A stretch of DNA of 64,000 nucleotides. Origin: Eledone cirrhosa (taxonomy: Eukaryota). The notes beneath the pieces are model-generated. The model did not search any database. It had not been told where the DNA came from and was given only the letters and a program-made list of their open reading frames with translations. The stretch lies in NCBI GenBank assembly GCA_964016885.1, contig CAXHJY010000868.1:55227-119226 (forward strand), in the 5' to 3' direction. Both the position numbers and the translations under genes were made by a program. Shown one piece after another: positions 1-64,000 of this stretch (position 1 is the stretch's first letter; every line of letters begins with the position of its first letter).

Positions 1-436
1 ATATAATTCAAACTCTTAATGATGAAAAAGTTAAATTTACACTGGCAGAATTTAAAGTAAGAACATGAAAGTCTGTAACTACATACCACAAAGTACATTG
101 TTAAATTCACTACCAATACTGCCAATCCACCACCCTAGGGTCTCTAATAATAATAATAATTTTTATTTTGTAACAAGACCACCTATTTTAGTAAGAATTG
201 TAGTTGATCAATTTCAATACTTCACTAATACTTATTTTATCAACCCTGAAATACTGAAAGATAAAATCAATCTGCACATATTTAAATACAGAATAAAAAT
301 AACATACAACTAAATACTCTACCAATTCTGCTATTCCCCATCATATGATAATAATTATATCAATGATATCTTATTAATATAGCAAATGAGAGTTTTATAG
401 GCGAATAATGAGAATCAAACAAACTGTCTAGTCTAT

Positions 437-622
437 ATAATTGTTTCTACTTTTGGCACAAGGCCAGCAATTATCTCAGTGTATTACTGGTACTTTATTT
501 TATCGACCCCATAAGGATGAAAGGCAAAGTTAACCTCGGCGGGATTTGTATTCAGATCATAAAGGGCCGTAACTCTTTGCTGCAAGGCATGGCGTCTGAC
601 CCTCTACCGATACTGCCGATCC
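437..622 (-). mobile_element. tRNA-derived SINE (duplicated at ~2405-2590; diverged copies at ~1690-1870 and ~3970-4150)
   Basis: A-box TGGCAGTATCGG, B-box-like motif and core ctttcatccttacggggtcgataaaataaagtacc shared by many copies in the window. Confidence 0.8.
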
Positions 623-1048
623 ATAGTATATAATTATAGTCTATATAATGTTGTCTAGTTCTTATTGCTGATTATGGCTGTAAAAGAATTAAACAAAAAC
701 TTCTGGACATGGAAGTGAAACCTAGGATGAAGAGGTCTTAAAGTAAACTTAAGAGAGACCAATATTTTAGTATGTAAAGAAGAAGGCAGGACCTTGCCAT
801 AATTGTGGAAATATCTGTTCTTGATATGTAGAATATAAGAAGGTAAAATAGTATCTATATACCACAGAGGATGTTATCCAATGGTCTACCAACACTACCA
901 CTCCACCCCCTTGGGTCTCCAATAGTAATAATAGTGAAGAACAGATTGTATAATGTTCTATGGTAGCAAGACATGGGCCTTAAGTGACAAAGATTAACCA
1001 TAGCTAGGTAGATATAAATTAATAGAAATATTTTCTCATATTTTTCAG

Positions 1049-1309
1049 TAACATTTCAAATGGAAACTCCATCATCATGTGACATAGAAGAAAGAAGGAT
1101 GTGGTTAAATAAGGAGATTGTAAATCTTCTGAAGACATATCCAAAAGGTATAGAAAAATCTAATTTTTGGAATGTTGTGAACTACAATATAGATGGAGTT
1201 GAATCAAATGACAGTTATGGTGTGACAAATATGAACGAATTGTTTAAATATTATGAAAATCTTGAAGTTGTCTCAGAGAATAATATTTCATATGTGAAAT
1301 TAAAATCAG
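1049..1309 (+). CDS. NOV-like gene, exon A: LOTUS/OST-HTH-like domain repeat 1 (gene begins upstream of the window or at ATG 1060)
   Basis: Acceptor tttttcag|TA, donor TCAG|gtttgt; 261 nt, phase 1-1; peptide EIVNLLKTYPKGI..FW..SYGVTNMNELF..YVKLK fits the LOTUS pattern. Confidence 0.75.
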
Positions 1310-3017
1310 GTTTGTAAATATTTATTATTTTCTATGTTATTTTATAAGAAGAAAAGTTCCAACTATGTGGCTAAAAAAACCCAGCAATGCCATTGATCGT
1401 TAATTTCATTTTTTATAAGAGGAATTTGTAGTTTCCTTGAAACATTTTGTATGGTATATAGAATTTGAAGTTTCAAACCTACATCAATGCGAAATAGATG
1501 GATAAAGAGGTTCCATGCAACCAGATGTTATGTATTTTACCTGAATTTATTTATATGTCCTAATACTTCGAGATTAAAATCTCATCTTCTGAGAAAAATA
1601 AAAGGGACTAATCCAGTGTTTGATGGAACAGGCTATACCTATGTATTAAATATTTCTAATTTTGGTTAAAACAGAAATTTGCAGAAAAGGGTAAAGTTGA
1701 CTATATGATCCTCAATATTTTACTGGTACTTTATTTTATTGACCCCTCAATGATGAAAGACAAAGTTGACCTTGGTGGGATTTGAACTCTGAACATAAAA
1801 TGTTGAAAGTAAATACCACAAAGTATTTATTCCAATGCGCTAATGACACTGCCAATGACCTGCCATGACAATTTCTGTAATAATTGTTTCTATTTTTGGT
1901 ACAAGCTGAGCAATTTAAAGGGAAAAAGAAAGTCAATTAAATTGACTCCATTGCATTACTGGTATTTTATATAATTCAAACTCTTAATGATGAAAAAGTT
2001 AAATTTACACTGGCAGAATTTAAAGTAAGAACATGAAAGTCTGTAACTACATACCACAAAGTACATTGTTAAATTCACTACCAATACTGCCAATCCACCA
2101 CCCTAGGGTCTCTAATAATAATAATAATTTTTATTTTGTAACAAGACCACCTATTTTAGTAAGAATTGTAGTTGATCAATTTCAATACTTCACTAATACT
2201 TATTTTATCAACCCTGAAATACTGAAAGATAAAATCAATCTGCACATATTTAAATACAGAATAAAAATAACATACAACTAAATACTCTACCAATTCTGCT
2301 TTTCCCCATCATATGATAATAATTATATCAATGATATCTTATTAATATAGCAAATGAGAGTTTTATAGGCGAATAATGAGAATCAAACAAACTATCTAGT
2401 CTATATAATTGTTTCTACTTTTGGCACAAGGCCAGCAATTATCCCAGTGTATTACTGGTACTTTATTTTATCGACCCCGTAAGGATGAAAGGCAAAGTTA
2501 ATCTCGGCGGGATTTGAATTCAGATCATAAAGGGCCGTAACACTTTGCTGCAAAGCATGGCGTCTGACCCTCTACCGATACTTCCGAATCCATAGTATAT
2601 AATTATAGTCTATATAATGTTGTCTAGTTCTTATTGCTGATTATGGCTGTAAAAGAATTAAACAAAAACTTCTGGACATGGAAGTGAAACCTAGGATGAA
2701 GAGGTCTTAAAGTAAACTTAAGAGAGACCAATATTTTAGTATGTAAAGAAGAAGGCAGGACCTTGCCATAATTGTGGAAATATCTGTTCTTGATATGTAG
2801 AATATAAGAAGGTAAAATAGTATCTATATACCACAGAGGATGTTATCCAATGGTCTACCAACACTACCACTCCACCCCCTTGGGTCTCCAATAGTAATAA
2901 TAGTGAAGAACAGATTGTATAATGTTCTATGGTAGCAAGACATGGGCCTTAAGTGACAAAGATTAACCATAGCTAGGTAGATATAAATTAATAGAAATAT
3001 TTTCTCATATTTTTCAG

Positions 3018-3278
3018 TAACATTTCAAATGGAAACTCCATCATCATGTGACATAGAAGAAAGAAGGATGTGGTTAAATCAGGAGATTGTAAATCTTTTG
3101 AAGACATATCCAAAAGGTATAGAAAAATCTATTTTTTGGGATGTTGTGAACCATAATATAGATGGAGTTGAACCAAATCACAGATATGGTGTTAAGAATC
3201 TAAAGGAATTGTTTGACATTTATGAAAATCTTGAAATTGTCTCAGAGAATAATTTTTCGTATGTGAAATTAAAACCAG
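3018..3278 (+). CDS. NOV-like gene, exon B: LOTUS-like repeat 2
   Basis: Same acceptor and donor (CCAG|gtttgt); 261 nt, phase 1-1; RYGVKNLKELF motif. Confidence 0.75.
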
Positions 3279-3544
3279 GTTTGTTAACATTTATTACTTT
3301 CCATGTTACTTTTATACGAAGAAAAGTTCCAACTATGTGGCTAAAAAAAACAGCAATGCCATTGATCGTTAATTTCATTTTTTATAAGAGGATTTTGGCC
3401 TACCAACACTGCCACTCCACCACCCTTGGGTCTCCAATAGTAATAATAGTAAAGAACAGATTGTATAATGTTCTATGGTAGCAAGACATGGGCCTTAATT
3501 TAGGTATATATAAATTAATAGAAATATTTTCTCATATTTTTCAG

Positions 3545-3802
3545 TAACATTTCAAATGGAGACTCCAGCATCACTGATAGAAGAGAAGAGAAAGTCATTA
3601 AATCAGCAGATTGTAAAACTCCTGAAGATATATCCAAAAGGTATAAAAAAACGCCTCTTTTGGAATACTGTTATGCAAAAAATAAAAGGAGTTGAATCAA
3701 ATGACAGTTATGGTGTGACAAATATGAACGAATTATTTAAATATTATGAAAATCTTAAAGTTGTCTCAGAGAATAATATTTCATATGTGAAATTAAAATC
3801 AG
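3545..3802 (+). CDS. NOV-like gene, exon C: LOTUS-like repeat 3
   Basis: Same acceptor and donor; 258 nt, phase 1-1. Confidence 0.75.
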
Positions 3803-4534
3803 GTTTGTAAATATTTATTACTTTCCATATGTTACTTTTATACGAAGAAAACTTCCAACTATGTGGCTAAAAAACAACAACAATACCATTGATTGTTAAT
3901 TTCACTTTTCTATATTTTATGTATTAAATATTTGTTATTTTCATAAAAGGACAGAAATATGGGGTAAGGGGTAAAGTTGACTATTTCATCCTCAATATTT
4001 TACTGCTACTTTATGTTATTGACCCCTCATTGACGAAAGACAAAGTTGACCTTGGTGGGATCTTAACTCTGAACATAAAAAGTTGAAAGTAAATACCACA
4101 AAGTATTTATTCCAATGCGCTAATGATACTGCCAATCACCTGCCATGACATTTTATGTAATAATAAAAATGATCTCTTTTGAAAAGGCACAATTGAATTC
4201 ACTACATAGTAGAATAAATGGTGAAGTTGTTGCTGTCAGGATTTGATAAGGAGGGGAAACAGACAACTGTATGACATTAATTAACTCAATTGCTTTTCCA
4301 TTTCTTCTAACTGTGGGCTATAATATTAATAACAATTTCTTACATTGATACTAGATCACCTATCATATGTGAAGTTAAAATCAAGTTTGTAAATATTTGC
4401 TACTTTCTATATGTTACTTTTGTGAGGATAAAAATCCCAACTGTGTGGGTAAGATTTTTGCTTTGCTCAATTTGTGCATTTAGTTGACATATTTTTTTCC
4501 TTTCATTGAACTGTATTTTTATTTTTATTTCCAG

Positions 4535-5883
4535 GTAATAAAACCAGAATGGTAAATAAACCCAGTTTTGAAGATCTTAAAAAGGTCATATGTGAAGTTC
4601 TTGATAAACACAGAAGTAAAATAAAACGTGAACATTTTTGGAATAAAGTGGCTGAGAGGCAAGGACATGTTATCAACCCTAAAGATTATGGTTTCAATAA
4701 TTTATATGAATTACTGAAACAACTTTCTGATGTGCTGATAGAGGTGGCTGAAAAGAATGAACTATATGTAAAAAAGAAAACTTCAAGTGATTCCAATAAA
4801 CCATCTGCTGAGAAAAGCTCATCCTACTTAGGAGACAACATATATAATTTTCCATCACTTAATGAAACTATACAAAGTGACCCATCAAAACCATCTCTAG
4901 TTGAAATTAGACAAAGATTCTGTGACATTGTTGTGAACTCACCCCAGGGTTTATCACTGCAGCTATTGATGGAATTCTATAATAGAAAATATCAAAAGTC
5001 ACCATTTAACTTTCAAGATTATAATGTCAGTAATTCTGAAGAATTTTTTAAGTTGCCTGAATTTCGATGTTTTAATGTTTTAATACAGAACAATACAATA
5101 ATGGTTTATTTAAAAGGACACAATTCTTCCCAAAATATGTTTCCGTTAGTTAATCAAATGCAAGCTCCTAAATGGGGTGAACCAGCATTCCCCCTCAGGC
5201 AACAACCTGTTCCTAATTTACAACATGTTACTGATAGTTTTCATCTTGCTCCTTTTTCCAAACTCCCTCCACCAAAAACAAATGAAAAAGAAATTGTAAT
5301 ACCTCCCTTAAATATTGCTCCTGGGGAGACACTGTCTAAAGAACAGCTTGATAAAATAGCCAAAGAATGTATTGAAATACTTGCTGATAATAAGGAATAT
5401 GTATCTGCTCAAGCTATTGAAAATCTTTTCCTTAAACGTCTTAGAAAGAGAAATATGCGTGAAGTTGGTATCCGTAATTTAGATTATTTGCCTTCAGTTC
5501 ATGAGCATAACCGTATGGCATCTAAAGTAAATGCTTATATTCAAGCCTTTGTGACAGTTCGGTCTGTATGCACACTGAAAGAACTAGAAGAATGTGTTAC
5601 ACTTTATGTGAACGAAAGCAATTCCTTTCAAAGTTTAAAACTGGGTCCTTTTCATAAGATGCAAATTATTTTTGATTTGTTTAAATTTCCTCCTGGTGAA
5701 GAAAGCTACCCAGACCTTACTACAATGGATATTTTAGATAATATAAGAAATTTCCTTAATGAGAATAATTGGTATAAGAAACACGAAATGCCAGAAGTTA
5801 TGTCTTATTTGACAAAAGCTTTTTATTACAATGATCCATTTCAACTTGGGATTCGCTTGAAAAGCCTCCCACTTGCTATTGGG
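4535..5883 (+). CDS. NOV-like gene, exon D: two further LOTUS-like domains plus the NO VEIN N-terminal conserved region
   Basis: ttccag|GT...GGG|gtaagg; INPKDYGFNNLYELL is a classic LOTUS motif; LDKIAKE..EYVSAQAIE..LPSV..SKVNAYIQAFVTVRSVCTLKELE..FQSLKLGP resembles the plant NO VEIN N-terminal region. Confidence 0.92.
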
Positions 5884-5990
5884 GTAAGGATATCTTTGTT
5901 TATTTAAATATTGGAATTGTTTTACCTATTTTTATTCCAGTGTTAATTCTTTCTATTTTAAATACATTTATACAATGTCATCTGTTACAG

Positions 5991-6444
5991 GTCTTAAAAC
6001 GTGCTCAAAAAGATGATTCAGCCCTTACCAGGAAAGTCTTTGATGATATGAAGTTCAAATTAACTGAAGAAATACAAAGCGCTTTCAATAAATTCCGTGG
6101 CTATATTCTTGCAACAAAACAAAATGAAACATATTTGAAGAAGCACTATGCTAAAATGTCAGCTGATGCTGCTCTAAAAGAGATATTTGAACGGCTGTGC
6201 TTGTTGCTTGAAAATTATGAACCTAGAACTATATTTGAACAGAAACAAAAAAGAAAATTTATAGAGATTTCTAATAATTTCTTTCAGCAAATAAGTAGTC
6301 ATGATCTAGCTAAGACTGTGTTTCATGTTGCTATTTGTGTCACTACTACTGAACTACAAGCAATTACCCTGGAATTCTTAAAGCCAAGATCTCAGCCCTC
6401 AACTGATCACTCTAACAAAGTTAAAATTCCTCCTCCTCGAAAAG
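5991..6444 (+). CDS. NOV-like gene, exon E
   Basis: ttacag|GTC...AAAG|gtaaga; open frame, phase 0-1. Confidence 0.9.
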
Positions 6445-7004
6445 GTAAGATTTTGAAATATGATTTTAATAGGGCAACTTCTAAATTTTTAACTATTGTT
6501 ATTGTTAGGTGCCTATAGCCCTGATTCAACTATATACTACTTCTATATATTAACTGTGGACTATTTTCCTACTAAAATTGAGAGGAGAGTTGGCTGTCTA
6601 GATAGAATACTAGACAACTAGGTAAGAGATTGTTTGCATCTTGGCATTGTGTCCACTACAAAAACTCTGATGTATTTCTGCTTGAAATTCTACAAACTCA
6701 CACAATAAAATGAGTTATCTTTTGCCTTGTGTCAAAGAAGCCTTTTAAAACATTTATTGATAAACATCTTGTGGATAAACATGTCCTAATGATTCAATTT
6801 TAACAATTTCTATGCAGTTTTTAGGAGATATAATAAATGCTGTAGAAATAATTTTGTTTGCTTCAGAATGTAATATATAATTTGTTTTATAAAACCTGTT
6901 CTTAAAATGTAACGGAAACAAAAAATAATATTGATGTAGAAAACCAGCAGTATGAAATATGAATGCATACAACAAACAAGAAATTAAATATTAAGGTAAA
7001 AATA

Positions 7005-7340
7005 AAAAACGGTGGCATGTACCCCATCACAGTAGGTAATGTCTTCTGGAGGCTTGCAACTAAGATCATCTGCAAGTCTATTGCACCAGAGATAGGTGTG
7101 GAACTCAGCCCAGTGCAGCTGGGGGTCGGTGTGGCCAGCAGGTGCGAGGGACCTGCCCACACTGCTAAACAGTTCATTCCAAACTCTCTTCCCAAGCCGG
7201 TGCCAATTGATCCTAGGATCTCATTGTCAAACTTGACATGAGAAATGCCTTCAATTGGTTGCGCCTTGCCTCAGCCGTGCCTTGTCTACCAACTCACTGG
7301 CCTACCTGCTATATGGGTCCCCAAGCATGCTCCTCACTGC
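7005..7340 (+). mobile_element. CRE-like non-LTR retrotransposon RT fragment
   Basis: GGMYPITVGNVFWRLATK..QLGVGVASRCEG; degraded. Confidence 0.7.
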
Positions 7341-7542
7341 ATACAACAATTACTCTTTAATTGGTATATCCAGTGTTTCATATAGCTCATTTAATATATA
7401 AATATTAGCTAGACAATGGTGTATTTACAAAACACAGTAGGTGTTGTAGGAAAGAAGTATATTTTTTTTAATGATTTGCCCTATCTCTATTCAATTTTAG
7501 AGTCCTGAAAGCCCAGTGATATTTATATTATGGCTTCAATCT

Positions 7543-9436
7543 CAGGATAAAGTGGGAAGCATTGGTGCATAAGGATGTCAGGACAAAATATGCAGATACT
7601 ATTGCATTCAAATTCATAGAACTCCCTGAGCAAACTGAGGACGTTGGGACAGAGTGGAGATTGTTCAGTACAGCAGTGTCTGCTTCAGCTGTTAAATGCT
7701 GCGGGTGAAAGAGGCTTGGTGTGATGTCGGATGGCAGGAAGACTCTTTGGTTCAATCAAGAAGTCAAAGATGCCACCCAAGAAAAGAAGAAGGCTTACAA
7801 AGCTTAACTTGGAAGTAAGTTAAGTTGGAATCTGACTTCAGATCAGCAAATAAAGTGTTCTAGCAGACCATCCACCAACTTCATATTAAGAAGCCCTCCT
7901 CCACACCTGCTATCAAGAACACGTCTGGGGTTCTCATCTCTTCAGATAGGTGCATCCTCGCGAGGTGGAGATAATACTTTGCTGATCTCCTAAACCTGAT
8001 CACAACAGCATCTTTGGATGTACACAAGGAGCATCTGGGAACATGACTAATCTCTCAGAGGCTGAGGTCACAAGAGCAGTTAAAGAGCTCAAATGTGGCA
8101 AAGCTGCTGGAGAAGATGAAATCTGGCCTGGGGTGTTAAAAGCCTTAACTAAAGAAGGTATTTTGTGTTTGACTCCTTTGTGCTAGGTGGCCTGGATCTC
8201 TGGAAAGACACCTAAGCAATTGGGAGTCTATGCAAAATGTCTTGCAAAGAGATTCAGGGAGATTGTCGAGTCCAAGCTAGCTGATAAACAGTGTGGTTTT
8301 CACTCAGGACAGCAGAGCCAACTAAATATTCACACTGCAGCAAGTATTCAACAAATTATTGGAGTATTGCCAAGAAGTATATTTTCTTTTGTCGACTTCG
8401 AGAAGGCATATGACCATGTTCCTCAGGACCTACTGTGGAAGGCTGTGCAGGAGTATGGGATTGATGGTCAGCTTCTTGCTGCCCTGATGTCTTTATATGA
8501 ATGACCAAGTACTAGTGTTTGGATAAATAGTGCTAAATCGAAACCATTCAATGTGGGAGTCAGACTCCACCAAGGGTGCATACTGTCACCTCTCCTGTTT
8601 ATTATTTACATGAACAGGATTGACATGCACAGCTGGGTTGGAAGTGGTATCACAACTGGCAGGTGTAAAATCAGTCAGCTGGAATTTGAAGATGACTTAA
8701 CTTGACAGATGATCTTCAACTTGCACTTGATAGGTTTGATGCCAAGTGCTGCTTGGTTGGAATGAAAATCAGGGCTGCGAGAACTGAGACTCCATGTTAA
8801 TGGAGTTCCACTGAAGCAGGTAGAGAAGATCAAGTATCTCAGGGCCATGTTCATGAGTGATGAAAGGCAGGAGGCTGAATTAAGTGCAAGAATCGCAAAA
8901 GCTGATGCCGTAATGCACCAGCTTCGGCATTCAGTAATCAGAAGAGCCAAACTCGCTATCTTCAATTCGGTTTTCATGTCAACTCTTACCTAGGATCATG
9001 AATCTTGGGTAATGACTGAAAAAATATGATCACAAATACAAACAGTTGAAATGAGATTCCTCTGAAGGGTCTTTGGAGTAACGTTACTTGATAAAGTACG
9101 TAGCTTGGAGATCAGAGTGTTGTTCCAGGTAGAGCCCTTACTTCTCCAAATTGACAGATAAGTTCTGATACTATGGCCATGTAGTTAGAATGTCTCAGGA
9201 AAGAATCACTGGGCAAAACCAAGCGGCAAGAGACCCAGGGGTAGACCCTGAGCAAGGTGGTTGGATAACATCCATGAGCTTGGCTGGTCTTGCTTGGGGA
9301 CCCAGCTGGATCAGTTGGAGATGGTTGCTTCTGACTGGACCCGCTGGAAGGAGTGTTTGAGGACTGTGTCCCCATGACCCTCTCAGGAATAAGTGGGTGA
9401 AGCAGAAGAAGAAGGTAGTGGTGGTGGTGGTGGTGG
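7543..9436 (+). mobile_element. Degraded 5'-truncated RTE-clade LINE (GAA-tail family)
   Basis: FVDFEKAYDHVP RT motif, stops and frameshifts, 3' gaagcagaagaagaag tail. Confidence 0.85.
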
Positions 9437-10249
9437 CTTCTTCAATCACAGTATTTATTTACACAAATGTTTTTCTCTTCCGTTTTTTATTGCTAGTGCT
9501 GTCATTAGAAATACTAATGGCTATTAGAAAACTTACACGCAGAAAAACATATATGGAAAACAAATGAACAAAAGCACTTATCCCCTACATCAGCCATTTC
9601 CTGAAAAGCAATTTCATGCATAAAGGTACAATTTCATGCATAAAGGTACTGTTTTGTTGTGTTGTGGAGAACCCAGGTTGTGCTACAAATTGAAAGACCA
9701 ACCTACTGGAAAGATAGATGCATGTAAGACAATACAAGATAGAAGCACAGAAAACTTATGCGTGTCTTTTGACTGGAAACAACTAAATAAACCAAATTCT
9801 TACAACTAAAATATGACAAGTAATAGACAGTGTAAATATATAGGATCTGAGCCATCAATTTATTTAGTATGACTTGTTCCATGTAAATATGATTCCATGC
9901 TAAAATGTATATGTGGTGTGGTAAATAAATATATACATATACATCAGGACTGAACACAATGGAACCAAACTCCCACTGTCACTGCTGCAATCTCTCCTGC
10001 TCTCCCCATCTCTTACCATTATAAGCAAATGTGGGCCCATGTGCTGGAAGCCTACAGTATCCAATCCATGCTTTATAACTTCATTGAGGGCAGCATGGCA
10101 TTGAAGGCGGCTGGCACTGTAGAAACACGACAGCAGGTGAAGACCGAAAGAGTCTATGGTGTATCCACAGCAACATTTTTGTGCCTCGCAGATCCGAAGG
10201 CTGAGCCTCAGGGAAACCCCAATTCACAGGCTATCATTATCCAGCTGCA

Positions 10250-11690
10250 CGCCAATCAAAAAGGAGGGTAAAGCATTGAGCCAGGCACCTGTGTGGGATT
10301 ACAAGGCTGGATAAAAATGTGAGGTGGTGCTGATTGAGCTGGCACACTAGCCTGTCTCAGGCTATGTCACACTGGATGGCATCCCATATACTCTGGGGGG
10401 ATTTGACATCTACAGGGAAAAAATGAGGAGGGACATCTACTGGACAAAATCCAAGCGAGTCCCAAGTCTCATAGGCAGCTTCGCATTCTTCGATCACATT
10501 GGGTTTTGTTGTGTTGTGGAGGACACTGAGGTTACCAACAAAAGAAATTCCAGCAAGACCAGAGACCAAGGCCACTGTTTCTAACAGGTAAGGTGGCCTG
10601 TTACCATCCAAAGTTGTCAAACCTGATGTTGCATATCTGCTGCTCGCGTACAAGTATCAAGATCAGTGAGGAGAGATGTGTGGCTGTAGCAAGGAGCGGT
10701 ATGAAGTGTGAGGAGCTTCGGCATGGCAAAGCACTTTCTTAACATGAAGAGGGCTAGATGGGCGTCAATCATACCCAGTCAGCTTGTGAGGGTTGTGAGC
10801 TGCTGGAACCTGGATATGATAGTGGAACGGATGGCTGGCAGGTGGATCGGTGAGGCAAAGATGAGGACATCCTCTTTCGGAGTCATCTGCACCTGGCAGA
10901 GAATGGATCGCATGTCCAAGACAGAGACTGCAAAGCCCTCAGCATCATGGTTGACATTCACCACCTCCAACTTGGATTAGTTGACCGTGAGGCTGATTCT
11001 CACCAGAGCAGAAACCACCAATGGCAGATTGTGACAGACAGTCTCCATGGGCCCACTCAGCATGACATCATCCAGGTACCAAACATTGAAAGAAGCCGTG
11101 ATGTTCCAAGCAATGGGGTCTGTTCCGAGAGCAAAGAGGAAGGGGCCCAAAGGATCACCCTATTGAACCCCAGTGACTGAAGGTAAGATGCCGGTTCCAG
11201 TGGGCAACTGTTGAAGAATTGCCTAGCTGCATGTGCAGCCTCCTCACACCCATTGGAAACACTGACCCATAGTTGCACCAGGCTAAGCTCTATGCCCAGT
11301 TCAGATGTGATGGACCTGCAGACCACCTTAGCAGTCAGCATCTGGAAGACATTGCCCACAGCAATAGGGTGTATGCTACCCTCTTTCTTCCTGATAGCAG
11401 TCAAGCTGGCCAAAAAGAAGAGGCCTCAGGTGTAAAGGATCCAGGGCGTCATAGATGAATCTGTTGATGAGTGCCACAATTGCACTCAAAAGGCGGCACC
11501 TGGCTTCAACTGATAGAGGGATAGCAAAACTTTGAGGTGATCAAGTCGGAGACCATCAGTACCTCTGCTGCTTCTGGCAGGGAAGGACTTAATGGCAGAC
11601 ATGATGTCTGCATCTGATGCCACAAATAGCAGGTGAGGATATGGGTCTGAGGTCTGCAGGCGGCTCAGGATGCTTGAGCCAAAGACAAGC
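10250..11690 (-). mobile_element. Degraded CRE-like retrotransposon (RT and RLE region)
   Basis: GTDGLRLDHLK, IHPIAVGNVFQMLTAK, GCEEAAHAAR, LDGNRP; frameshifted; boundaries approximate. Confidence 0.7.
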
Positions 11691-11884
11691 AATTTACTAT
11701 TGTAATTAGCCTCAGAACTACAAAATTGATAGGTATTGAGTATAACATTGAAAAGATGATTTGTCCTTCATAAACCCTATGAAGATAAAGTTAAGGGACA
11801 TGTCAGAAAAACTGGTTTTGTGCCTAATGAGAAATCATAATTTAGTGATTGGATCAAGTTTTTAGGAGGAATAAGAAAATCATA

Positions 11885-12237
11885 CAGTTATCCCCTGGTA
11901 TTTGCAGGGATTACATTCCTAGAGCACCTGTAAAGAGTGAAAAACCACGTATATTGGACGTGATCCATAAACATGCCTATAAACGTCAAAATATAATAAT
12001 AAAAAAAGAGGGAGCATCTTATGCAATGGGACGTCCAATAGGCTGGCAAATATGGTGTATTGTTATTAATAATTTAGGGTTAAAAAAATATATATTGCCT
12101 CAAAAAAAGGCATTAAAAAAATTGCGGAAGATATTTACGATTCCGTGAATATCCGGTGGTTTCCATGAACAATTATTAATTAAGTTCTAAGGGAAATTCC
12201 GCGAATAACCAGGACCATGAATGCCAGGGGTATACTG
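11885..12237. mobile_element. Tc1/mariner (pogo/Tigger-like) MITE
   Basis: TA-CAGTtatcccctgg ... ccaggggtatACTG-TA terminal inverted repeats. Confidence 0.7.
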
Positions 12238-12264
12238 TATATATATTCTACCTTTATTTTTCAG

Positions 12265-12446
12265 AACAAGTACTTCAATCTTTGAAAAAATATCTGGAAA
12301 AATACATGTCTTCAGGGACATTAAATTTGAATCATTTCAACAAAATTGAAGAGAAGTTACTGGAAGAATTTAACATGACAACCTTTTCCAATATGGGTTA
12401 TGGACGATTTCTTTCATTCCTCCAGAATAATATGTCGATAAAAAAA
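12265..12446 (+). CDS. NOV-like gene, exon F
   Basis: tttcag|AA...AAA|gtaagt; FSNMGYGRFLSFL resembles the NOV F..LGYG.F..FL motif; phase 1-0. Confidence 0.88.
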
Positions 12447-12712
12447 GTAAGTGGTTTCTTCAGTAGTAGTAATAGTGATAAGTTCTAGACATTTTGTTAG
12501 TACAACAAATTATGAAAAGAAAGTTTATCAAAATGTTCTTCTATATCAGAAAAATATGAGAAGATAATTAGCTAATAGGTTCTGTTAAATCATTAAAATA
12601 TGAAGGAGTTTAGTTGATATAAATAAACATTAGTTTTTGTTTTTGTTTTTATAGTCAGCCTTTTACATACACTATTCCTTTCTTGAGTTTATGGAACATT
12701 TCTTGTTTCTAG

Positions 12713-12847
12713 ATTTTGGATGAAGCTGGTCTTACAATCTCTGGAACATCTTCTGACAGTAACAAGAGTGGAATTGGTGTATATAAAGCTTCACTGGCAG
12801 ATGTTTGTAACTTTATAGTTCAGTGTAAAGATTCCTGCACAACACAA
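12713..12847 (+). CDS. NOV-like gene, exon G
   Basis: ttctag|ATT...CAA|gtaagt; 135 nt, phase 0-0. Confidence 0.8.
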
Positions 12848-12944
12848 GTAAGTTGTTTTAAAACATTTTCTTGCATTTATGTCAGAGAAAATATGAAGGA
12901 CTTGGTTAAGTTAATGTAGGTAGTTTTGTATTATCTTGTGAAGA

Positions 12945-14090
12945 TGGTGGTTTGGCAGAATCAGTTAAACCATGGAAAAAATGTTTTGCAGTATTTCTTC
13001 TGGTTCTTTATGTTTTGAGTTCAAATCCTACCTAGGTCAAATTTGTCTTTCATCATTCCATGGTCAATAAAACAAAGTACCAGTCAAGTACTGGGGTTTA
13101 TTTAATCGACTTCACCCTCCCACTAAAATTATTGGCCGAATGCCTAAATTAGCAGTCCTTATCTCTCCAGTTAGGGTGGTGGATTGGCAGGATTGGTTGC
13201 GCATCAGATGAAATGCATTGCAGTATTTCATTACAGCTGTCTGCATTCTGGTTTCAAATTTCATTGAGGTCAACTTTGCCTTTCATCTTTCCAGGGCTGA
13301 TAAAATAAAGTACCAGTAATGTACTGAGATCAATGTAATTGACATTTCCCTCTCCATGAATTGTTGATCTTGTTCCTAAATTAGAAATTATTATTATCTT
13401 GGCAGTATCGGTAGAGGGTTGGACACCATGCTTTCTAGCATAGTTACGTCCCTTTACAGTCTGAGTTCAAATCCCGCCGAGGTTGACTTTGCCTTTCATC
13501 CTTACGGGGTCGATGAAATAAAGTACCAGTAATGTACTGGGTAATTGCTGGCCTTGTGCCTAAAGTAGAAACAATTATTATCTTTCCAGTTTTTTGCTGT
13601 ATGTGTATCCATAATAATTGTTTTTACTTTTGGCACAAGGCCAGCAATTACCCCAGTGCATTACTGGTACTTTATTTTATCCATAATAATTGTTTCTACT
13701 TTTGGCACAAGGCCAGCAATTACCCCAGTGCATTACTGGTACTTTATTTTATCCATAATAATTGTTTCTACTTTTGGCACAAGGCCAGCAATTACCCCAG
13801 TGCATTACTGGTACTTTATTTTATCCATAATAATTGTTTCTACTTTTGGCACAAGGCCAGCAATTACCCCAGTGCATTACTGGTACTTTAATTTATCCAT
13901 AATAATTGTTTCTACTTTTGGCACAAGGCCAGCAATTACCCCAGTGCATTACTGGTACTTTATTTTATCGACCCCGTAAGGATGAAAGGCAAAGTAAACC
14001 TTGGCGTTATTTGAACTCGGAATGTAAAGGGCCGTAACTCTATGCTCCAAAGCATGGTGTCTGACCCTCTACCGATACTGCTACCCTTCC
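12945..14090. mobile_element. SINE cluster: three + copies, then a - copy whose 3' part is tandemly amplified
   Basis: Repeated A/B boxes (tggcagtatcgg, gagttcaaatcc) and core motif; orientation switches near 13600. Confidence 0.8.
13609..13968. repeat. 72-bp SINE-derived minisatellite, 5 copies
   Basis: Unit ccataataattgtttctacttttggcacaaggccagcaattaccccagtgcattactggtactttattttat. Confidence 0.92.
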
Positions 14091-15393
14091 ATAATAATAA
14101 ACTTTCAATATATGCTGTATATAAAAATTACAAGATGATACAGCTTCATTGCTGTAATCAGCAGGATTCACTGACATTTTATAGTTTTATTTATAGAAAG
14201 AAGGACATCACCAAGGCCTTTGGAACTGTAGAAGGAAACCTCAGACTGGAGACCTCGTCTGAATTCTTTCAACAGAGTGGACTCCACTAAAGACACCTAA
14301 GGAACAGGCAGGGGTTCAAAGCCAAGTGGTGGATAAAGTCTACCACCTAGCAGCATGTGGAATCCAATTGATGGACTTCTGCATTGTTTGTCTATACAAT
14401 TTTAATCACAAGGCTTGGGTTGACCTGAGGTTATGGTTGAAGACACTTTCTCAAGGCGCCATGGAACCATTGAATTTTGTAATTACAAAGTTTGCAAAAC
14501 TGAATTCAACACTTACCATTGACATAAATTAGAGATAAATTGATGGACTTTATCAAACTAACTTGTAATAGATATACTTAGATAATAAAACTAATATTCA
14601 GTAGTTATAGTATTCACTATGGCTAAACATTCCGATCTCTGGAGATTGTTCAAAATGACCATACATACTTCACATCAAGAATGTTGTGTTACAAAGGCTA
14701 GGTTCTATCTCTTCTCCTCCTCCTCCTCCTCCCAGTTATTCCTGAAAGGGTCATCTTCTGTCAAGTTAAGTAACACCATATCGTCTGCAAATTCCAGCTG
14801 ACTGATTTCACACACGCCAGTCATGACACCACTTCCAACCCAGCTGTGCATGTCAATCCTGTTTCTGTAAATAATGAACACGAGAGGTTTTCTCTTCAGA
14901 ACTTAAAAATACTATAAATCTTTAAGTGTTCTTAACCCTATATGTATATAAACACACTCTCTACACTACCTATACAACTATTGCATATTTTTCTCAAACA
15001 TAGAGGATAATACCAACTATATGATAGATATACTTTCATTCAATAATAGTATACCAATCACTGCTTCACTATTCAATTTCTCTCCGCTACTGCCCTTCTC
15101 TTTCTTCTACCCCCGCTCTCTCACCACTTTATTTCACCCACTAGGTTTCATATTAACACTTTTCCAATGCCTTCTTCTCTAAAACTATATATCTTTATCT
15201 CTTAATGTTCAGAACCAGTTTCATATACCAGTCTTAACATTTCACTTCACTTATACCATTAATGTTCTTTCCTATTATTATCAGCACTTCAACTTATGTA
15301 AGAAATCAATATTGTAACCATATTTTGCAATTCTATATGAATGGTTTTACACCAAACTTATAAGTTAATCATTGAGTTATGTTATATTTCCAG

Positions 15394-15551
15394 AATAATT
15401 TGATTGAAAATGCTCTCTGCCATCATTATACTGTGAATAACTTAAAAGGAATTGGTCTTGGTACTATCCAGTATATAGTTGATTTAGCCAGTAAAAAACC
15501 ACATCCAGAACCACATGTCTTTTATGAAGCTGCACTCTGTTCACAAGAAAG
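15394..15551 (+). CDS. NOV-like gene, exon H (not in the ORF track)
   Basis: ttccag|AAT...GAAAG|gtaaaa; NNLIENALCHHYTVNNLKGIGLGTIQYIV; phase 0-2. Confidence 0.8.
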
Positions 15552-15903
15552 GTAAAAGTTCTACTGTTCTTCTTATAATCACTTGTCTAAATTCTCAGAG
15601 ATGTTGAACTTGAAGTCACTACCTTTTTTCTTTAACTCTAGTTAACTAAAACATATGTATATAGTTAAATTATTTCAAAATCAATATAGTCCACTTTTAA
15701 ACTATAAAAACTCACTAATTGCTAATGCAGATCAATAATAATTTTCTCATATTCTACTGTTTTCATCATTTATAAAGTGTTCTTGCTCCACAAATTTAAC
15801 AATAACTATCATTTATTATATGCCATAAGCTTTTCAACCACATACTAACTATTTTTGTCATATAAAGTAAAGATGCCTGTTGACTTGTGGCATTTTACTC
15901 AAC

Positions 15904-18900
15904 AAGGGTGGGCTGAAAGGTTCATAGGCTGAGTATGAAGGAGTGATGTTAGAGCTGTGAAATTTTGCATGCATTAATTTCAACTTTTCTTATTTATAAC
16001 CACAGTGTTTGTTTCCAAGTAAACTAACATCTGACTATTCAAAGAAGACTTCAAAAGTAGCTAGTAGCGACTTCTCTTGAAAATGGACCAAATTTGGCAT
16101 CGTGGTGTTATCAAGTACCTACAGAAAAAGGGTTTAGTCCCAAGTACATTCATGCTGACTTGGTTGCTACATTAAGGAATGAAACTTCAGCTTTATCAAC
16201 AGTGCAAAAGTGGGCAACTGAATTTAGGAGGAAGGGAGAGTCTTGAAAATGACCCAATGTCTTGATGTCCTGCAACTGCCACCACAGAGGAAAACATTGA
16301 TCGTGTTCACCACATGGTGATGGATGACAAGCAATTGACTATAAATCAAATAACCAATACTATTAGCATATCCTGTGGGAGAGTTGAGAATCTTCTGCAC
16401 AATGAACTTGGCATGATGAAGATTTCAGTTCGGTGGGTGCCATGTCTTCTGACACCTGATCAAAAGCGCACCAAGCTGCTCCAAAGAAGGCCAAGATCGT
16501 TTCCTCTACAAGAAGATGATGGCCTCATTTTTTTTAAGATGCAAAGGGCATTGTGTTTGTTGACTATCTTCAAAAGAGCCACACCCTCAATGGAGAGTAC
16601 TTTACCAACTTGCTGAGGCAGTTATGAAAGGCTATCAAGCCAAAACACCCAGGAAAATTGACGAAAGGGGTTTTGTTTCACCAAGACACTGCTCCAGTGC
16701 ACAAGTCCTTGTTTTCAATGACCGTGGCATTGAACTGGTTGATCATCTTCACTATTCTCTGGATTTGGCCCTATCTGATTATCATCTGTTCCCCTCTTCT
16801 TCTTCTTTGCCCACTTATTTCTGAGAGGGTCGTGGTTGCAGAGTCCTCGAACACTCCTTCCAGTGGGTCCTGTCAGAAGCAACCATCTCCAATGATCCGG
16901 CTGGTCTCCAAGCAAGACCAGCCAAGCTCATGGATGAATCCAGCCATCTTGGTCGGGGTCTACTCCTGGGTCTCTTGCCGCTTGGTTTTTCCCATAAAAT
17001 CTGTCCACCGATTCTTTCCTCAGACACTCTAACCACATGCCCATAGTATCAGAACTGTGATCTCTCAATTCGGAGAAGTAGCGGCTCTACCTGGAGTGGG
17101 GCTATGCATTTTATCAAGTAACGATACTCCATAGACCCTTTAGAGGAATTCTATTTCAGCCACTTGTATTCGCGATCATATTCTTTTGGTCATTGCCCAA
17201 GATTCATGACCATAGGTAAGGGTTGTCACGTAAATTAAATTGAAGATAGCAAGTTTGGCTTTTACGCCTACCTCACTTCTTCTGGATACTGAATGTTGAA
17301 GCTGGTGCATTACTGCACCAGCTTTTGCGATTCTTGCACTTAATTCATCCTTCTGCCTTCCATCACTCATGAACATAGCCCCGAGATACTTTATCTTCTC
17401 TACCTGTATCAATGGAACTCTATTCACATGTAGAGTGCACTGCGCAGGCTCCCTTGAGAGGACAAGGATCTCAGTTTACGCAAAACTGATTTTCATTCCA
17501 GCCAACCTATTAAGTTGAAGATCACCTTCTATTGAGTTAAGTAACACCATGTCATCTGCAAATTCCAGTTGAGTGATTTTACACCTGCTAGTCATGATAC
17601 CACTTCCAACTCGGCTGCACATATCAATCTTGTTCGTGTTAATAATGATCAGGAGAGGTGACACTACACACACCTCGGCAGAGCTATTTTTGCTGGAGAA
17701 TGCGTTGCAGGTGGCGGATAGCAATATGGCCACCATATATGAAGGTTAGTTACGATATAAGCAGGCAACTGCCAGACAAATAAGCAACCCTAGTGGTAAA
17801 CTCCTAGGGAAGATGGAGCAATGGACGACACCTGCAGCTCCCAGGGAAACACTTCTCACGACCCAGTTATGTAGCTACGATGAGGCAAGTAAAGGCCACC
17901 TCTAAATAATCCTAGTCTTGGCAAGTTTGACAAAGTACCAGATTGGTGACTGGCAAAAATAAGGCCACTGAAACTGAAACTGCAACATTATAAGGAAACC
18001 AAAAACAAATCCTACCACATATTCCTTCGCATGGGATAACAAGGGACGTGTTCAGGCCATAGGTAGAGTGGCTTGTTTGAAAAATATATTGCAGTCTCCA
18101 TTTCATGCCGCAAAAACTGGTGATGGACCGTTGACCTGTCCTGGGAGGCGTGGGATGGACGCACAAAGGTTGCATATCCTGAGACCCCAAAGAGAGTCTG
18201 GAAAGGAGCAAACCATAAAAAAATGGAACCTGGAACATCACAACTCTTACAAACAAGAAGCAGGAACTAGTGGAGGAGGCTAGATGCTACCAGCTAGATA
18301 TAGTTGGGGTTTCTTCAACAAAGTTTTGTGGCTCTGATACTGTTGATTTGGATGGCGGATGGAAATTCCACTATTTAGGTGTGGTGCCAGAAATGACTGT
18401 GCAGGTGGCAGTGGGGATACCCCCCCCCCCCCCACCCCGGCTGTCAGAATGTGTTATCGACTGGATTGCATTAGGAGGGAGAATTTGCCTCTTGAACCTT
18501 ATGCTGAAAGATAGGTCTCTGTGGGTGGTGCAAATTTATGCACCAAACAAGAAGTCTGAATACAGGCCTTTCCTTGATGAAGTCACTGCAGTGTTAGATG
18601 TAGTTGAGACTGAGTCATATATCCTGGCACTGACGACCTAACATGGAAAGGAGTGATTGGAAAGAATGGTGACCCCAATCTAAATACAAATGGAGAGGTC
18701 TTACTAGACTTCTGTTCTAGCAATGTACTCTCTAATATAAACACCTTCTTCCAGCACAGAGACATCCATAAATATATATGGTATAAGGGCAATCAGGGAC
18801 AGAGATCAATAATTGATTTTGTTATCATCGCTGAACTCTTTGATTCTATGCTGGATGTCCATGTTAAGAAAGGGGCTGAGCTATCAACTGATCTCCATCT

Positions 18901-20264
18901 GGTTATCTGCAACTTGAGACTACCTAAAGTCAAAGAAGTCCACAAAACTGACAAGTCCAAGGTGACCAACAGGATAAAGTGGGAAGCATTGGTGGATAAG
19001 GAAGTCAGGACCAGGTATGCAGATACTATTGCATTCAAATTCAGAGAACTTCCTGAGCAACCTGAGGACATTGAGACAGAGTGGAGATTGTTCAGCCCAA
19101 CAGTTTCTGCTTGAGCTGTTAAATGCTGCGGGTGAAAGAAGCTTGGTGTGACATCGGATGGCAGGAAGATTCTTTGGTTCAATCAAGAAGTCAAAGATGC
19201 CACCCAAGAAAAGAAGGCTTACAAAGCTTGGCTTGGAAATATGTCCTCCTTCTTGCACTTGCAGTACAAACAGACATGAAAAATCGCATTAGAAGCAGTA
19301 AAAGTTAAGACATGAGAGGACTTTGGGTTAAGTTGGAATCTGACTTGAGATCAGCAAATAAAGTGTTCTAGCAGACCATCCGCCAACTTCACAATAAGAA
19401 GTCCTCCTCCACACCTACTATCAAGAACACGTCTGAGGTTATCCTCTCTTCACAGAGGTGCATCCTCGCGAGGTGGAGAGAATACTTTGCTGATTTCCTA
19501 AACCTGATCACAACAGCATCTTTGGATGTACACGAGGAGCATCTGGGAACATGACTAATCTCTCAGAGGCTGACGTCGCAAGAGCAGTTAAAGAGCTTAA
19601 ATGTGGCAAAGCTGCTGGGGAAGATGAAATCTGGCTCGAGATGTTAAAAGCCTTAAATAAAGAAGGTATTCTCTGGCTGACTCCTTTGTGCTGGGTGGCC
19701 TTTATCTCTTAAAAGGCACCTAAGCAATAGCAATCAGGAGTGATAATCCCAATTTTCAAAAGGGGAGACAAGAGAGATTGTTCCAATTACAGAGGGATCT
19801 CTTTGTTAAGCCTCCCTGGTAAAGTCTATGCTAAGTGTCTTGCAAAGAGATTGTTGATTTGAAGCTAGCTGATGAACAGTGTAGTTTTCACCCCAGATGC
19901 AGCACATTCAAACAAATATTCACACTATGGCAGGTATTCGACAAATCATGGAAGTATTGAAAAGGCATATGACTGTGTTCCGCAGGGCCTGCTGTGGAAG
20001 GCTGTGACAGAGTTTTGATAGTCAGCTTCTTGCTGCCCAAGTATTTGTGTTCAGATAAATGGTGATGACATCATATCTACTGTTTTGATGACTTTTTTGA
20101 CCAACAGGATAAAAGCTTCTTCACCAATAAGATCCAAGCACTGCGACACCAATGGAAGAGATGTGTGGACCACAAGGGGGACTGACTATATTGAAAAATG
20201 AACCTCATTTGGTCACATTCCATGAGAGTATTTTGGTCAGTCTATGAACCTTTCAGCCAACCCA
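15904..20264 (+). mobile_element. Degraded mariner transposon interrupted by a LINE
   Basis: TIRs gggtgggctgaaaggttcataggctga / tcagtctatgaacctttcagccaaccc; WVPCLL (WVPHEL-like) and YSLDLALSDYHLF (YSPDLAPSD-like) motifs; transposase C-terminus resumes at ~20063. Confidence 0.88.
16795..20064. mobile_element. RTE-clade LINE with inverted 5' part (3' segment on -, 16795-17668; 5'UTR/APE/RT segment on +, 17675-20064)
   Basis: (TTC)n tail at 16795; LEFADD on -; APE motifs QIYAPN, IIDFVI, STDLHLV on +. Confidence 0.85.
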
Positions 20265-20680
20265 TGTATTTCTGGCTATGGCGCTTAATTTTACATGCCT
20301 TATTTCACTTAGCTGTTAATTTGTGTCCTTTTTCACAGCACTAGGTTCTATAGTTACCTAAACAGACAACTCTTCTTAACCCTACCCATGGAATTAAGGA
20401 TTGTTGCATTAACCTAAGAGTAGATTTTAAGAGTAATGGCTTAGTGGTTAGTGTGCTCAGCTTACAATAAGACCAGGTGGCATATTTTGATCTTGAGCAA
20501 GACATTTTATTTCATATTGCTCCTATCCACTCAGCTGGCAAATATGAGATATATCTGTAATTCAAGGACCAGCCTTGTTACTTTGTATCATGCTGAACTT
20601 CCTTAAGAAACACCTGTAATACTGTCCTGTTTCAATAATGTTAATCACACACACTTTAATAAAAAGTTTTGCCTGAATAT

Positions 20681-20897
20681 AAATGTCACCATTTTACATA
20701 TGTTACCATTGACTAAGAATAAATGTCACCATTTTACATATGTTATTATTGACTAAAAATAAATGTCACCATTTTACGTATGTTATGATTGACTAAGAAT
20801 AAATGTCACCATTTTACATATATTACTATTGACTAAGAATAAATGTCCTACTTCACATATGTTACCATTGACTAAGAATGACTGTCACTACTTCATA
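20681..20897. repeat. 40-bp minisatellite, ~5.5 copies, abutting the exon I acceptor
   Basis: Unit gaataaatgtcaccattttacatatgttaccattgactaa. Confidence 0.88.
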
Positions 20898-20907
20898 TGG
20901 TTTTCAG

Positions 20908-21107
20908 ATCAATGAATATCACCCTTGCCAAGGTTGGAATATTAGGGCATCAGAGTCAAGAAACTGCTCTTGCAACATTACATAATTGTCCATTACTTGA
21001 AGACATATCTGCTTGGTCTCATTGGCCTTTGGTATTTGAACCACAATTTGGAAAGCTGCTTGACTTTGTACACAAATATGGTGGAGAGAAATACATAGAA
21101 CTTGATG
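20908..21107 (+). CDS. NOV-like gene, exon I
   Basis: tttcag|A...GATG|gtatgt; CPLLEDISAWSHWPLVFEPQFG is a NOV-conserved block (P.L.DL..WSHW...F.P..G); phase 2-1. Confidence 0.9.
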
Positions 21108-21287
21108 GTATGTTTTGATTTTTCTTGTTCATTATTCATTTCAGTTAATACAGAAATGGTTTTAAAGACTGCTTGATATTGTTGTATGTTTAGGTTAGTT
21201 TGGTAATGTGTATAAGTGATGGTAATATTGATCAAATCCGATCTACATTTGTTAATTTTTCAAACATTACTATTTGTGTGTTATCTA

Positions 21288-21756
21288 TTACATAAATTAG
21301 TTAAATCTTGTTGATATACATCTTATACCTGTGATTGATATTTTGTATTGCTGTAGACAGGTAAAATATCTTACTAAAGGTGATATTACATAAATTAGTT
21401 AAATCTTGTTGATATACATCTTATACCTCTAGACAGGTAAAATATCTTACTAAAGGTGATATTACATAAATTAGTTAAATCTTGTTGATATACATCTTAT
21501 ACCTGTGATTGATATTTTGTATTGCTGTAGACAGGTAAAATATCTTACTAAAGGTGATATTTCATAAATTAGTTAAATCTTGTTGATATACATCTTATAC
21601 CTGTGATTGATTTTTGTATTGCTGTAGACAGGTAAAATATCTTACTAAAGGTGATATTTCATAAATTAGTTAAATCTTGTTGATATACATCTTATACCTG
21701 TGATTGATATTTTGTATTGCTGTAAACAGGTAAAATATCTTACTAAAGGTGATATT
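21288..21756. repeat. ~95-bp minisatellite, 5 copies (one shortened)
   Basis: Repeated cataaattagttaaatcttgttgatatacatcttatacc...aaggtgatatt. Confidence 0.9.
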
Positions 21757-22152
21757 AAGATTACTCTTACAATATTAGTGAAATTTAGAGATTGCTTACT
21801 TGGTGAAATAGAAATAAATTTGACACTAAATGTGGAGATATTTAAGAGATCTTCTTTTACTTAAGATCCTGAGTAAATTTGTCGAACAGGTGAGATATTA
21901 TACATTTTGGGTGTGCAACTTGGGCTCAAAGTTCAGGTACCCTCATGTTTATCAATGATATCAGTTTGTTAGGAAGTTTATATATATATATATATACACA
22001 CACATATATCATCATCATCATCATCATCAACGTTTAACGTCTATCTTCCATGCTAGCATGGGTTTAGATATATACACACACACATACATATATATCATCA
22101 TCATTTTACGTCCGCTTTTCTTTGCTTATATATATCATTATTTGTTACAGAT

Positions 22153-22372
22153 AGGGCAGTGGATTGGCAGTATCGGTAGAGGGTCGGATGCCATGCTTTG
22201 CAGCATAGAGTTACGGCCCTTTATGATCTGAGTTAAAATCCTGCTGAGGTTAACTTTGCCTTTCATCCTTACGGGGTCGATAAAATAAAGTACCAGTCAC
22301 GCACTGGGGTTGATTTAATCGACTTTCCCCTCCCCAAAAATTGCTGGCCTTGTGCCTATATAAGAAACTATT
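22153..22372 (+). mobile_element. tRNA-derived SINE ending just before the exon J acceptor
   Basis: A-box, B-box-like motif and core of the same family. Confidence 0.8.
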
Positions 22373-22383
22373 ATTTGTTACAG

Positions 22384-22638
22384 GTGGTAGAAAGTCAGTA
22401 CGTACTGATTTTATGGTCCTTGAGACTGAACCAGGAAAATATTTAAAAGTTGTCAGTGAAACTTCAGTAGATAAGTTCTCCTCTGCATGTTCTAGGATTG
22501 ATGTGGTCAACATTTGTGGTCATCTTGTTTCCCTCATTGTCCACAATAAAGGTCTGGCTATGACACCATTTGCCTACCTCTCCAATATCATACTGACACT
22601 TCTCTTCACATTAAATAATGACACTAACAACAAACAAG
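22384..22638 (+). CDS. NOV-like gene, exon J
   Basis: ttacag|GT...CAAG|gtaagt; phase 1-1. Confidence 0.85.
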
Positions 22639-23244
22639 GTAAGTTGTTTTCAAATATTTTCTTTTATTGCTGCAATGTAAGATAAGAATGGATGATTTTC
22701 TTCTCCTTATCTATAATAGCCATCATGTCATCATGTTCATATCACTGGTACAGCTCAACAATGAACCTCCCTGGGAGGAAAAATAAATTATTAAAACTAG
22801 GAGACCATTTATACATGCTTGATGAGTTGGAAATATGTGTACTATAGTAACAGATAAGAAGGCAAAGGAGGTTTTCATCGTGAAAACCCTAAAAATGAAG
22901 GACTATTTAAAGAGAATCAGATTGAAAGAGTAGATGAGATACAACTGGCAAGTACCATAGAGCTGTGTAGCAAAGGAAGAGAGAGAACATAGAAAAGTGA
23001 AGGGTTGGAACTGGAAGACTTTTATAAAGGTTTGTTTATGGACCTATCAGACGGTTTTCATGTAAATGTGGGCTATGGTAGTAGTAATGCAAAGATGTGA
23101 ATGATCTCAGATATAAAGTGTTGGTGTGTATAATCTATTCATAGATATTTGTGTCTATATTTAAATATATATATTTTGGCTCTTGTATATTTTTTTTCCA
23201 CAAGAATAACCTTTCTGATCATTGTTATCTTTTGATATTTCTAG

Positions 23245-23336
23245 ATAATGAAAAATATATTGGCAACCCTGCTAAGTTTGTATTGGACTGTTTAGTACGT
23301 TTACCCATTAAAATTTGTGTGTCTGTTGCAAATAAG
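23245..23336 (+). CDS. NOV-like gene, exon K
   Basis: ttctag|AT...AAG|gtgaga; AKFVLDCLVRLP is a NOV-like block; phase 1-0. Confidence 0.85.
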
Positions 23337-23419
23337 GTGAGACTCTTTTATATATTGATACTTATATATATATATACATCAGTTGGCTATATAATCAATT
23401 GTTGTTGTGTTTAAGAAAC

Positions 23420-23815
23420 TAATGGTTTCTGACCCAGGCACAAGGCCAACAATATTTGGGGAAGGGGAAAGTAGATTAAATTTACCCCAGTACATTACTG
23501 GTGCTTTATTTTATTGACCCTGTAGGGATGAAAGGTGAAGCTAACCTCAGCAGAGTCTCAACTCACAATGTAAAGCATATTGTCCAACGCTCTACCGATA
23601 CTGCCAATCGACTGTCCTTTAAGAAAATAATTGTTTCTATTTTAGGCACAAGGCCAGCAATTACCCAGTACATTACTGGTACTTTATTTTATCGACCCCG
23701 TAAGGATGAAAGGCAAAGTTACCCTCGGCGAGATTTGAACTCCGATCATAAAGGGACGTAACTCTATGCTTCAAAGCATGGTGTCCGACTCTCTACCGAT
23801 ACTGCCAATCCACCA
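23420..23815 (-). mobile_element. Two tandem SINE copies
   Basis: Reverse complement of the family consensus, twice. Confidence 0.78.
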
Positions 23816-23874
23816 AGAAAATAATAACTGTGAATTTAGGCTGGTTTCGTAACTCAACTATAACATTTTTATTT

Positions 23875-24504
23875 ATTGAAGTGGTGGATAGCTTCCGGTA
23901 CCTAGGAGATCAGATTAGCATGGGAGGAGGGTGTTCCGAGGCCATAGTATCTAGAATAAGGACGGGTTGGAAGAAGTTTAGGGAGCTGCTTCCTCTGTTG
24001 ACGAAGAAGGGTTTCTCCCTGCGTACGAAAGGCCGGTTGTATGATGCCTGTGTGAGGAGCGCGATGCTGCATGGTAGTGAGACATGGGCAGCAACTGCAG
24101 AGGATATGCGACGGCTGGAGAGAAATGAGGCAAGCATGCTCCTTTGGATGTGCAGTGTAAATGTGCGTGAACGACCCAGCATAAATGTGTTGAGAGAGAA
24201 ACTGTGTCTGAGAGGGATAGAATGTAGTGTACGGGAGAGGAGACTGAGGTGGTATGGACATGTGATGCGCATGGAGGATGACCGATGGGTGAAGAAGTGC
24301 CAGGAAATGCCAATTGAAGGAAGACGTGGTAGAGGTAGACCACGAAAAACATGGGCGGAGGTGGTGAGAACAGATCTCAGATCATTGAAGCTCACGGTGG
24401 AGATGACGAAGGACCATGACGAGTGGAGAGATGCTGAATAAGACCCGTCCCAACCTTGCAAGCAGGGAAAAGCGGACGTAAAATGATGATGATGATGATG
24501 ATGA
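23875..24504 (+). mobile_element. 5'-truncated RTE LINE (RT C-terminus plus (GAT)n tail)
   Basis: EVVDSFRYLG..GSETW..RRLRWYGHV..GRPRKTW, then gatgatgat. Confidence 0.9.
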
Positions 24505-25119
24505 AGTGGTATTTGGAAATAATGGTTGTTGTCTGAAAACTTAGCAGCATGAAGAAATAGACTGGAAAAGATTAGGATTTTTAAAATCTGTTCCACCAGG
24601 ACAAATAGGGAAACAACATTTATGTAAAGGGGCTCATCTGTGAACCAAATAAATATCACCAGATTAATTAACAACTTGCTTTAAGTTGTATTGAGGAGTT
24701 ATGCTCATGGTCAGATATATCCTTCATAAAGGTGTATTGTTGTTTACTGTTAAAGGGTAAATATGATGGATGTTGGTTATTATATAACCTAAAGAGTCCA
24801 GTTTGGCTGAGAACATTACCTTTGGTTGGAATTTCAGTTTATACGAATTATGAATAGTGTTTGTGTTCTGAAGAGTGTCTAGCTGTGGAACTGTGGTTTC
24901 AAACTCTAATAATAGTGTTTACATTCTGAAGGGTGTCTAGCTGTGGAACAGGGGTTTAAAATTCTAATAATTCCACAATTGTGACTATGTAATAGTAATT
25001 CTGTTCTGTGGTTGTGAACTTGTTATTGAATAATAATGAAAAATACTAACTTAGATATATTCTATTTTGAGAAGTAATGAATTTGTAATAATACTTCTAT
25101 TTTATTTCTGTTTTGAAAG

Positions 25120-25350
25120 ATGTTCCTGGAGCCATTTGGGAAAGTTCTTGGCTTAACAGAATCTAAACTTGTTCTGTGGCAGAACTGTCAAAATACACAG
25201 GAGACCAACCGTCTTGAAACTTTGGGATGTTTTCTTGGCATTGCTGAGTGGACAGGTGATTTAAATAAAATGAAAGGTTCTTTCGTGACATCTGAAATTG
25301 AAACTATAGCTGTAATGGAAGATGATCAGCAATCAGACAAAGAATCTGAG
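25120..25350 (+). CDS. NOV-like gene, exon L
   Basis: gaaag|ATG...GAG|gtaggt; RLETLGCFLGIAEW is a NOV-like block; phase 0-0. Confidence 0.85.
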
Positions 25351-25710
25351 GTAGGTATTATGGTCTAGTGGAACTATGTCATACTTCGCAATATCAACAT
25401 TTTCATATACAATAAGGTTAAACAGACCAATGATAAGTCGCGTATGGATACATTGTCACTCTCTCATGAAAACCACCGCGCACAAGAAGACAAGGAGATG
25501 AAGTGGACTACGAAAGTGTGAAGACTTATTACAAATTGACTCCTACTATATTCTTTCCATAATCCTGTTAGAAGGAATAGAACAGTCGTTGACAAACCAT
25601 GTTCTCTTTTGTGTCAAATGTTCTGCTACTGTTTATCTACTGCTGATCTACTATTGAGATATTTTACTGCATGTACAGAAATCAACTTTCAACAATAAGA
25701 ATTATATTTA

Positions 25711-27731
25711 CTAGCAGAAAAACTGCCCTTCGGGCGGTTTTCTGCTGGGATTTGTAGTGTGCATATTGGTGTTGTATATGTAAATTGACAATATCTTCTT
25801 CTTCACCCACTTATTTCTGAGAGGGGAGTGGGGGCAGAGTCCTTCTTAAACACTCAGTAGCAAACATCTATAACTGATGCAGCTGGATCCCAAAGCATGA
25901 CCAGCCAAGCTCATGGATGTTATCCAACTATCTTGCTCAGGGTATACCTCTGGGTCTCTTGACGGTTGGTTTTTGGAACCGTCTGGGTTGTCCTGAATTG
26001 ATGGGAAAAGACTTGACGGTCTTACTCTGTGCTTCTGGTGAAGAGGCAGGTGCCTTACCTGGGACATCACAGTTAGTGACTCTTTTGCTTCTTCCCACAT
26101 TCTGGATGCAGCGGTAAGGGCGAGAGCTACAGCAGCCGCAGCTAAACGGAACAAAATCCTAAAATACCGTGTTCTTTCAGCTAACTACTTTATCCAGCCC
26201 GTGGCGTTCGAGACGTTGGGGGAGTCGGGCTACTGACAGCGAGGTTCTTATCTTCACTGGCAGCTTGCCAAACAGAGGTAACTGGTGATGCTCGTGAGGG
26301 CACTTGGTTGTTCCAGCACCTTAGCCTCGCCATCACCCCAGGTAACACTGCAAGCGTGCTGGCTTGCCTAAAAAATTATTAGAGAGGTTTCCCAGTGCTT
26401 CTCGCTATATTACTATCTTTTGCTCTGGTAGCGGCTCATTTTTCCATTCTTTCACCTGCTTATTGTTCTGTGGCCTAAGATGTGAGTATTTTTTCTCTTT
26501 CTTTTTTTCCATTCCCTTTACTTTGTATATATTATATTTGTTAGTGTTTTCGTTCTATAACCATTATATTAAATGAGTTTTAAAAAAAAAAGTGTTAATA
26601 AATAAATAGAGTTAATAAATAAATAAAACATTATACTTGTTTTACCCTCCCATTTCCAATTTCACCAAACGCTATCATTACAGTATGTGTGTGTTTGTGT
26701 AAATGTATTTGTGTGAATGTATGTATGTTTGTGTGAAAGTATGTGTGAATGTATGTGTATTTGTGTGAATTATGTCTGTGAGAATATTTTTATAAGTTTG
26801 TGTTTGCGCGATTATAGTTATATACTCATACATATAGATGTATGTATGTGCACACTCATACGCGTCACCATGTAGAAAATCATAATGTCTCTATCTCTCT
26901 CATCACACACTCTCTCTTTCTATATATATGGTAGTTGAAGTGGTGGTGGCAGTGACGATATACCGGAAGTGCAACTTTGAAAAGAAGTCAATTTTAAATT
27001 ATTTGGATGTAAATATAATGTATTTTGCAATACACTTTATGCTTAATTAAAAGCATTTTGAAGACCGTAAGCTATTGTTTTAAAGTAGTGACAAATTCAC
27101 TCACTTCGATCTCAGCAAACAGGAGGAGATAAGCCGACATGACATGTTTCGCTTTTGATGCTTTTAATTAAGCATAAAGTGTATTGCAAAATACATTATA
27201 TTTACATCCATATATATATTGCTATTTCAGAGCTACAATTCTAATTTTTAATTTCTGCCTGACCAACAACCGCTCTGCATAATCAGCTCCTGATTATTTA
27301 CTAGATTTCTATAAGAATATAACATCATTAATCTCAGCAGACGGGCGGGGTAGTTGGCCTTGATAAGCTTCAACAAAAGCGAAACATGTCATGTCGGCTT
27401 ATCTCCTCCTGTTTGCTGAGATCGAAGTGAGTGAATTTGTCACTACTTTAAAACAATAGCTTACGGTCTTCAAAATGCTTTTAATTAAGCATAAAGTGTA
27501 TTGCAAAATACATTATATTTACATCCATATATATATTGCTATTTCAGAGCTACAATTCTAATTTTTAAATTATTTATTTTTATGAAATTATTTATGTTTA
27601 CGAAATTTAGTACATAAATTATGTAATATTCATTCATTATTTATTCAAAGTAATCCAATTTATTTTACTAACTGGATTAAAAGAAATAAACTGTATGCAG
27701 TCCCGCAGACCTTGCTTTATTATAGTTTAGA
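25711..27731 (-). mobile_element. Probable non-autonomous Helitron with nested retroelement fragments
   Basis: On -: A|TC 5' end at 27731; GCCCGAAGGGC hairpin ~11 nt before CTAG|T 3' end. Confidence 0.55.
25985..26600 (+). mobile_element. CRE-like retrotransposon 3' end (restriction-like endonuclease region, A-rich tail)
   Basis: DGKRLDGLT..W..GRCLTWDITVSD..K..KY..PVAFETLG. Confidence 0.7.
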
Positions 27732-30013
27732 TAGAGGATTGAGCGTTAAAGAGATATTTATTTATATCCTGGAAGTCAGAAGCATGTTGCTGCAAGTAAG
27801 AAGAAACAAACGCAGTGACTAAGGTATTTTTCTTATTATCGTTTGTAAAAACAAGATCCTTGGAAGATTTCAACTGGTAGTTATAAAAAGATATAAGTAA
27901 TATTTTAACTTCTCATCCTTCTTATAATGGATATTTTTCCACTTGAATTTGATTTGCAACAGAAAAGATGATATATTATATGACCTAGAGTTGGAAAGTT
28001 GAAATTTCCTAACAAATTCTTGGAATATTCAAAATATTGAAGCAAAATTACTGTAGGGAAATCACCAGGGTGGCCTTCTGTATAAAAAGTTATAGTCAGA
28101 GTGGATGGCAACATATTTAGGCACTACCATGCTATTAGCTGTCAGAAGTGAAAGTATTCTCAATCGTAAACATCGTTTATTTCCGTATTACCACGCATTA
28201 TTTTAATAAAGCATATCAATGTGTGGAGTTACTTAAATGAAAATATAGGTGGCCCTTAAAGAGGCCAAATTAGAAAACAAATTTAAGTTAATTAGAAAAC
28301 AAGTCATGGTTATCAAATAAATTTGATTTAATCATTTATATTTTCATAGTCATGGTTATCAATGTAGAAAACAAGTCATTTTCCCAACAGTGGAGTTACT
28401 TCTGACAGCTAATACCATGAACTTAAATGAAATTTCACCAATAGTGGAGTTACTTCTGACAGCTAATACTATGAACTTAAATGAATTTTCACCAATAGTG
28501 GAGTTACTTATGACAGCTAATACCATGAACTTAAATGAAATTTCACCAATAGTGGAGTTACTTCTGACAGCTAATACCATGAACTTAAATGAAATTTCAC
28601 CAATAGTGGAGTTACTTCTGACAGCTAATACCATGAACTTAAATGAAATTTCACCAATAGTGGAGTTACTTCTGACAGCTAATACCATGAACTTAAATGA
28701 ATTTTCACCAATAGTGGAGTTACTTCTGACAGCTAATACCATGAACTTAAATGAAATTTCACCAATAGTGGAGTTACTTCTGACAGCTAATACCATGAAC
28801 TTAAATGAAATTTCACCAATAGTGGAGTTACTTCTGACAGCTAATACCATGAACTTAAATGAAATTTCACCAATAGTGGAGTTACTTCTGACAGCTAATA
28901 CCATGAACTTAAATGAAATTTCACCAATAGTGGAGTTACTTCTGACAGCTAATACCATGAACTTAAATGAAATTTCACCAATAGTGGAGTTACTTCTGAC
29001 AGCTAATACCATGAACTTAAATGAAATTTCACCAATAGTGGAGTTACTTCTGACAGCTAATACCATGAACTTAAATGAAATTTCACCAATAGTGGAGTTA
29101 CTTCTGACAGCTAATACCATGAACTTAAATGAAATTTCACCAATAGTGGAGTTACTTCTGACAGCTAATACCATGAACTTAAATGAATTTTCCCAATAGT
29201 GGAGTTACTTCTGACAGCTAATACCATGAACTTAAATGAAATTTCACCAACAGTGGAGTTACTTCTGACAGCTAATACCATGAACTATATTTTCATAGTC
29301 ATGGTTATTAATGTAGAAAACAAGTCATTTTCACCGACAGTGGAGTTACTTCTGACAGCTAATACCATGAACTTAAATGAATTTTCACCAATAGTGGAGT
29401 TACTTCTGACAGCTAATACCATGAACTTAAATGAAATTTCACCAATAGTGGAGTTACTTCTGACAGCTAATACCATGAACTTAAATGAAATTTCACCAAT
29501 AGTGGAGTTACTTCTGACAGCTAATACCATGAACTTAAATGAAATTTCACCAATAGTGGAGTTACTTCTGACAGCTAATACCATGAACTTAAATGAATTT
29601 TCCCAATAGTGGAGTTACTTCTGACAGCTAATACCATGAACTTAAATGAAATTTCACCAACAGTGGAGTTACTTCTGACAGCTAATACCATGAACTATAT
29701 TTTCATAGTCATGGTTATTAATGTAGAAAACAAGTCATTTTCACCGACAGTGGAGTTACTTCTGACAGCTAATACCATGAACTTAAATGAATTTTCACCA
29801 ATAGTGGAGTTACTTCTGACAGCTAATACCATGAACTTAAATGAAATTTCACCAATAGTGGAGTTACTTCTGACAGCTAATACCATGAACTTAAATGAAT
29901 TTTCACCAATAGTGGAGTTACTTCTGACAGCTAATACCATGAACTTAAATGAAATTTCACCAATAGTGGAGTTACTTCTGACAGCTAATACCATGAACTA
30001 TATTTTCATAGTC

Positions 30014-33000
30014 ATCATCATCATCATCATCATCAGGTTTAGCGTCCGTGTTCCACGCTTGCATGGGTTTGGACGGGGGTTTTCCCACTTGAGGCAAGAG
30101 TGGTTGTCTTGCTCGCATAGGACTGTCTGGCGGGTTTTCTACAGTTGGATGCCCTTCCTAACATTTACAGTGTGGGGCTGGGAGGTTTTTACCGTGTTGC
30201 CTACACGGCCACATTACAGCGTGGACTGTCTGGCGGGTTTTCTACAGCTGGATGCCCTTCCTAACACCAACCACATTTACAGTGTGGGGCTGGGAGGTTT
30301 TTACCGTGTTGCCTACACGGCCACATTTACAGCGTGGACTGTGTGTTTTTTTGTCGTGACACCTACACGATCTCATTTGTTTCGGCCTGGATGTTGTGGG
30401 ACCAACATAACTGTACATTGAAAGGGGCGGTGTGGAGGTGGTGGGACGGGGGGGGGTGTTTTGATAGAGATGCCTACTGACTGTAGTAGGTTTTTACTTT
30501 GTATTTAGGTAAGGCGGGTCTTCTCTATTACTGAGTACCGCCAAAGGTCTCGGTCCAGTGACATTGTCTTGGAGAGGTGTAAGCGTGTGAGGTCGGAATT
30601 TATCAGCTCGTCCCATGTTTTTCTGGGTCTGCCTACTCCGTGGCTACCGTCTATCTTTATTGCCCTGCACTTTGTTATACAGCTGTCGTCTTTCATGCGC
30701 ATCACGTGACCGTACCAACGTAGCCTTCTCTCGAGTAAACAACATCTGATCCCTCTTATTTCTAATTTTTTCCTTAGTTCGTTTATGCTTTGCCGTTCAC
30801 GTATATTACTATTGCACATCCAGCGGAGCATGCAAGCTTCGTTCCTCTCTAGTCTGCGTATATCCTCTGCACACAATGCCCAGGTCTCACTGCCATGCAG
30901 CATTGCTGTTCGTATGCAGGCATCGTATAACCTGCCTTTCATTTTTAGGGAGAACCCTCTAGCGGCTAATAGTGGTATAAGCTCTCTGAACTTTTTCCAT
31001 CCAGTTCTGACTCTAGCTACTGTACTTTCAGAGCACCCTCCCCCACTGCTGATTTTGTCACCCAGGTAACGGAAGCTGTCCACTATTTCTATAGAACCCT
31101 CTGCGCAGTTGAAGGAGCTAGTATTTTGTGGGCACTTGCTGCTACTTATTGCACCAGAGCACCGGCCACATGTAAAATCTATGTTCTTAGTTAGCTTACC
31201 TGTGATCCCACTACATCTTTTATGCACCCATACTTTGCATTTGGGACATAAAATGGAGTTTCTACCTACGCCTTTCCTACACACTGAGCATGGCCATTTC
31301 CCAGATGGGACTGCCGCCATATTTTCTTTCCTACAAACTAGAACTTTTGTCTTAGCCAGGTTAATTTTAAGGCCTTTTGATTCTAGGCCGTGCTTCCATG
31401 TTTGGAATTTCTTCTCTAGTTCGGTCATTGATTCAGCTATGAGCGTTAGATCATCTGCGTATAGGAGTTCCCATGGGCAGCCGGTCTTGAACTCCTCTGT
31501 TATAGCCTGAAGGGCAATAATAAATAGTAGGGGGCTAAGAACAGAGCCCTGATGGACACCAACTTTTACGCTAAACTCTTCACTATATTCGTTGTTAATT
31601 CTAACCTTACTGACTGTTTCTTTATACATGGCTTGTATAGCTCTCACAAGCCATTCGTCAACACCTAGTTTTCTAAGAGACCACCAGATAATGGAACGGG
31701 GGACTCTGTCGAAGGCTTTCTCCAAGTCGACGAAAGCTAAGTATAGGGGTTTACTTTTAGCTAGGTACTTCTCCTGTAGTTGTCGTACAATGAAAAGAGC
31801 GTCTGTTGTACTTTTGCCTGACACAAACCCGAACTGCATTTCATTTAGATCAATTCTCTCTCTGATTAGTTGCGCTATTACTTTTTCCGTGACCTTCATG
31901 ACCTGGTCGATTAATTTAATGCCTCTATAGTTACTCCTATCTAGGGCATCTCCTTTTCCCTTATAGCAGTTAACGATGATGCTGCTACGCCAGTCCTTCG
32001 GAACAACCCCATTCTGTACGACTTGGTTAACTATCCGGGTGACCATGGTGTGTCCCACCGAACCAGATGCCTTCAGCATCTCAGCAACTATTTCCGAAGG
32101 ACCAGCCGCCTTACCCGTCTTCATATCTTTGATTGCCTTGCTTATTGTACTACCCTGGATTAACACTGCTGGTCCCTCTATTGGGTCGATGTGGGGGAGA
32201 CTGTCTTTCTCCCATTTGTTCTCCTCATTTAGAAGCCTTTCGTAGTGACACTTCCAAGCTACCTTCTTATCAGTGTCGGTGATGGCAAGTATGCCATCAT
32301 CGTTAAGCACACACTTCTCCCCGACAATATCACGGTTTTCCTTGACACATTGCCTGGCAATCCTGAACACCTCACGTTTTTGGTCCTCACGTTGTAGAAC
32401 ATGCTTGAACTTTCTTTCCTCTGCTTCCCTTCTTGCGAAGTACACTTGTCTCCTAGCTTCCCTCCTGGCTACCTGATAGTCTTCTCTACTTCCCCCATCC
32501 CGCCATGCTTTCCAAGCCTGCTTTTTGGCCTTAATTGACTCCTCCACCTTACTGTTCCACCACCATGTTACTCTCCTCCTACCTACAGGCCTGCTCCAGC
32601 CACAGACTTCGTCTGCCGCCGTCAGCAGGTTTGCTCTCAGGAATTCCCACTGTTCCTCTATATTATACGACTCTAATTGCTCTTCCTTACTGTCGAAAGC
32701 GTCAAGTAATATGCTTTGAAATTTATTTCTGGCTATGGGGTCCTTTAGCTTCCATATTTTTCTCCTGAGGATAGTCCTCTTCCGCTGTCTAGTACGTCTC
32801 GTCCTGACTATGAGGTCGCTAATTATCAGTCTATGTTGGGAGGTGAATTCTTCATGGGGGAGGGATTTAGTGTTAACAACAGACACTCTGTCACGTCTTC
32901 TGGTAAGGATATAATCTACCTGGCTTGTGTGTTCCCCCGATCTATAGGTGATCAAGTGATTGTCTCGTTTTTTGAAGTTAGTGTTACAGATAGTTAAGTT

Positions 33001-33810
33001 ATTTGCGTCGCAGAATTCCAGGATTCTGGAGCCTTCCTCATTTCTAGTACCGAACCCATAGCCTCCATGGATTCCGTCATAGCCATCACAATGCTGTCCA
33101 ACGTGACCATTTAGGTCGCCTGCAATAACTATATAGTCACTGTCGGTTATTTGGGAGGTAGCGAGCATCAGTGTCTCATAGAAACTGTCTTTTATAGCAC
33201 CGGGCAGTCCGGATTGTGGTGCGTACGCAGATATTACTGTCACCGTAGTTTTATTGAGGACAAGTCTTATTTTAAGGACAAGTTTTATTCTGTCGTTCAC
33301 TCTATTTACGTCTATTATCTTATCTGCCCACTTTTCTGCTACCATGATTCCTACCCCACCCAACCCATTGTCATTTCCCACCCAGAAAAGCTTATAGCAT
33401 CGTTCTTTACCCACGATGAATCTAGCCGACCCTCCCCTCCACCTGGTCTCTTGAATACAACAAACATCGACCTCCTTACGTTCAAGCATTTCTACAACCT
33501 CGTTAGAGCGACCCTTTAAGGTGCCTACATTCATGGTACCAACTCTGAAGTTTTGGATTGCGTTTGGAGGGTGGGAGGGGTGGGACGCGGGGGGGGGGAT
33601 GGGGTTATGTTAGCCATCCTGGGCCGAATCAAGGCGGAGTGCTTGCATTCTCGTCCACGAGGTGAATTTGTCTTTATCTTTGGCATTGTCGCTGAGCGTC
33701 CACATTTTTCTCTCTTCAACTCTCCAGAATTCCGTAGTCCATCCATCATATCGAAAAGCAACCAGTTAGGCGATAGTATGGGCCTCTGACTTATGATTGG
33801 TCCACGTAAT
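30014..33810 (-). mobile_element. Apparently intact RTE-clade LINE
   Basis: ~3.8 kb; single long ORF; 3'UTR ending in a (GAT)n tail; inserted within a minisatellite unit. Confidence 0.93.
30505..33534 (-). CDS. LINE ORF: APE endonuclease, reverse transcriptase and PHD-type zinc finger (1009 aa)
   Basis: MNVGTL, QET, SAYAP, GDLNGH, VDYIL, SQHR (APE); FVDLEKAFD, GVHQGSVLSP, YADD (RT); C4HC3 finger. Confidence 0.95.
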   Translation of the reverse strand: MNVGTLKGRSNEVVEMLERKEVDVCCIQETRWRGGSARFIVGKERCYKLFWVGNDNGLGGVGIMVAEKWADKIIDVNRVNDRIKLVLKIRLVLNKTTVTVISAYAPQSGLPGAIKDSFYETLMLATSQITDSDYIVIAGDLNGHVGQHCDGYDGIHGGYGFGTRNEEGSRILEFCDANNLTICNTNFKKRDNHLITYRSGEHTSQVDYILTRRRDRVSVVNTKSLPHEEFTSQHRLIISDLIVRTRRTRQRKRTILRRKIWKLKDPIARNKFQSILLDAFDSKEEQLESYNIEEQWEFLRANLLTAADEVCGWSRPVGRRRVTWWWNSKVEESIKAKKQAWKAWRDGGSREDYQVARREARRQVYFARREAEERKFKHVLQREDQKREVFRIARQCVKENRDIVGEKCVLNDDGILAITDTDKKVAWKCHYERLLNEENKWEKDSLPHIDPIEGPAVLIQGSTISKAIKDMKTGKAAGPSEIVAEMLKASGSVGHTMVTRIVNQVVQNGVVPKDWRSSIIVNCYKGKGDALDRSNYRGIKLIDQVMKVTEKVIAQLIRERIDLNEMQFGFVSGKSTTDALFIVRQLQEKYLAKSKPLYLAFVDLEKAFDRVPRSIIWWSLRKLGVDEWLVRAIQAMYKETVSKVRINNEYSEEFSVKVGVHQGSVLSPLLFIIALQAITEEFKTGCPWELLYADDLTLIAESMTELEKKFQTWKHGLESKGLKINLAKTKVLVCRKENMAAVPSGKWPCSVCRKGVGRNSILCPKCKVWVHKRCSGITGKLTKNIDFTCGRCSGAISSSKCPQNTSSFNCAEGSIEIVDSFRYLGDKISSGGGCSESTVARVRTGWKKFRELIPLLAARGFSLKMKGRLYDACIRTAMLHGSETWALCAEDIRRLERNEACMLRWMCNSNIRERQSINELRKKLEIRGIRCCLLERRLRWYGHVMRMKDDSCITKCRAIKIDGSHGVGRPRKTWDELINSDLTRLHLSKTMSLDRDLWRYSVIEKTRLT

Positions 33811-36800
33811 AATGGTTATTAATGTAGAAAACAAGTCATTTTCACTGACAGTGGAGTTACAGTACTTCTGACAGCTAATACCATGAACTTAAATGAATTT
33901 TCACCAATAGTGGAGTTACTTCTGACAGCTAATACCATGAACTATATTTTCATAGTCATGGTTATTAATGGAGAAAACAAGTCATTTTCACTGACAGTGG
34001 AGTTACAGTACTTCTGACAGCTAATACCATGAACTTAAATGAATTTTCACCAATAGTGGAGTTACATCTGACAGCTAATACCATGAACTTAAATGAATTT
34101 TCACCAATAGTGGAGTTACTTCTGACAGCTAATACCATGAACTTAAATGAAATTTCACCAATAGTGGAGTTACTTCTGACAGCTAATACCATGAACTTAA
34201 ATGAATTTTCACCAATAGTGGAGTTACTTCTGACAGCTAATACCATGAACTTAAATGAAATTTCACCAATAGTGGACTTACTTCTGACAGCTAATACCAT
34301 GAACTTAAATGAAATTTCACCAATAGTGGAGTTACTTCTGACAGCTAATACCATGAACTTAAATGAAATTTCACCAATAGTGGAGTTACTTCTGACAGCT
34401 AATACCATGAACTTAAATGAAATTTCACCAATAGTGGAGTTACTTCTGACAGCTAATACCATGAACTTAAATGAAATCTCACCAATAGTGGAGTTACTTC
34501 TGACAGCTAATACCATGAACTTAAATGAAATTTCACCAACAGTGGAGTTACTTCTGACAGCTAATACCATGAACTATATTTTCATAGTCATGGTTATTAA
34601 TGTAGAAAACAAGTCATTTCACCAACAGGGGAGTTACTTCTGACAGCTAATACCATGAACTGTATTTTCATAGTCATGGTTATTAATGTAGAAAACAAGT
34701 CATTTCACCAACAGTGGAGTTACTTCTGACAGCTAATACCATGAACTATATTTTCATAATCATGGTTATCAATGTAGAAAACAAGTCATTTTCACCAACA
34801 GTGGAGTTACTTCTGACAGCTAATACCATGAACTTAAATGAAATTTCACCAATAGTGGACTTACTTCTGACAGCTAATACCATGAACTTAAATGAAATTT
34901 CACCAATAGTGGAGTTACTTCTGACAGCTAATACCATGAACTTAAATGAAATTTCACCAATAGTGGAGTTACTTCTGACAGCTAATACCATGAACTTAAA
35001 TGAAATTTCACCAATAGTGGAGTTACTTCTGACAGCTAATACCATGAACTTAAATGAATTTTCACCAATAGTGGAGTTACTTATGACAGCTAATACCATG
35101 AACTTAAATGAAATTTCACCAATAGTGGAGTTACTTCTGACAGCTAATACCATGAACTTAAATGAAATTTCACCAACAGTGGAGTTACTTCTGACAGCTA
35201 ATACCATGAACTATATTTTCATAATCATGGTTATCAATGTAGAAAACAAGTCATTTTCACCAACAGTGGAGTTACTTCTGACAGCTAATACCATGAACTG
35301 TATTTTCATAATCATGGTTATCAATGTAGAAAACAAGTCATTTTCACCAACAGTGGAGTTACTTCTGACAGCTAATACCATGAACTATATTTTCATAATC
35401 ATGGTTATCAATGTAGAAAACAAGTCATTTTCACCAACAGTGGAGTTACTTCTGACAGCTAATACCATGAACTTAAATGAATTTTCACCAATAGTGGAGT
35501 TACTTCTGACAGCTAATACCATGAACTTAAATGAAATTTCACCAACAGTGGAGTTACTTCTGACAGCTAATACCATGAACTTAAATGAATTTTCACCAAC
35601 AGTGGAGTTACTTCTGACAGCTAATACCATGAACTTAAATGAATTTTCACCAACAGTGGAGTTACTTCTGACAGCTAATACCATGAACTTAAATGAATTT
35701 TCACCAACAGTGGAGTTACTTCTGACAGCTAATACCATGAACTTAAATGAAATTTCACCAATAGTGGAGTTACTTCTGACAGCTAATACCATGAACTTAA
35801 ATGAAATTTCACCAACAGTGGAGTTACTTCTGACAGCTAATACCATGAACTTAAATGAATTTTCACCAACAGTGGAGTTACTTCTGACAGCTAATACCAT
35901 GAACTTAAATGAATTTTCACCAACAGTGGAGTTACTTCTGACAGCTAATACCATGAACTTAAATGAATTTTCACCAACAGTGGAGTTACTTCTGACAGCT
36001 AATACCATGAACTTAAATGAATTTTCACCAACAGTGGAGTTACTTCTGACAGCTAATACCATGAACTTAAATGAATTTTCACCAACAGTGGAGTTACTTC
36101 TGACAGCTAATACCATGAACTTAAATGAATTTTCACCAACAGTGGAGTTACTTCTGACAGCTAATACCATGAACTTAAATGAATTTTCACCAACAGTGGA
36201 GTTACTTCTGACAGCTAATACCATGAACTTAAATGAAATTTCACCAATAGTGGAGTTACTTCTGACAGCTAATACCATGAACTTAAATGAAATTTCACCA
36301 ACAGTGGAGTTACTTCTGACAGCTAATACCATGAACTATATTTTCATAATCATGGTTATCAATGTAGAAAACAAGTCATTTTCACCAACAGTGGAGTTAC
36401 TTCTGACAGCTAATACCATGAACTGTATTTTCATAATCATGGTTATCAATGTAGAAAACAAGTCATTTTCACCAACAGTGGAGTTACTTCTGACAGCTAA
36501 TACCATGAACTATATTTTCATAATCATGGTTATCAATGTAGAAAACAAGTCATTTTCACCAACAGTGGAGTTACTTCTGACAGCTAATACCATGAACTTA
36601 AATGAAATTTCACCAATAGTGGAGTTACTTCTGACAGCTAATACCATGAACTTAAATGAAATTTCACCAACAGTGGAGTTACTTCTGACAGCTAATACCA
36701 TGAACTATATTTTCATAATCATGGTTATCAATGTAGAAAACAAGTCATTTTCACCAACAGTGGAGTTACTTCTGACAGCTAATACCATGAACTTAAATGA

Positions 36801-38261
36801 AATTTCACCAACAGTGGAGTTACTTCTGACAGCTAATACCATGAACTTAAATGAAATTTCACCAACAGTGGACTTACTTCTGACAGCTAATACCATGAAC
36901 TTAAATGAAATTTCACCAATAGTGGAGTTACTTCTGACAGCTAATACCATGAACTTAAATGAAATTTCACCAATAGTGGAGTTACTTCTGACAGCTAATA
37001 CCATGAACTTAAATGAAATTTCACCAATAGTGGAGTTACTTCTGACAGCTAATACCATGAACTTAAATGAAATCTCACCAATAGTGGAGTTACTTCTGAC
37101 AGCTAATACCATGAACTTAAATGAAATTTCACCAACAGTGGAGTTACTTCTGACAGCTAATACCATGAACTATATTTTCATAGTCATGGTTATTAATGTA
37201 GAAAACAAGTCATTTCACCAACAGTGGAGTTACTTCTGACAGCTAATACCATGAACTATATTTTCATAATCATGGTTATCAATGTAGAAAACAAGTCATT
37301 TTCACCAACAGTGGAGTTACTTCTGACAGCTAATACCATGAACTTAAATGAAATTTCACCAACAGTGGAGTTACTTCTGACAGCTAATACCATGAACTTA
37401 AATGAATTTTCACCAATAGTGGAGTTACTTCTGACAGCTAATACCATGAACTTAAATGAAATTTCACCAACAGTGGAGTTACTTCTGACAGCTAATACCA
37501 TGAACTATATTTTCATAGTCATGGTTATCAATGTAGAAAACAAGTCATTTCACCAACAGGGGAGTTAACTTAAATGAAAATATAGGTGGCCCTTAAAAGG
37601 GCCAAATTAGAAAACAAATATATGGTTATCAAACTTTTTTCACCAACCCTGAACATTTATGAAGAAATGTTTAGAAAACAAATTTTGTTCACCAACCTTA
37701 TTCAAAAGCATGGATACAGTCCACATGGAGACAAGAGACAGTCCCCATGGTATTAGCTGTCAGAAGTAATTCCATTGTTGGGAAAATGACTTGTTTTCTA
37801 CATTGATAACCATGACTATGAAAATATAAATGATTAAATCAAATTTATTTAATAACCATGACTTGTTTTCTAATTAACTTAAATTTGTTTTCTACATTTT
37901 CTAATTAACTTAAATTTGTTTTCTATTTGACAGCTAATAGCATGGTAGTGCCCATATTTAATATATATTTTTACTAGTACTTGCCAGGTCTTAGATGACT
38001 GATATAAAATATTTAATATTTATGGTAAGCGTGGCAATATTAGGGTTAGGCGTTTCCAGGGCTGCTTTTGGCATCGAAAAGATAAACAAGAAAGACTAGA
38101 GCGCTAATATATTTCAAAGTTGTCTCCCAGTTCCTAGTGGGTCTTAATTTCTATAGTAACTTCCCAGGAAATAATCCTTTATTATAGAAATTGTTTATGA
38201 TATGAAGACACCTTGTTTAAAAATGAAACTTCTAAACAATAAATATTTTTACCATTCTGGA

Positions 38262-38857
38262 GGGGGATGGATTATCAGAATTGGTAGATCATTGGATAAA
38301 ATATCATTGAGGTATTTGTTCTGGTTCTTTACATTCTGAGTTCAAATCCTGCCTTCCATCTATCAAGGGTTGATAAAATAAAGTTCCTATCAAGTACTGG
38401 ATTGATTTAATCAACCTTGCCTTTCAACTAAATCTGCTGGCCTTCTGCCTAAAGTAGTAATCAATATTTTTACCATTCTTAGAGAAATCTTAGGAAAATG
38501 TTACTATATTCCCATACATTGATGTTTCTGCATTTAAAGATAATCAGTGTAGCTTTTAGAAAACTATTTCTTTTCTTTTACTTTTATTATAATAATAATA
38601 ATAATGAAAATTATTGTGTACAGTGCTCAGGTACACTACAACTCATCAAAGGTGCATGTATAGTACATAGAATAATTATTTCTACTTTTGACACAAGGCC
38701 AGCAATTATTCCAGTGCATTACTAGTACTTAATTTTATCGACCCCATAAGGATGGAAGGCAAAGTTAACCTTGGTGGGATTTGAACTCAGACTGTAAAGG
38801 GACGTAACTCTATGCTGCAAAAGAAGGCGTCAGGTCCTCTACTGATACTACCAATCC
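38262..38857. mobile_element. Two SINE copies in opposite orientation (+ ~38262-38460, - ~38675-38857)
   Basis: B-box gagttcaaatcc and core motif. Confidence 0.7.
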
Positions 38858-39539
38858 GTACATAGAATAATATACAAATGTTAGGAAAGTGAACAGTGTA
38901 TGAGTCATGATATACATGTGTGCGTGTGTATGGAGGGGGAATATCAAGTGTAGTGTTGGTGAATTTCAGGAAACATGGAGGTTTTAAAGGATGCAGTGTC
39001 CCTACAGCTAACAACTGATGCAGGTAGTTTGTTCCATGCTTCAGGAACTCTGAGCATGGACAAATGGCATGGGAGCTGTGCTGTTTTCTGACTTTGTAGG
39101 CATATCTACGGGTGTTAGACGCATGGAATTCAAAAAGGTGCACAGGGTTGTTGTTGGCAAGATGGTTAATAATTTTGTGGCTGTTTACCAAGTCAGTTGC
39201 CAAACATCAGAGCTTTAATGCATTCCTGCCCAGAGTATGGTAAATGCCTGATGGAGGGTATTCGCTTGGTTGCATGTCTCGGAACAGTTTCCAGGAGGTC
39301 AATATTCTCAGCAAAGCTGAATCAGAAAACTGTATATTTTGACAAAACACATTATTTTAAATTCTCAACTCATCTTTAATTATATAATTACTGTTATATT
39401 TTCATTTTCAACAAATTGTTTTTCAATAAACTTGGTCGCCACTAGGGTTACATCTCATAGGAGGTTTCCTGAGAGTTTGAATAATACATACTCAAGATAA
39501 GTTTTAGGCATAAGAATCCTTTTGAATATAATATTAATT

Positions 39540-40662
39540 CTTCTCCTTCTCATCCTTTGCCCACTTAATCCTGGGAGGGTCATGGGGGCAGTCCTCAAAC
39601 ACTCCTTCCAGCAAAGCAACCATCTCCAACTGATCCAGCTAGATCTCCAAGCAAGACAAACCAAGCTCGGAGTCTACCCCTGGGTCTCCTGCCAGTTGGT
39701 TTTGCCTTGGAGTGACTCGTTGATCTCTGAGCTACGCACTCTATTGAGTAACATTACTCCAAAGACCCCATTTTGGCTGCTTGTATTCACGATCATATTA
39801 TTTTGGTCATTATAAAAGATTCATGACCATAGGTAAGAGTTGGCTTGAATACCGAGTTCATTTGATTATTGATTGCTGAAGCTGGCACTTTACTGCACAG
39901 CTCCTGCAATTATTGAACATAATTCAGCCTCCTGCCTTCCATCATTCGTGAACACGGCCCAAGATACTTGATCTTCTCTACCTGCTTCAGTGGAACTCCA
40001 TTTACATGTAGAATGCACTGCGCAGGCTTCCTTGAGAGTACAAGCATCTCAGTTTTCGCAGCACTGATCTTCCAGCTATGCAGTACTCAGCACCAAACCT
40101 ATCAAGTGCAAGTCAGAGATCATCTGTTGCATTAAATAACACCATGTCATCTGCAAATTCCAGTTGACTGATTTTACACCCTTCAGTCATAATACCACTT
40201 TGGGGTCTCAGGATATCCAATCTTTGTACATCCATACCCTGCCTCCCAGGACAGGTCACAGGCCCTTCACTAGTTTTTACAGTTTTACAGGCCTAAATGC
40301 GTCCCTTGAAGACTCATACTACATGAAGGACAATGTAGTATGATTCTTGTTCTTACTCTCACCATATTGCAGTTTTTGGTGATCTTTTTGCAACAGTCAC
40401 CAATTTGGTACTTTCTCAAACCCATGAAGATTAGACTTTTTTACTCGCCTCATCATAGCTACATCACTGGGTTGTGAGTTTTTTTTTCGGAGCTAAAGGT
40501 ATCACCCATTGTTCCATCTCCCCTAATATTTTACTGCTGTTGGTCTGTGGCTGCTTATTCATCTGATAAGTGTCCGCTTATATTGCAACTAACCATCATA
40601 TCTATTAGTCGTATTGCTCTCCGCTACCTGTGACCTGTTCTCTAGCAGAACAACTCTGCTGA
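39540..40662 (-). mobile_element. Internally deleted RTE derivative (5'UTR joined to 3' end)
   Basis: 39540-40200 matches the family 3' end; 40201-40662 is the reverse complement of the 5'UTR seen at ~17675-18190. Confidence 0.72.
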
Positions 40663-40805
40663 AAAATGTTTTAATTCTAAAATATTTCCAGCTGAATGTG
40701 AAAATATTTGGAACTACTTTGGTAAGTTATAAAAGGGAGAAAAACTAAATGTTTGTGTATAGAACATATTACTACCAATTAGGTTTTCTTTATTTTCCTC
40801 TGTAG

Positions 40806-40950
40806 GATGAGCACATAGAATCTAACACTGAAGACAGTATATACTTTTCTGAAGATGAGACTGTAGCTATAACAAATATAGTTCCAGAAACAGAGACTGT
40901 AGAGGTATTGGATGATGATCAACCTGAAGCTATATCAGATAAAAATTCTG
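40806..40950 (+). CDS. NOV-like gene, exon M (acidic linker)
   Basis: ctgtag|GAT...TCTG|gtaatc; acidic open frame that bridges phase 0 to phase 1 as the neighbouring exons require. Confidence 0.75.
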
Positions 40951-41502
40951 GTAATCAATTTTAGTTTATCTGTATTTACATTTTTTTGTTTTCTCTATTT
41001 AGTGTTTTTTTATTTTTCCATGCTATCATATATGTGTTAAGTTCTGTATATTGTGATATTTGTACAGTTCTATGTTATTTCTATTGTTAATCTATCAACT
41101 GTAAAGTTAGAGTAAATGTCTCAGAACATGACCCACTGTTCAACCCTTGTTAGCATGGAAAGTGGACGTTAATATGACGATGTTAATGATGATATTATCA
41201 TAGATATGTGTGTATAAATGTTGAGTTCTGTATATTGTGATATTTGTACAGTTCTATGTTATTTCTATTGTTAATGTCTCAGAACATGACACATCATCAT
41301 TAACATCTATTTTCCGTGGTTAGATGGGTAGCATCATTAAACATGTTATAGATATGTGTGTGTGTATAAATGTTGAGTTTCTTTCTATGTTATATCTTAA
41401 TCTTGGTACATTTGTATGTTAATAAATCTTTATCTTTATATTTCAAGATTTTCAACTTCAAATTGAGTAACATTTTGAAAAAAATCTTTTTTCTTCTTAC
41501 AG

Positions 41503-41976
41503 ATGTTATTGTAATTGATGAAGAAAATGAAGAAAGTGATACAGAAGATGCTAATAATACACAGTATGAGATTTTACCTGAAGAGAAAAAGGAAGAAGAA
41601 ATCTGCCCACAGAGGGCTTTGATTGAAACGATCCGTCGTGAAGAATTTGGTCTTGGCATTAAACTCAATGCTGATGGCCAGAAGTTGATTGATCGACAAC
41701 AAGAACGTCTAGGTCGTAGTTTAGATAGATTATCTAAAGACTTGTATAGTAAAGATTCTCATTTTGTGTTGGAATTAATTCAAAATGCTGATGACAACAC
41801 CTACCCAGAGAAGTTTTCTTCTAAAGATTCAACAGACTGCCCCTCAGTGAAGTTCTGTATAAATAGTAGTTCAGTGACTATTCTAAACAATGAGGTTGGT
41901 TTTAAGGAAAAAAATATTCGAGCCATCTGTGATGTTGGCAAGAGTACCAAAGAAAAACGTAAATTTGGTTATATTG
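41503..41976 (+). CDS. NOV-like gene, exon N: start of the sacsin-like GHKL ATPase
   Basis: IETIRREEFGLG..LSKDLYSKDSHFVLELIQNADDN (GHKL motif I, ExxxN), NNEVGF (motif II), AICDVGKSTK; phase 1-1. Confidence 0.95.
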
Positions 41977-42040
41977 GTGAGTTTGATATTTCATATCTTA
42001 ATCTAAAGTAATTAGTGCTGCAAAAAGCAGTGTTGTTTAA

Positions 42041-42256
42041 CCCTTTAACATTACTCTATAAATACTATTGTATTTTGGGGGGTAAAGGCTTTATCTTACA
42101 TAATTATCTCACATAATATCGAATCTATGATATTTTGATGTTATTTATTTTGAGAACAATACCTTGACATCAGTATGAACAGTAAGTTACGAGCAACTTG
42201 AATAGACAGAGGTGAGAGAATTCTGGCCGGATATTGCCGGTTTAAATGATCAAGAG
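42041..42256. mobile_element. piggyBac-like MITE
   Basis: TTAA flanks, CCCTTTA start; homologous to the 61793-61991 copy. Confidence 0.65.
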
Positions 42257-42467
42257 TTAAATATAAAATTGTTCAGGAAATATATCTAAATATCAGCCAT
42301 ATACTAAACAATGGTTATTTTACAAACCTATTTAGTTTAGAATGTATGTATGTACAGAGACATACCTGTATATATACTTGTGTATATAAACATACCCGTA
42401 TATATACTTGTGTATATACATTTGAAGAAGCCATTTCTACTTCAACAAACTTTCTACCAACATTAAA

Positions 42468-45364
42468 TAGAAGACCACATGTATATTGTCTTAAATCCTA
42501 AATAAGATAGAAGACCACATGTATATTGTATTAAATCCTAAATAAGAGAGAATGCCACATGTATATTGTATTAAATCCTAAATAAGATAGACCACATGTA
42601 TATTGTATTAAATCCTAAATAAGATAGACCACATGTATATTGTATTAAATCCTAAATAAGAGAGAAGACCACATGTATATTGTATTAAATCCTAAATAAG
42701 ATAGACCACATGTATATTGTATTAAATCCTAAATAAGATAGAAGACCACATGTATATTGTATTAAATCCTAAATAAGATAGACCACATGTATATTGTATT
42801 AAATCCTAAATAAGATAGAAGACCACATGTATATTGTATTAAATCCTAAATAAGAGAGAAGAGCACATGTATATTGTATTAAATCCTAAATAAGATAGAA
42901 GACCACATGTATATTGTATTAAATCCTAAATAAGATAGACCACATGTATATTGTATTAAATCCTAAATAAGATAGAAGACCACATGTATATTGTATTAAA
43001 TCCTAAATAAGAGAGAAGAGCACATGTATATTGTATTAAATCCTAAATAAGATAGAAGACCACATGTATATTGTATTAAATCCTAAATAAGATAGACCAC
43101 ATGTATATTGTATTAAATCCTAAATAAGATAGAAGACCACATGTATATTGTATTAAATCCTAAATAAGAGAGAAGAGCACATGTATATTGTATTAAATCC
43201 TAAATAAGAGAGAAGAGCACATGTATATTGTATTAAATCCTAAATAAGATAGAAGACCACATGTATATTGTATTAAATCCTAAATAAGATAGAAGACCAC
43301 ATGTATATTGTATTAAATCCTAAATAAGATAGACCACATGTATATTGTATTAAATCCTAAATAAGATAGAAGACCACATGTATATTGTATTAAATCCTAA
43401 ATAAGATAGACCACATGTATATTGTATTAAATCCTAAATAAGATAGAAGACCACATGTATATTGTATTAAATCCTAAATAAGAAAGTAGAGCACATGCAT
43501 ATTGTATTATATCCTAAATAAGATAGAAGACCACATGTATATTGTATTAAATCCTAAATAAGAGAGAAGAGCACATGTATATTGTATTAAATCCTAAATA
43601 AGATAGACCACATGTATATTGTATTAAATCGTAAATAAGATAGAAGACCACATGTATATTGTATTAAATCCTAAATAAGATAGACCACATGTATATTGTA
43701 TTAAATCCTAAATAAGATAGAAGACCACATGTATATTGTATTAAATCCTAAATAAGATAGAAGACCACATGTATATTGTATTAAATCCTAAATAAGATAG
43801 AAGACCACGTATATTGTATTAAATCCTAAATAAGAGAGAAGAGCACATGTATATTGTATTAAATCCTAAATAAGATAGAAGACCACATGTATATTGTATT
43901 AAATCCTAAATAAGATAGAAGACCACATGTAAATTGTATTAAATCCTAAATAAGATAGACCACATGTATATTGTATTAAATCCTAAATAAGATAGAAGAC
44001 CACATGTATATTGTATTAAATCCTAAATAAGAAAGTAGAGCACATGCATATTGTATTATATCCTAAATAAGATAGAAGACCACATGTATATTGTATTAAA
44101 TCCTAAATAAGAGAGAAGAGCACATGTATATTGTATTAAATCCTAAATAAGATAGACCACATGTATATTGTATTAAATCCTAAATAAGATAGAAGACCAC
44201 ATGTATATTGTATTAAATCCTAAATAAGATAGACCACATGTATATTGTATTAAATCCTAAATAAGAGAGAAGAGCACATGTATATTGTATTAAATCCTAA
44301 ATAAGATAGACCACATGTATATTGTATTAAATCGTAAATAAGATAGAAGACCACATGTATATTGTATTAAATCCTAAATAAGATAGACCACATGTATATT
44401 GTATTAAATCCTAAATAAGATAGAAGACCACATGTATATTGTATTAAATCCTAAATAAGATAGAAGACCACATGTATATTGTATTAAATCCTAAATAAGA
44501 TAGACCACATGTATATTGTATTAAATCCTAAATAAGATAGAAGACTACATGTATATTGTATTAAATCCTAAATAAGATAGAAGACCACATGTATATTGTA
44601 TTAAATCCTAAATAAGATAGAAGACCACATGTATATTGTATTAAATCCTAAATAAGATAGACCACATGTATATTGTATTAAATCCTAAATAAGAGAGAAG
44701 ACCACATGTATATTGTATTAAATCCTAAATAAGATAGAAGACCACATGTATATTGTATTAAATCCTAAATAAGATAGACCACATGTATATTGTATTAAAT
44801 CCTAAATAAGATAGAAGACCACATGTATATTGTATTAAATCCTAAATAAGATAGACCACATGTATATTGTATTAAATCCTAAATAAGAGAGAAGACCACA
44901 TGTATATTGTATTAAATTCTAAATAAGATAGACCACATGTATATTGTATTAAATCCTAAATAAGATAGAAAACCACATGTATATTGTATTAAATCCTAAA
45001 TAAGATAGACCACATACATATTGTATTAAATCCTAAATAAGATAGAAGACCACATGTATATTGTATTAAATCCTAAATAAGATAGAAGACCACATGTATA
45101 TTGTATTAAATCCTAAATAAGATAGACCACATGTATATTGTATTAAATCCTAAATAAGATAGAAGACCACATGTATATTGTATTAAATCCTAAATAAGAT
45201 AGAAGACCACATGTATGTTGTCTTAAATCCTAAATAAGAGAGAAGAGCACATGTATATTGTATTAAATCCTAAATAAGAGAGAAGACCACATGTATATTG
45301 TCTTAAACCCTAAATAAGAGAGAATACCACATGTATATTGTATTAAATCCTAAATAAGATAGAA
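42468..45364. repeat. 40/37-bp minisatellite, ~2.9 kb
   Basis: Unit taagatagaagaccacatgtatattgtattaaatcctaaa and a variant 3 bp shorter. Confidence 0.97.
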
Positions 45365-45399
45365 TATGGCTCAGTAAAGCCAGTATGGAAACACTGCTT

Positions 45400-45775
45400 C
45401 ATCATCATCATCATCATTATTATTTAATGTCTATTTTTCCACGCTTGCATGGATTAGATGAGTTGTCATGTTATGAGACATGTCATGTCAGGAGACTACA
45501 TCTTGTTCATACAGATCTGTATTTTAGTTTGGTTTCTACAGCTGGATGTCTTTCCTATATCATACAGATCTGTATTTTGGCTTGGTTTCTACAACTGGAT
45601 GTCTTTCCTATATCATACAGATCTGTATTTTGGTTTGGTTTCTACAGCTGGATGTCTTTCCTATATCATATAGATCTGTATTTTGGTTTGGTTTCTACAG
45701 CTGGATGTCTTTCCTATATCATACAGATCTGTATTTTGGCTTGGTTTCTACAGCTGGATACCCTTCCTAATACTA
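45400..45775 (-). mobile_element. RTE 3'UTR-related short element with 53-bp internal tandem repeats
   Basis: (CAT)n tail, tttctacagctggatg motif repeated five times. Confidence 0.75.
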
Positions 45776-46348
45776 ATTAAAATTATAATATTCAAATAAA
45801 ACTAACTCCTCATACATCTTATATCTGTATGTCCAAGATGTTGAATCTATGGATTTTTTCTTACATATCAGTTGGTATAGGACTTAGATCTGTTTGTGTT
45901 GAGTAGATCAGATTTATTGACAGCAATATATCCAAGTTTTGGAGATGTATTTCTCTGGCAAGCTGACCAAGTCACAGACAATGTGACAACTTTTTTTATA
46001 CCTGGAAATAAATGACATATAAATACAAAGGGTTGAGAGGACCTTTCAATTGTGACAAAGACATGACGGCCTCATTAGTGTTGGTGCCATGATAAAATGC
46101 ACACAGTAGAGCACAGGTATATATGTAAGTGAGATGCTGGTCCCCATCCAATCTCCACTTGAATACTGAGTCTGTGAAGCCCCATCCAACCCTTGCTAGC
46201 AGGGAGAATATTAAATGATAATACTGATAAAGTAAAGTTAACAGTTTAATGGCTAAAATAATTCTCCCACAGAGTAATTGAATATATCCAAGTTTCTCTA
46301 TAAATGTCATATTTCCACTACAGTTTATTTTGAATGGTTTCTGTTTAG

Positions 46349-46502
46349 GTCAAAAAGGAATTGGTTTCAAGTCTGTGTTCAGGATAACAGATTGTCCTGA
46401 GATTCATTCCAACAAGTACCACATTTACTTTGATGTAAACAGTGGTCCAACTGGCTATATCCTCCCACATTGGAGTGATAATTGCTTTGATCCAGAAGAT
46501 AG
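46349..46502 (+). CDS. NOV-like gene, exon O: GHKL glycine motif
   Basis: tttag|GT; GQKGIGFKSVFRITDCPEIHSN; donor GATAG|gtttgt; phase 1-2. Confidence 0.95.
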
Positions 46503-46526
46503 GTTTGTTTTCATTTTTCTTTTAAC

Positions 46527-47243
46527 ATCATTGTCACCATTGTCAACATCATTATCATCATCATCATCGTTGTCACTACTATTACCATCATTATTACCAC
46601 CACCATCATCATCTTTATTACCACCACCACTATCACCACCACTGCTACCACCACAACTACTACCACCACCACCACCTCCATCATCATCACCATCACCACC
46701 ACCACTGCCATCATCATCAACACAACCACCACCAGCACTACCACCACCATCACCACCACTACCACCATCATCACCTCCACTACCACCACCACCATCACCA
46801 CCACCACCACCAGTACCACCACCATCATCACCACCACCACAACTACTACCATCATCACCACCACTACCACCACCACCATTACCACTACCACCACCACCAC
46901 CACTATCATCATCATCATCACCACTACCACCATCATCATCATCACTACCACCATCACCACATCACCATCAAGACAACTACTACTACCACCACCACCACCA
47001 CATCATCAACACAACCACCACTACCACCACTACCATCATCACCACTACTACCACCACCATCACCGCCACTACCACAACAACCACTACTACCACCACCATC
47101 ATCATCATCAACACTACTACCACCATCACCACTACCATCATCATCACCACTACCACCATCACCACATCATCATCAAGACAACTACTACTACCACCACTAC
47201 CATCACTACTACCACCATCACCATCACCAACAACAACAACAAT
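46527..47243. repeat. Degenerate (CAC/CAT/TAC)n trinucleotide tract filling the O-P intron
   Basis: Low-complexity triplets. Confidence 0.95.
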
Positions 47244-47320
47244 GTTGATTTAATTTCTATTCTCAATATTCCATCATTTGTTTTTCTTAATTTTCATCTT
47301 ATTTTCTTCTCTCTTAATAG

Positions 47321-47456
47321 TTGGGTTACAAAGATTATTCTACCCTTAAAGGATGGGGTACAACAGTCTAAATCTCTTGCTGCTAGTTTCAATGACATCC
47401 ACCCATCTCTGCTACTCTTTTTACATCGACTTAAAAAGATCACTTTAAGGAATGAG
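47321..47456 (+). CDS. NOV-like gene, exon P
   Basis: taatag|T; WVTKIILPLK..FNDIHPSLLLFLHRLKKI (sacsin/NOV LLFL..L..I motif); donor GAG|gtaagt. Confidence 0.92.
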
Positions 47457-47567
47457 GTAAGTATTTCACAAATGTCTTGACCCTCATGGAATGAGGTAAA
47501 CATGTCATTTTATACTTATTAATGTTTACAGTTTAATGAGATGAAGTCGTAACAATTCTAGTGAATC

Positions 47568-47757
47568 AAGGGTTGGCGGAAAAGTTCATAGGCTGACCAA
47601 GATACTCTCATGGATTGTCCAAATTAGGTTTCTTTTTTAACGTAGTCCTTGGAAAGAAACAATGCAGCTGTTAATAAGTTGAAACTAATGCATACAAGAT
47701 TTCACAGCTTTAGCATCGATCCTTCATAGTCAGCCTATGAACTTTTCAGCCAACTTT
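47568..47757. mobile_element. Mariner-derived MITE (same TIR family as 15904; partial copy at ~56800-56945)
   Basis: aaaagttcataggctgac ... gtcagcctatgaactttt. Confidence 0.8.
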
Positions 47758-48147
47758 CATACCACATTGGGTCAGAGAGACAACATACAAAGACTTTTCA
47801 TGTATTATTTAACGCTATTCTAATGAATTACATCTCTCCAAGCTATAACTCAAGGAATTATTGCAACTCTGCACTAACTATGAATGAAGCAGTCATCAAT
47901 AATGCAGTGTTCCCACTGTTTCCAGTGGTGATTTAAATTTGATGATGATGGTATTTAGTTTACAATCACATAAAAATACACTTACTGTCAACTCTCAAGC
48001 AGTAGACCAATATTATATTATTGTTATAATTCCATAACAATAAACCTAAACTAGTATGTTTTAAATATCTGTTAAGTATTGTTACTACCTTTCTGTTTTA
48101 GTGGGCAGCTGTGCTGTAGTCATATTCCTTGGAGATTTAGTTAAGAA

Positions 48148-49003
48148 CTAGCCGAATTACCCGCGCCTTGCTGCGTTTCCCACATTTTTTTTGTAAGAAA
48201 ATGATGATTGATTTTAAATCAGTGATATAATTTATGGAGAAAAACTCTGCATTTCAATATTACTCAATGTAAAATGTAATGTATGAAAAATTGGAAAACA
48301 TTATTTTCTGTAATATATCAAATCAAAATTACATTGTGAATTGGCAGTATCGGTAGAGGGTCGGACATGCTTTCCAGCATAGTTATGTCCCTTTACGATC
48401 TGAGTTCAAATCCCGCCGAGGTAACTTTGCCTTTCATCCATACAGAAGTCGATAAAATAAAGTACCAGTAATGTGCTGGGTAATTGCTGGCCTTGTGCCA
48501 AAAGTAGAAACAATTTTTAAATCTTATTTTCTTATTTTGTTTCTTGTAAATAATTTTTTTCAAAATATCAAATCAAAACTTTTGTGAATAGGCATCATAT
48601 CTTGTCATTTACCTATGGTTTAAATTTCATATAAATCGAAGGGAAAAAATTTTCAGTGTGGGTTTGTGCCTCCGTGGAACCCTAATAGGGGGTTTAACCC
48701 CCATTAAGGTGTCTTAATATTATTGATGCAGACTGGAAATTATTATTGATGCAGACTGAAAATTATTATGGATGCAGACTGGCAATGGGGGTTTAACCCC
48801 CATTAGGGTGTCTTAATATATCGATGCAGACTGGAAATTATCAAATTTTTTAAACTTCAAAGTACATAAGAAATCAAATGGGCACGTGTCAAGTTTCATC
48901 AAGATTGGTTTGGTAGTTTTTGAGTTTTAGGTTCACAAACAAATCTACAAATACAAACAAGCACACACACAAACAGACAGAAACTGGCATTTATGTATAT
49001 AGA
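48148..49003 (-). mobile_element. Probable non-autonomous Helitron with a nested SINE (~48340-48512)
   Basis: A|TCtatatac 5' end, GC-rich imperfect hairpin and CTAG|T 3' end on -; internal short tandem repeats. Confidence 0.6.
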
Positions 49004-49276
49004 TAGGGGGGTTTAACCCCCATTAGGGTGTCTTAATATTATTGAAATTTGCTGAAATTTCATATAAATCGAAGGGAAAAAATTTTCAGCGGGGGTTTTG
49101 TGCCCCCGGGGCACCCTTTGATTAAAATGAAATATACTTATCCAAGTACCCTGGACAATGTAGTTTCAGAATATATATGGTTATGGGGTCTATCTCCAAA
49201 ACCATAGGAGTAGTTTGTGAACAAACAAACAAACAAACAAACAGACAGGAATACAACTTTATTTTTAGAAAGTATT

Positions 49277-51632
49277 CATCATCATTATCATCATTTTTAT
49301 GTCTGTTTTTCCATCCTTGCATAGGTTGGATGGGTCCTTTTCGGGACAGATTCTCTCCACTCACCACTTTCCTTCGTCATCTCCTCTGTGAGTCTCAGCC
49401 ATCTGAGATCAGCTGTCACCACCTCTGCCAAGGTTTTCCTTGGTCTACCTCTACAGCAGCTTGTCTCCACTGGGGTCTCCTGGCACCTTTTCACCCAGTA
49501 ACTATCATCCATACACATCACATGTCCATACTAACGCAGTCTTCTCTCTTGTACACCACTCCAGATTCCTCTTAAATGCATTTTCTTCCTCAGTTCATCC
49601 AAGCTCTGCCTTTCTCTCACATTTTCATATCACATCCAAGGAAGCATGGTTGCTTCATTTCTCTCCAGCCTATGCATGTCCTATGCAGCCACAGCCCATG
49701 TTTCACTACCATGCAGAATCGCACTTCATACAGGTGTCATACAGTCATCCTTTTGTATGTAGGGAGAAATCTTTTGTTGTCAACCGTGGGAGCAATACTC
49801 CAAACTTCTTCCATCCTATCCTTATTCTAGTTATTATGCTCTCAGAGCACCCTCCCCCACTGCTAATTATGTCACCTAGATAGAGGAAGTTATCAACCTC
49901 TTCTATGGATCTCTCCTGTGATTGGAAAAGGTTTATATCACTGATATTCTTCTCCTCAATTTCCCATGTGCATCTTTTACAAACAAATTCTTAGTCTACC
50001 TGTTATCCCACTACATCTCTTGTGCACCAAAACTTACATTCTGTACATTGTATGGAGTTTATGCTTACTCCTTTTCTACCAGAGCCACTTCCCCGAGGGA
50101 ATCAAGTTCCTATCTTCTTTCCTACTTACTAGCACTTAAATTTTGGCTAAGTTTACTCTTAGACCTTTTGATTCCAAATTCTGTTTCCATAGTCAGAGGT
50201 TATTCTCTAGTTCTTTTATAAATTCAGCTATAATGACAAGGACACCTGCATAGAGAAGTTCCCATGGACAGCCAGTTTTAAACTCCCCTGTTATGGCCTG
50301 GAAAACTATGATGAATAGCAGTGGGCCAAGAACCGAAACCTGATGTACCAGTATCTTGAATTTCTCACTAAACTTTCTACTCTCACTTTACTGACAGCTC
50401 CTCTGTACATATTTTTCACTATTCTCACAGGTCATTCTTCAATACCTAATTCCCTTAAGGACCACCAGATAATAGATCAAAGTACTCTGACAAAGGCCTT
50501 TTCTAGATCAACAAAAGCTAAATATAATTACTTATTCTTGGCTAGGAACTTTTCTTGTAGTTGTCTCACTAAAAAGGACATCTGTATTACCTGATTGACT
50601 ATGCAGGTTACTAGTTCAACTCATACTTCTCCCAATGTTTTTAGCATCCCAGCAACTATTTCTGATGGTCCTGCAGCTTTACCATTCTTCATCTCCTTGA
50701 TTGCTTCTTTGACCTTATAATTGTCAACTTCAATAGCTGGTCCTTCTTTTAAGTAAGTTGGAGATAGTCTCTCTTCCTCCTATATTCATCAGTCTCTCAT
50801 AGTAACATTTCTAGGCCTCTTTCTTTTTAGCATCAGTGGTGCTAACAATATCCTGATTAACACTGACACACTGCCTTGCAGTGTGGAACACTTCACATCT
50901 CTGATCCTCACATCTCAAGACATTGGCAAACTTTCTTTTTTCAGTCACTCTCCAAGCTGTGTATACTTGTCATCTAGCTTCTCTCTTAGCCACCAAATAC
51001 CAATCTCTGTTACCCCCGTTTTTCTAGTCTTTCCATGTTTATCTCTTGGCCTTAATGGCTCTATCCATTATGCTGTTCTACTCCCAGGTCACCCGCTGTC
51101 TGTCACATGCTTTGTTCAAGCTATGGGTCTCGTCAGTAGTTCGCAAGAAGTTGTCACACAGGAGTTTCCAGTTATCATCTATGTTAAAGGCATCTAGCTC
51201 ATCACCCTTCTCATCAAATACTTCCCATGGGGTATTTCTAAACCTATATATAACTAAAAGGTCCTTTAGTTTCCAAACCAATTACCTGCATATCTTGTTC
51301 TGGCTTGTGTTTAATTTGATGTCACTAATAACTAACTTGTGTTAGACAGCACATTCTTCCCCTTGAAAGGCTTTTGCATTTATTACAGTCCATTTATCTT
51401 GTCTTACAAGTAAGAAATCAATCAGGTGGCTGACTGGTTTTCTGAAATTCGTGTTGTAAAGGGTTTGTTCATTTGCATCACAGAATTCCTGAAGCCTCAC
51501 TCTCTCTTCATTTCTTGAACCATAACCATAACTACTGTGAACTCCACTGAATCCATCTTGGTATTGTCCAAAATGTCCATAGAAGTTGCCTGCGAGGATG
51601 AAGGCATCTCTTTCATCAATAGCTGAGTTCAT
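49277..51632 (-). mobile_element. Degraded RTE LINE related to the intact element
   Basis: AGNFYGHFG..GYGSRNEE (APE), RT remnants, GRPRKTL, GAT tail; many stops. Confidence 0.85.
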
Positions 51633-51989
51633 TTTTATATATTGCAGACATCTAATACCAACAACGCCAAAGATAGCAGAAGTTAGTTGTAGAAAGATAG
51701 TTTAGATATAAACTCTTATCTAATACATAACAACTGAGTGGAAATAATTATCAACTTTCTTGTTTTATATGAAATAAAAATTGATATTTTCTGTGATGGT
51801 TTTGGATTAATACAGACATAAGAAGATACTCACCAATAGCAAATTGGAAGTCTTCATCCATTATACTTATATCCTGTCCTAGAATAATTGAACATAATCA
51901 GAAATGTATAACTCAACAAAGTGACTAGAGTGATTTTTGTCTGAGAATCTAGTTTGAAAAATATAAGAAATATAAAGTTTGTATTTCAG

Positions 51990-52121
51990 GTTCAAGACAT
52001 AGAAACAGTGATGCAGCGGTATGATGAACCACATGATATTGTTGAAATAACTTACAATGGAAATGTTGACACTTGGTTTGTTGTAAAGAAACTGCTGGAT
52101 GTTACCAAAGTTTCTGCACAG
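51990..52121 (+). CDS. NOV-like gene, exon Q
   Basis: tttcag|GTT...CAG|gtatga; 132 nt, phase 0-0. Confidence 0.85.
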
Positions 52122-52507
52122 GTATGAAGGAATATCTTTTTGTTCCTATGTCTTCCTAGGGCTCCCTCTTCCACAGGTTCAATCCACTTTCAGTGTTCTA
52201 CATTTCTTTATACAACTGACATCCTCCAGAAACATGTCTATACCAGTGCAGTCTTCTCTCTGGCACACTATATCTGATTTCATTACTAATATATTTGTAT
52301 AAAGCTTGAATATAACAACAGTTATATTTTCCCCACTTCCCTAAATCTCTAAACTTTGCTATTTTTTTATATTTTTTTCTCCAGTTATAAAATATTGCTA
52401 CAAATGTTTAAATTTGAGGAAACCAGTCAACTATACATGAAATGAAAGTAAAGAAATTCTTTCTTTTTCTAATGTTTAAAATGTGTTTCTTATTTCTTTC
52501 TTTTCAG

Positions 52508-52588
52508 ATGAAATCTGATATTGGTGTGGAATCAACAGAGATTGCTTTAGCTTTTCCAATGAAGTTAAACAAGTCTTTCAACTCCCAG
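52508..52588 (+). CDS. NOV-like gene, exon R
   Basis: tttcag|ATG; ESTEIALAFP; CAG|gtctgt; 81 nt. Confidence 0.85.
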
Positions 52589-52638
52589 GTCTGTGTGCAC
52601 TTCTCTCTCTGTCTTTCAAAATGTTTGCACACGCACAT

Positions 52639-53005
52639 ATCATCATCATCATCATCATCATTGTTTAACGTCCATGTTCCACGCTTGCATGGGTTTGGAC
52701 GGGAGTTTTCCCACTTGAGGCAAGAGTGGTTGTCTTGCTCGCATAGGACTGTCTGGCGGGTTTTCTACAGCTGGATGCCCTTCCTAACACCAACCACATT
52801 TACAGTGTGAGGCTGGGAGGTTTTTACTGTGTTGCCTACACGGCCACATTACAGCGTGGACTGTGTGTTTTTTTGTTGTGACACCTACACGATCTCATTT
52901 GTTTCGGCCTGGATGTTGTGGCACCAACATAACTTTACATTGAAAGGGGTGGTGTGGATGGGGTGGGGGTGGTGGGACGGGGGTGTATTTTGTTAGAGAT
53001 GCCTA
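52639..53005 (-). mobile_element. 5'-truncated copy (3'UTR only) of the intact RTE family
   Basis: Near identity to 30014-30475, lacking that copy's internal duplication. Confidence 0.88.
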
Positions 53006-54229
53006 ATACATTAATAATCACTAAATGGGTATAAAACACAGCTTTGTAGCTATTTATAGGATTTGTCCAATATTTACATGAATATGTATGTAGATAAGTG
53101 TGTATATATGCATATGTAGATAAGTATTTAAATATGTATATATGCCCAGATACACACTCATACACATATATATCTTACTTGATGAAATAGATATGTCCTC
53201 TTATAAGTTGAAGGTTGTTACTTGAGGTATACTGTAAACACATTTATCTCTCAGTAACTCATTCCACCAAACTGTAAATGAGGATGTGTAACTTATAATT
53301 ACTCTAAATACTAAAGGCTATATAACTAGTAAAAGCTGTTTTGCGAAACATTACAACTGCAAAATAAGAGAACTGAATCATCAGTGTTTAATGTCTATTT
53401 TTCATGCTTTCATGTGTTAGGCAGGTTGCCATGTTATCAGGCCAAACAAGTCAGGTGACCATGTCTTGCTCATATGATCCAATTTTGGTTTGGTTTTCTA
53501 TAACAGAATGCCCTTCCTAATGCAAACATTACAGCATGTACTGGAAGCATTTATTGTGGCACCAGCTCAACTACCTTACAGGGTAGAATGGGTGTTGTTT
53601 TGTCATGGCACCAGCATGGCTACCTTTACAGGTTGGACTGGGTATGTTTTGTTGTGGTACCAGTAAATCCACATCAGAAAGTTAATTGAAAATATTAGAT
53701 AATATAATCTTTTAGAATGAAAATATTCACACCTAGGTTTTGTTTCCTTTTGATAAGAAATTTACACTTGTAGTTCATCTTAAAACTTCTAAAGTAATTG
53801 TTTACACATTAAATATGCTACAAACAAACAATTTATTTGTCAACTTACCTGGTAACTGTATGTTAAATCTTATTCTTTTGTTTGTGTCAACTGTCAGCAA
53901 TCTCTGCCCACACATCCTGTTTTAGTAGAAATCATGAGTTCTGTTTTTTTTGTATTAGCTTTGCTGAAATCTTATTCCCACCTCCCCCAGTTTCATACAG
54001 TTACGTCACTTTCAATACATTACTGTATGTTAGTGTTATCAACTTAAAAAATACAATGCCATCAACTTCACTTCAGATTACCCAAATTCTCTGTATCATC
54101 ATCACCTTCGTTTTATGTCCATCTTCCATGCTAGCATGGGTTAGATCTCTGTATAGCTTCAGATTTGTCTACCTCTTCAAATTTAACATATTCATTCAAT
54201 GTAATTCTCTTGAATTTTTCTATTTTCAG

Positions 54230-54302
54230 GTACTCCCAGAAAAGCAACCTGTGTTTGCTTTCTTGCCACTACGTTCTTATGGTCTGCGTTTCATCATTCA
54301 AG
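54230..54302 (+). CDS. NOV-like gene, exon S
   Basis: QPVFAFLPLRSYGLRFIIQG, a sacsin/NOV conserved motif; phase 0-1. Confidence 0.92.
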
Positions 54303-54992
54303 GTAGATATTTGTGATGTAGTTTATGCTACTAACATTCAGAAGATCTGTCTCATTTTATTTGTTCACATTAACTCATGTGTAATAACTGTTGACTTAAT
54401 TATCTGTAACTAAATTTATTACTAATGTTAGCTTTGCTTATTGCTGTGTGATGCATGGTTTAAATTGACCTCATCTATATTTAGCTTTTATACTGACCAC
54501 CAAACTATAGATGTGTGGTATCTTGTCAATATATATTTTCTTTCAAAGGAAAGTCAGAGGTTGATACAGTTCAAGACCAGTGTTATTGCAACTAATTTCT
54601 TCCAGTTGAGTGGAAAAATAACCAAGTGTCATGTAACATAATTGTCAAATGTACCAGAGTGCCTCATTGGGAATGTTACACCTCATGTTTCCTCATTTGT
54701 ATCTAATAAAATTTTGAAAAATCCTTGCTAAAAAAATAAATAATATGTTTCATATACATACTTATAAAATAGTATATCATCATCATCATCATCATCATCA
54801 CTGTTTAATGTCTATTTTTCATTCTTGCATGGGTTAGATGAATTGTCACATTATGAGGCTAGACAGCTAAAATGACTGCATCATGTTCATATTATCTGTT
54901 TTGGGCCTAGTTTTCAATAACTGGATGTCCCTGCTTATGCCAAGAATATTTCAATGTGGACTGGGAGCTTTTTCATGACACCAGCATATATA

Positions 54993-56492
54993 TCATCATC
55001 ATCACCGTTTAACGTCCATTTTCCATGCTTGCATGGGTTAGACGGGTTGTCCACATTATGAGAAAAGTCTGGCCAGTTGGCTGTGCCATACCTTGCTCAG
55101 CCAGAACTGTAAATTTGGCCGGGATTTTTACAGCTAGATGCCCTTTCTAACATCAATCGCATTTAACTATGTGAACTACTCACATTGGAACCATAGTTTT
55201 GGATCTGGGCAGTTGCACTATGGCCAGTTAACCGCACCAAGCTTTTCTCATAGTGAGCCCTGAGTGAAGATCTGGTCTGTTGGCCACGCCGTATCCTGCC
55301 CACATCAGAACCATAATTTGGGAGCTGGGTGATCCCATGATGAGGGAAGTTGGGCCTTACTCATAAAGGAGCCATGTTACTGGGTGGTCCTGCCATCAAC
55401 CACGTTTACAGTGTGGAGCTGAGTGGCACTGTTATGAGCAGGGTCCGGGGTTGAGTTGTTGACACAGGTCTTTTGACATATGTTGTAGTGCCAGAGGTCT
55501 CAGTCCTGAGTCATCTCCATTGAGAGGTTCAACTAAGTCAGGTCAGCCTTTATTGTTTCATCCCACTTCTTCCTGGGTCTTCCTCTTTTGGAGCATCCTA
55601 CAACCTCTAGGGCCCTGCACCTTTTTATACAACTGTCATCCTTCATGTGCATCATGTGACCATACCACTGCAGTCTTCTCTCTTGCACACAATATTTAAT
55701 CCCTTCTATACCCAGTCTCATTCTCAATTCATTTACACTTTTCTGTTCATACACACTATGGTTACATGTCAATCTGATCAAACAGGCTTTATTTCTTTTC
55801 AATCTCCATAGATCCTCAGCATGCACAGCCCATGTTTCACTTCCAGGTAACATTGCTGTTCACACACAGGCATGATACAGCTTGCCTTTTATCTTAAGTG
55901 AGAAACCTTTTGTAGCTAGCAACGGCAACAGCTCCCTGAACTTTTTCCATCCCATCCTAACTCTTGCAACTGTACTTTCTGTGCATCCACCTTCACTGCT
56001 GATCTGGCCACCCAGGTAGCAGAAGCTGTCAACTATTTCGATGGGGGTCCTCTGTACATTTAAAGGAGCTTGTTTCCTAAGGGTCTTTGCTTACTTTCCC
56101 TGTGCAACAGCCACATATGAAGACTGTGTTTTTTGATAGCCTGCCTATATTCCCACTACACATCCTGTGAACCCACAGTTTACATTTGGGACACCTGATT
56201 GAGTTTCTACCTACTCTTTTCCTTCATACCAAGCAGAGGCATTTCTCACAGGGGATCAGAGCCCTGATTTCTTTTCTACTCACTATGATTTTGGTCTTTA
56301 CCAAGTTGACTTTAAGGCCTTTTATTTCTAAGTTGTGCCTCCATGTCTGAACTTTCTTCTCTAATTCTGTCATAGAATCGGCTAACAGATTCAGGTCATC
56401 AGCATATAGGCGTTCCCATGGACAACGAGTCTTAAATTCTTGTTACAGCCTGAAGGTTAATAAGGAAGAGGAGGGGGCTAAAGACAGAATCC
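54993..56492 (-). mobile_element. Degraded 5'-truncated RTE LINE with PHD remnant
   Basis: YADD region, GSETW, RRLQWYGH, GRPRKKW, 3'UTR and tail. Confidence 0.85.
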
Positions 56493-56548
56493 TGTTGAAC
56501 CCATGCTACTTTCCTGTATTATGGTTTTAATTCTCTTCTCTTGTGTAG

Positions 56549-56661
56549 GTGATTTTGACTTGCCATCCAACAGAGAAGCTGTTGATTCTGACAGTTTGTG
56601 GAACCAGTGGCTCAATAGTGAGATACCTTCTCTCTTTTTAGAGGCTTTGGAAAAATTCAAG
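56549..56661 (+). CDS. NOV-like gene, exon T
   Basis: DFDLPSNREAVDSDSLWNQWL, a sacsin/NOV motif; AAG|gtaagg; phase 1-0. Confidence 0.92.
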
Positions 56662-56699
56662 GTAAGGTTTTAGATTCTTTGGAAAATATATGATGATGA

Positions 56700-56744
<45 letters not shown>

Positions 56745-56943
56745 CATACATACATACATACATACATACATACATACATACATACATACATACACACACA
56801 CGAAGGTTGGTTGAAAAGTTCATAGGCTGATTATGAAGGATTAATACTAGAGATGTGAAATCTTGATTGCATTAATTTCAACTCTTCTTATTAATAACTG
56901 CATTATTTCTTTCCAGGGACTATGTTGAAAAGTAAACCTCATT

Positions 56944-56972
<29 letters not shown>

Positions 56973-56976
<4 letters not shown>

Positions 56977-58251
56977 CATTTCATTTGAGTTTGAGTCCAT
57001 GCCCAGGCCAAGTCGAAGACTCCACCCTCAGAGTCTGGTGTGGTTGCCAGGTTGGATTCTCTGTTTAATTTTGACATGTGTACGAGCGAGTTTGAGTCAG
57101 TTTGTGTCGTTCTGTATATCCTGGGAGATGGAGTTCATCTCTAATGGTGCTTAAGTATCTATCCAGTTGCAATTTGAATGATTCCACACTGCATCCTGAT
57201 AGATTTCTGACATGTACCGGAATGGAGTTGAATAGTTGTGCCCCTCGAACCAACAGACTTGACTCTCGCAGGGTTTTTGCTGCCTGGCCAGCCCTTTTGT
57301 TGATTGGTGGTAGCTGGCAGCGTCTTCCGTGGCGCAGTGAGTGGTAGGTTTTGATACCAAAGTTTGGCACCTTTTGCTCTATCATTTTCCAAATGTATAT
57401 AATTCAGTATCGCTCAAATCTTCTTTCTATTGAGTACATCTTCAAGGTTTTGAGTCTTTGCCAATAGTCCAGGTCCCTCGTTTCTGAGAAGTATGAGGTA
57501 AAATTTCTTTGGAGCGATTCCATCTTAGATAGTTGGCCCTTTGTTGTTGGTGACCACAACTGAGAACAGTAGTTAATCCTCGGAAGTACCATAGGGTTTT
57601 CATTGTTGAGGTATCTCTTGATTTGAAGGTGCGCAAGATCCACCCGCTGTACTTTCTTGCAGTAAGACAGACTGAGTCAAGGTGTTCTCTGAATTTTAGG
57701 CTGGTTCCCATGTGGATGCCTAAATCTTTCACACACTGTTTTTCCATTATTTGTTGTCCTGGTGGGTTTCTGTAGTTTGTTGTATTTTTCAGATCTTGAT
57801 CTGTTCCGTAGCGAATTAGTTCAAACTTCTTATCATTGAACAACATGTTGTTTGTTTCCTGCCATTTGTATATGGTGGTTAGGTCCTTTTGTAAGGCCTC
57901 TGTATCTACCTCGTCTTTGATTTGTCTCATGACCCTGGTGTCATCAGCAAAGGATGAGACGTTGCTGGTTGTATCTTCATCTATGTCAGAGATGAGGATG
58001 AGAAACAGGATCGGGCCGAGTACTGTATCCTGAGGAACACTGCTGGTCACAGGTGATGGTGTTGAATGGGTTCTATTCACAGTGACTGTTTGAGTTCTAT
58101 TTGTAAGGAACTCATGTATCCATGTACCAACTTTTCCTCCTACTCCTAGCTTTCGAAGTTTGTGTCCCAGGATGCCATGATCTACCTTGTCAAATGCCTT
58201 GGCAAAGTCGAGGTAAATAACATCTGTGTTGTATCCATTCTCTGCTTGCAA
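56973..58251 (-). mobile_element. 5'-truncated CR1/Jockey-group LINE
   Basis: YLDFAKAFDKVDH, SSVPQDTVLGP, FADDT, KDLGI; (AAATG)n tail; one frameshift. Confidence 0.88.
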
Positions 58252-58260
58252 GGGTGAGAC

Positions 58261-58597
58261 GAGAACTGATTCTGGCTTGATTTCTACAGCTGGATGCCCT
58301 TCCTAACACCAACCTCATTTACAGTGCAAAGTGGTCGTGGAGGTGCCACAGCAAAAAAGCACCCAGCCCACACTGTAACGTGGACGTGTAGGCGCCACGG
58401 AAAAAAAGCACCCAGCATTCACTGTAAATGAGGTTGGTGTTAGGAAGGGCATCCAGCTGTAGAAATCTAGCCAGAATCAATTCCCGTATGAGCAGGACAA
58501 GGTCAGCCGACCGGACACTGCCCACAACAAGACAACCCGTCTAACCCATGCTAGCGTGGAAGAACGGACGTAAAACGGTGGTGATGATGATGATGAT
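58261..58597 (+). mobile_element. RTE 3'UTR-related short element with an inverted 5' segment
   Basis: (GAT)n tail at ~58580-58597; 58267-58326 is the reverse complement of 58420-58479. Confidence 0.78.
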
Positions 58598-58667
58598 TCA
58601 CTCACACACACTCACACAATTATTATTATTAAAATGTTAACTATTTTGTTTTTTTATATGTTTTTAG

Positions 58668-58827
58668 ACTCATCCAAATTTCAGTTCACCTGTGATGGCA
58701 ATTGCTTCTTATTTACAATTTGTCCCTGAGGAGGATGAAGTTCTTGATTTCTTTAAACCAATTGCAACACACATTCTGAAAAAACTGAAAAGTAAACCAT
58801 GCATTCCCTGTCAACCATTAACAGAAG
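58668..58827 (+). CDS. NOV-like gene, exon U
   Basis: ttttag|ACT...GAAG|gtaagt; YLQFVPEEDEVLDFF; phase 0-1. Confidence 0.88.
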
Positions 58828-58969
58828 GTAAGTTGGGTGATGACATGCTTGAAATACCTGAAAATGTAGAATTACAGATAATAATGTTGGTGAAGAAAAT
58901 TACGTAGATAATATTATATATTTTTTATTTGACATTTTTGAATTTCATATTCATATATTGTGTTTTCAG

Positions 58970-59209
58970 GTGGCAGCATTCAGTGGAAGATTCCTTCCCA
59001 GACACTGCTTGGACAAGACTCACTGACCATGAAAGTTGCTCCGCCACAAAAACTTCAAAAACTTTTACACCTATATTATCTGCATGCAGATCTTGCTAGT
59101 GTTCTCAACACAAGTATTACTAACAGCTTAGGTATTGAGAAAATAAAAACAGTTCATTTGTTAAAGATTGGAGAAGGTTTAGCAAATGGCTTTAATAACA
59201 AGGAAACAG
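58970..59209 (+). CDS. NOV-like gene, exon V (last exon found; the gene continues beyond the window)
   Basis: tttcag|GT; WKIPSQTLL..YYLH..SLGI; probable GC donor ACAG|gcaagt. Confidence 0.82.
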
Positions 59210-60264
59210 GCAAGTATTTCTGCTTTAAAATTTTAGTCTGTAGATATTTGATTAAAATTACACTCGTCCACAGATAAGAAACACTTTCAATATATATATA
59301 TTGATTCATCAGTGCTACTTTGAAAACTTCTCAAGTAATGTAAAATCATCTTTCCTCTTCTCGTGACTCTCTGTTACATCCATTAATATACTGTACTATT
59401 TCAGATATCATAACGTTGTTCTGTTTAGAGGCTCTCTCTAAACCTCCTGTTAGTATTTTTCCTCTGCCTTCAAATCAAAACTCGAAATATTCTGTATTCT
59501 CGATCTTCAGATATTTTCTATTCTACTTTCCATCTCAATTTCAGTCACATGGACTCTAGTACAGTTTACATATTCTTTCGTCTACACTTTGCTTATACTC
59601 CTCCCCCCACCCTATATACATCTATATATACTTATGGAAGCTAAAGTGAAACCTCTAACTTCTTGATTCATTTGATTCTATCACTGCTGCTTTGAAAACC
59701 TCTTGAGTAATGTAAAATCGTCTTTTTTTCTTCTTCCCTCAACTCCCTGTTACATCCATTACTATTTCAGGTATCACAACTCGCAAATATTCTGTCTTTC
59801 CCCCAGTTTATCCCACGAACCCACACACACCGCCATAGTCATTGGACCAATCAAATCTCAGCAGTGCAATTACATTTCACTCTAAACCCAATTTCTTTCA
59901 TAAAAGCTACTTCTTTTCTTCTGCTACTACTGTGGTTAAAAAAAGCTATCTCACTTACCGCTTTTCATAGGCGCCGCTAAACTCCACTGCAGGTTACTCC
60001 TCTTCCACGTGCGTCCAACTGCTTAACACCGGGAGCTGCCCAAAACTCGCGTCCACACCGTTTGCTGGTCACCACTAGAGAGAGGCCCTCTGCTGGCCCT
60101 TCCGGTCGAGCATCCTTCTGGCCAAGCACCCTTCCAGTCGAGCACTCCCCCGCCTCCGGCCACCGCACGCCACACCATACCCACAACTACTACTACTACT
60201 AAACATTGTTGTGAGCCTGATTGTTGTTTTGTATGATAAATAAACTACAGAGTTGGAGCACTCC

Positions 60265-61405
60265 TAAAGATGCATGTGTACAAACAACAATATTGAATGG
60301 TAGTGAGACCTGAGCACTGTGTGCAGAGGACCTGTGAAGATTGGAAAGAAATGAAACCTGCATGCTCCGATGGATATGTAATAGTGAGGAGAGGAGATTG
60401 TGTTGGATTGGTCATGTGATGTGTATGAAGGATGACAGCTGTATAATAAGTTGATGGAAGCTATGGAATATGAAGACCCAGGAAGACTTGGAATGAGGAA
60501 ATAAAGTTGATATTTCACAATTGTACCTCTCAAAGGTGATGACACAGGACTGAGATATCAGGCATTATACAGTAATATAGAAGACCCACCTTCCATGAGC
60601 ACTGGCTGAAACATACATCTAATATGCACCACCTTTGCCTCCATTCCCCTTTCCATTCCCCTCACATATCCTAACACCCCACCCATGTCCTAACAATATG
60701 CCCCTCACAAATGCCCCGATAACAACCTCTCCAATCACAACCCACCTCCCCCACCAAAGTACCCAGTCCACACTGTAAAGTGGTTGTGTAGGAGTCATGA
60801 CAAAAAACACCCAGCCCACACTGTAAAGTGGTCGTGTAGGTGTCACAACAAAAAGTACCCAGCCCACACTGTAAAGTGGTCGTGTAGGTGTCACAACAAA
60901 AAGTACCCAGCCCACACTGTAAAGTGGTCGTGTAGGTGTCACAACAAAAAGTACCCAGCCCACACTGTAAAGTGGTCGTGTAGGTGTCAGAACAAAAAGT
61001 ACCCAGCCCACACTGTAAAGTGGTCGTGTAGGTGTCAGAACAAAAAGTACCCAGCCCACACTATAAAGTGGTCGTGTAGGTGTCAGAACAAAAAGTACCC
61101 AGCCCACACTGTAAAGTGGTCGTGTAGGTGTCAGAACAAAAAGTACCCAGCCCACACTGTAAAGTGGTCGTGTAGGAGTCATGACAAAAAACACCCAGCC
61201 CCACACTGTAAAGTGGTCGTGTAGGAGTCATGACAAAAAACACCCAGCACACACTGTAAATGTGATTGGTGTTAGGAATCTAGCCAGAAACAGTTCTGTA
61301 TGAGCAAGACATGGTCACCTGACCCAACTTGCCTCAAATAGAACAACCCATCTAACCCATGTTAGCACGGAAAAATGGACATTAAACAATGAATATGATG
61401 ATGAT
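60265..61405 (+). mobile_element. Degraded RTE 3' end with a 48-bp tandem array (~60760-61260, ~10 copies) in the 3'UTR
   Basis: RT C-terminal remnants, unit cacactgtaaagtggtcgtgtaggtgtcacaacaaaaagtacccagcc, gatgatgat tail. Confidence 0.8.
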
Positions 61406-61792
61406 ATATAATATGTAAAGGATAAAGATCCCATAACTCCTCATGGAGTCATAGAGGCACCCTCATGTGGTGTGTCTAGGGCACTTTCAGACGCTCTCCA
61501 GGTCTGAACACAGCCGATTTTTTCTATATATATCATCATCATCATTATCATCGTTTAACATATATATGTGCTACATGGCATTGTGGATTTCATTGAGCTT
61601 TTCTGAACCGTCTCAATGTTAGTGCATATGACTGGTATGTTGTACAGACGACATGAAACACCACCAAATTGGCTGCACTTTAGAATTAGCAAGCAAAGAT
61701 GCAAAATAATTTATAGTTACAGTTACAGTTACCATAACTTTAATCTATATAAAGAACTTTGTCATAGAAAATATGTTTTGAAATATATTTAA

Positions 61793-61991
61793 CCCTTTAG
61801 CATTTACATTACTCTATATATACAATTGTATTTTTACAGTAAAGGCCTTATTATATAATTATCTCATATTTGATATTATTTATTTTGAAAACAATACCTT
61901 AACATCAGTATGAACAGCTGGTTATGGCCGGTTTGAACAGAAAGAGGTGAGAGAATTCTGGCCGGATATGGCCAGTTTAAATTCTAAAGGG
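61793..61991. mobile_element. piggyBac-like MITE
   Basis: TTAA-CCCTTTAG ... CTAAAGGG-TTAA. Confidence 0.75.
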
Positions 61992-63592
61992 TTAAAGTAT
62001 ATTAGTTGCCATCATAAATCTATTAACACCTTCAACACACAATCTACTTGCTCACTGTTTCTATTTATTACTATCTAAAGCCTTTATCTGTCCATTTAAA
62101 CATACTATTTTATTTAATCTGTTTTTGTTTTGTTTTTTCTTCATTCTTCACAATTCACTTTAACCTCTTCAGTGCCGTAGACAAGGTCACTCGTCTTAAC
62201 ATGTATGCATTCCAATGCCACTGCTGAGATAACTTGTCCTAACATGTTTGAACTCTTTTCCAACAGTTCATAACTTCAAAGCTAGATGGGGTTACTAGCT
62301 TATTGGTGTGGCATTGTAAGCAATGAAAGTGTTTTCTTGATATGTTGAACTCAATATCACTAAAGGGAACTTTCTAGAGATGTGAATGGAGTTAATCACC
62401 CATTGAATATCATATATTTCTTCTGATCTTTTTACACTAAGACACCTTCTTGCACTTTACTTTTTAACAAAGTTGACCTTACATCTGAACATACACAATA
62501 AGTAACTACTAAACAAATTATATTAAAGGGAAATAACCCACGTATGTAATACACAACTACATTAAACACAACCACAAGGATATGGTCTGAACATGGAAAA
62601 GCCGAACTCCCACTGTCATCGCCTCCATCTCTCTTGCCCTCCCCATCTCTCTGTATGGTGAGCAAATGGGGTCCCCTGTGCTGGCCTCCCCACAGCCCCG
62701 GTGGACAGAATGGAGAAGGCTTTTCTCCAGAGGATGATAAGGTAGATGCGCTGGAAGAGCCATTCCAACTCACAAGGCTCACACCTGTGGCATTTATCAA
62801 TCATTCAGATATGTGTTGTTATAAATGTTTGATTAAAAAATATATCAAATTAAAAAACGGAGTTAAAAACTCACATTAATCCCCTGTAATTTAATGAGCT
62901 CAAGGAATAGGTACTGGGCTCTTTATAATACAGTATATAGAGAAGAAACACAAAAAGGTGTTTTCAATCACAGGAGGTAGAGAACCATTACAGTGAAAAA
63001 TATAAAGTCTACGAAAGGAAAGGCAAATACATATTAATTAAAAGAATAAATCAAAATGCACTTTAAAAAATAGTCATTTTACTAAAAAAAAACCAGCATA
63101 GCAACTGTAACTGTGTAAAATATAAACGGCAGTCCACAGGTTAAATAATTAGATATTATGGCCTTTGTTACTTCAATTATATCATTTTCCTTTTTTTATT
63201 GAAGACAACACTAATAACTTGTAACTTTGGGTTTAACTTACTGACCACATGGTCAGAAATTAAAACATTATTACATCATTGTAGTAAATCATATTGTTCT
63301 TACAACATTCCATTTCACTGAGACCAGATTCCACTCCTATTGCTAGTAGGAAAGACATCCACCAATTTCTTCTTGTAATTACAAAGTTTGCAAAACTGAA
63401 TTCAACACTTACCATTGACATAAATTAGAGATAAATTGATGGACTTTATCAAACTAACTTGTAATAGATATACTTAGATAGTAAAACAAACATTCAGTAG
63501 TTATAGTATTCACTAAACATTCTGATCTCTGGAGATTGTTCAAAGTCGCCATACATACTTCACATCAAGAATGTTGTGTTGCAAAGGTTAGG

Positions 63593-64000
63593 TTCTTCTT
63601 CTTCTTCTTCTTCTTCTTCTTCTTCTTCTTCTTCTTCTTCTTCTTCTTCTTCTTCTTCTTCTTCTTCTTCTTCTTCTTCTCTTCTTCTTCTTCTTCTTCT
63701 TCTTCTTCTTCTTCTTCTTCTTCTTCTTCTTCTTCTTCTTCTTCTTCTTCTTCTTCTTCTTCTTCTTCTTCTTCTTCTTCTTCTTCTTCTTCTTCTTCTT
63801 CTTCTTCTTCTTCTTCGTTCTTCTTCTTCTTCTTCTTCTTCTTCTTCTTCTTCTTCTTCTTCTTCTTCTTCTTCTTCTTCTTCTTCTTCTTCTTCTTCTT
63901 CTTCTTCTTCTTCTTCTTCTTCTTCTTCTTCTTCTTCTTCTTCTTCTTCTTCTTCTTCTTCTTCTTCTTCTTCTTCTTCTTCTTCTTCTTCTTCTTCTTC
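63593..64000. repeat. (TTC)n microsatellite, >400 bp, running off the window
   Basis: Nearly pure triplet run. Confidence 0.98.

Follow-up and report, generated by a model that had tools for sequence, protein, structure and literature searches.

Diversified immune exon arrays of the Dscam or DMBT1 type have positive selection between copies, alternative use or copy-number polymorphism as their defining features, while tandem exon duplication as such is ordinary. Among 918 eukaryotic Tiamats, 316 are LOTUS fusions, including mollusc ones (bioRxiv 10.64898/2026.09.30.754977, 10.64898/2026.09.30.755639). Antiviral activity has been shown for bacterial Tiamat and suggested for plant NOV (2026 bioRxiv preprints). 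Tandem LOTUS domains are also described in human MARF1, which has eight of them, proposed to raise RNA binding, and an extended LOTUS form has an extra C-terminal helix and binds Vasa (available part of PMC7498356). The words octopus, cephalopod and exon do not occur in the main text of the Tiamat preprint, and our literature search found no report of ongoing exon-level LOTUS-Tiamat amplification and none on octopus together with "no vein". LOTUS-Tiamat fusions themselves are already described in the 2026 preprints.

The window analysed here is the whole 64,000-nt stretch of Eledone cirrhosa DNA. Its first part holds what we read as a tandem-copied start exon of a Tiamat/NO VEIN gene, the copies likely spliced head to tail into a protein whose LOTUS domains, predicted to bind RNA, would number about eight or nine, against three in relatives. 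We assign this reading a probability of roughly 0.55.

Layout of the cassette array

The features of the locus are as follows.
1..1968, forward strand: 1968-nt repeat unit A; the start of the window falls inside the array
437..623, forward strand: within the unit, one copy of a dispersed repeat present in high copy number (families D16/D19, self-BLAST, summed contig depth >10^6)
1049..1309, forward strand: exon A, 261 nt, phase 1-1, with an 11-nt leader, ATG and a LOTUS-like domain
1969..3397, forward strand: truncated unit B, running at ~3396 into the part of module C that precedes its acceptor
3018..3278, forward strand: exon B, 261 nt, phase 1-1, 83% amino acid identity to exon A
3396..4164, forward strand: module C, 3396-3914 being 86% like 882-1417 and 3918-4164 being 90% like 1640-1884
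3545..3802, forward strand: exon C, 258 nt, phase 1-1, one codon shorter, 79% amino acid identity to exon A
4363..4452, forward strand: what is left of another, decayed copy, namely an exon 3' end with its donor flank, 78-84% identical to the donor regions of the three exons
4535..5883, forward strand: main exon with a phase-1 acceptor, encoding two more LOTUS domains as well as the conserved N-terminal region of NOV
5991..59208, forward strand: 18 further Tiamat/NO VEIN exons, all joined by GT-AG introns; 59208 is the alignment end and not a donor, the gene extending past the matched part of the window
41503..46502, forward strand: two GHKL/sacsin-type ATPase exons with the ELIQNADD motif (PADLOC TmtA 1.1e-28, 2.1e-12)

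Exons A, B and C have in common a 30-nt acceptor context, a G/GTTTGT donor, phase 1-1 and an ATG 11 nt past the acceptor, and the exon joins tested, including those to the main exon at 4535, are stop-free in all eight cases. Positions 1-1428 and 1969-3397 are 97.1% identical at an offset of 1968 in self-BLAST (E=0.0, far beyond chance). Exon C begins just 527 nt from exon B and lies in a module of ~520 nt, 86% like that of A, with a 247-nt piece added. Because unit B ends at 3397 and C follows B so closely, the full 1968-nt unit exists for A only. A preliminary description of this DNA had proposed cassettes of 261, 261 and 258 nt, all phase 1-1 with common splice sites, and this stands; its ~1.97-kb unit with near-identical introns holds in identity and has to be narrowed in extent, B being truncated. 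It is noted that six of the 17 downstream internal exons of the gene are likewise symmetric, so that the symmetry of the cassettes counts as one inherited event and not three. The dispersed repeat at 437..623, which we take to be SINE-like, has more direct, decayed copies at ~1640-1875 and ~1876-2126 (self-BLAST).

The host gene

Past the cassettes, the gene comprises 19 exons encoding 1587 aa with no stop, and 1275 of 1579 aligned residues (81%) are identical to the O. vulgaris orthologue. The main exon is 74% identical to O. vulgaris residues 85-533 and matches Pfam OST-HTH at 1.8e-6 (28.1 bits, curated cut-off 23.8); its residues ~250-449, the NOV N-terminal region, match mollusc and fish NOV proteins, with 82% to O. 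vulgaris. Used as a query against longer proteins, it gave one weak match among 3333 candidates. The GHKL ATPase is recognized from the stronger TmtA match and from the intact catalytic Glu motif, with Pfam SACS on the fragment exons staying below cut-off. The orthologues contain SACS and NOV_C. No credible match to the NOV_C nuclease end, past O. vulgaris residue 1660, was found within the 64-kb window, the nuclease half lying outside it.

O. vulgaris (CAI9734952.1), O. sinensis (XP_036366467.1) and Argonauta (GAB1610178.1) each have the first domain as a single copy, located at the start Met. Judged by sequence, the cassettes evidently derive by copying from the start exon of an octopod Tiamat/NO VEIN gene that is itself intact. 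Since the orthologues begin at the Met of the same domain, the ATG of each exon is an inherited start codon copied with the exon; the earlier suggestion that a per-exon ATG points to alternative starts is therefore rejected, whereas the idea of a variable domain number is supported between lineages, the domain being single in three other octopods and present at least three times here. We count three LOTUS domains per octopod orthologue, leaving out a fourth match of an iterated HMM that had drifted into the NOV N-terminal motif. Among 176 scanned sequences, many of them fragments, none has more than four matches or two domains more than 63% alike. In the protein tree, A, B and C split from the other octopods at only 91/93, unstarred.

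LOTUS identity of the cassette domain

Pfam PF12872 (LOTUS/OST-HTH) exceeds its curated cut-off in none of the three cassette exons. The predicted model of exon A (pLDDT 87) has three helices and a terminal beta-hairpin, forming a winged helix-turn-helix core, and LOTUS domains occupy nine of the ten top Foldseek rows, with a TM of 0.76 to TDRD5 and a best E of 0.017, none reaching 0.001. The cassette is 33% identical to the main-exon LOTUS over 69 aa (E 4e-7), and hhalign to a Pfam-positive shark NOV LOTUS gives a probability of 89.9 and E 1.7e-6, the query alignment (A2) including the two main-exon domains. An HMM search of PDB sequences returned no LOTUS match and five chance rows, and exon A as a query against proteins of 47-151 aa gave no match. 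The exon is predicted to fold like a minimal LOTUS domain, a label drawn from fold and homology, and the LOTUS-type fold named in the preliminary description is in this sense supported despite the Pfam result. The C-terminal helix of the extended LOTUS is absent after the hairpin, exon and model finishing at the second strand. Net charge is -4 in exons A and B and +7 in exon C, with +3 and +1 in the orthologues; the acidic A and B argue against the expectation for an RNA binder, G-rich or G4 RNA being the ligand typical of LOTUS/OST-HTH domains.

Copy number

Unit A contigs over 112-460, 619-1614, 1585-1738 and 1935-2105 show no differences from the window and have depths of 88-113, compared with 19-23 on the main exon. 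For all seven unit-A contigs of runs X1 and X2, which are one sample, depth is 3.9-5.2 times that of the 1805-nt main-exon contig. Contig depth is a rough copy measure, giving about four to seven by choice of baseline, and it supports about four to five copies of unit A. This number exceeds the copies in the window. The depths support the prediction of further copies and, on the question of a false duplication that had been raised, make unit A multi-copy.

Depth in X1/X2 is 3-4 in the bin of exon B and 7-12 in that of exon C versus 20-30 on the main exon, and cover in X4 is 0 over 4915-5616 and below 1 in the bins of exons B and C; because the contigs drop variants and the records are filtered, these holes are given no weight. 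Divergent extra contigs, which may hint at alternative use of copies or at copy-number polymorphism, are present in two samples: X1 record 4, with 39 differences and 9 gaps from exon C (depth 7.8), and X4 record 20, with 23 differences from exon A (depth 6.5). In X5, a second species whose main exon is ~9% diverged, the exon 3' end is covered by two different genomic contigs, counted apart from the contig covering the remnant.

Evolution of the copies

Exon A is a mosaic that resembles B up to 1194 and C from 1204 on. A single switch fits 47 of 51 informative sites, and none of 100000 shuffles matches it, which supports the recombination between copies that had been anticipated. Between A and C, the upstream intron has 5/146 differences and the exon 5' half 34/143 (p=2e-7); between A and B, there are 0/425 upstream and 22/261 in the exon. 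The introns are homogenised and the exons still divergent. The dN/dS values of the exon pairs are 0.73, 0.54 and 0.53, and the ratio is below 1 in all three pairs and all six half-exon comparisons; any purifying selection is weak, Fisher tests giving p of 0.42, 0.17 and 0.08, and 55 random substitutions would avoid a stop 8% of the time. The copies look mildly constrained as coding sequence, and positive selection between them was looked for and not found. With synonymous divergence at or above non-synonymous, the exon differences are old and not accelerated. The domain itself shows no significant rate difference in relative-rate tests (p 0.07-0.16), and in the Eledone lineage the remainder of the protein is faster too (101 vs 72, p 0.03).

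A tandem-copied start exon would account for the array as follows. The stop-free 11-nt leader would leave the exon in phase 1 at both ends, and for this reason each duplicate, its leader turned into a VTFQ linker, would add one domain and leave the frame intact. The number would keep changing, and halves would keep being shuffled, by unequal crossover and gene conversion, with the direct SINE-like repeats around the exon as a possible seed. The likely effect would be higher valency, in the sense of avidity for RNA or RNA granules, at the N-terminus of an ATPase-nuclease. As the newest gain consists mostly of near-identical copies, it would add valency and not new specificities.

The preliminary description had instead seen a variable recognition module of the kind found in immune or conflict genes, and its link to conflict genes is supported by the host gene. 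The corresponding alternative is a sensor selected for diversity in an antiviral or anti-transposon Tiamat, recently amplified in an accordion-like manner. The host gene agrees with it, being a Tiamat/NO VEIN homologue with TmtA matches, as do the divergent exons beside a homogenised intron, the charge gap of 11 between A/B and C, and the further variants among the contigs of X1 and X4. However, the dN/dS values and the age of the differences, the domain rates set beside a remainder of the protein that is faster too, and the near-identity of the latest copies do not, and the literature in its available parts demonstrates no immune role for any animal Tiamat. We consider this alternative unlikely. 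Equally doubtful is the more specific proposal of an accordion-like expansion of an animal Tiamat sensor, in which start-exon number and half-exon conversion would vary between individuals and tune the activating RNA of an ancestral antiviral ATPase-nuclease; were it true, the locus would offer natural alleles with which to ask whether animal Tiamats remain immune proteins.

A candidate joint between copies of exon A

X4 is probably an RNA-like run, as suggested by its small size, its empty intron bin (703-936, depth 0 versus 101 in X1) and a contig that stops exactly at the donor 6444. Its record 19 is a contig of 291 nt, or 261+30, and fits exon A joined to exon A exactly. When its 62-letter tail is placed on 1045-1106, the predicted bin depths are 45.90 and 51.09 versus 45.9 and 51 observed, and 32 alone fits among 140 extra lengths tried. 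Exons B and C and the main exon are excluded as places for the tail. An A-to-A splice joint in X4 is deduced from these contig-table values and not from a printed joint row, the joint and loose-end tables being dominated by the dispersed repeat.

The same contig could arise if the array were genuine but mostly non-productive, the A-A contig reflecting a circle from back-splicing or some short transcript, with one or a few copies in the full-length mRNA. A cyclic contig fits both linear tandem exons and a circle, and its depth of 82 is high next to a bin mean of 5.4 for the summed depth at the main-exon start in X4, contig depth being a poor expression measure. However, about four to five genomic copies account for the cycle without back-splicing, frame and splice sites are kept in all three copies, and within 1-4600 no exon-flanking inverted pair rises above chance (11 short rows, led by a 42-nt self-palindrome). 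Circular RNAs are moreover reported to be low overall in O. vulgaris (available part of PMC9699675). We regard a mostly non-productive array as quite improbable. The expansion may also be tolerated noise in a repeat-rich genome. It is very unlikely that B and C represent the second haplotype, or copies polished wrongly, set in tandem with the A array: among the eight contig pieces per run, none that is long and exact confirms B or C, and a divergent contig of half depth overlaps C, but unit A is multi-copy by itself, C is 24% different from A in its 5' half with no stop or frameshift and with deletions of its own, and X5 also has its two contigs at the exon 3' end.

Comparison with known systems

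In DMBT1, tandem exon repeats of the SRCR domain likewise change domain number in an innate-defence gene; according to the available parts of the sources, it is a secreted receptor with demonstrated polymorphism and selection, whereas dN/dS in the Eledone array is below 1. MARF1, TDRD5 and TDRD7 have tandem LOTUS arrays as well, and TDRD5 and TDRD7 are close fold matches to exon A. Their effectors differ (NYN nuclease, Tudor), and exon A does not have the Vasa-binding C-terminal helix. Bacterial Tiamat (TmtA) resembles the locus in the ATPase exons, which match its profiles, and in the NOV_C end of the orthologues. In contrast, the prokaryotic proteins do not have the N-terminal LOTUS extension, and anti-phage activity is demonstrated for them.

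Eukaryotic LOTUS-Tiamat/NO VEIN proteins, for example zebrafish wu:fj29h11 with four LOTUS domains, share the N-terminal LOTUS, the NOV N-terminal region and the GHKL/sacsin-type ATPase. They differ in that here one LOTUS exon is amplifying now, with copies 79-83% identical and about four to five near-identical units. The locus shows how LOTUS number can change, a start exon that is symmetric by accident being copied whole, and it bears on questions in the two 2026 preprints, namely whether the Tiamat homologues of eukaryotes retain antiviral function and what role the LOTUS domains have. The octopod NO VEIN orthologues are the same gene, 81% identical to O. vulgaris over 1579 residues and with the same first domain at the start Met. 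This domain occurs once in them, among three LOTUS in total, as opposed to at least three times and likely six or seven times here, and relatives with one versus about six or seven copies lend themselves to comparing RNA binding, targeting to granules and selection.

Exon array and host gene

The three tandem start exons of this Tiamat/NO VEIN gene share one acceptor and one G|GTTTGT donor, are phase 1-1, and carry an ATG 11 nt into each exon, just as the preliminary description had read them from the sequence. The exons and remnant of the locus are:

1049-1309, exon A, phase 1-1
3018-3278, exon B, phase 1-1
3545-3802, exon C, phase 1-1
4363-4452, remnant of a further copy
4535-5883, main exon, with a Pfam OST-HTH match

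Translation across the exon-to-exon joins reads KLKS-VTFQ-METP, and none of the eight joins tested (8/8) introduces a stop. Positions 1-1428 and 1969-3397 are 97.1% identical, which upholds the near-identical repeat described earlier, but the array is less regular than was claimed. Unit B (from 1969) breaks off and is followed directly by a module of 520 nt that surrounds exon C and is 86% like the module of exon A, and a 247-nt piece 3' of exon C is 90% like 1640-1884. From this irregular arrangement of cut unit, C module, 247-nt piece and remnant, we infer at least three rounds of duplication.

The bacterial Tiamat ATPase profile TmtA matches exons at 41.5 and 46.3 kb (1.1e-28 and 2.1e-12), and the best relatives are the NO VEIN proteins of Argonauta hians, Octopus vulgaris and O. 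sinensis. A gene model guided by the O. vulgaris protein has 19 exons and 1587 aa with no stop, GT-AG at 18/18 introns, an unbroken ATPase motif ELIQNADD and 1275/1579 residues identical to O. vulgaris (74% for the main exon). The C-terminal nuclease domain NOV_C is present in the orthologues; the nuclease end of the gene here lies outside the window. A further in-frame ATG lies in the main exon at 4549-4551, 14 nt past that exon's phase-1 acceptor, and a Met of O. vulgaris stands two residues before the position of this ATG. Other features of the window are:

27000-27531, 161-nt inverted repeat, 99% complementary, arms 210 nt apart, perhaps a MITE or a substrate of RNA editing
28380-29999 and 34009-37567, arrays of a 54-nt satellite (97-98% alike) on either side of a putative inverted-strand LINE in a 15-kb intron of the gene; both strands contain long open frames, one of them of 850 codons
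30508-33609, minus strand, 1034-codon open frame, by eye a putative endonuclease/reverse-transcriptase LINE, apparently young
42467-45364, 37/40-nt minisatellite, ~74 copies, in the intron between both ATPase exons
60756-61260, 48-nt tandem array, 10.5 copies
63593-64000, 408-nt TTC microsatellite at the end of the window

Domain identity of the start exon

Pfam gave no match for exons A, B and C (0/3). Against the main-exon LOTUS, exon A shows 33% identity. Its structure model reached pLDDT 87 from an alignment of only 5 rows; in Foldseek, Oskar and TDRD5 LOTUS domains made up 9/10 top rows, with no row under E 0.001. The start-exon profile can be aligned to a Pfam-positive shark NOV LOTUS. 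Because the model stops at a hairpin, exon A is, as modelled, of the minimal LOTUS type, which binds RNA and lacks Vasa binding according to PMC7498356. The net charges of exons A, B and C are -4, -4 and +7, and those of the same domain are +3 in O. vulgaris and +1 in Argonauta.

A single copy was read in the relatives from annotated proteins (two O. vulgaris isoforms, two of three O. sinensis isoforms, Argonauta), in which annotation could overlook extra exons. The third O. sinensis isoform begins further down, and the O. bimaculoides entries are fragments without the start-exon region. The full-length proteins contain three LOTUS domains, one being that of the start exon. The "own ATG" claimed for each exon is present, and three octopod proteins start at the corresponding Met. 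Two longer isoforms have L/V-PLE ahead of this Met, corresponding to V-TFQ in Eledone cirrhosa; judged from these proteins, the match suggests that the phase-1 acceptor 11 nt upstream of the ATG would be ancestral.

Copy number and splicing

Contigs from two runs of one sample (X1, X2), which may be the source of the assembly, were compared with the window; for these and the other runs below, the comparison covers 8 pieces per run out of ~398,000. All seven unit-A contigs among these show 0 differences at depths of 88-113, against 19.1 and 22.8 for the 1805-nt main-exon contig, a ratio of 3.9-5.2 (~4 against summed bins, ~7 against the lowest single-copy contig). Unit A is covered all round except for repeat-rich gaps, and a contig at 1935-2105 crosses the start of the next unit, fitting a tandem array. 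The contig depths therefore lead to an estimate of ~4-5 copies of unit A in addition to B and C, which puts the exon at six or seven copies and the LOTUS domains at eight or nine altogether. Contig depth thus bears out the expectation of further copies; their proposed upstream location is one of two that fit, as the extra units may lie upstream of the window or be collapsed.

A run from another sample, X4, behaves like RNA: it is small (88 million letters), intron bin 703-936 has a depth of 0, and the match of one contig stops at donor 6444, with 25 more letters following. Its record 19 is a 291-nt contig that matches 1077-1305 without a difference and carries a tail of 62 letters. The index used 31-letter words, presumably also the word length of the assembly, and at that length a cyclic contig of period 261 is expected to measure 261+30 nt. 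Since TCAG ends both exon A and its upstream intron, the tail would sit at 1045-1106, or 62 letters; the bin depths predicted for this placement are 45.90 and 51.09 (observed, 45.9 and 51), and among 140 extra lengths tried only 32 letters fits. If the tail belonged to exon B, exon C or the main exon, depths of 10-22 would be expected, against 0.55-5.4 seen. Length, tail and depths therefore make it very likely, as a deduction from contig values, that exon A is joined to exon A. The contig would equally suit a circle; however, circular RNAs are reported to be low in O. vulgaris (PMC9699675), and no inverted pair flanking the exon was found within 1-4600.

Divergence among the copies

Exons A and B differ at 22/261 sites, against 0/425 directly upstream. 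Exon A is a mosaic that resembles B up to 1194 and C beginning at 1204, with 47/51 informative sites fitting, a fit reached by 0/100000 shuffles. A and C differ at 5/146 sites in the upstream intron and at 34/143 in the exon 5' half (p 2e-7). Introns are homogenised and old exon variants kept, which may reflect selection or the chance position of a few conversion tracts. The exon pairs have dN/dS values of 0.73, 0.54 and 0.53; taken over the full exon, no value departs significantly from 1. Relative-rate tests gave p 0.07-0.16. A dispersed repeat (437-623 versus 2405-2592) differs at 8/187 sites between units A and B and its flanking intron at 2/861, an excess due either to conversion from other repeat copies or to polishing error.

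Extra divergent contigs occur in X1 (depth 7.8) and X4 (6.5). In a second species (X5, single-copy depth ~25), two different contigs cover the exon 3' end and donor at depths of 45.5 and 18.2, a hint that duplication is older than the species split. X5 is ~9% diverged over 4482-6614; in its main-exon acceptor region (4532-4535), C4532T and G4535C are among many changes, and the AG is kept.

Comparison with known Tiamat proteins

A start exon of minimal-LOTUS type has undergone a real and recent amplification in this animal Tiamat, and the process is probably still ongoing. The reading we favour, at a probability of roughly 0.55, is that it extends an RNA- or granule-binding array; a variable immune sensor under selection is possible but of low probability. 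Plant NOV is tied to virus response in 10.64898/2026.09.30.755639. No earlier report of a LOTUS start-exon expansion was found in a literature containing few subscription journals. In the main text of 10.64898/2026.09.30.754977 the words octopus, cephalopod and exon never occur; the supplements of both preprints may list octopod proteins. The former preprint reports LOTUS fusions in 316/918 eukaryotic Tiamats, confined to aquatic organisms, molluscs included, with four LOTUS domains in zebrafish Tiamat and predicted P-body localisation of the fusions. Among the 176 sequences that we scanned, 93 have a LOTUS match, with at most 4 per protein and 63% identity for the most alike pair inside one protein.

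What the first reader, a model, noticed from the sequence alone, without database searches (positions are those of the whole stretch)
1049..59209. NO VEIN-like GHKL ATPase fused to an N-terminal array of at least five LOTUS/OST-HTH domains
Seen: 22 phase-consistent exons join five LOTUS-like units (three single-exon repeats, two in exon D) to the NOV N-terminal region and a sacsin-type ATPase (ELIQNADDN, GQKGIGFKSVF, FAFLPL, WNQWL). Known: animal LOTUS domains occur in Oskar, TDRD5, TDRD7 and MARF1, which act in germ granules, piRNA biology and transposon silencing through RNA or Vasa binding; NOV proteins usually end in a DUF3883 putative nuclease domain. Inference: this could be an uncharacterised RNA-recognising ATPase/nuclease with a role in RNA surveillance or genome defence. 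I do not know a described LOTUS-array NOV architecture, but cannot search to confirm novelty.
Basis: partly seen in the sequence, partly recalled or inferred. Interest (0 to 1): 0.85.

Follow-up and report, generated by a model that had tools for sequence, protein, structure and literature searches.

The report
Twelve-LOTUS Tiamat copy without nuclease
An octopod genome holds two copies of the gene for the recently described LOTUS-bearing Tiamat/NO VEIN protein, a likely antiviral enzyme; this copy has very recently multiplied one binding-domain exon to ten copies and has likely lost its DNA-cutting tail, while the other copy keeps one such exon and an intact cutter.

Summary
In detail: 22 in-frame exons join LOTUS folds to a NO VEIN N-terminal region and a sacsin-type GHKL ATPase. 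The architecture is not new. Two October 2026 preprints describe LOTUS-Tiamat/NOV proteins in aquatic animals, molluscs included, and most animal homologues fetched carry OST-HTH.

The new part lies outside the window. The LOTUS exon stands in ten tandem copies (seven upstream, six identical, 1,968-bp unit), giving 12 LOTUS domains against at most 7 in 130 homologues. Depth in a DNA run supports the array; contigs of a probable RNA run fit exon-to-exon splicing within it.

A second, complete gene on contig C8 has three LOTUS domains and an intact nuclease. The likely continuation of the window's copy (contigs C259, C206) stays open through the folded core, stops at the linker, and its nuclease exon is broken. 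Best reading: an expressed, nuclease-less paralogue with an expanding, shuffled binding array beside an intact cutter (0.55); a decaying duplicate is the main rival (0.27). A Vasa/germline role is unlikely: the repeats lack room for the Vasa-binding helix. Earlier scan notes found Tiamat/NOV genes on other DNA, none with LOTUS.

The parts
1..3397 (+). Last part of a tandem array of 1,968-bp units (6.6 copies, 99% match), each carrying one LOTUS exon; the array begins about 9.6 kb before the window. Seven LOTUS exons (X, A', A1-A5) lie upstream at G000:C895:42309-54567
1049..1309 (+). Exon A (sixth of six identical copies), 261 nt, phase 1-1, one minimal LOTUS domain, net charge -4
3018..3278 (+). 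Exon B, LOTUS unit; 5' end like A, middle replaced from a more distant unit
3545..3802 (+). Exon C, LOTUS unit, 258 nt; 5' two-thirds divergent, 3' part like A; net charge +7
4535..5883 (+). Exon D: two more LOTUS domains and the start of the NOV N-terminal region
5991..40950 (+). Nine exons of the NOV N-terminal region: 5991-6444, 12265-12446, 12713-12847, 15394-15551, 20908-21107, 22384-22638, 23245-23336, 25120-25350, 40806-40950
41503..41976 (+). First ATPase exon with ELIQNADDN; matches PADLOC TmtA models (best E 5e-28)
46349..56661 (+). Six exons for the rest of the ATPase and its extension: 46349-46502, 47321-47456, 51990-52121, 52508-52588, 54230-54302, 56549-56661
58668..59209 (+). 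Last two exons in the window (58668-58827, 58970-59209, GC donor); start of the central core. The contig ends at window 64000; the next exon in phase is on contig C259

Best explanation
The window holds the 5' half of a second Tiamat/NO VEIN gene in an octopod, whose LOTUS exon has multiplied to ten copies and which likely encodes an expressed protein of about 3,290 residues with 12 LOTUS domains and an intact ATPase but no nuclease, predicted to act as a non-cutting, high-avidity binding partner beside the intact copy. Shown: the exon array, the open frame within each contig, intact ATPase motifs, a complete second gene with three LOTUS domains on C8, a stop at the start of the linker on C259, and a broken nuclease exon on C206. 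Inferred: that C895, C259 and C206 are one gene; that the array grew by unequal crossing-over, possible because the exon is phase 1-1 and its 11-nt leader is open in frame; that recombination between units shuffles part-domains; and that the middle of the gene was homogenised with the C8 copy. Inferred function: the array would capture its ligand (G-rich RNA or RNA-protein particles) by avidity in cytoplasmic granules, and the near-identical ATPase would let it pair with the C8 protein and act as its sensor or brake in antiviral or anti-transposon defence. I give that last step about 0.35 on its own.
For: Array: 10 exon copies on C895 and 1 on C8, 11 matches in the genome. The six A units differ by 0-10 substitutions per 1,968 bp, so they are recent and not all identical. 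In DNA run X1 the exon A contig has depth 98.4 against 16.4 for the nearest unique piece, about 6-fold. Expression: run X4 behaves as RNA (share of words 0.34, against 0.32-0.42 expected for exons only; a 1,220-nt contig stops matching at donor 12446). It holds pieces identical to window exons A and E. The lengths of its records 9 and 10 fit splices X to A' and A to A/B to the base. Open frame kept: 0 stops or frameshifts in about 6.9 kb where roughly 4 stops and 9 frameshifts are expected from intron divergence of 2.4%, whereas two stops and two frameshifting deletions lie at and beyond the linker. Paralogue, not allele: the flanks are not collinear, and the ubiquitin-hydrolase exon just downstream of the C8 gene and the ORF downstream of the C206 exon are each single-copy. 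LOTUS plus ATPase without nuclease is a named class, Type VIII-A.
Against: No read or contig links C895 to C259 or C206; the link rests on exon order, matching phase and exactly two copies of each of three regions tested. No junction B-C, C-D or D-E was displayed, and X4's type is not on record. Amino-acid change runs faster in this copy: 51 against 20 polarised changes, p=0.0003, with 24 ambiguous ones left out. Pairwise dN/dS of the body is 0.72, not significantly below 1 (p=0.07-0.15), which fits relaxed selection. No pair of array exons shows a clear excess of non-synonymous change (dN/dS 0.45-1.75 on small counts). The six newest units are acidic (net -4, pI 4.7) where the O. vulgaris domain is basic (+3), which argues against direct RNA binding by them. 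Intron indel rates probably overstate the neutral rate in exons; on stops alone P(0) is about 0.02.
Confidence: 0.55

Rival explanations
1. The copy is a decaying duplicate. It lost its nuclease, is drifting at a near-neutral rate, and the LOTUS exon was multiplied as a passenger in a region where satellites and transposons also pile up. It is still transcribed but does no selected job.
For: Body dN/dS 0.72, not distinguishable from 1. If synonymous changes are split evenly and the 51:20 polarity is applied, the window lineage comes out near 1 (my arithmetic). Its introns total 79 kb against 25 kb on C8, with satellite expansions. Six exon copies are identical, so they add no new specificity.
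Against: No lesion in about 6.9 kb of coding body and none in ten array exons, whose splice sites are all intact although they differ by dS up to 0.38. Lesions start where the folded core ends. dN/dS among the older array exons is 0.5-0.8.
Confidence: 0.27
2. The three unplaced contigs are not one separate gene. C895 is either a divergent allele of the C8 locus, or it continues into an intact nuclease end that the assembly lacks, so the window's protein would be a full 12-LOTUS ATPase-nuclease.
For: Body exons and introns are only about 2% apart from C8. The contigs are unplaced and C895 ends in a simple repeat. Four linker exons were not found in a second copy, so sequence may be missing. X1 depths cannot tell 1:1 from 2:1.
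Against: The flanks are unrelated and the neighbouring ORFs are single-copy. Only two nuclease exons exist in the assembly, one of them broken. The first C259 exon is in phase with the last C895 exon, and the two contigs do not overlap in exon content.
Confidence: 0.12
3. The LOTUS array recruits the helicase Vasa to germ granules, as in Oskar, TDRD5 and TDRD7, and the protein serves piRNA-type transposon silencing in the germ line.
For: [quoted passage not shown] Fish orthologues are expressed in testes among many tissues, and P-body localisation is predicted for part of the family (preprint passages).
Against: Vasa binding needs a C-terminal helix (Jeske 2017). Each unit ends at its last strand and the next domain's first helix follows within about ten residues. 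Outside NOV proteins the profile search recovered many MARF1-type arrays, which do not bind Vasa. Zebrafish expression is not germline-restricted.
Confidence: 0.06

Closest known systems
LOTUS-containing eukaryotic Tiamat / animal NO VEIN (zebrafish wu:fj29h11; bioRxiv 10.64898/2026.09.30.754977 and .755639)
   Same: N-terminal LOTUS domains, NOV N-terminal region, GHKL ATPase, central core. The C8 copy also has the NOV_C nuclease (E 4e-20). About 80-90% identity to the O. vulgaris protein outside the LOTUS part.
   Different: 12 LOTUS domains against 3 in O. vulgaris, O. sinensis, Argonauta and the C8 copy, 4 in Danio and at most 7 in 130 homologues; built by ongoing single-exon amplification; nuclease likely lost.
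Type VIII-A Tiamat-like proteins (LOTUS + ATPase, no PD-(D/E)xK nuclease; same preprint, section 21)
   Same: Same predicted domain content.
   Different: The preprint names the class in one sentence from protein annotations. Here the loss can be seen in the genome, with the dead nuclease exon still present and an intact sister gene alongside.
Bacillus cereus Tiamat (TmtA)
   Same: The ATPase exon matches PADLOC TmtA models; the catalytic glutamate motif ELIQNADD is kept. The bacterial protein is an ATPase and ssDNase.
   Different: The bacterial protein has no N-terminal extension; no animal member has been assayed in the papers read.
MARF1 (tandem minimal LOTUS array with NYN nuclease)
   Same: Tandem minimal LOTUS domains, eight in mammals (Ding 2020, passages). 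A MARF1-only profile scores all 8 tested units at E<=3.2e-7.
   Different: Different enzyme (NYN RNase, no ATPase); not an orthologue.

Membership tests
LOTUS/OST-HTH domain | Winged-helix fold of about 80 residues matching solved LOTUS domains | tested here: met
   Exon A model H-H-H-H-E-E, pLDDT 89.8; top four VIA-align hits are LOTUS, Z 11.2-8.5
LOTUS/OST-HTH domain | Pfam PF12872 above its cut-off | tested here: inconclusive
   Met for exon D (28 bits), not for A, B, C. Profiles from non-octopod domains score all 8 units at E<=9e-12 against >=0.038 for reversed controls, but their members were gathered with the window's repeats as seed
LOTUS/OST-HTH domain | Binding of G-rich / G-quadruplex RNA | not testable with these tools
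   A-type units are acidic, which counts against it
eLOTUS (Vasa-binding subclass) | C-terminal extension forming helix alpha5 | tested here: not met
   Exon units end on the last strand, with the next unit directly behind; definition from Jeske 2017. The two domains in exon D were not settled (model pLDDT 40)
Tiamat / NO VEIN | Hsp90-like GHKL ATPase with catalytic motifs | tested here: met
   TmtA E 5e-28; SACS weak on the single exon (22 bits, below its cut-off of 32.8); motifs intact
Tiamat / NO VEIN | Eukaryotic N-terminal region and central core | tested here: met
   Collinear with O. vulgaris NOV at about 80% identity in the window and on C259
Tiamat / NO VEIN | C-terminal PD-(D/E)xK (NOV_C) nuclease | tested here: not met
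   For the window-type copy, if C259 and C206 are its 3' end: stop before the linker, nuclease exon broken after profile position 48 of 91. Met for the C8 copy
Type VIII-A Tiamat-like | LOTUS + ATPase + core, nuclease absent | tested here: inconclusive
   Met on the joined model; the contig link is inferred
Tiamat / NO VEIN | ATPase activity and antiviral effect | not testable with these tools
   Shown only for B. cereus Tiamat and, by knock-down, for plant NOV

The most novel reading that the evidence does not exclude
An animal Tiamat has split into a sensor/effector pair: one paralogue keeps the nuclease, the other has dropped it and runs an accordion of LOTUS exons that expands and recombines into new charge and surface variants, like an immune receptor in an arms race. 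That would be the first evolutionary sign that animal NO VEIN proteins still fight viruses or mobile elements and that the LOTUS domains are their ligand sensors.
Probability: 0.2. Interest if true: 0.75.

Novelty: new variant of a known kind. Interest (0 to 1): 0.42.

Why it matters
Both 2026 preprints leave open whether animal Tiamat/NO VEIN proteins still act in defence and what their LOTUS domains do. This genome offers a natural pair whose bodies are about 98% identical at the DNA level and that differ at the two ends: 3 versus 12 LOTUS domains, nuclease present versus likely absent. Six distinct single-exon LOTUS variants (X, A', A, B, C and the C8 exon), with net charge from -4 to +7, can be compared for ligand binding, and copy number of the array can be typed across wild animals. 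If the copy is only decaying, the case is an ordinary duplicate with an exon amplification.

Tried and rejected
Assembly artefact for the array: rejected, since units carry private differences and run depth is about 6-fold; X1 may be the source sample, so it checks the assembly and is not a second animal. Alternative first exons (each copy has its own ATG): disfavoured by the record lengths that fit exon-to-exon splices, not excluded for B and C.

My own error: one search showed a one-base frameshift on C259. It came from a mis-set exon end; searches show equal exon lengths and an open frame up to the linker. The 'C259 exons' dN/dS row is invalid; the rows used stop before that place. Searches ended the last window exon at 59206, not 59209, one codon short.

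Sequence search of the PDB with the repeat profile gave only chance hits. Single-sequence folding of the two exon D domains failed (pLDDT 40). The first homologue search with exon D found one protein because of its length limits. No RNA holder was listed as such. X4 shows little cover over exons B, C and D in the laid output; the tool filters records, so no conclusion is drawn, and X4 contig depths were not used to rank exons or copies. DNA searches with C895 and C206 flanks returned only dispersed repeats and did not place the contigs. Linker exons were not found on the C259 tail or the C206 head. Positive selection among array exons was looked for and not shown. No complex prediction was run, because the ATPase is split over exons.
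Full report
Setting. The window is the last 64 kb of an unplaced 119-kb contig (G000:C895) of a 3.0-Gb genome. Its gene is about 80-90% identical, outside the LOTUS part, to the Octopus vulgaris NO VEIN-like protein P0055, so the animal is an octopod.

Observation. Exons A, B and C are phase 1-1 cassettes of 261, 261 and 258 nt. A junction search guided by P0055 gave 20 exons from C onward with AG acceptors and GT donors (GC at 59209) and 1,673 codons without a stop; with A and B this makes the 22 exons reported. The ATPase motifs are intact, and the first ATPase exon matches PADLOC TmtA at E 5e-28.

Are the repeats LOTUS? Pfam alone is weak: exon D passes, A-C do not. A profile of eight units found 64 proteins at E<=0.001 among 1.84 billion; of the 27 scanned, 20 match OST-HTH, several of them MARF1-type, and 4 have the sacsin ATPase. 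Profiles without octopod sequences, or from MARF1-like proteins only, score all 8 units far above reversed controls (members were gathered with the window's repeats as seed). The ESM Atlas puts exon A next to OST-HTH clusters at 0.90-0.92. The model of exon A (45-sequence alignment, pLDDT 89.8) matches the TDRD5, TDRD7, MARF1 and Tejas LOTUS domains as the top four of 48,161 chains. The units end on the last strand, so they are minimal LOTUS domains without the helix needed for Vasa (Jeske 2017, PMC5458760, passages).

What is known. Most of the 120 long homologues listed (of 313 found) carry OST-HTH, sacsin and NOV_C together, and 7 of 15 rescanned pass the OST-HTH cut-off. bioRxiv 10.64898/2026.09.30.754977 (abstract, passages, results parts 2-3, section 21 and the first part of the discussion read) identifies NOV as a Tiamat homologue, shows ATPase and ssDNase activity for the bacterial protein, and finds LOTUS in 316 of 918 eukaryotic members, molluscs included. 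It names a nuclease-less LOTUS class, Type VIII-A. bioRxiv .755639 (abstract and passages) links plant NOV to virus response and notes repeated LOTUS domains in fish. The architecture is therefore in print. The first preprint has no mention of octopus, cephalopod or positive selection in its main text. Four library searches showed nothing on LOTUS exon amplification in this gene.

The array. Upstream of the window lie seven more copies of the exon, ten in all: X, A', six identical A, B, C. The A units repeat every 1,968 bp and differ by 0-10 substitutions. All ten keep their splice sites and frame; joined to the rest they give 2,452 codons without a stop and 12 LOTUS domains. Among 130 database homologues over 2,300 residues with the ATPase motif (isoforms included), the counts are 0 to 5 and once 7; O. 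vulgaris, O. sinensis and Argonauta have 3 (the profile favours the window's repeats). The units are mosaics: C differs from A at 8 and 18 sites in the first two segments but at 1 and 1 in the last two, and B differs at 1, 5, 10 and 4. Net charge runs from -4 (A, B) to +7 (C).

A second gene. Exon D, a central exon and the nuclease exon each occur twice in the assembly. The C8 gene is complete, with one LOTUS exon and an intact NOV_C. The other set lies on C895, C259 and C206 in consecutive, non-overlapping blocks with matching phase. On C259 the frame stays open through the folded core and meets a stop at the start of the proline-rich linker, with a second stop soon after. The linker exons were not found twice. 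The C206 nuclease exon has a frameshifting deletion directly after the IEVK motif and another further on. Flanks and neighbouring ORFs differ between C8 and these contigs, which favours a paralogue. The ends of the gene are far more diverged between the copies (first exon dS 0.33-0.48; last core exons 10-15%) than the middle (dS 0.02-0.03, introns 2.4%). I read this as an older duplication whose middle was homogenised. A related species (run X5) shares the C8 letters at the exon sites listed and shows similar depth on the first exon and on exon D, which fits the single-exon state being ancestral.

Reads. In DNA run X1 the A contig has about six times the depth of the nearest unique piece. Run X4 is not labelled but behaves as RNA. 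Its record 9 (291 nt) matches A without differences from 1077 and has 58 letters left after the exon end. Its record 10 (363 nt) has the 23 mismatches and 2 gaps of exon X and also 58 letters left. Both end at position 1106 of the next exon, which is where 31-letter contigs must end if X splices to A' (whose last private base at the start is 1076) and A splices to A or B. This is arithmetic on contig lengths, not a displayed junction. Links from C to D and onward were not shown.

Selection. The window lineage carries 51 of 71 polarised amino-acid changes (p=0.0003; 24 ambiguous left out), and body dN/dS is 0.72, so constraint is relaxed or selection has shifted. Yet about 6.9 kb of coding body has no stop or frameshift where about 4 and 9 are expected at the intron rate, and the lesions begin where the folded core ends. 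That favours a maintained, nuclease-less protein, but not decisively.

Mechanism. Shown: array, open frames, ATPase motifs, intact sister gene, broken second nuclease exon. Inferred: one gene over three contigs; growth by unequal crossing-over; expression as one protein. Predicted: avidity binding by tandem minimal LOTUS domains (proposed for MARF1 in Ding 2020, PMC7498356, passages), and pairing with the C8 protein through ATPase regions that differ at 5 of 345 residues, as Tiamat ATPases are predicted to dimerise. Because the nuclease domains are also predicted to dimerise, a mixed dimer could as well be a brake as a sensor. The acidic A units may bind protein or act as spacers.

Verdict. 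Real and correctly described, but the headline architecture is published. The unreported part is a very recent ten-exon LOTUS accordion on a probably nuclease-less paralogue beside an intact gene. New variant of a known kind; interest 0.42.

Noticed in passing
window 33609-30508 (-): LINE-type retrotransposon reading frame of 1,034 residues (endonuclease and reverse transcriptase motifs by eye) inside intron 13; a 94.5% identical copy lies upstream of the C8 gene and none at the matching C8 intron.
   Followed up: no
window 28380-29999 and 34009-37567; 42467-45364: 54-bp and 40-bp satellites fill two introns; the 54-bp unit is open in frame for hundreds of codons by chance of its length. The 40-bp array is about 170 bp on C8 and 2.9 kb here. 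Introns of this copy total 79 kb against 25 kb on C8.
   Followed up: partly
window 4363-4452: Orphan fragment of a LOTUS exon's 3' end with a changed donor, closely matching the C8 exon end, just before exon D.
   Followed up: partly
window 5991-6444: Exon E differs from C8 at 39 sites, mostly in a patch near its 3' end, while neighbouring exons differ at 0-2%; likely a stretch that escaped homogenisation.
   Followed up: partly
L054 (G000:C206:11892-12524, -): Single-copy open frame of 211 residues without a Pfam match, facing the broken nuclease exon.
   Followed up: partly
protein P0123 (lungfish, 2,807 aa): About ten LOTUS domains plus DUF7515 and no sacsin or NOV_C match: another large LOTUS array of unknown function.
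   Followed up: no
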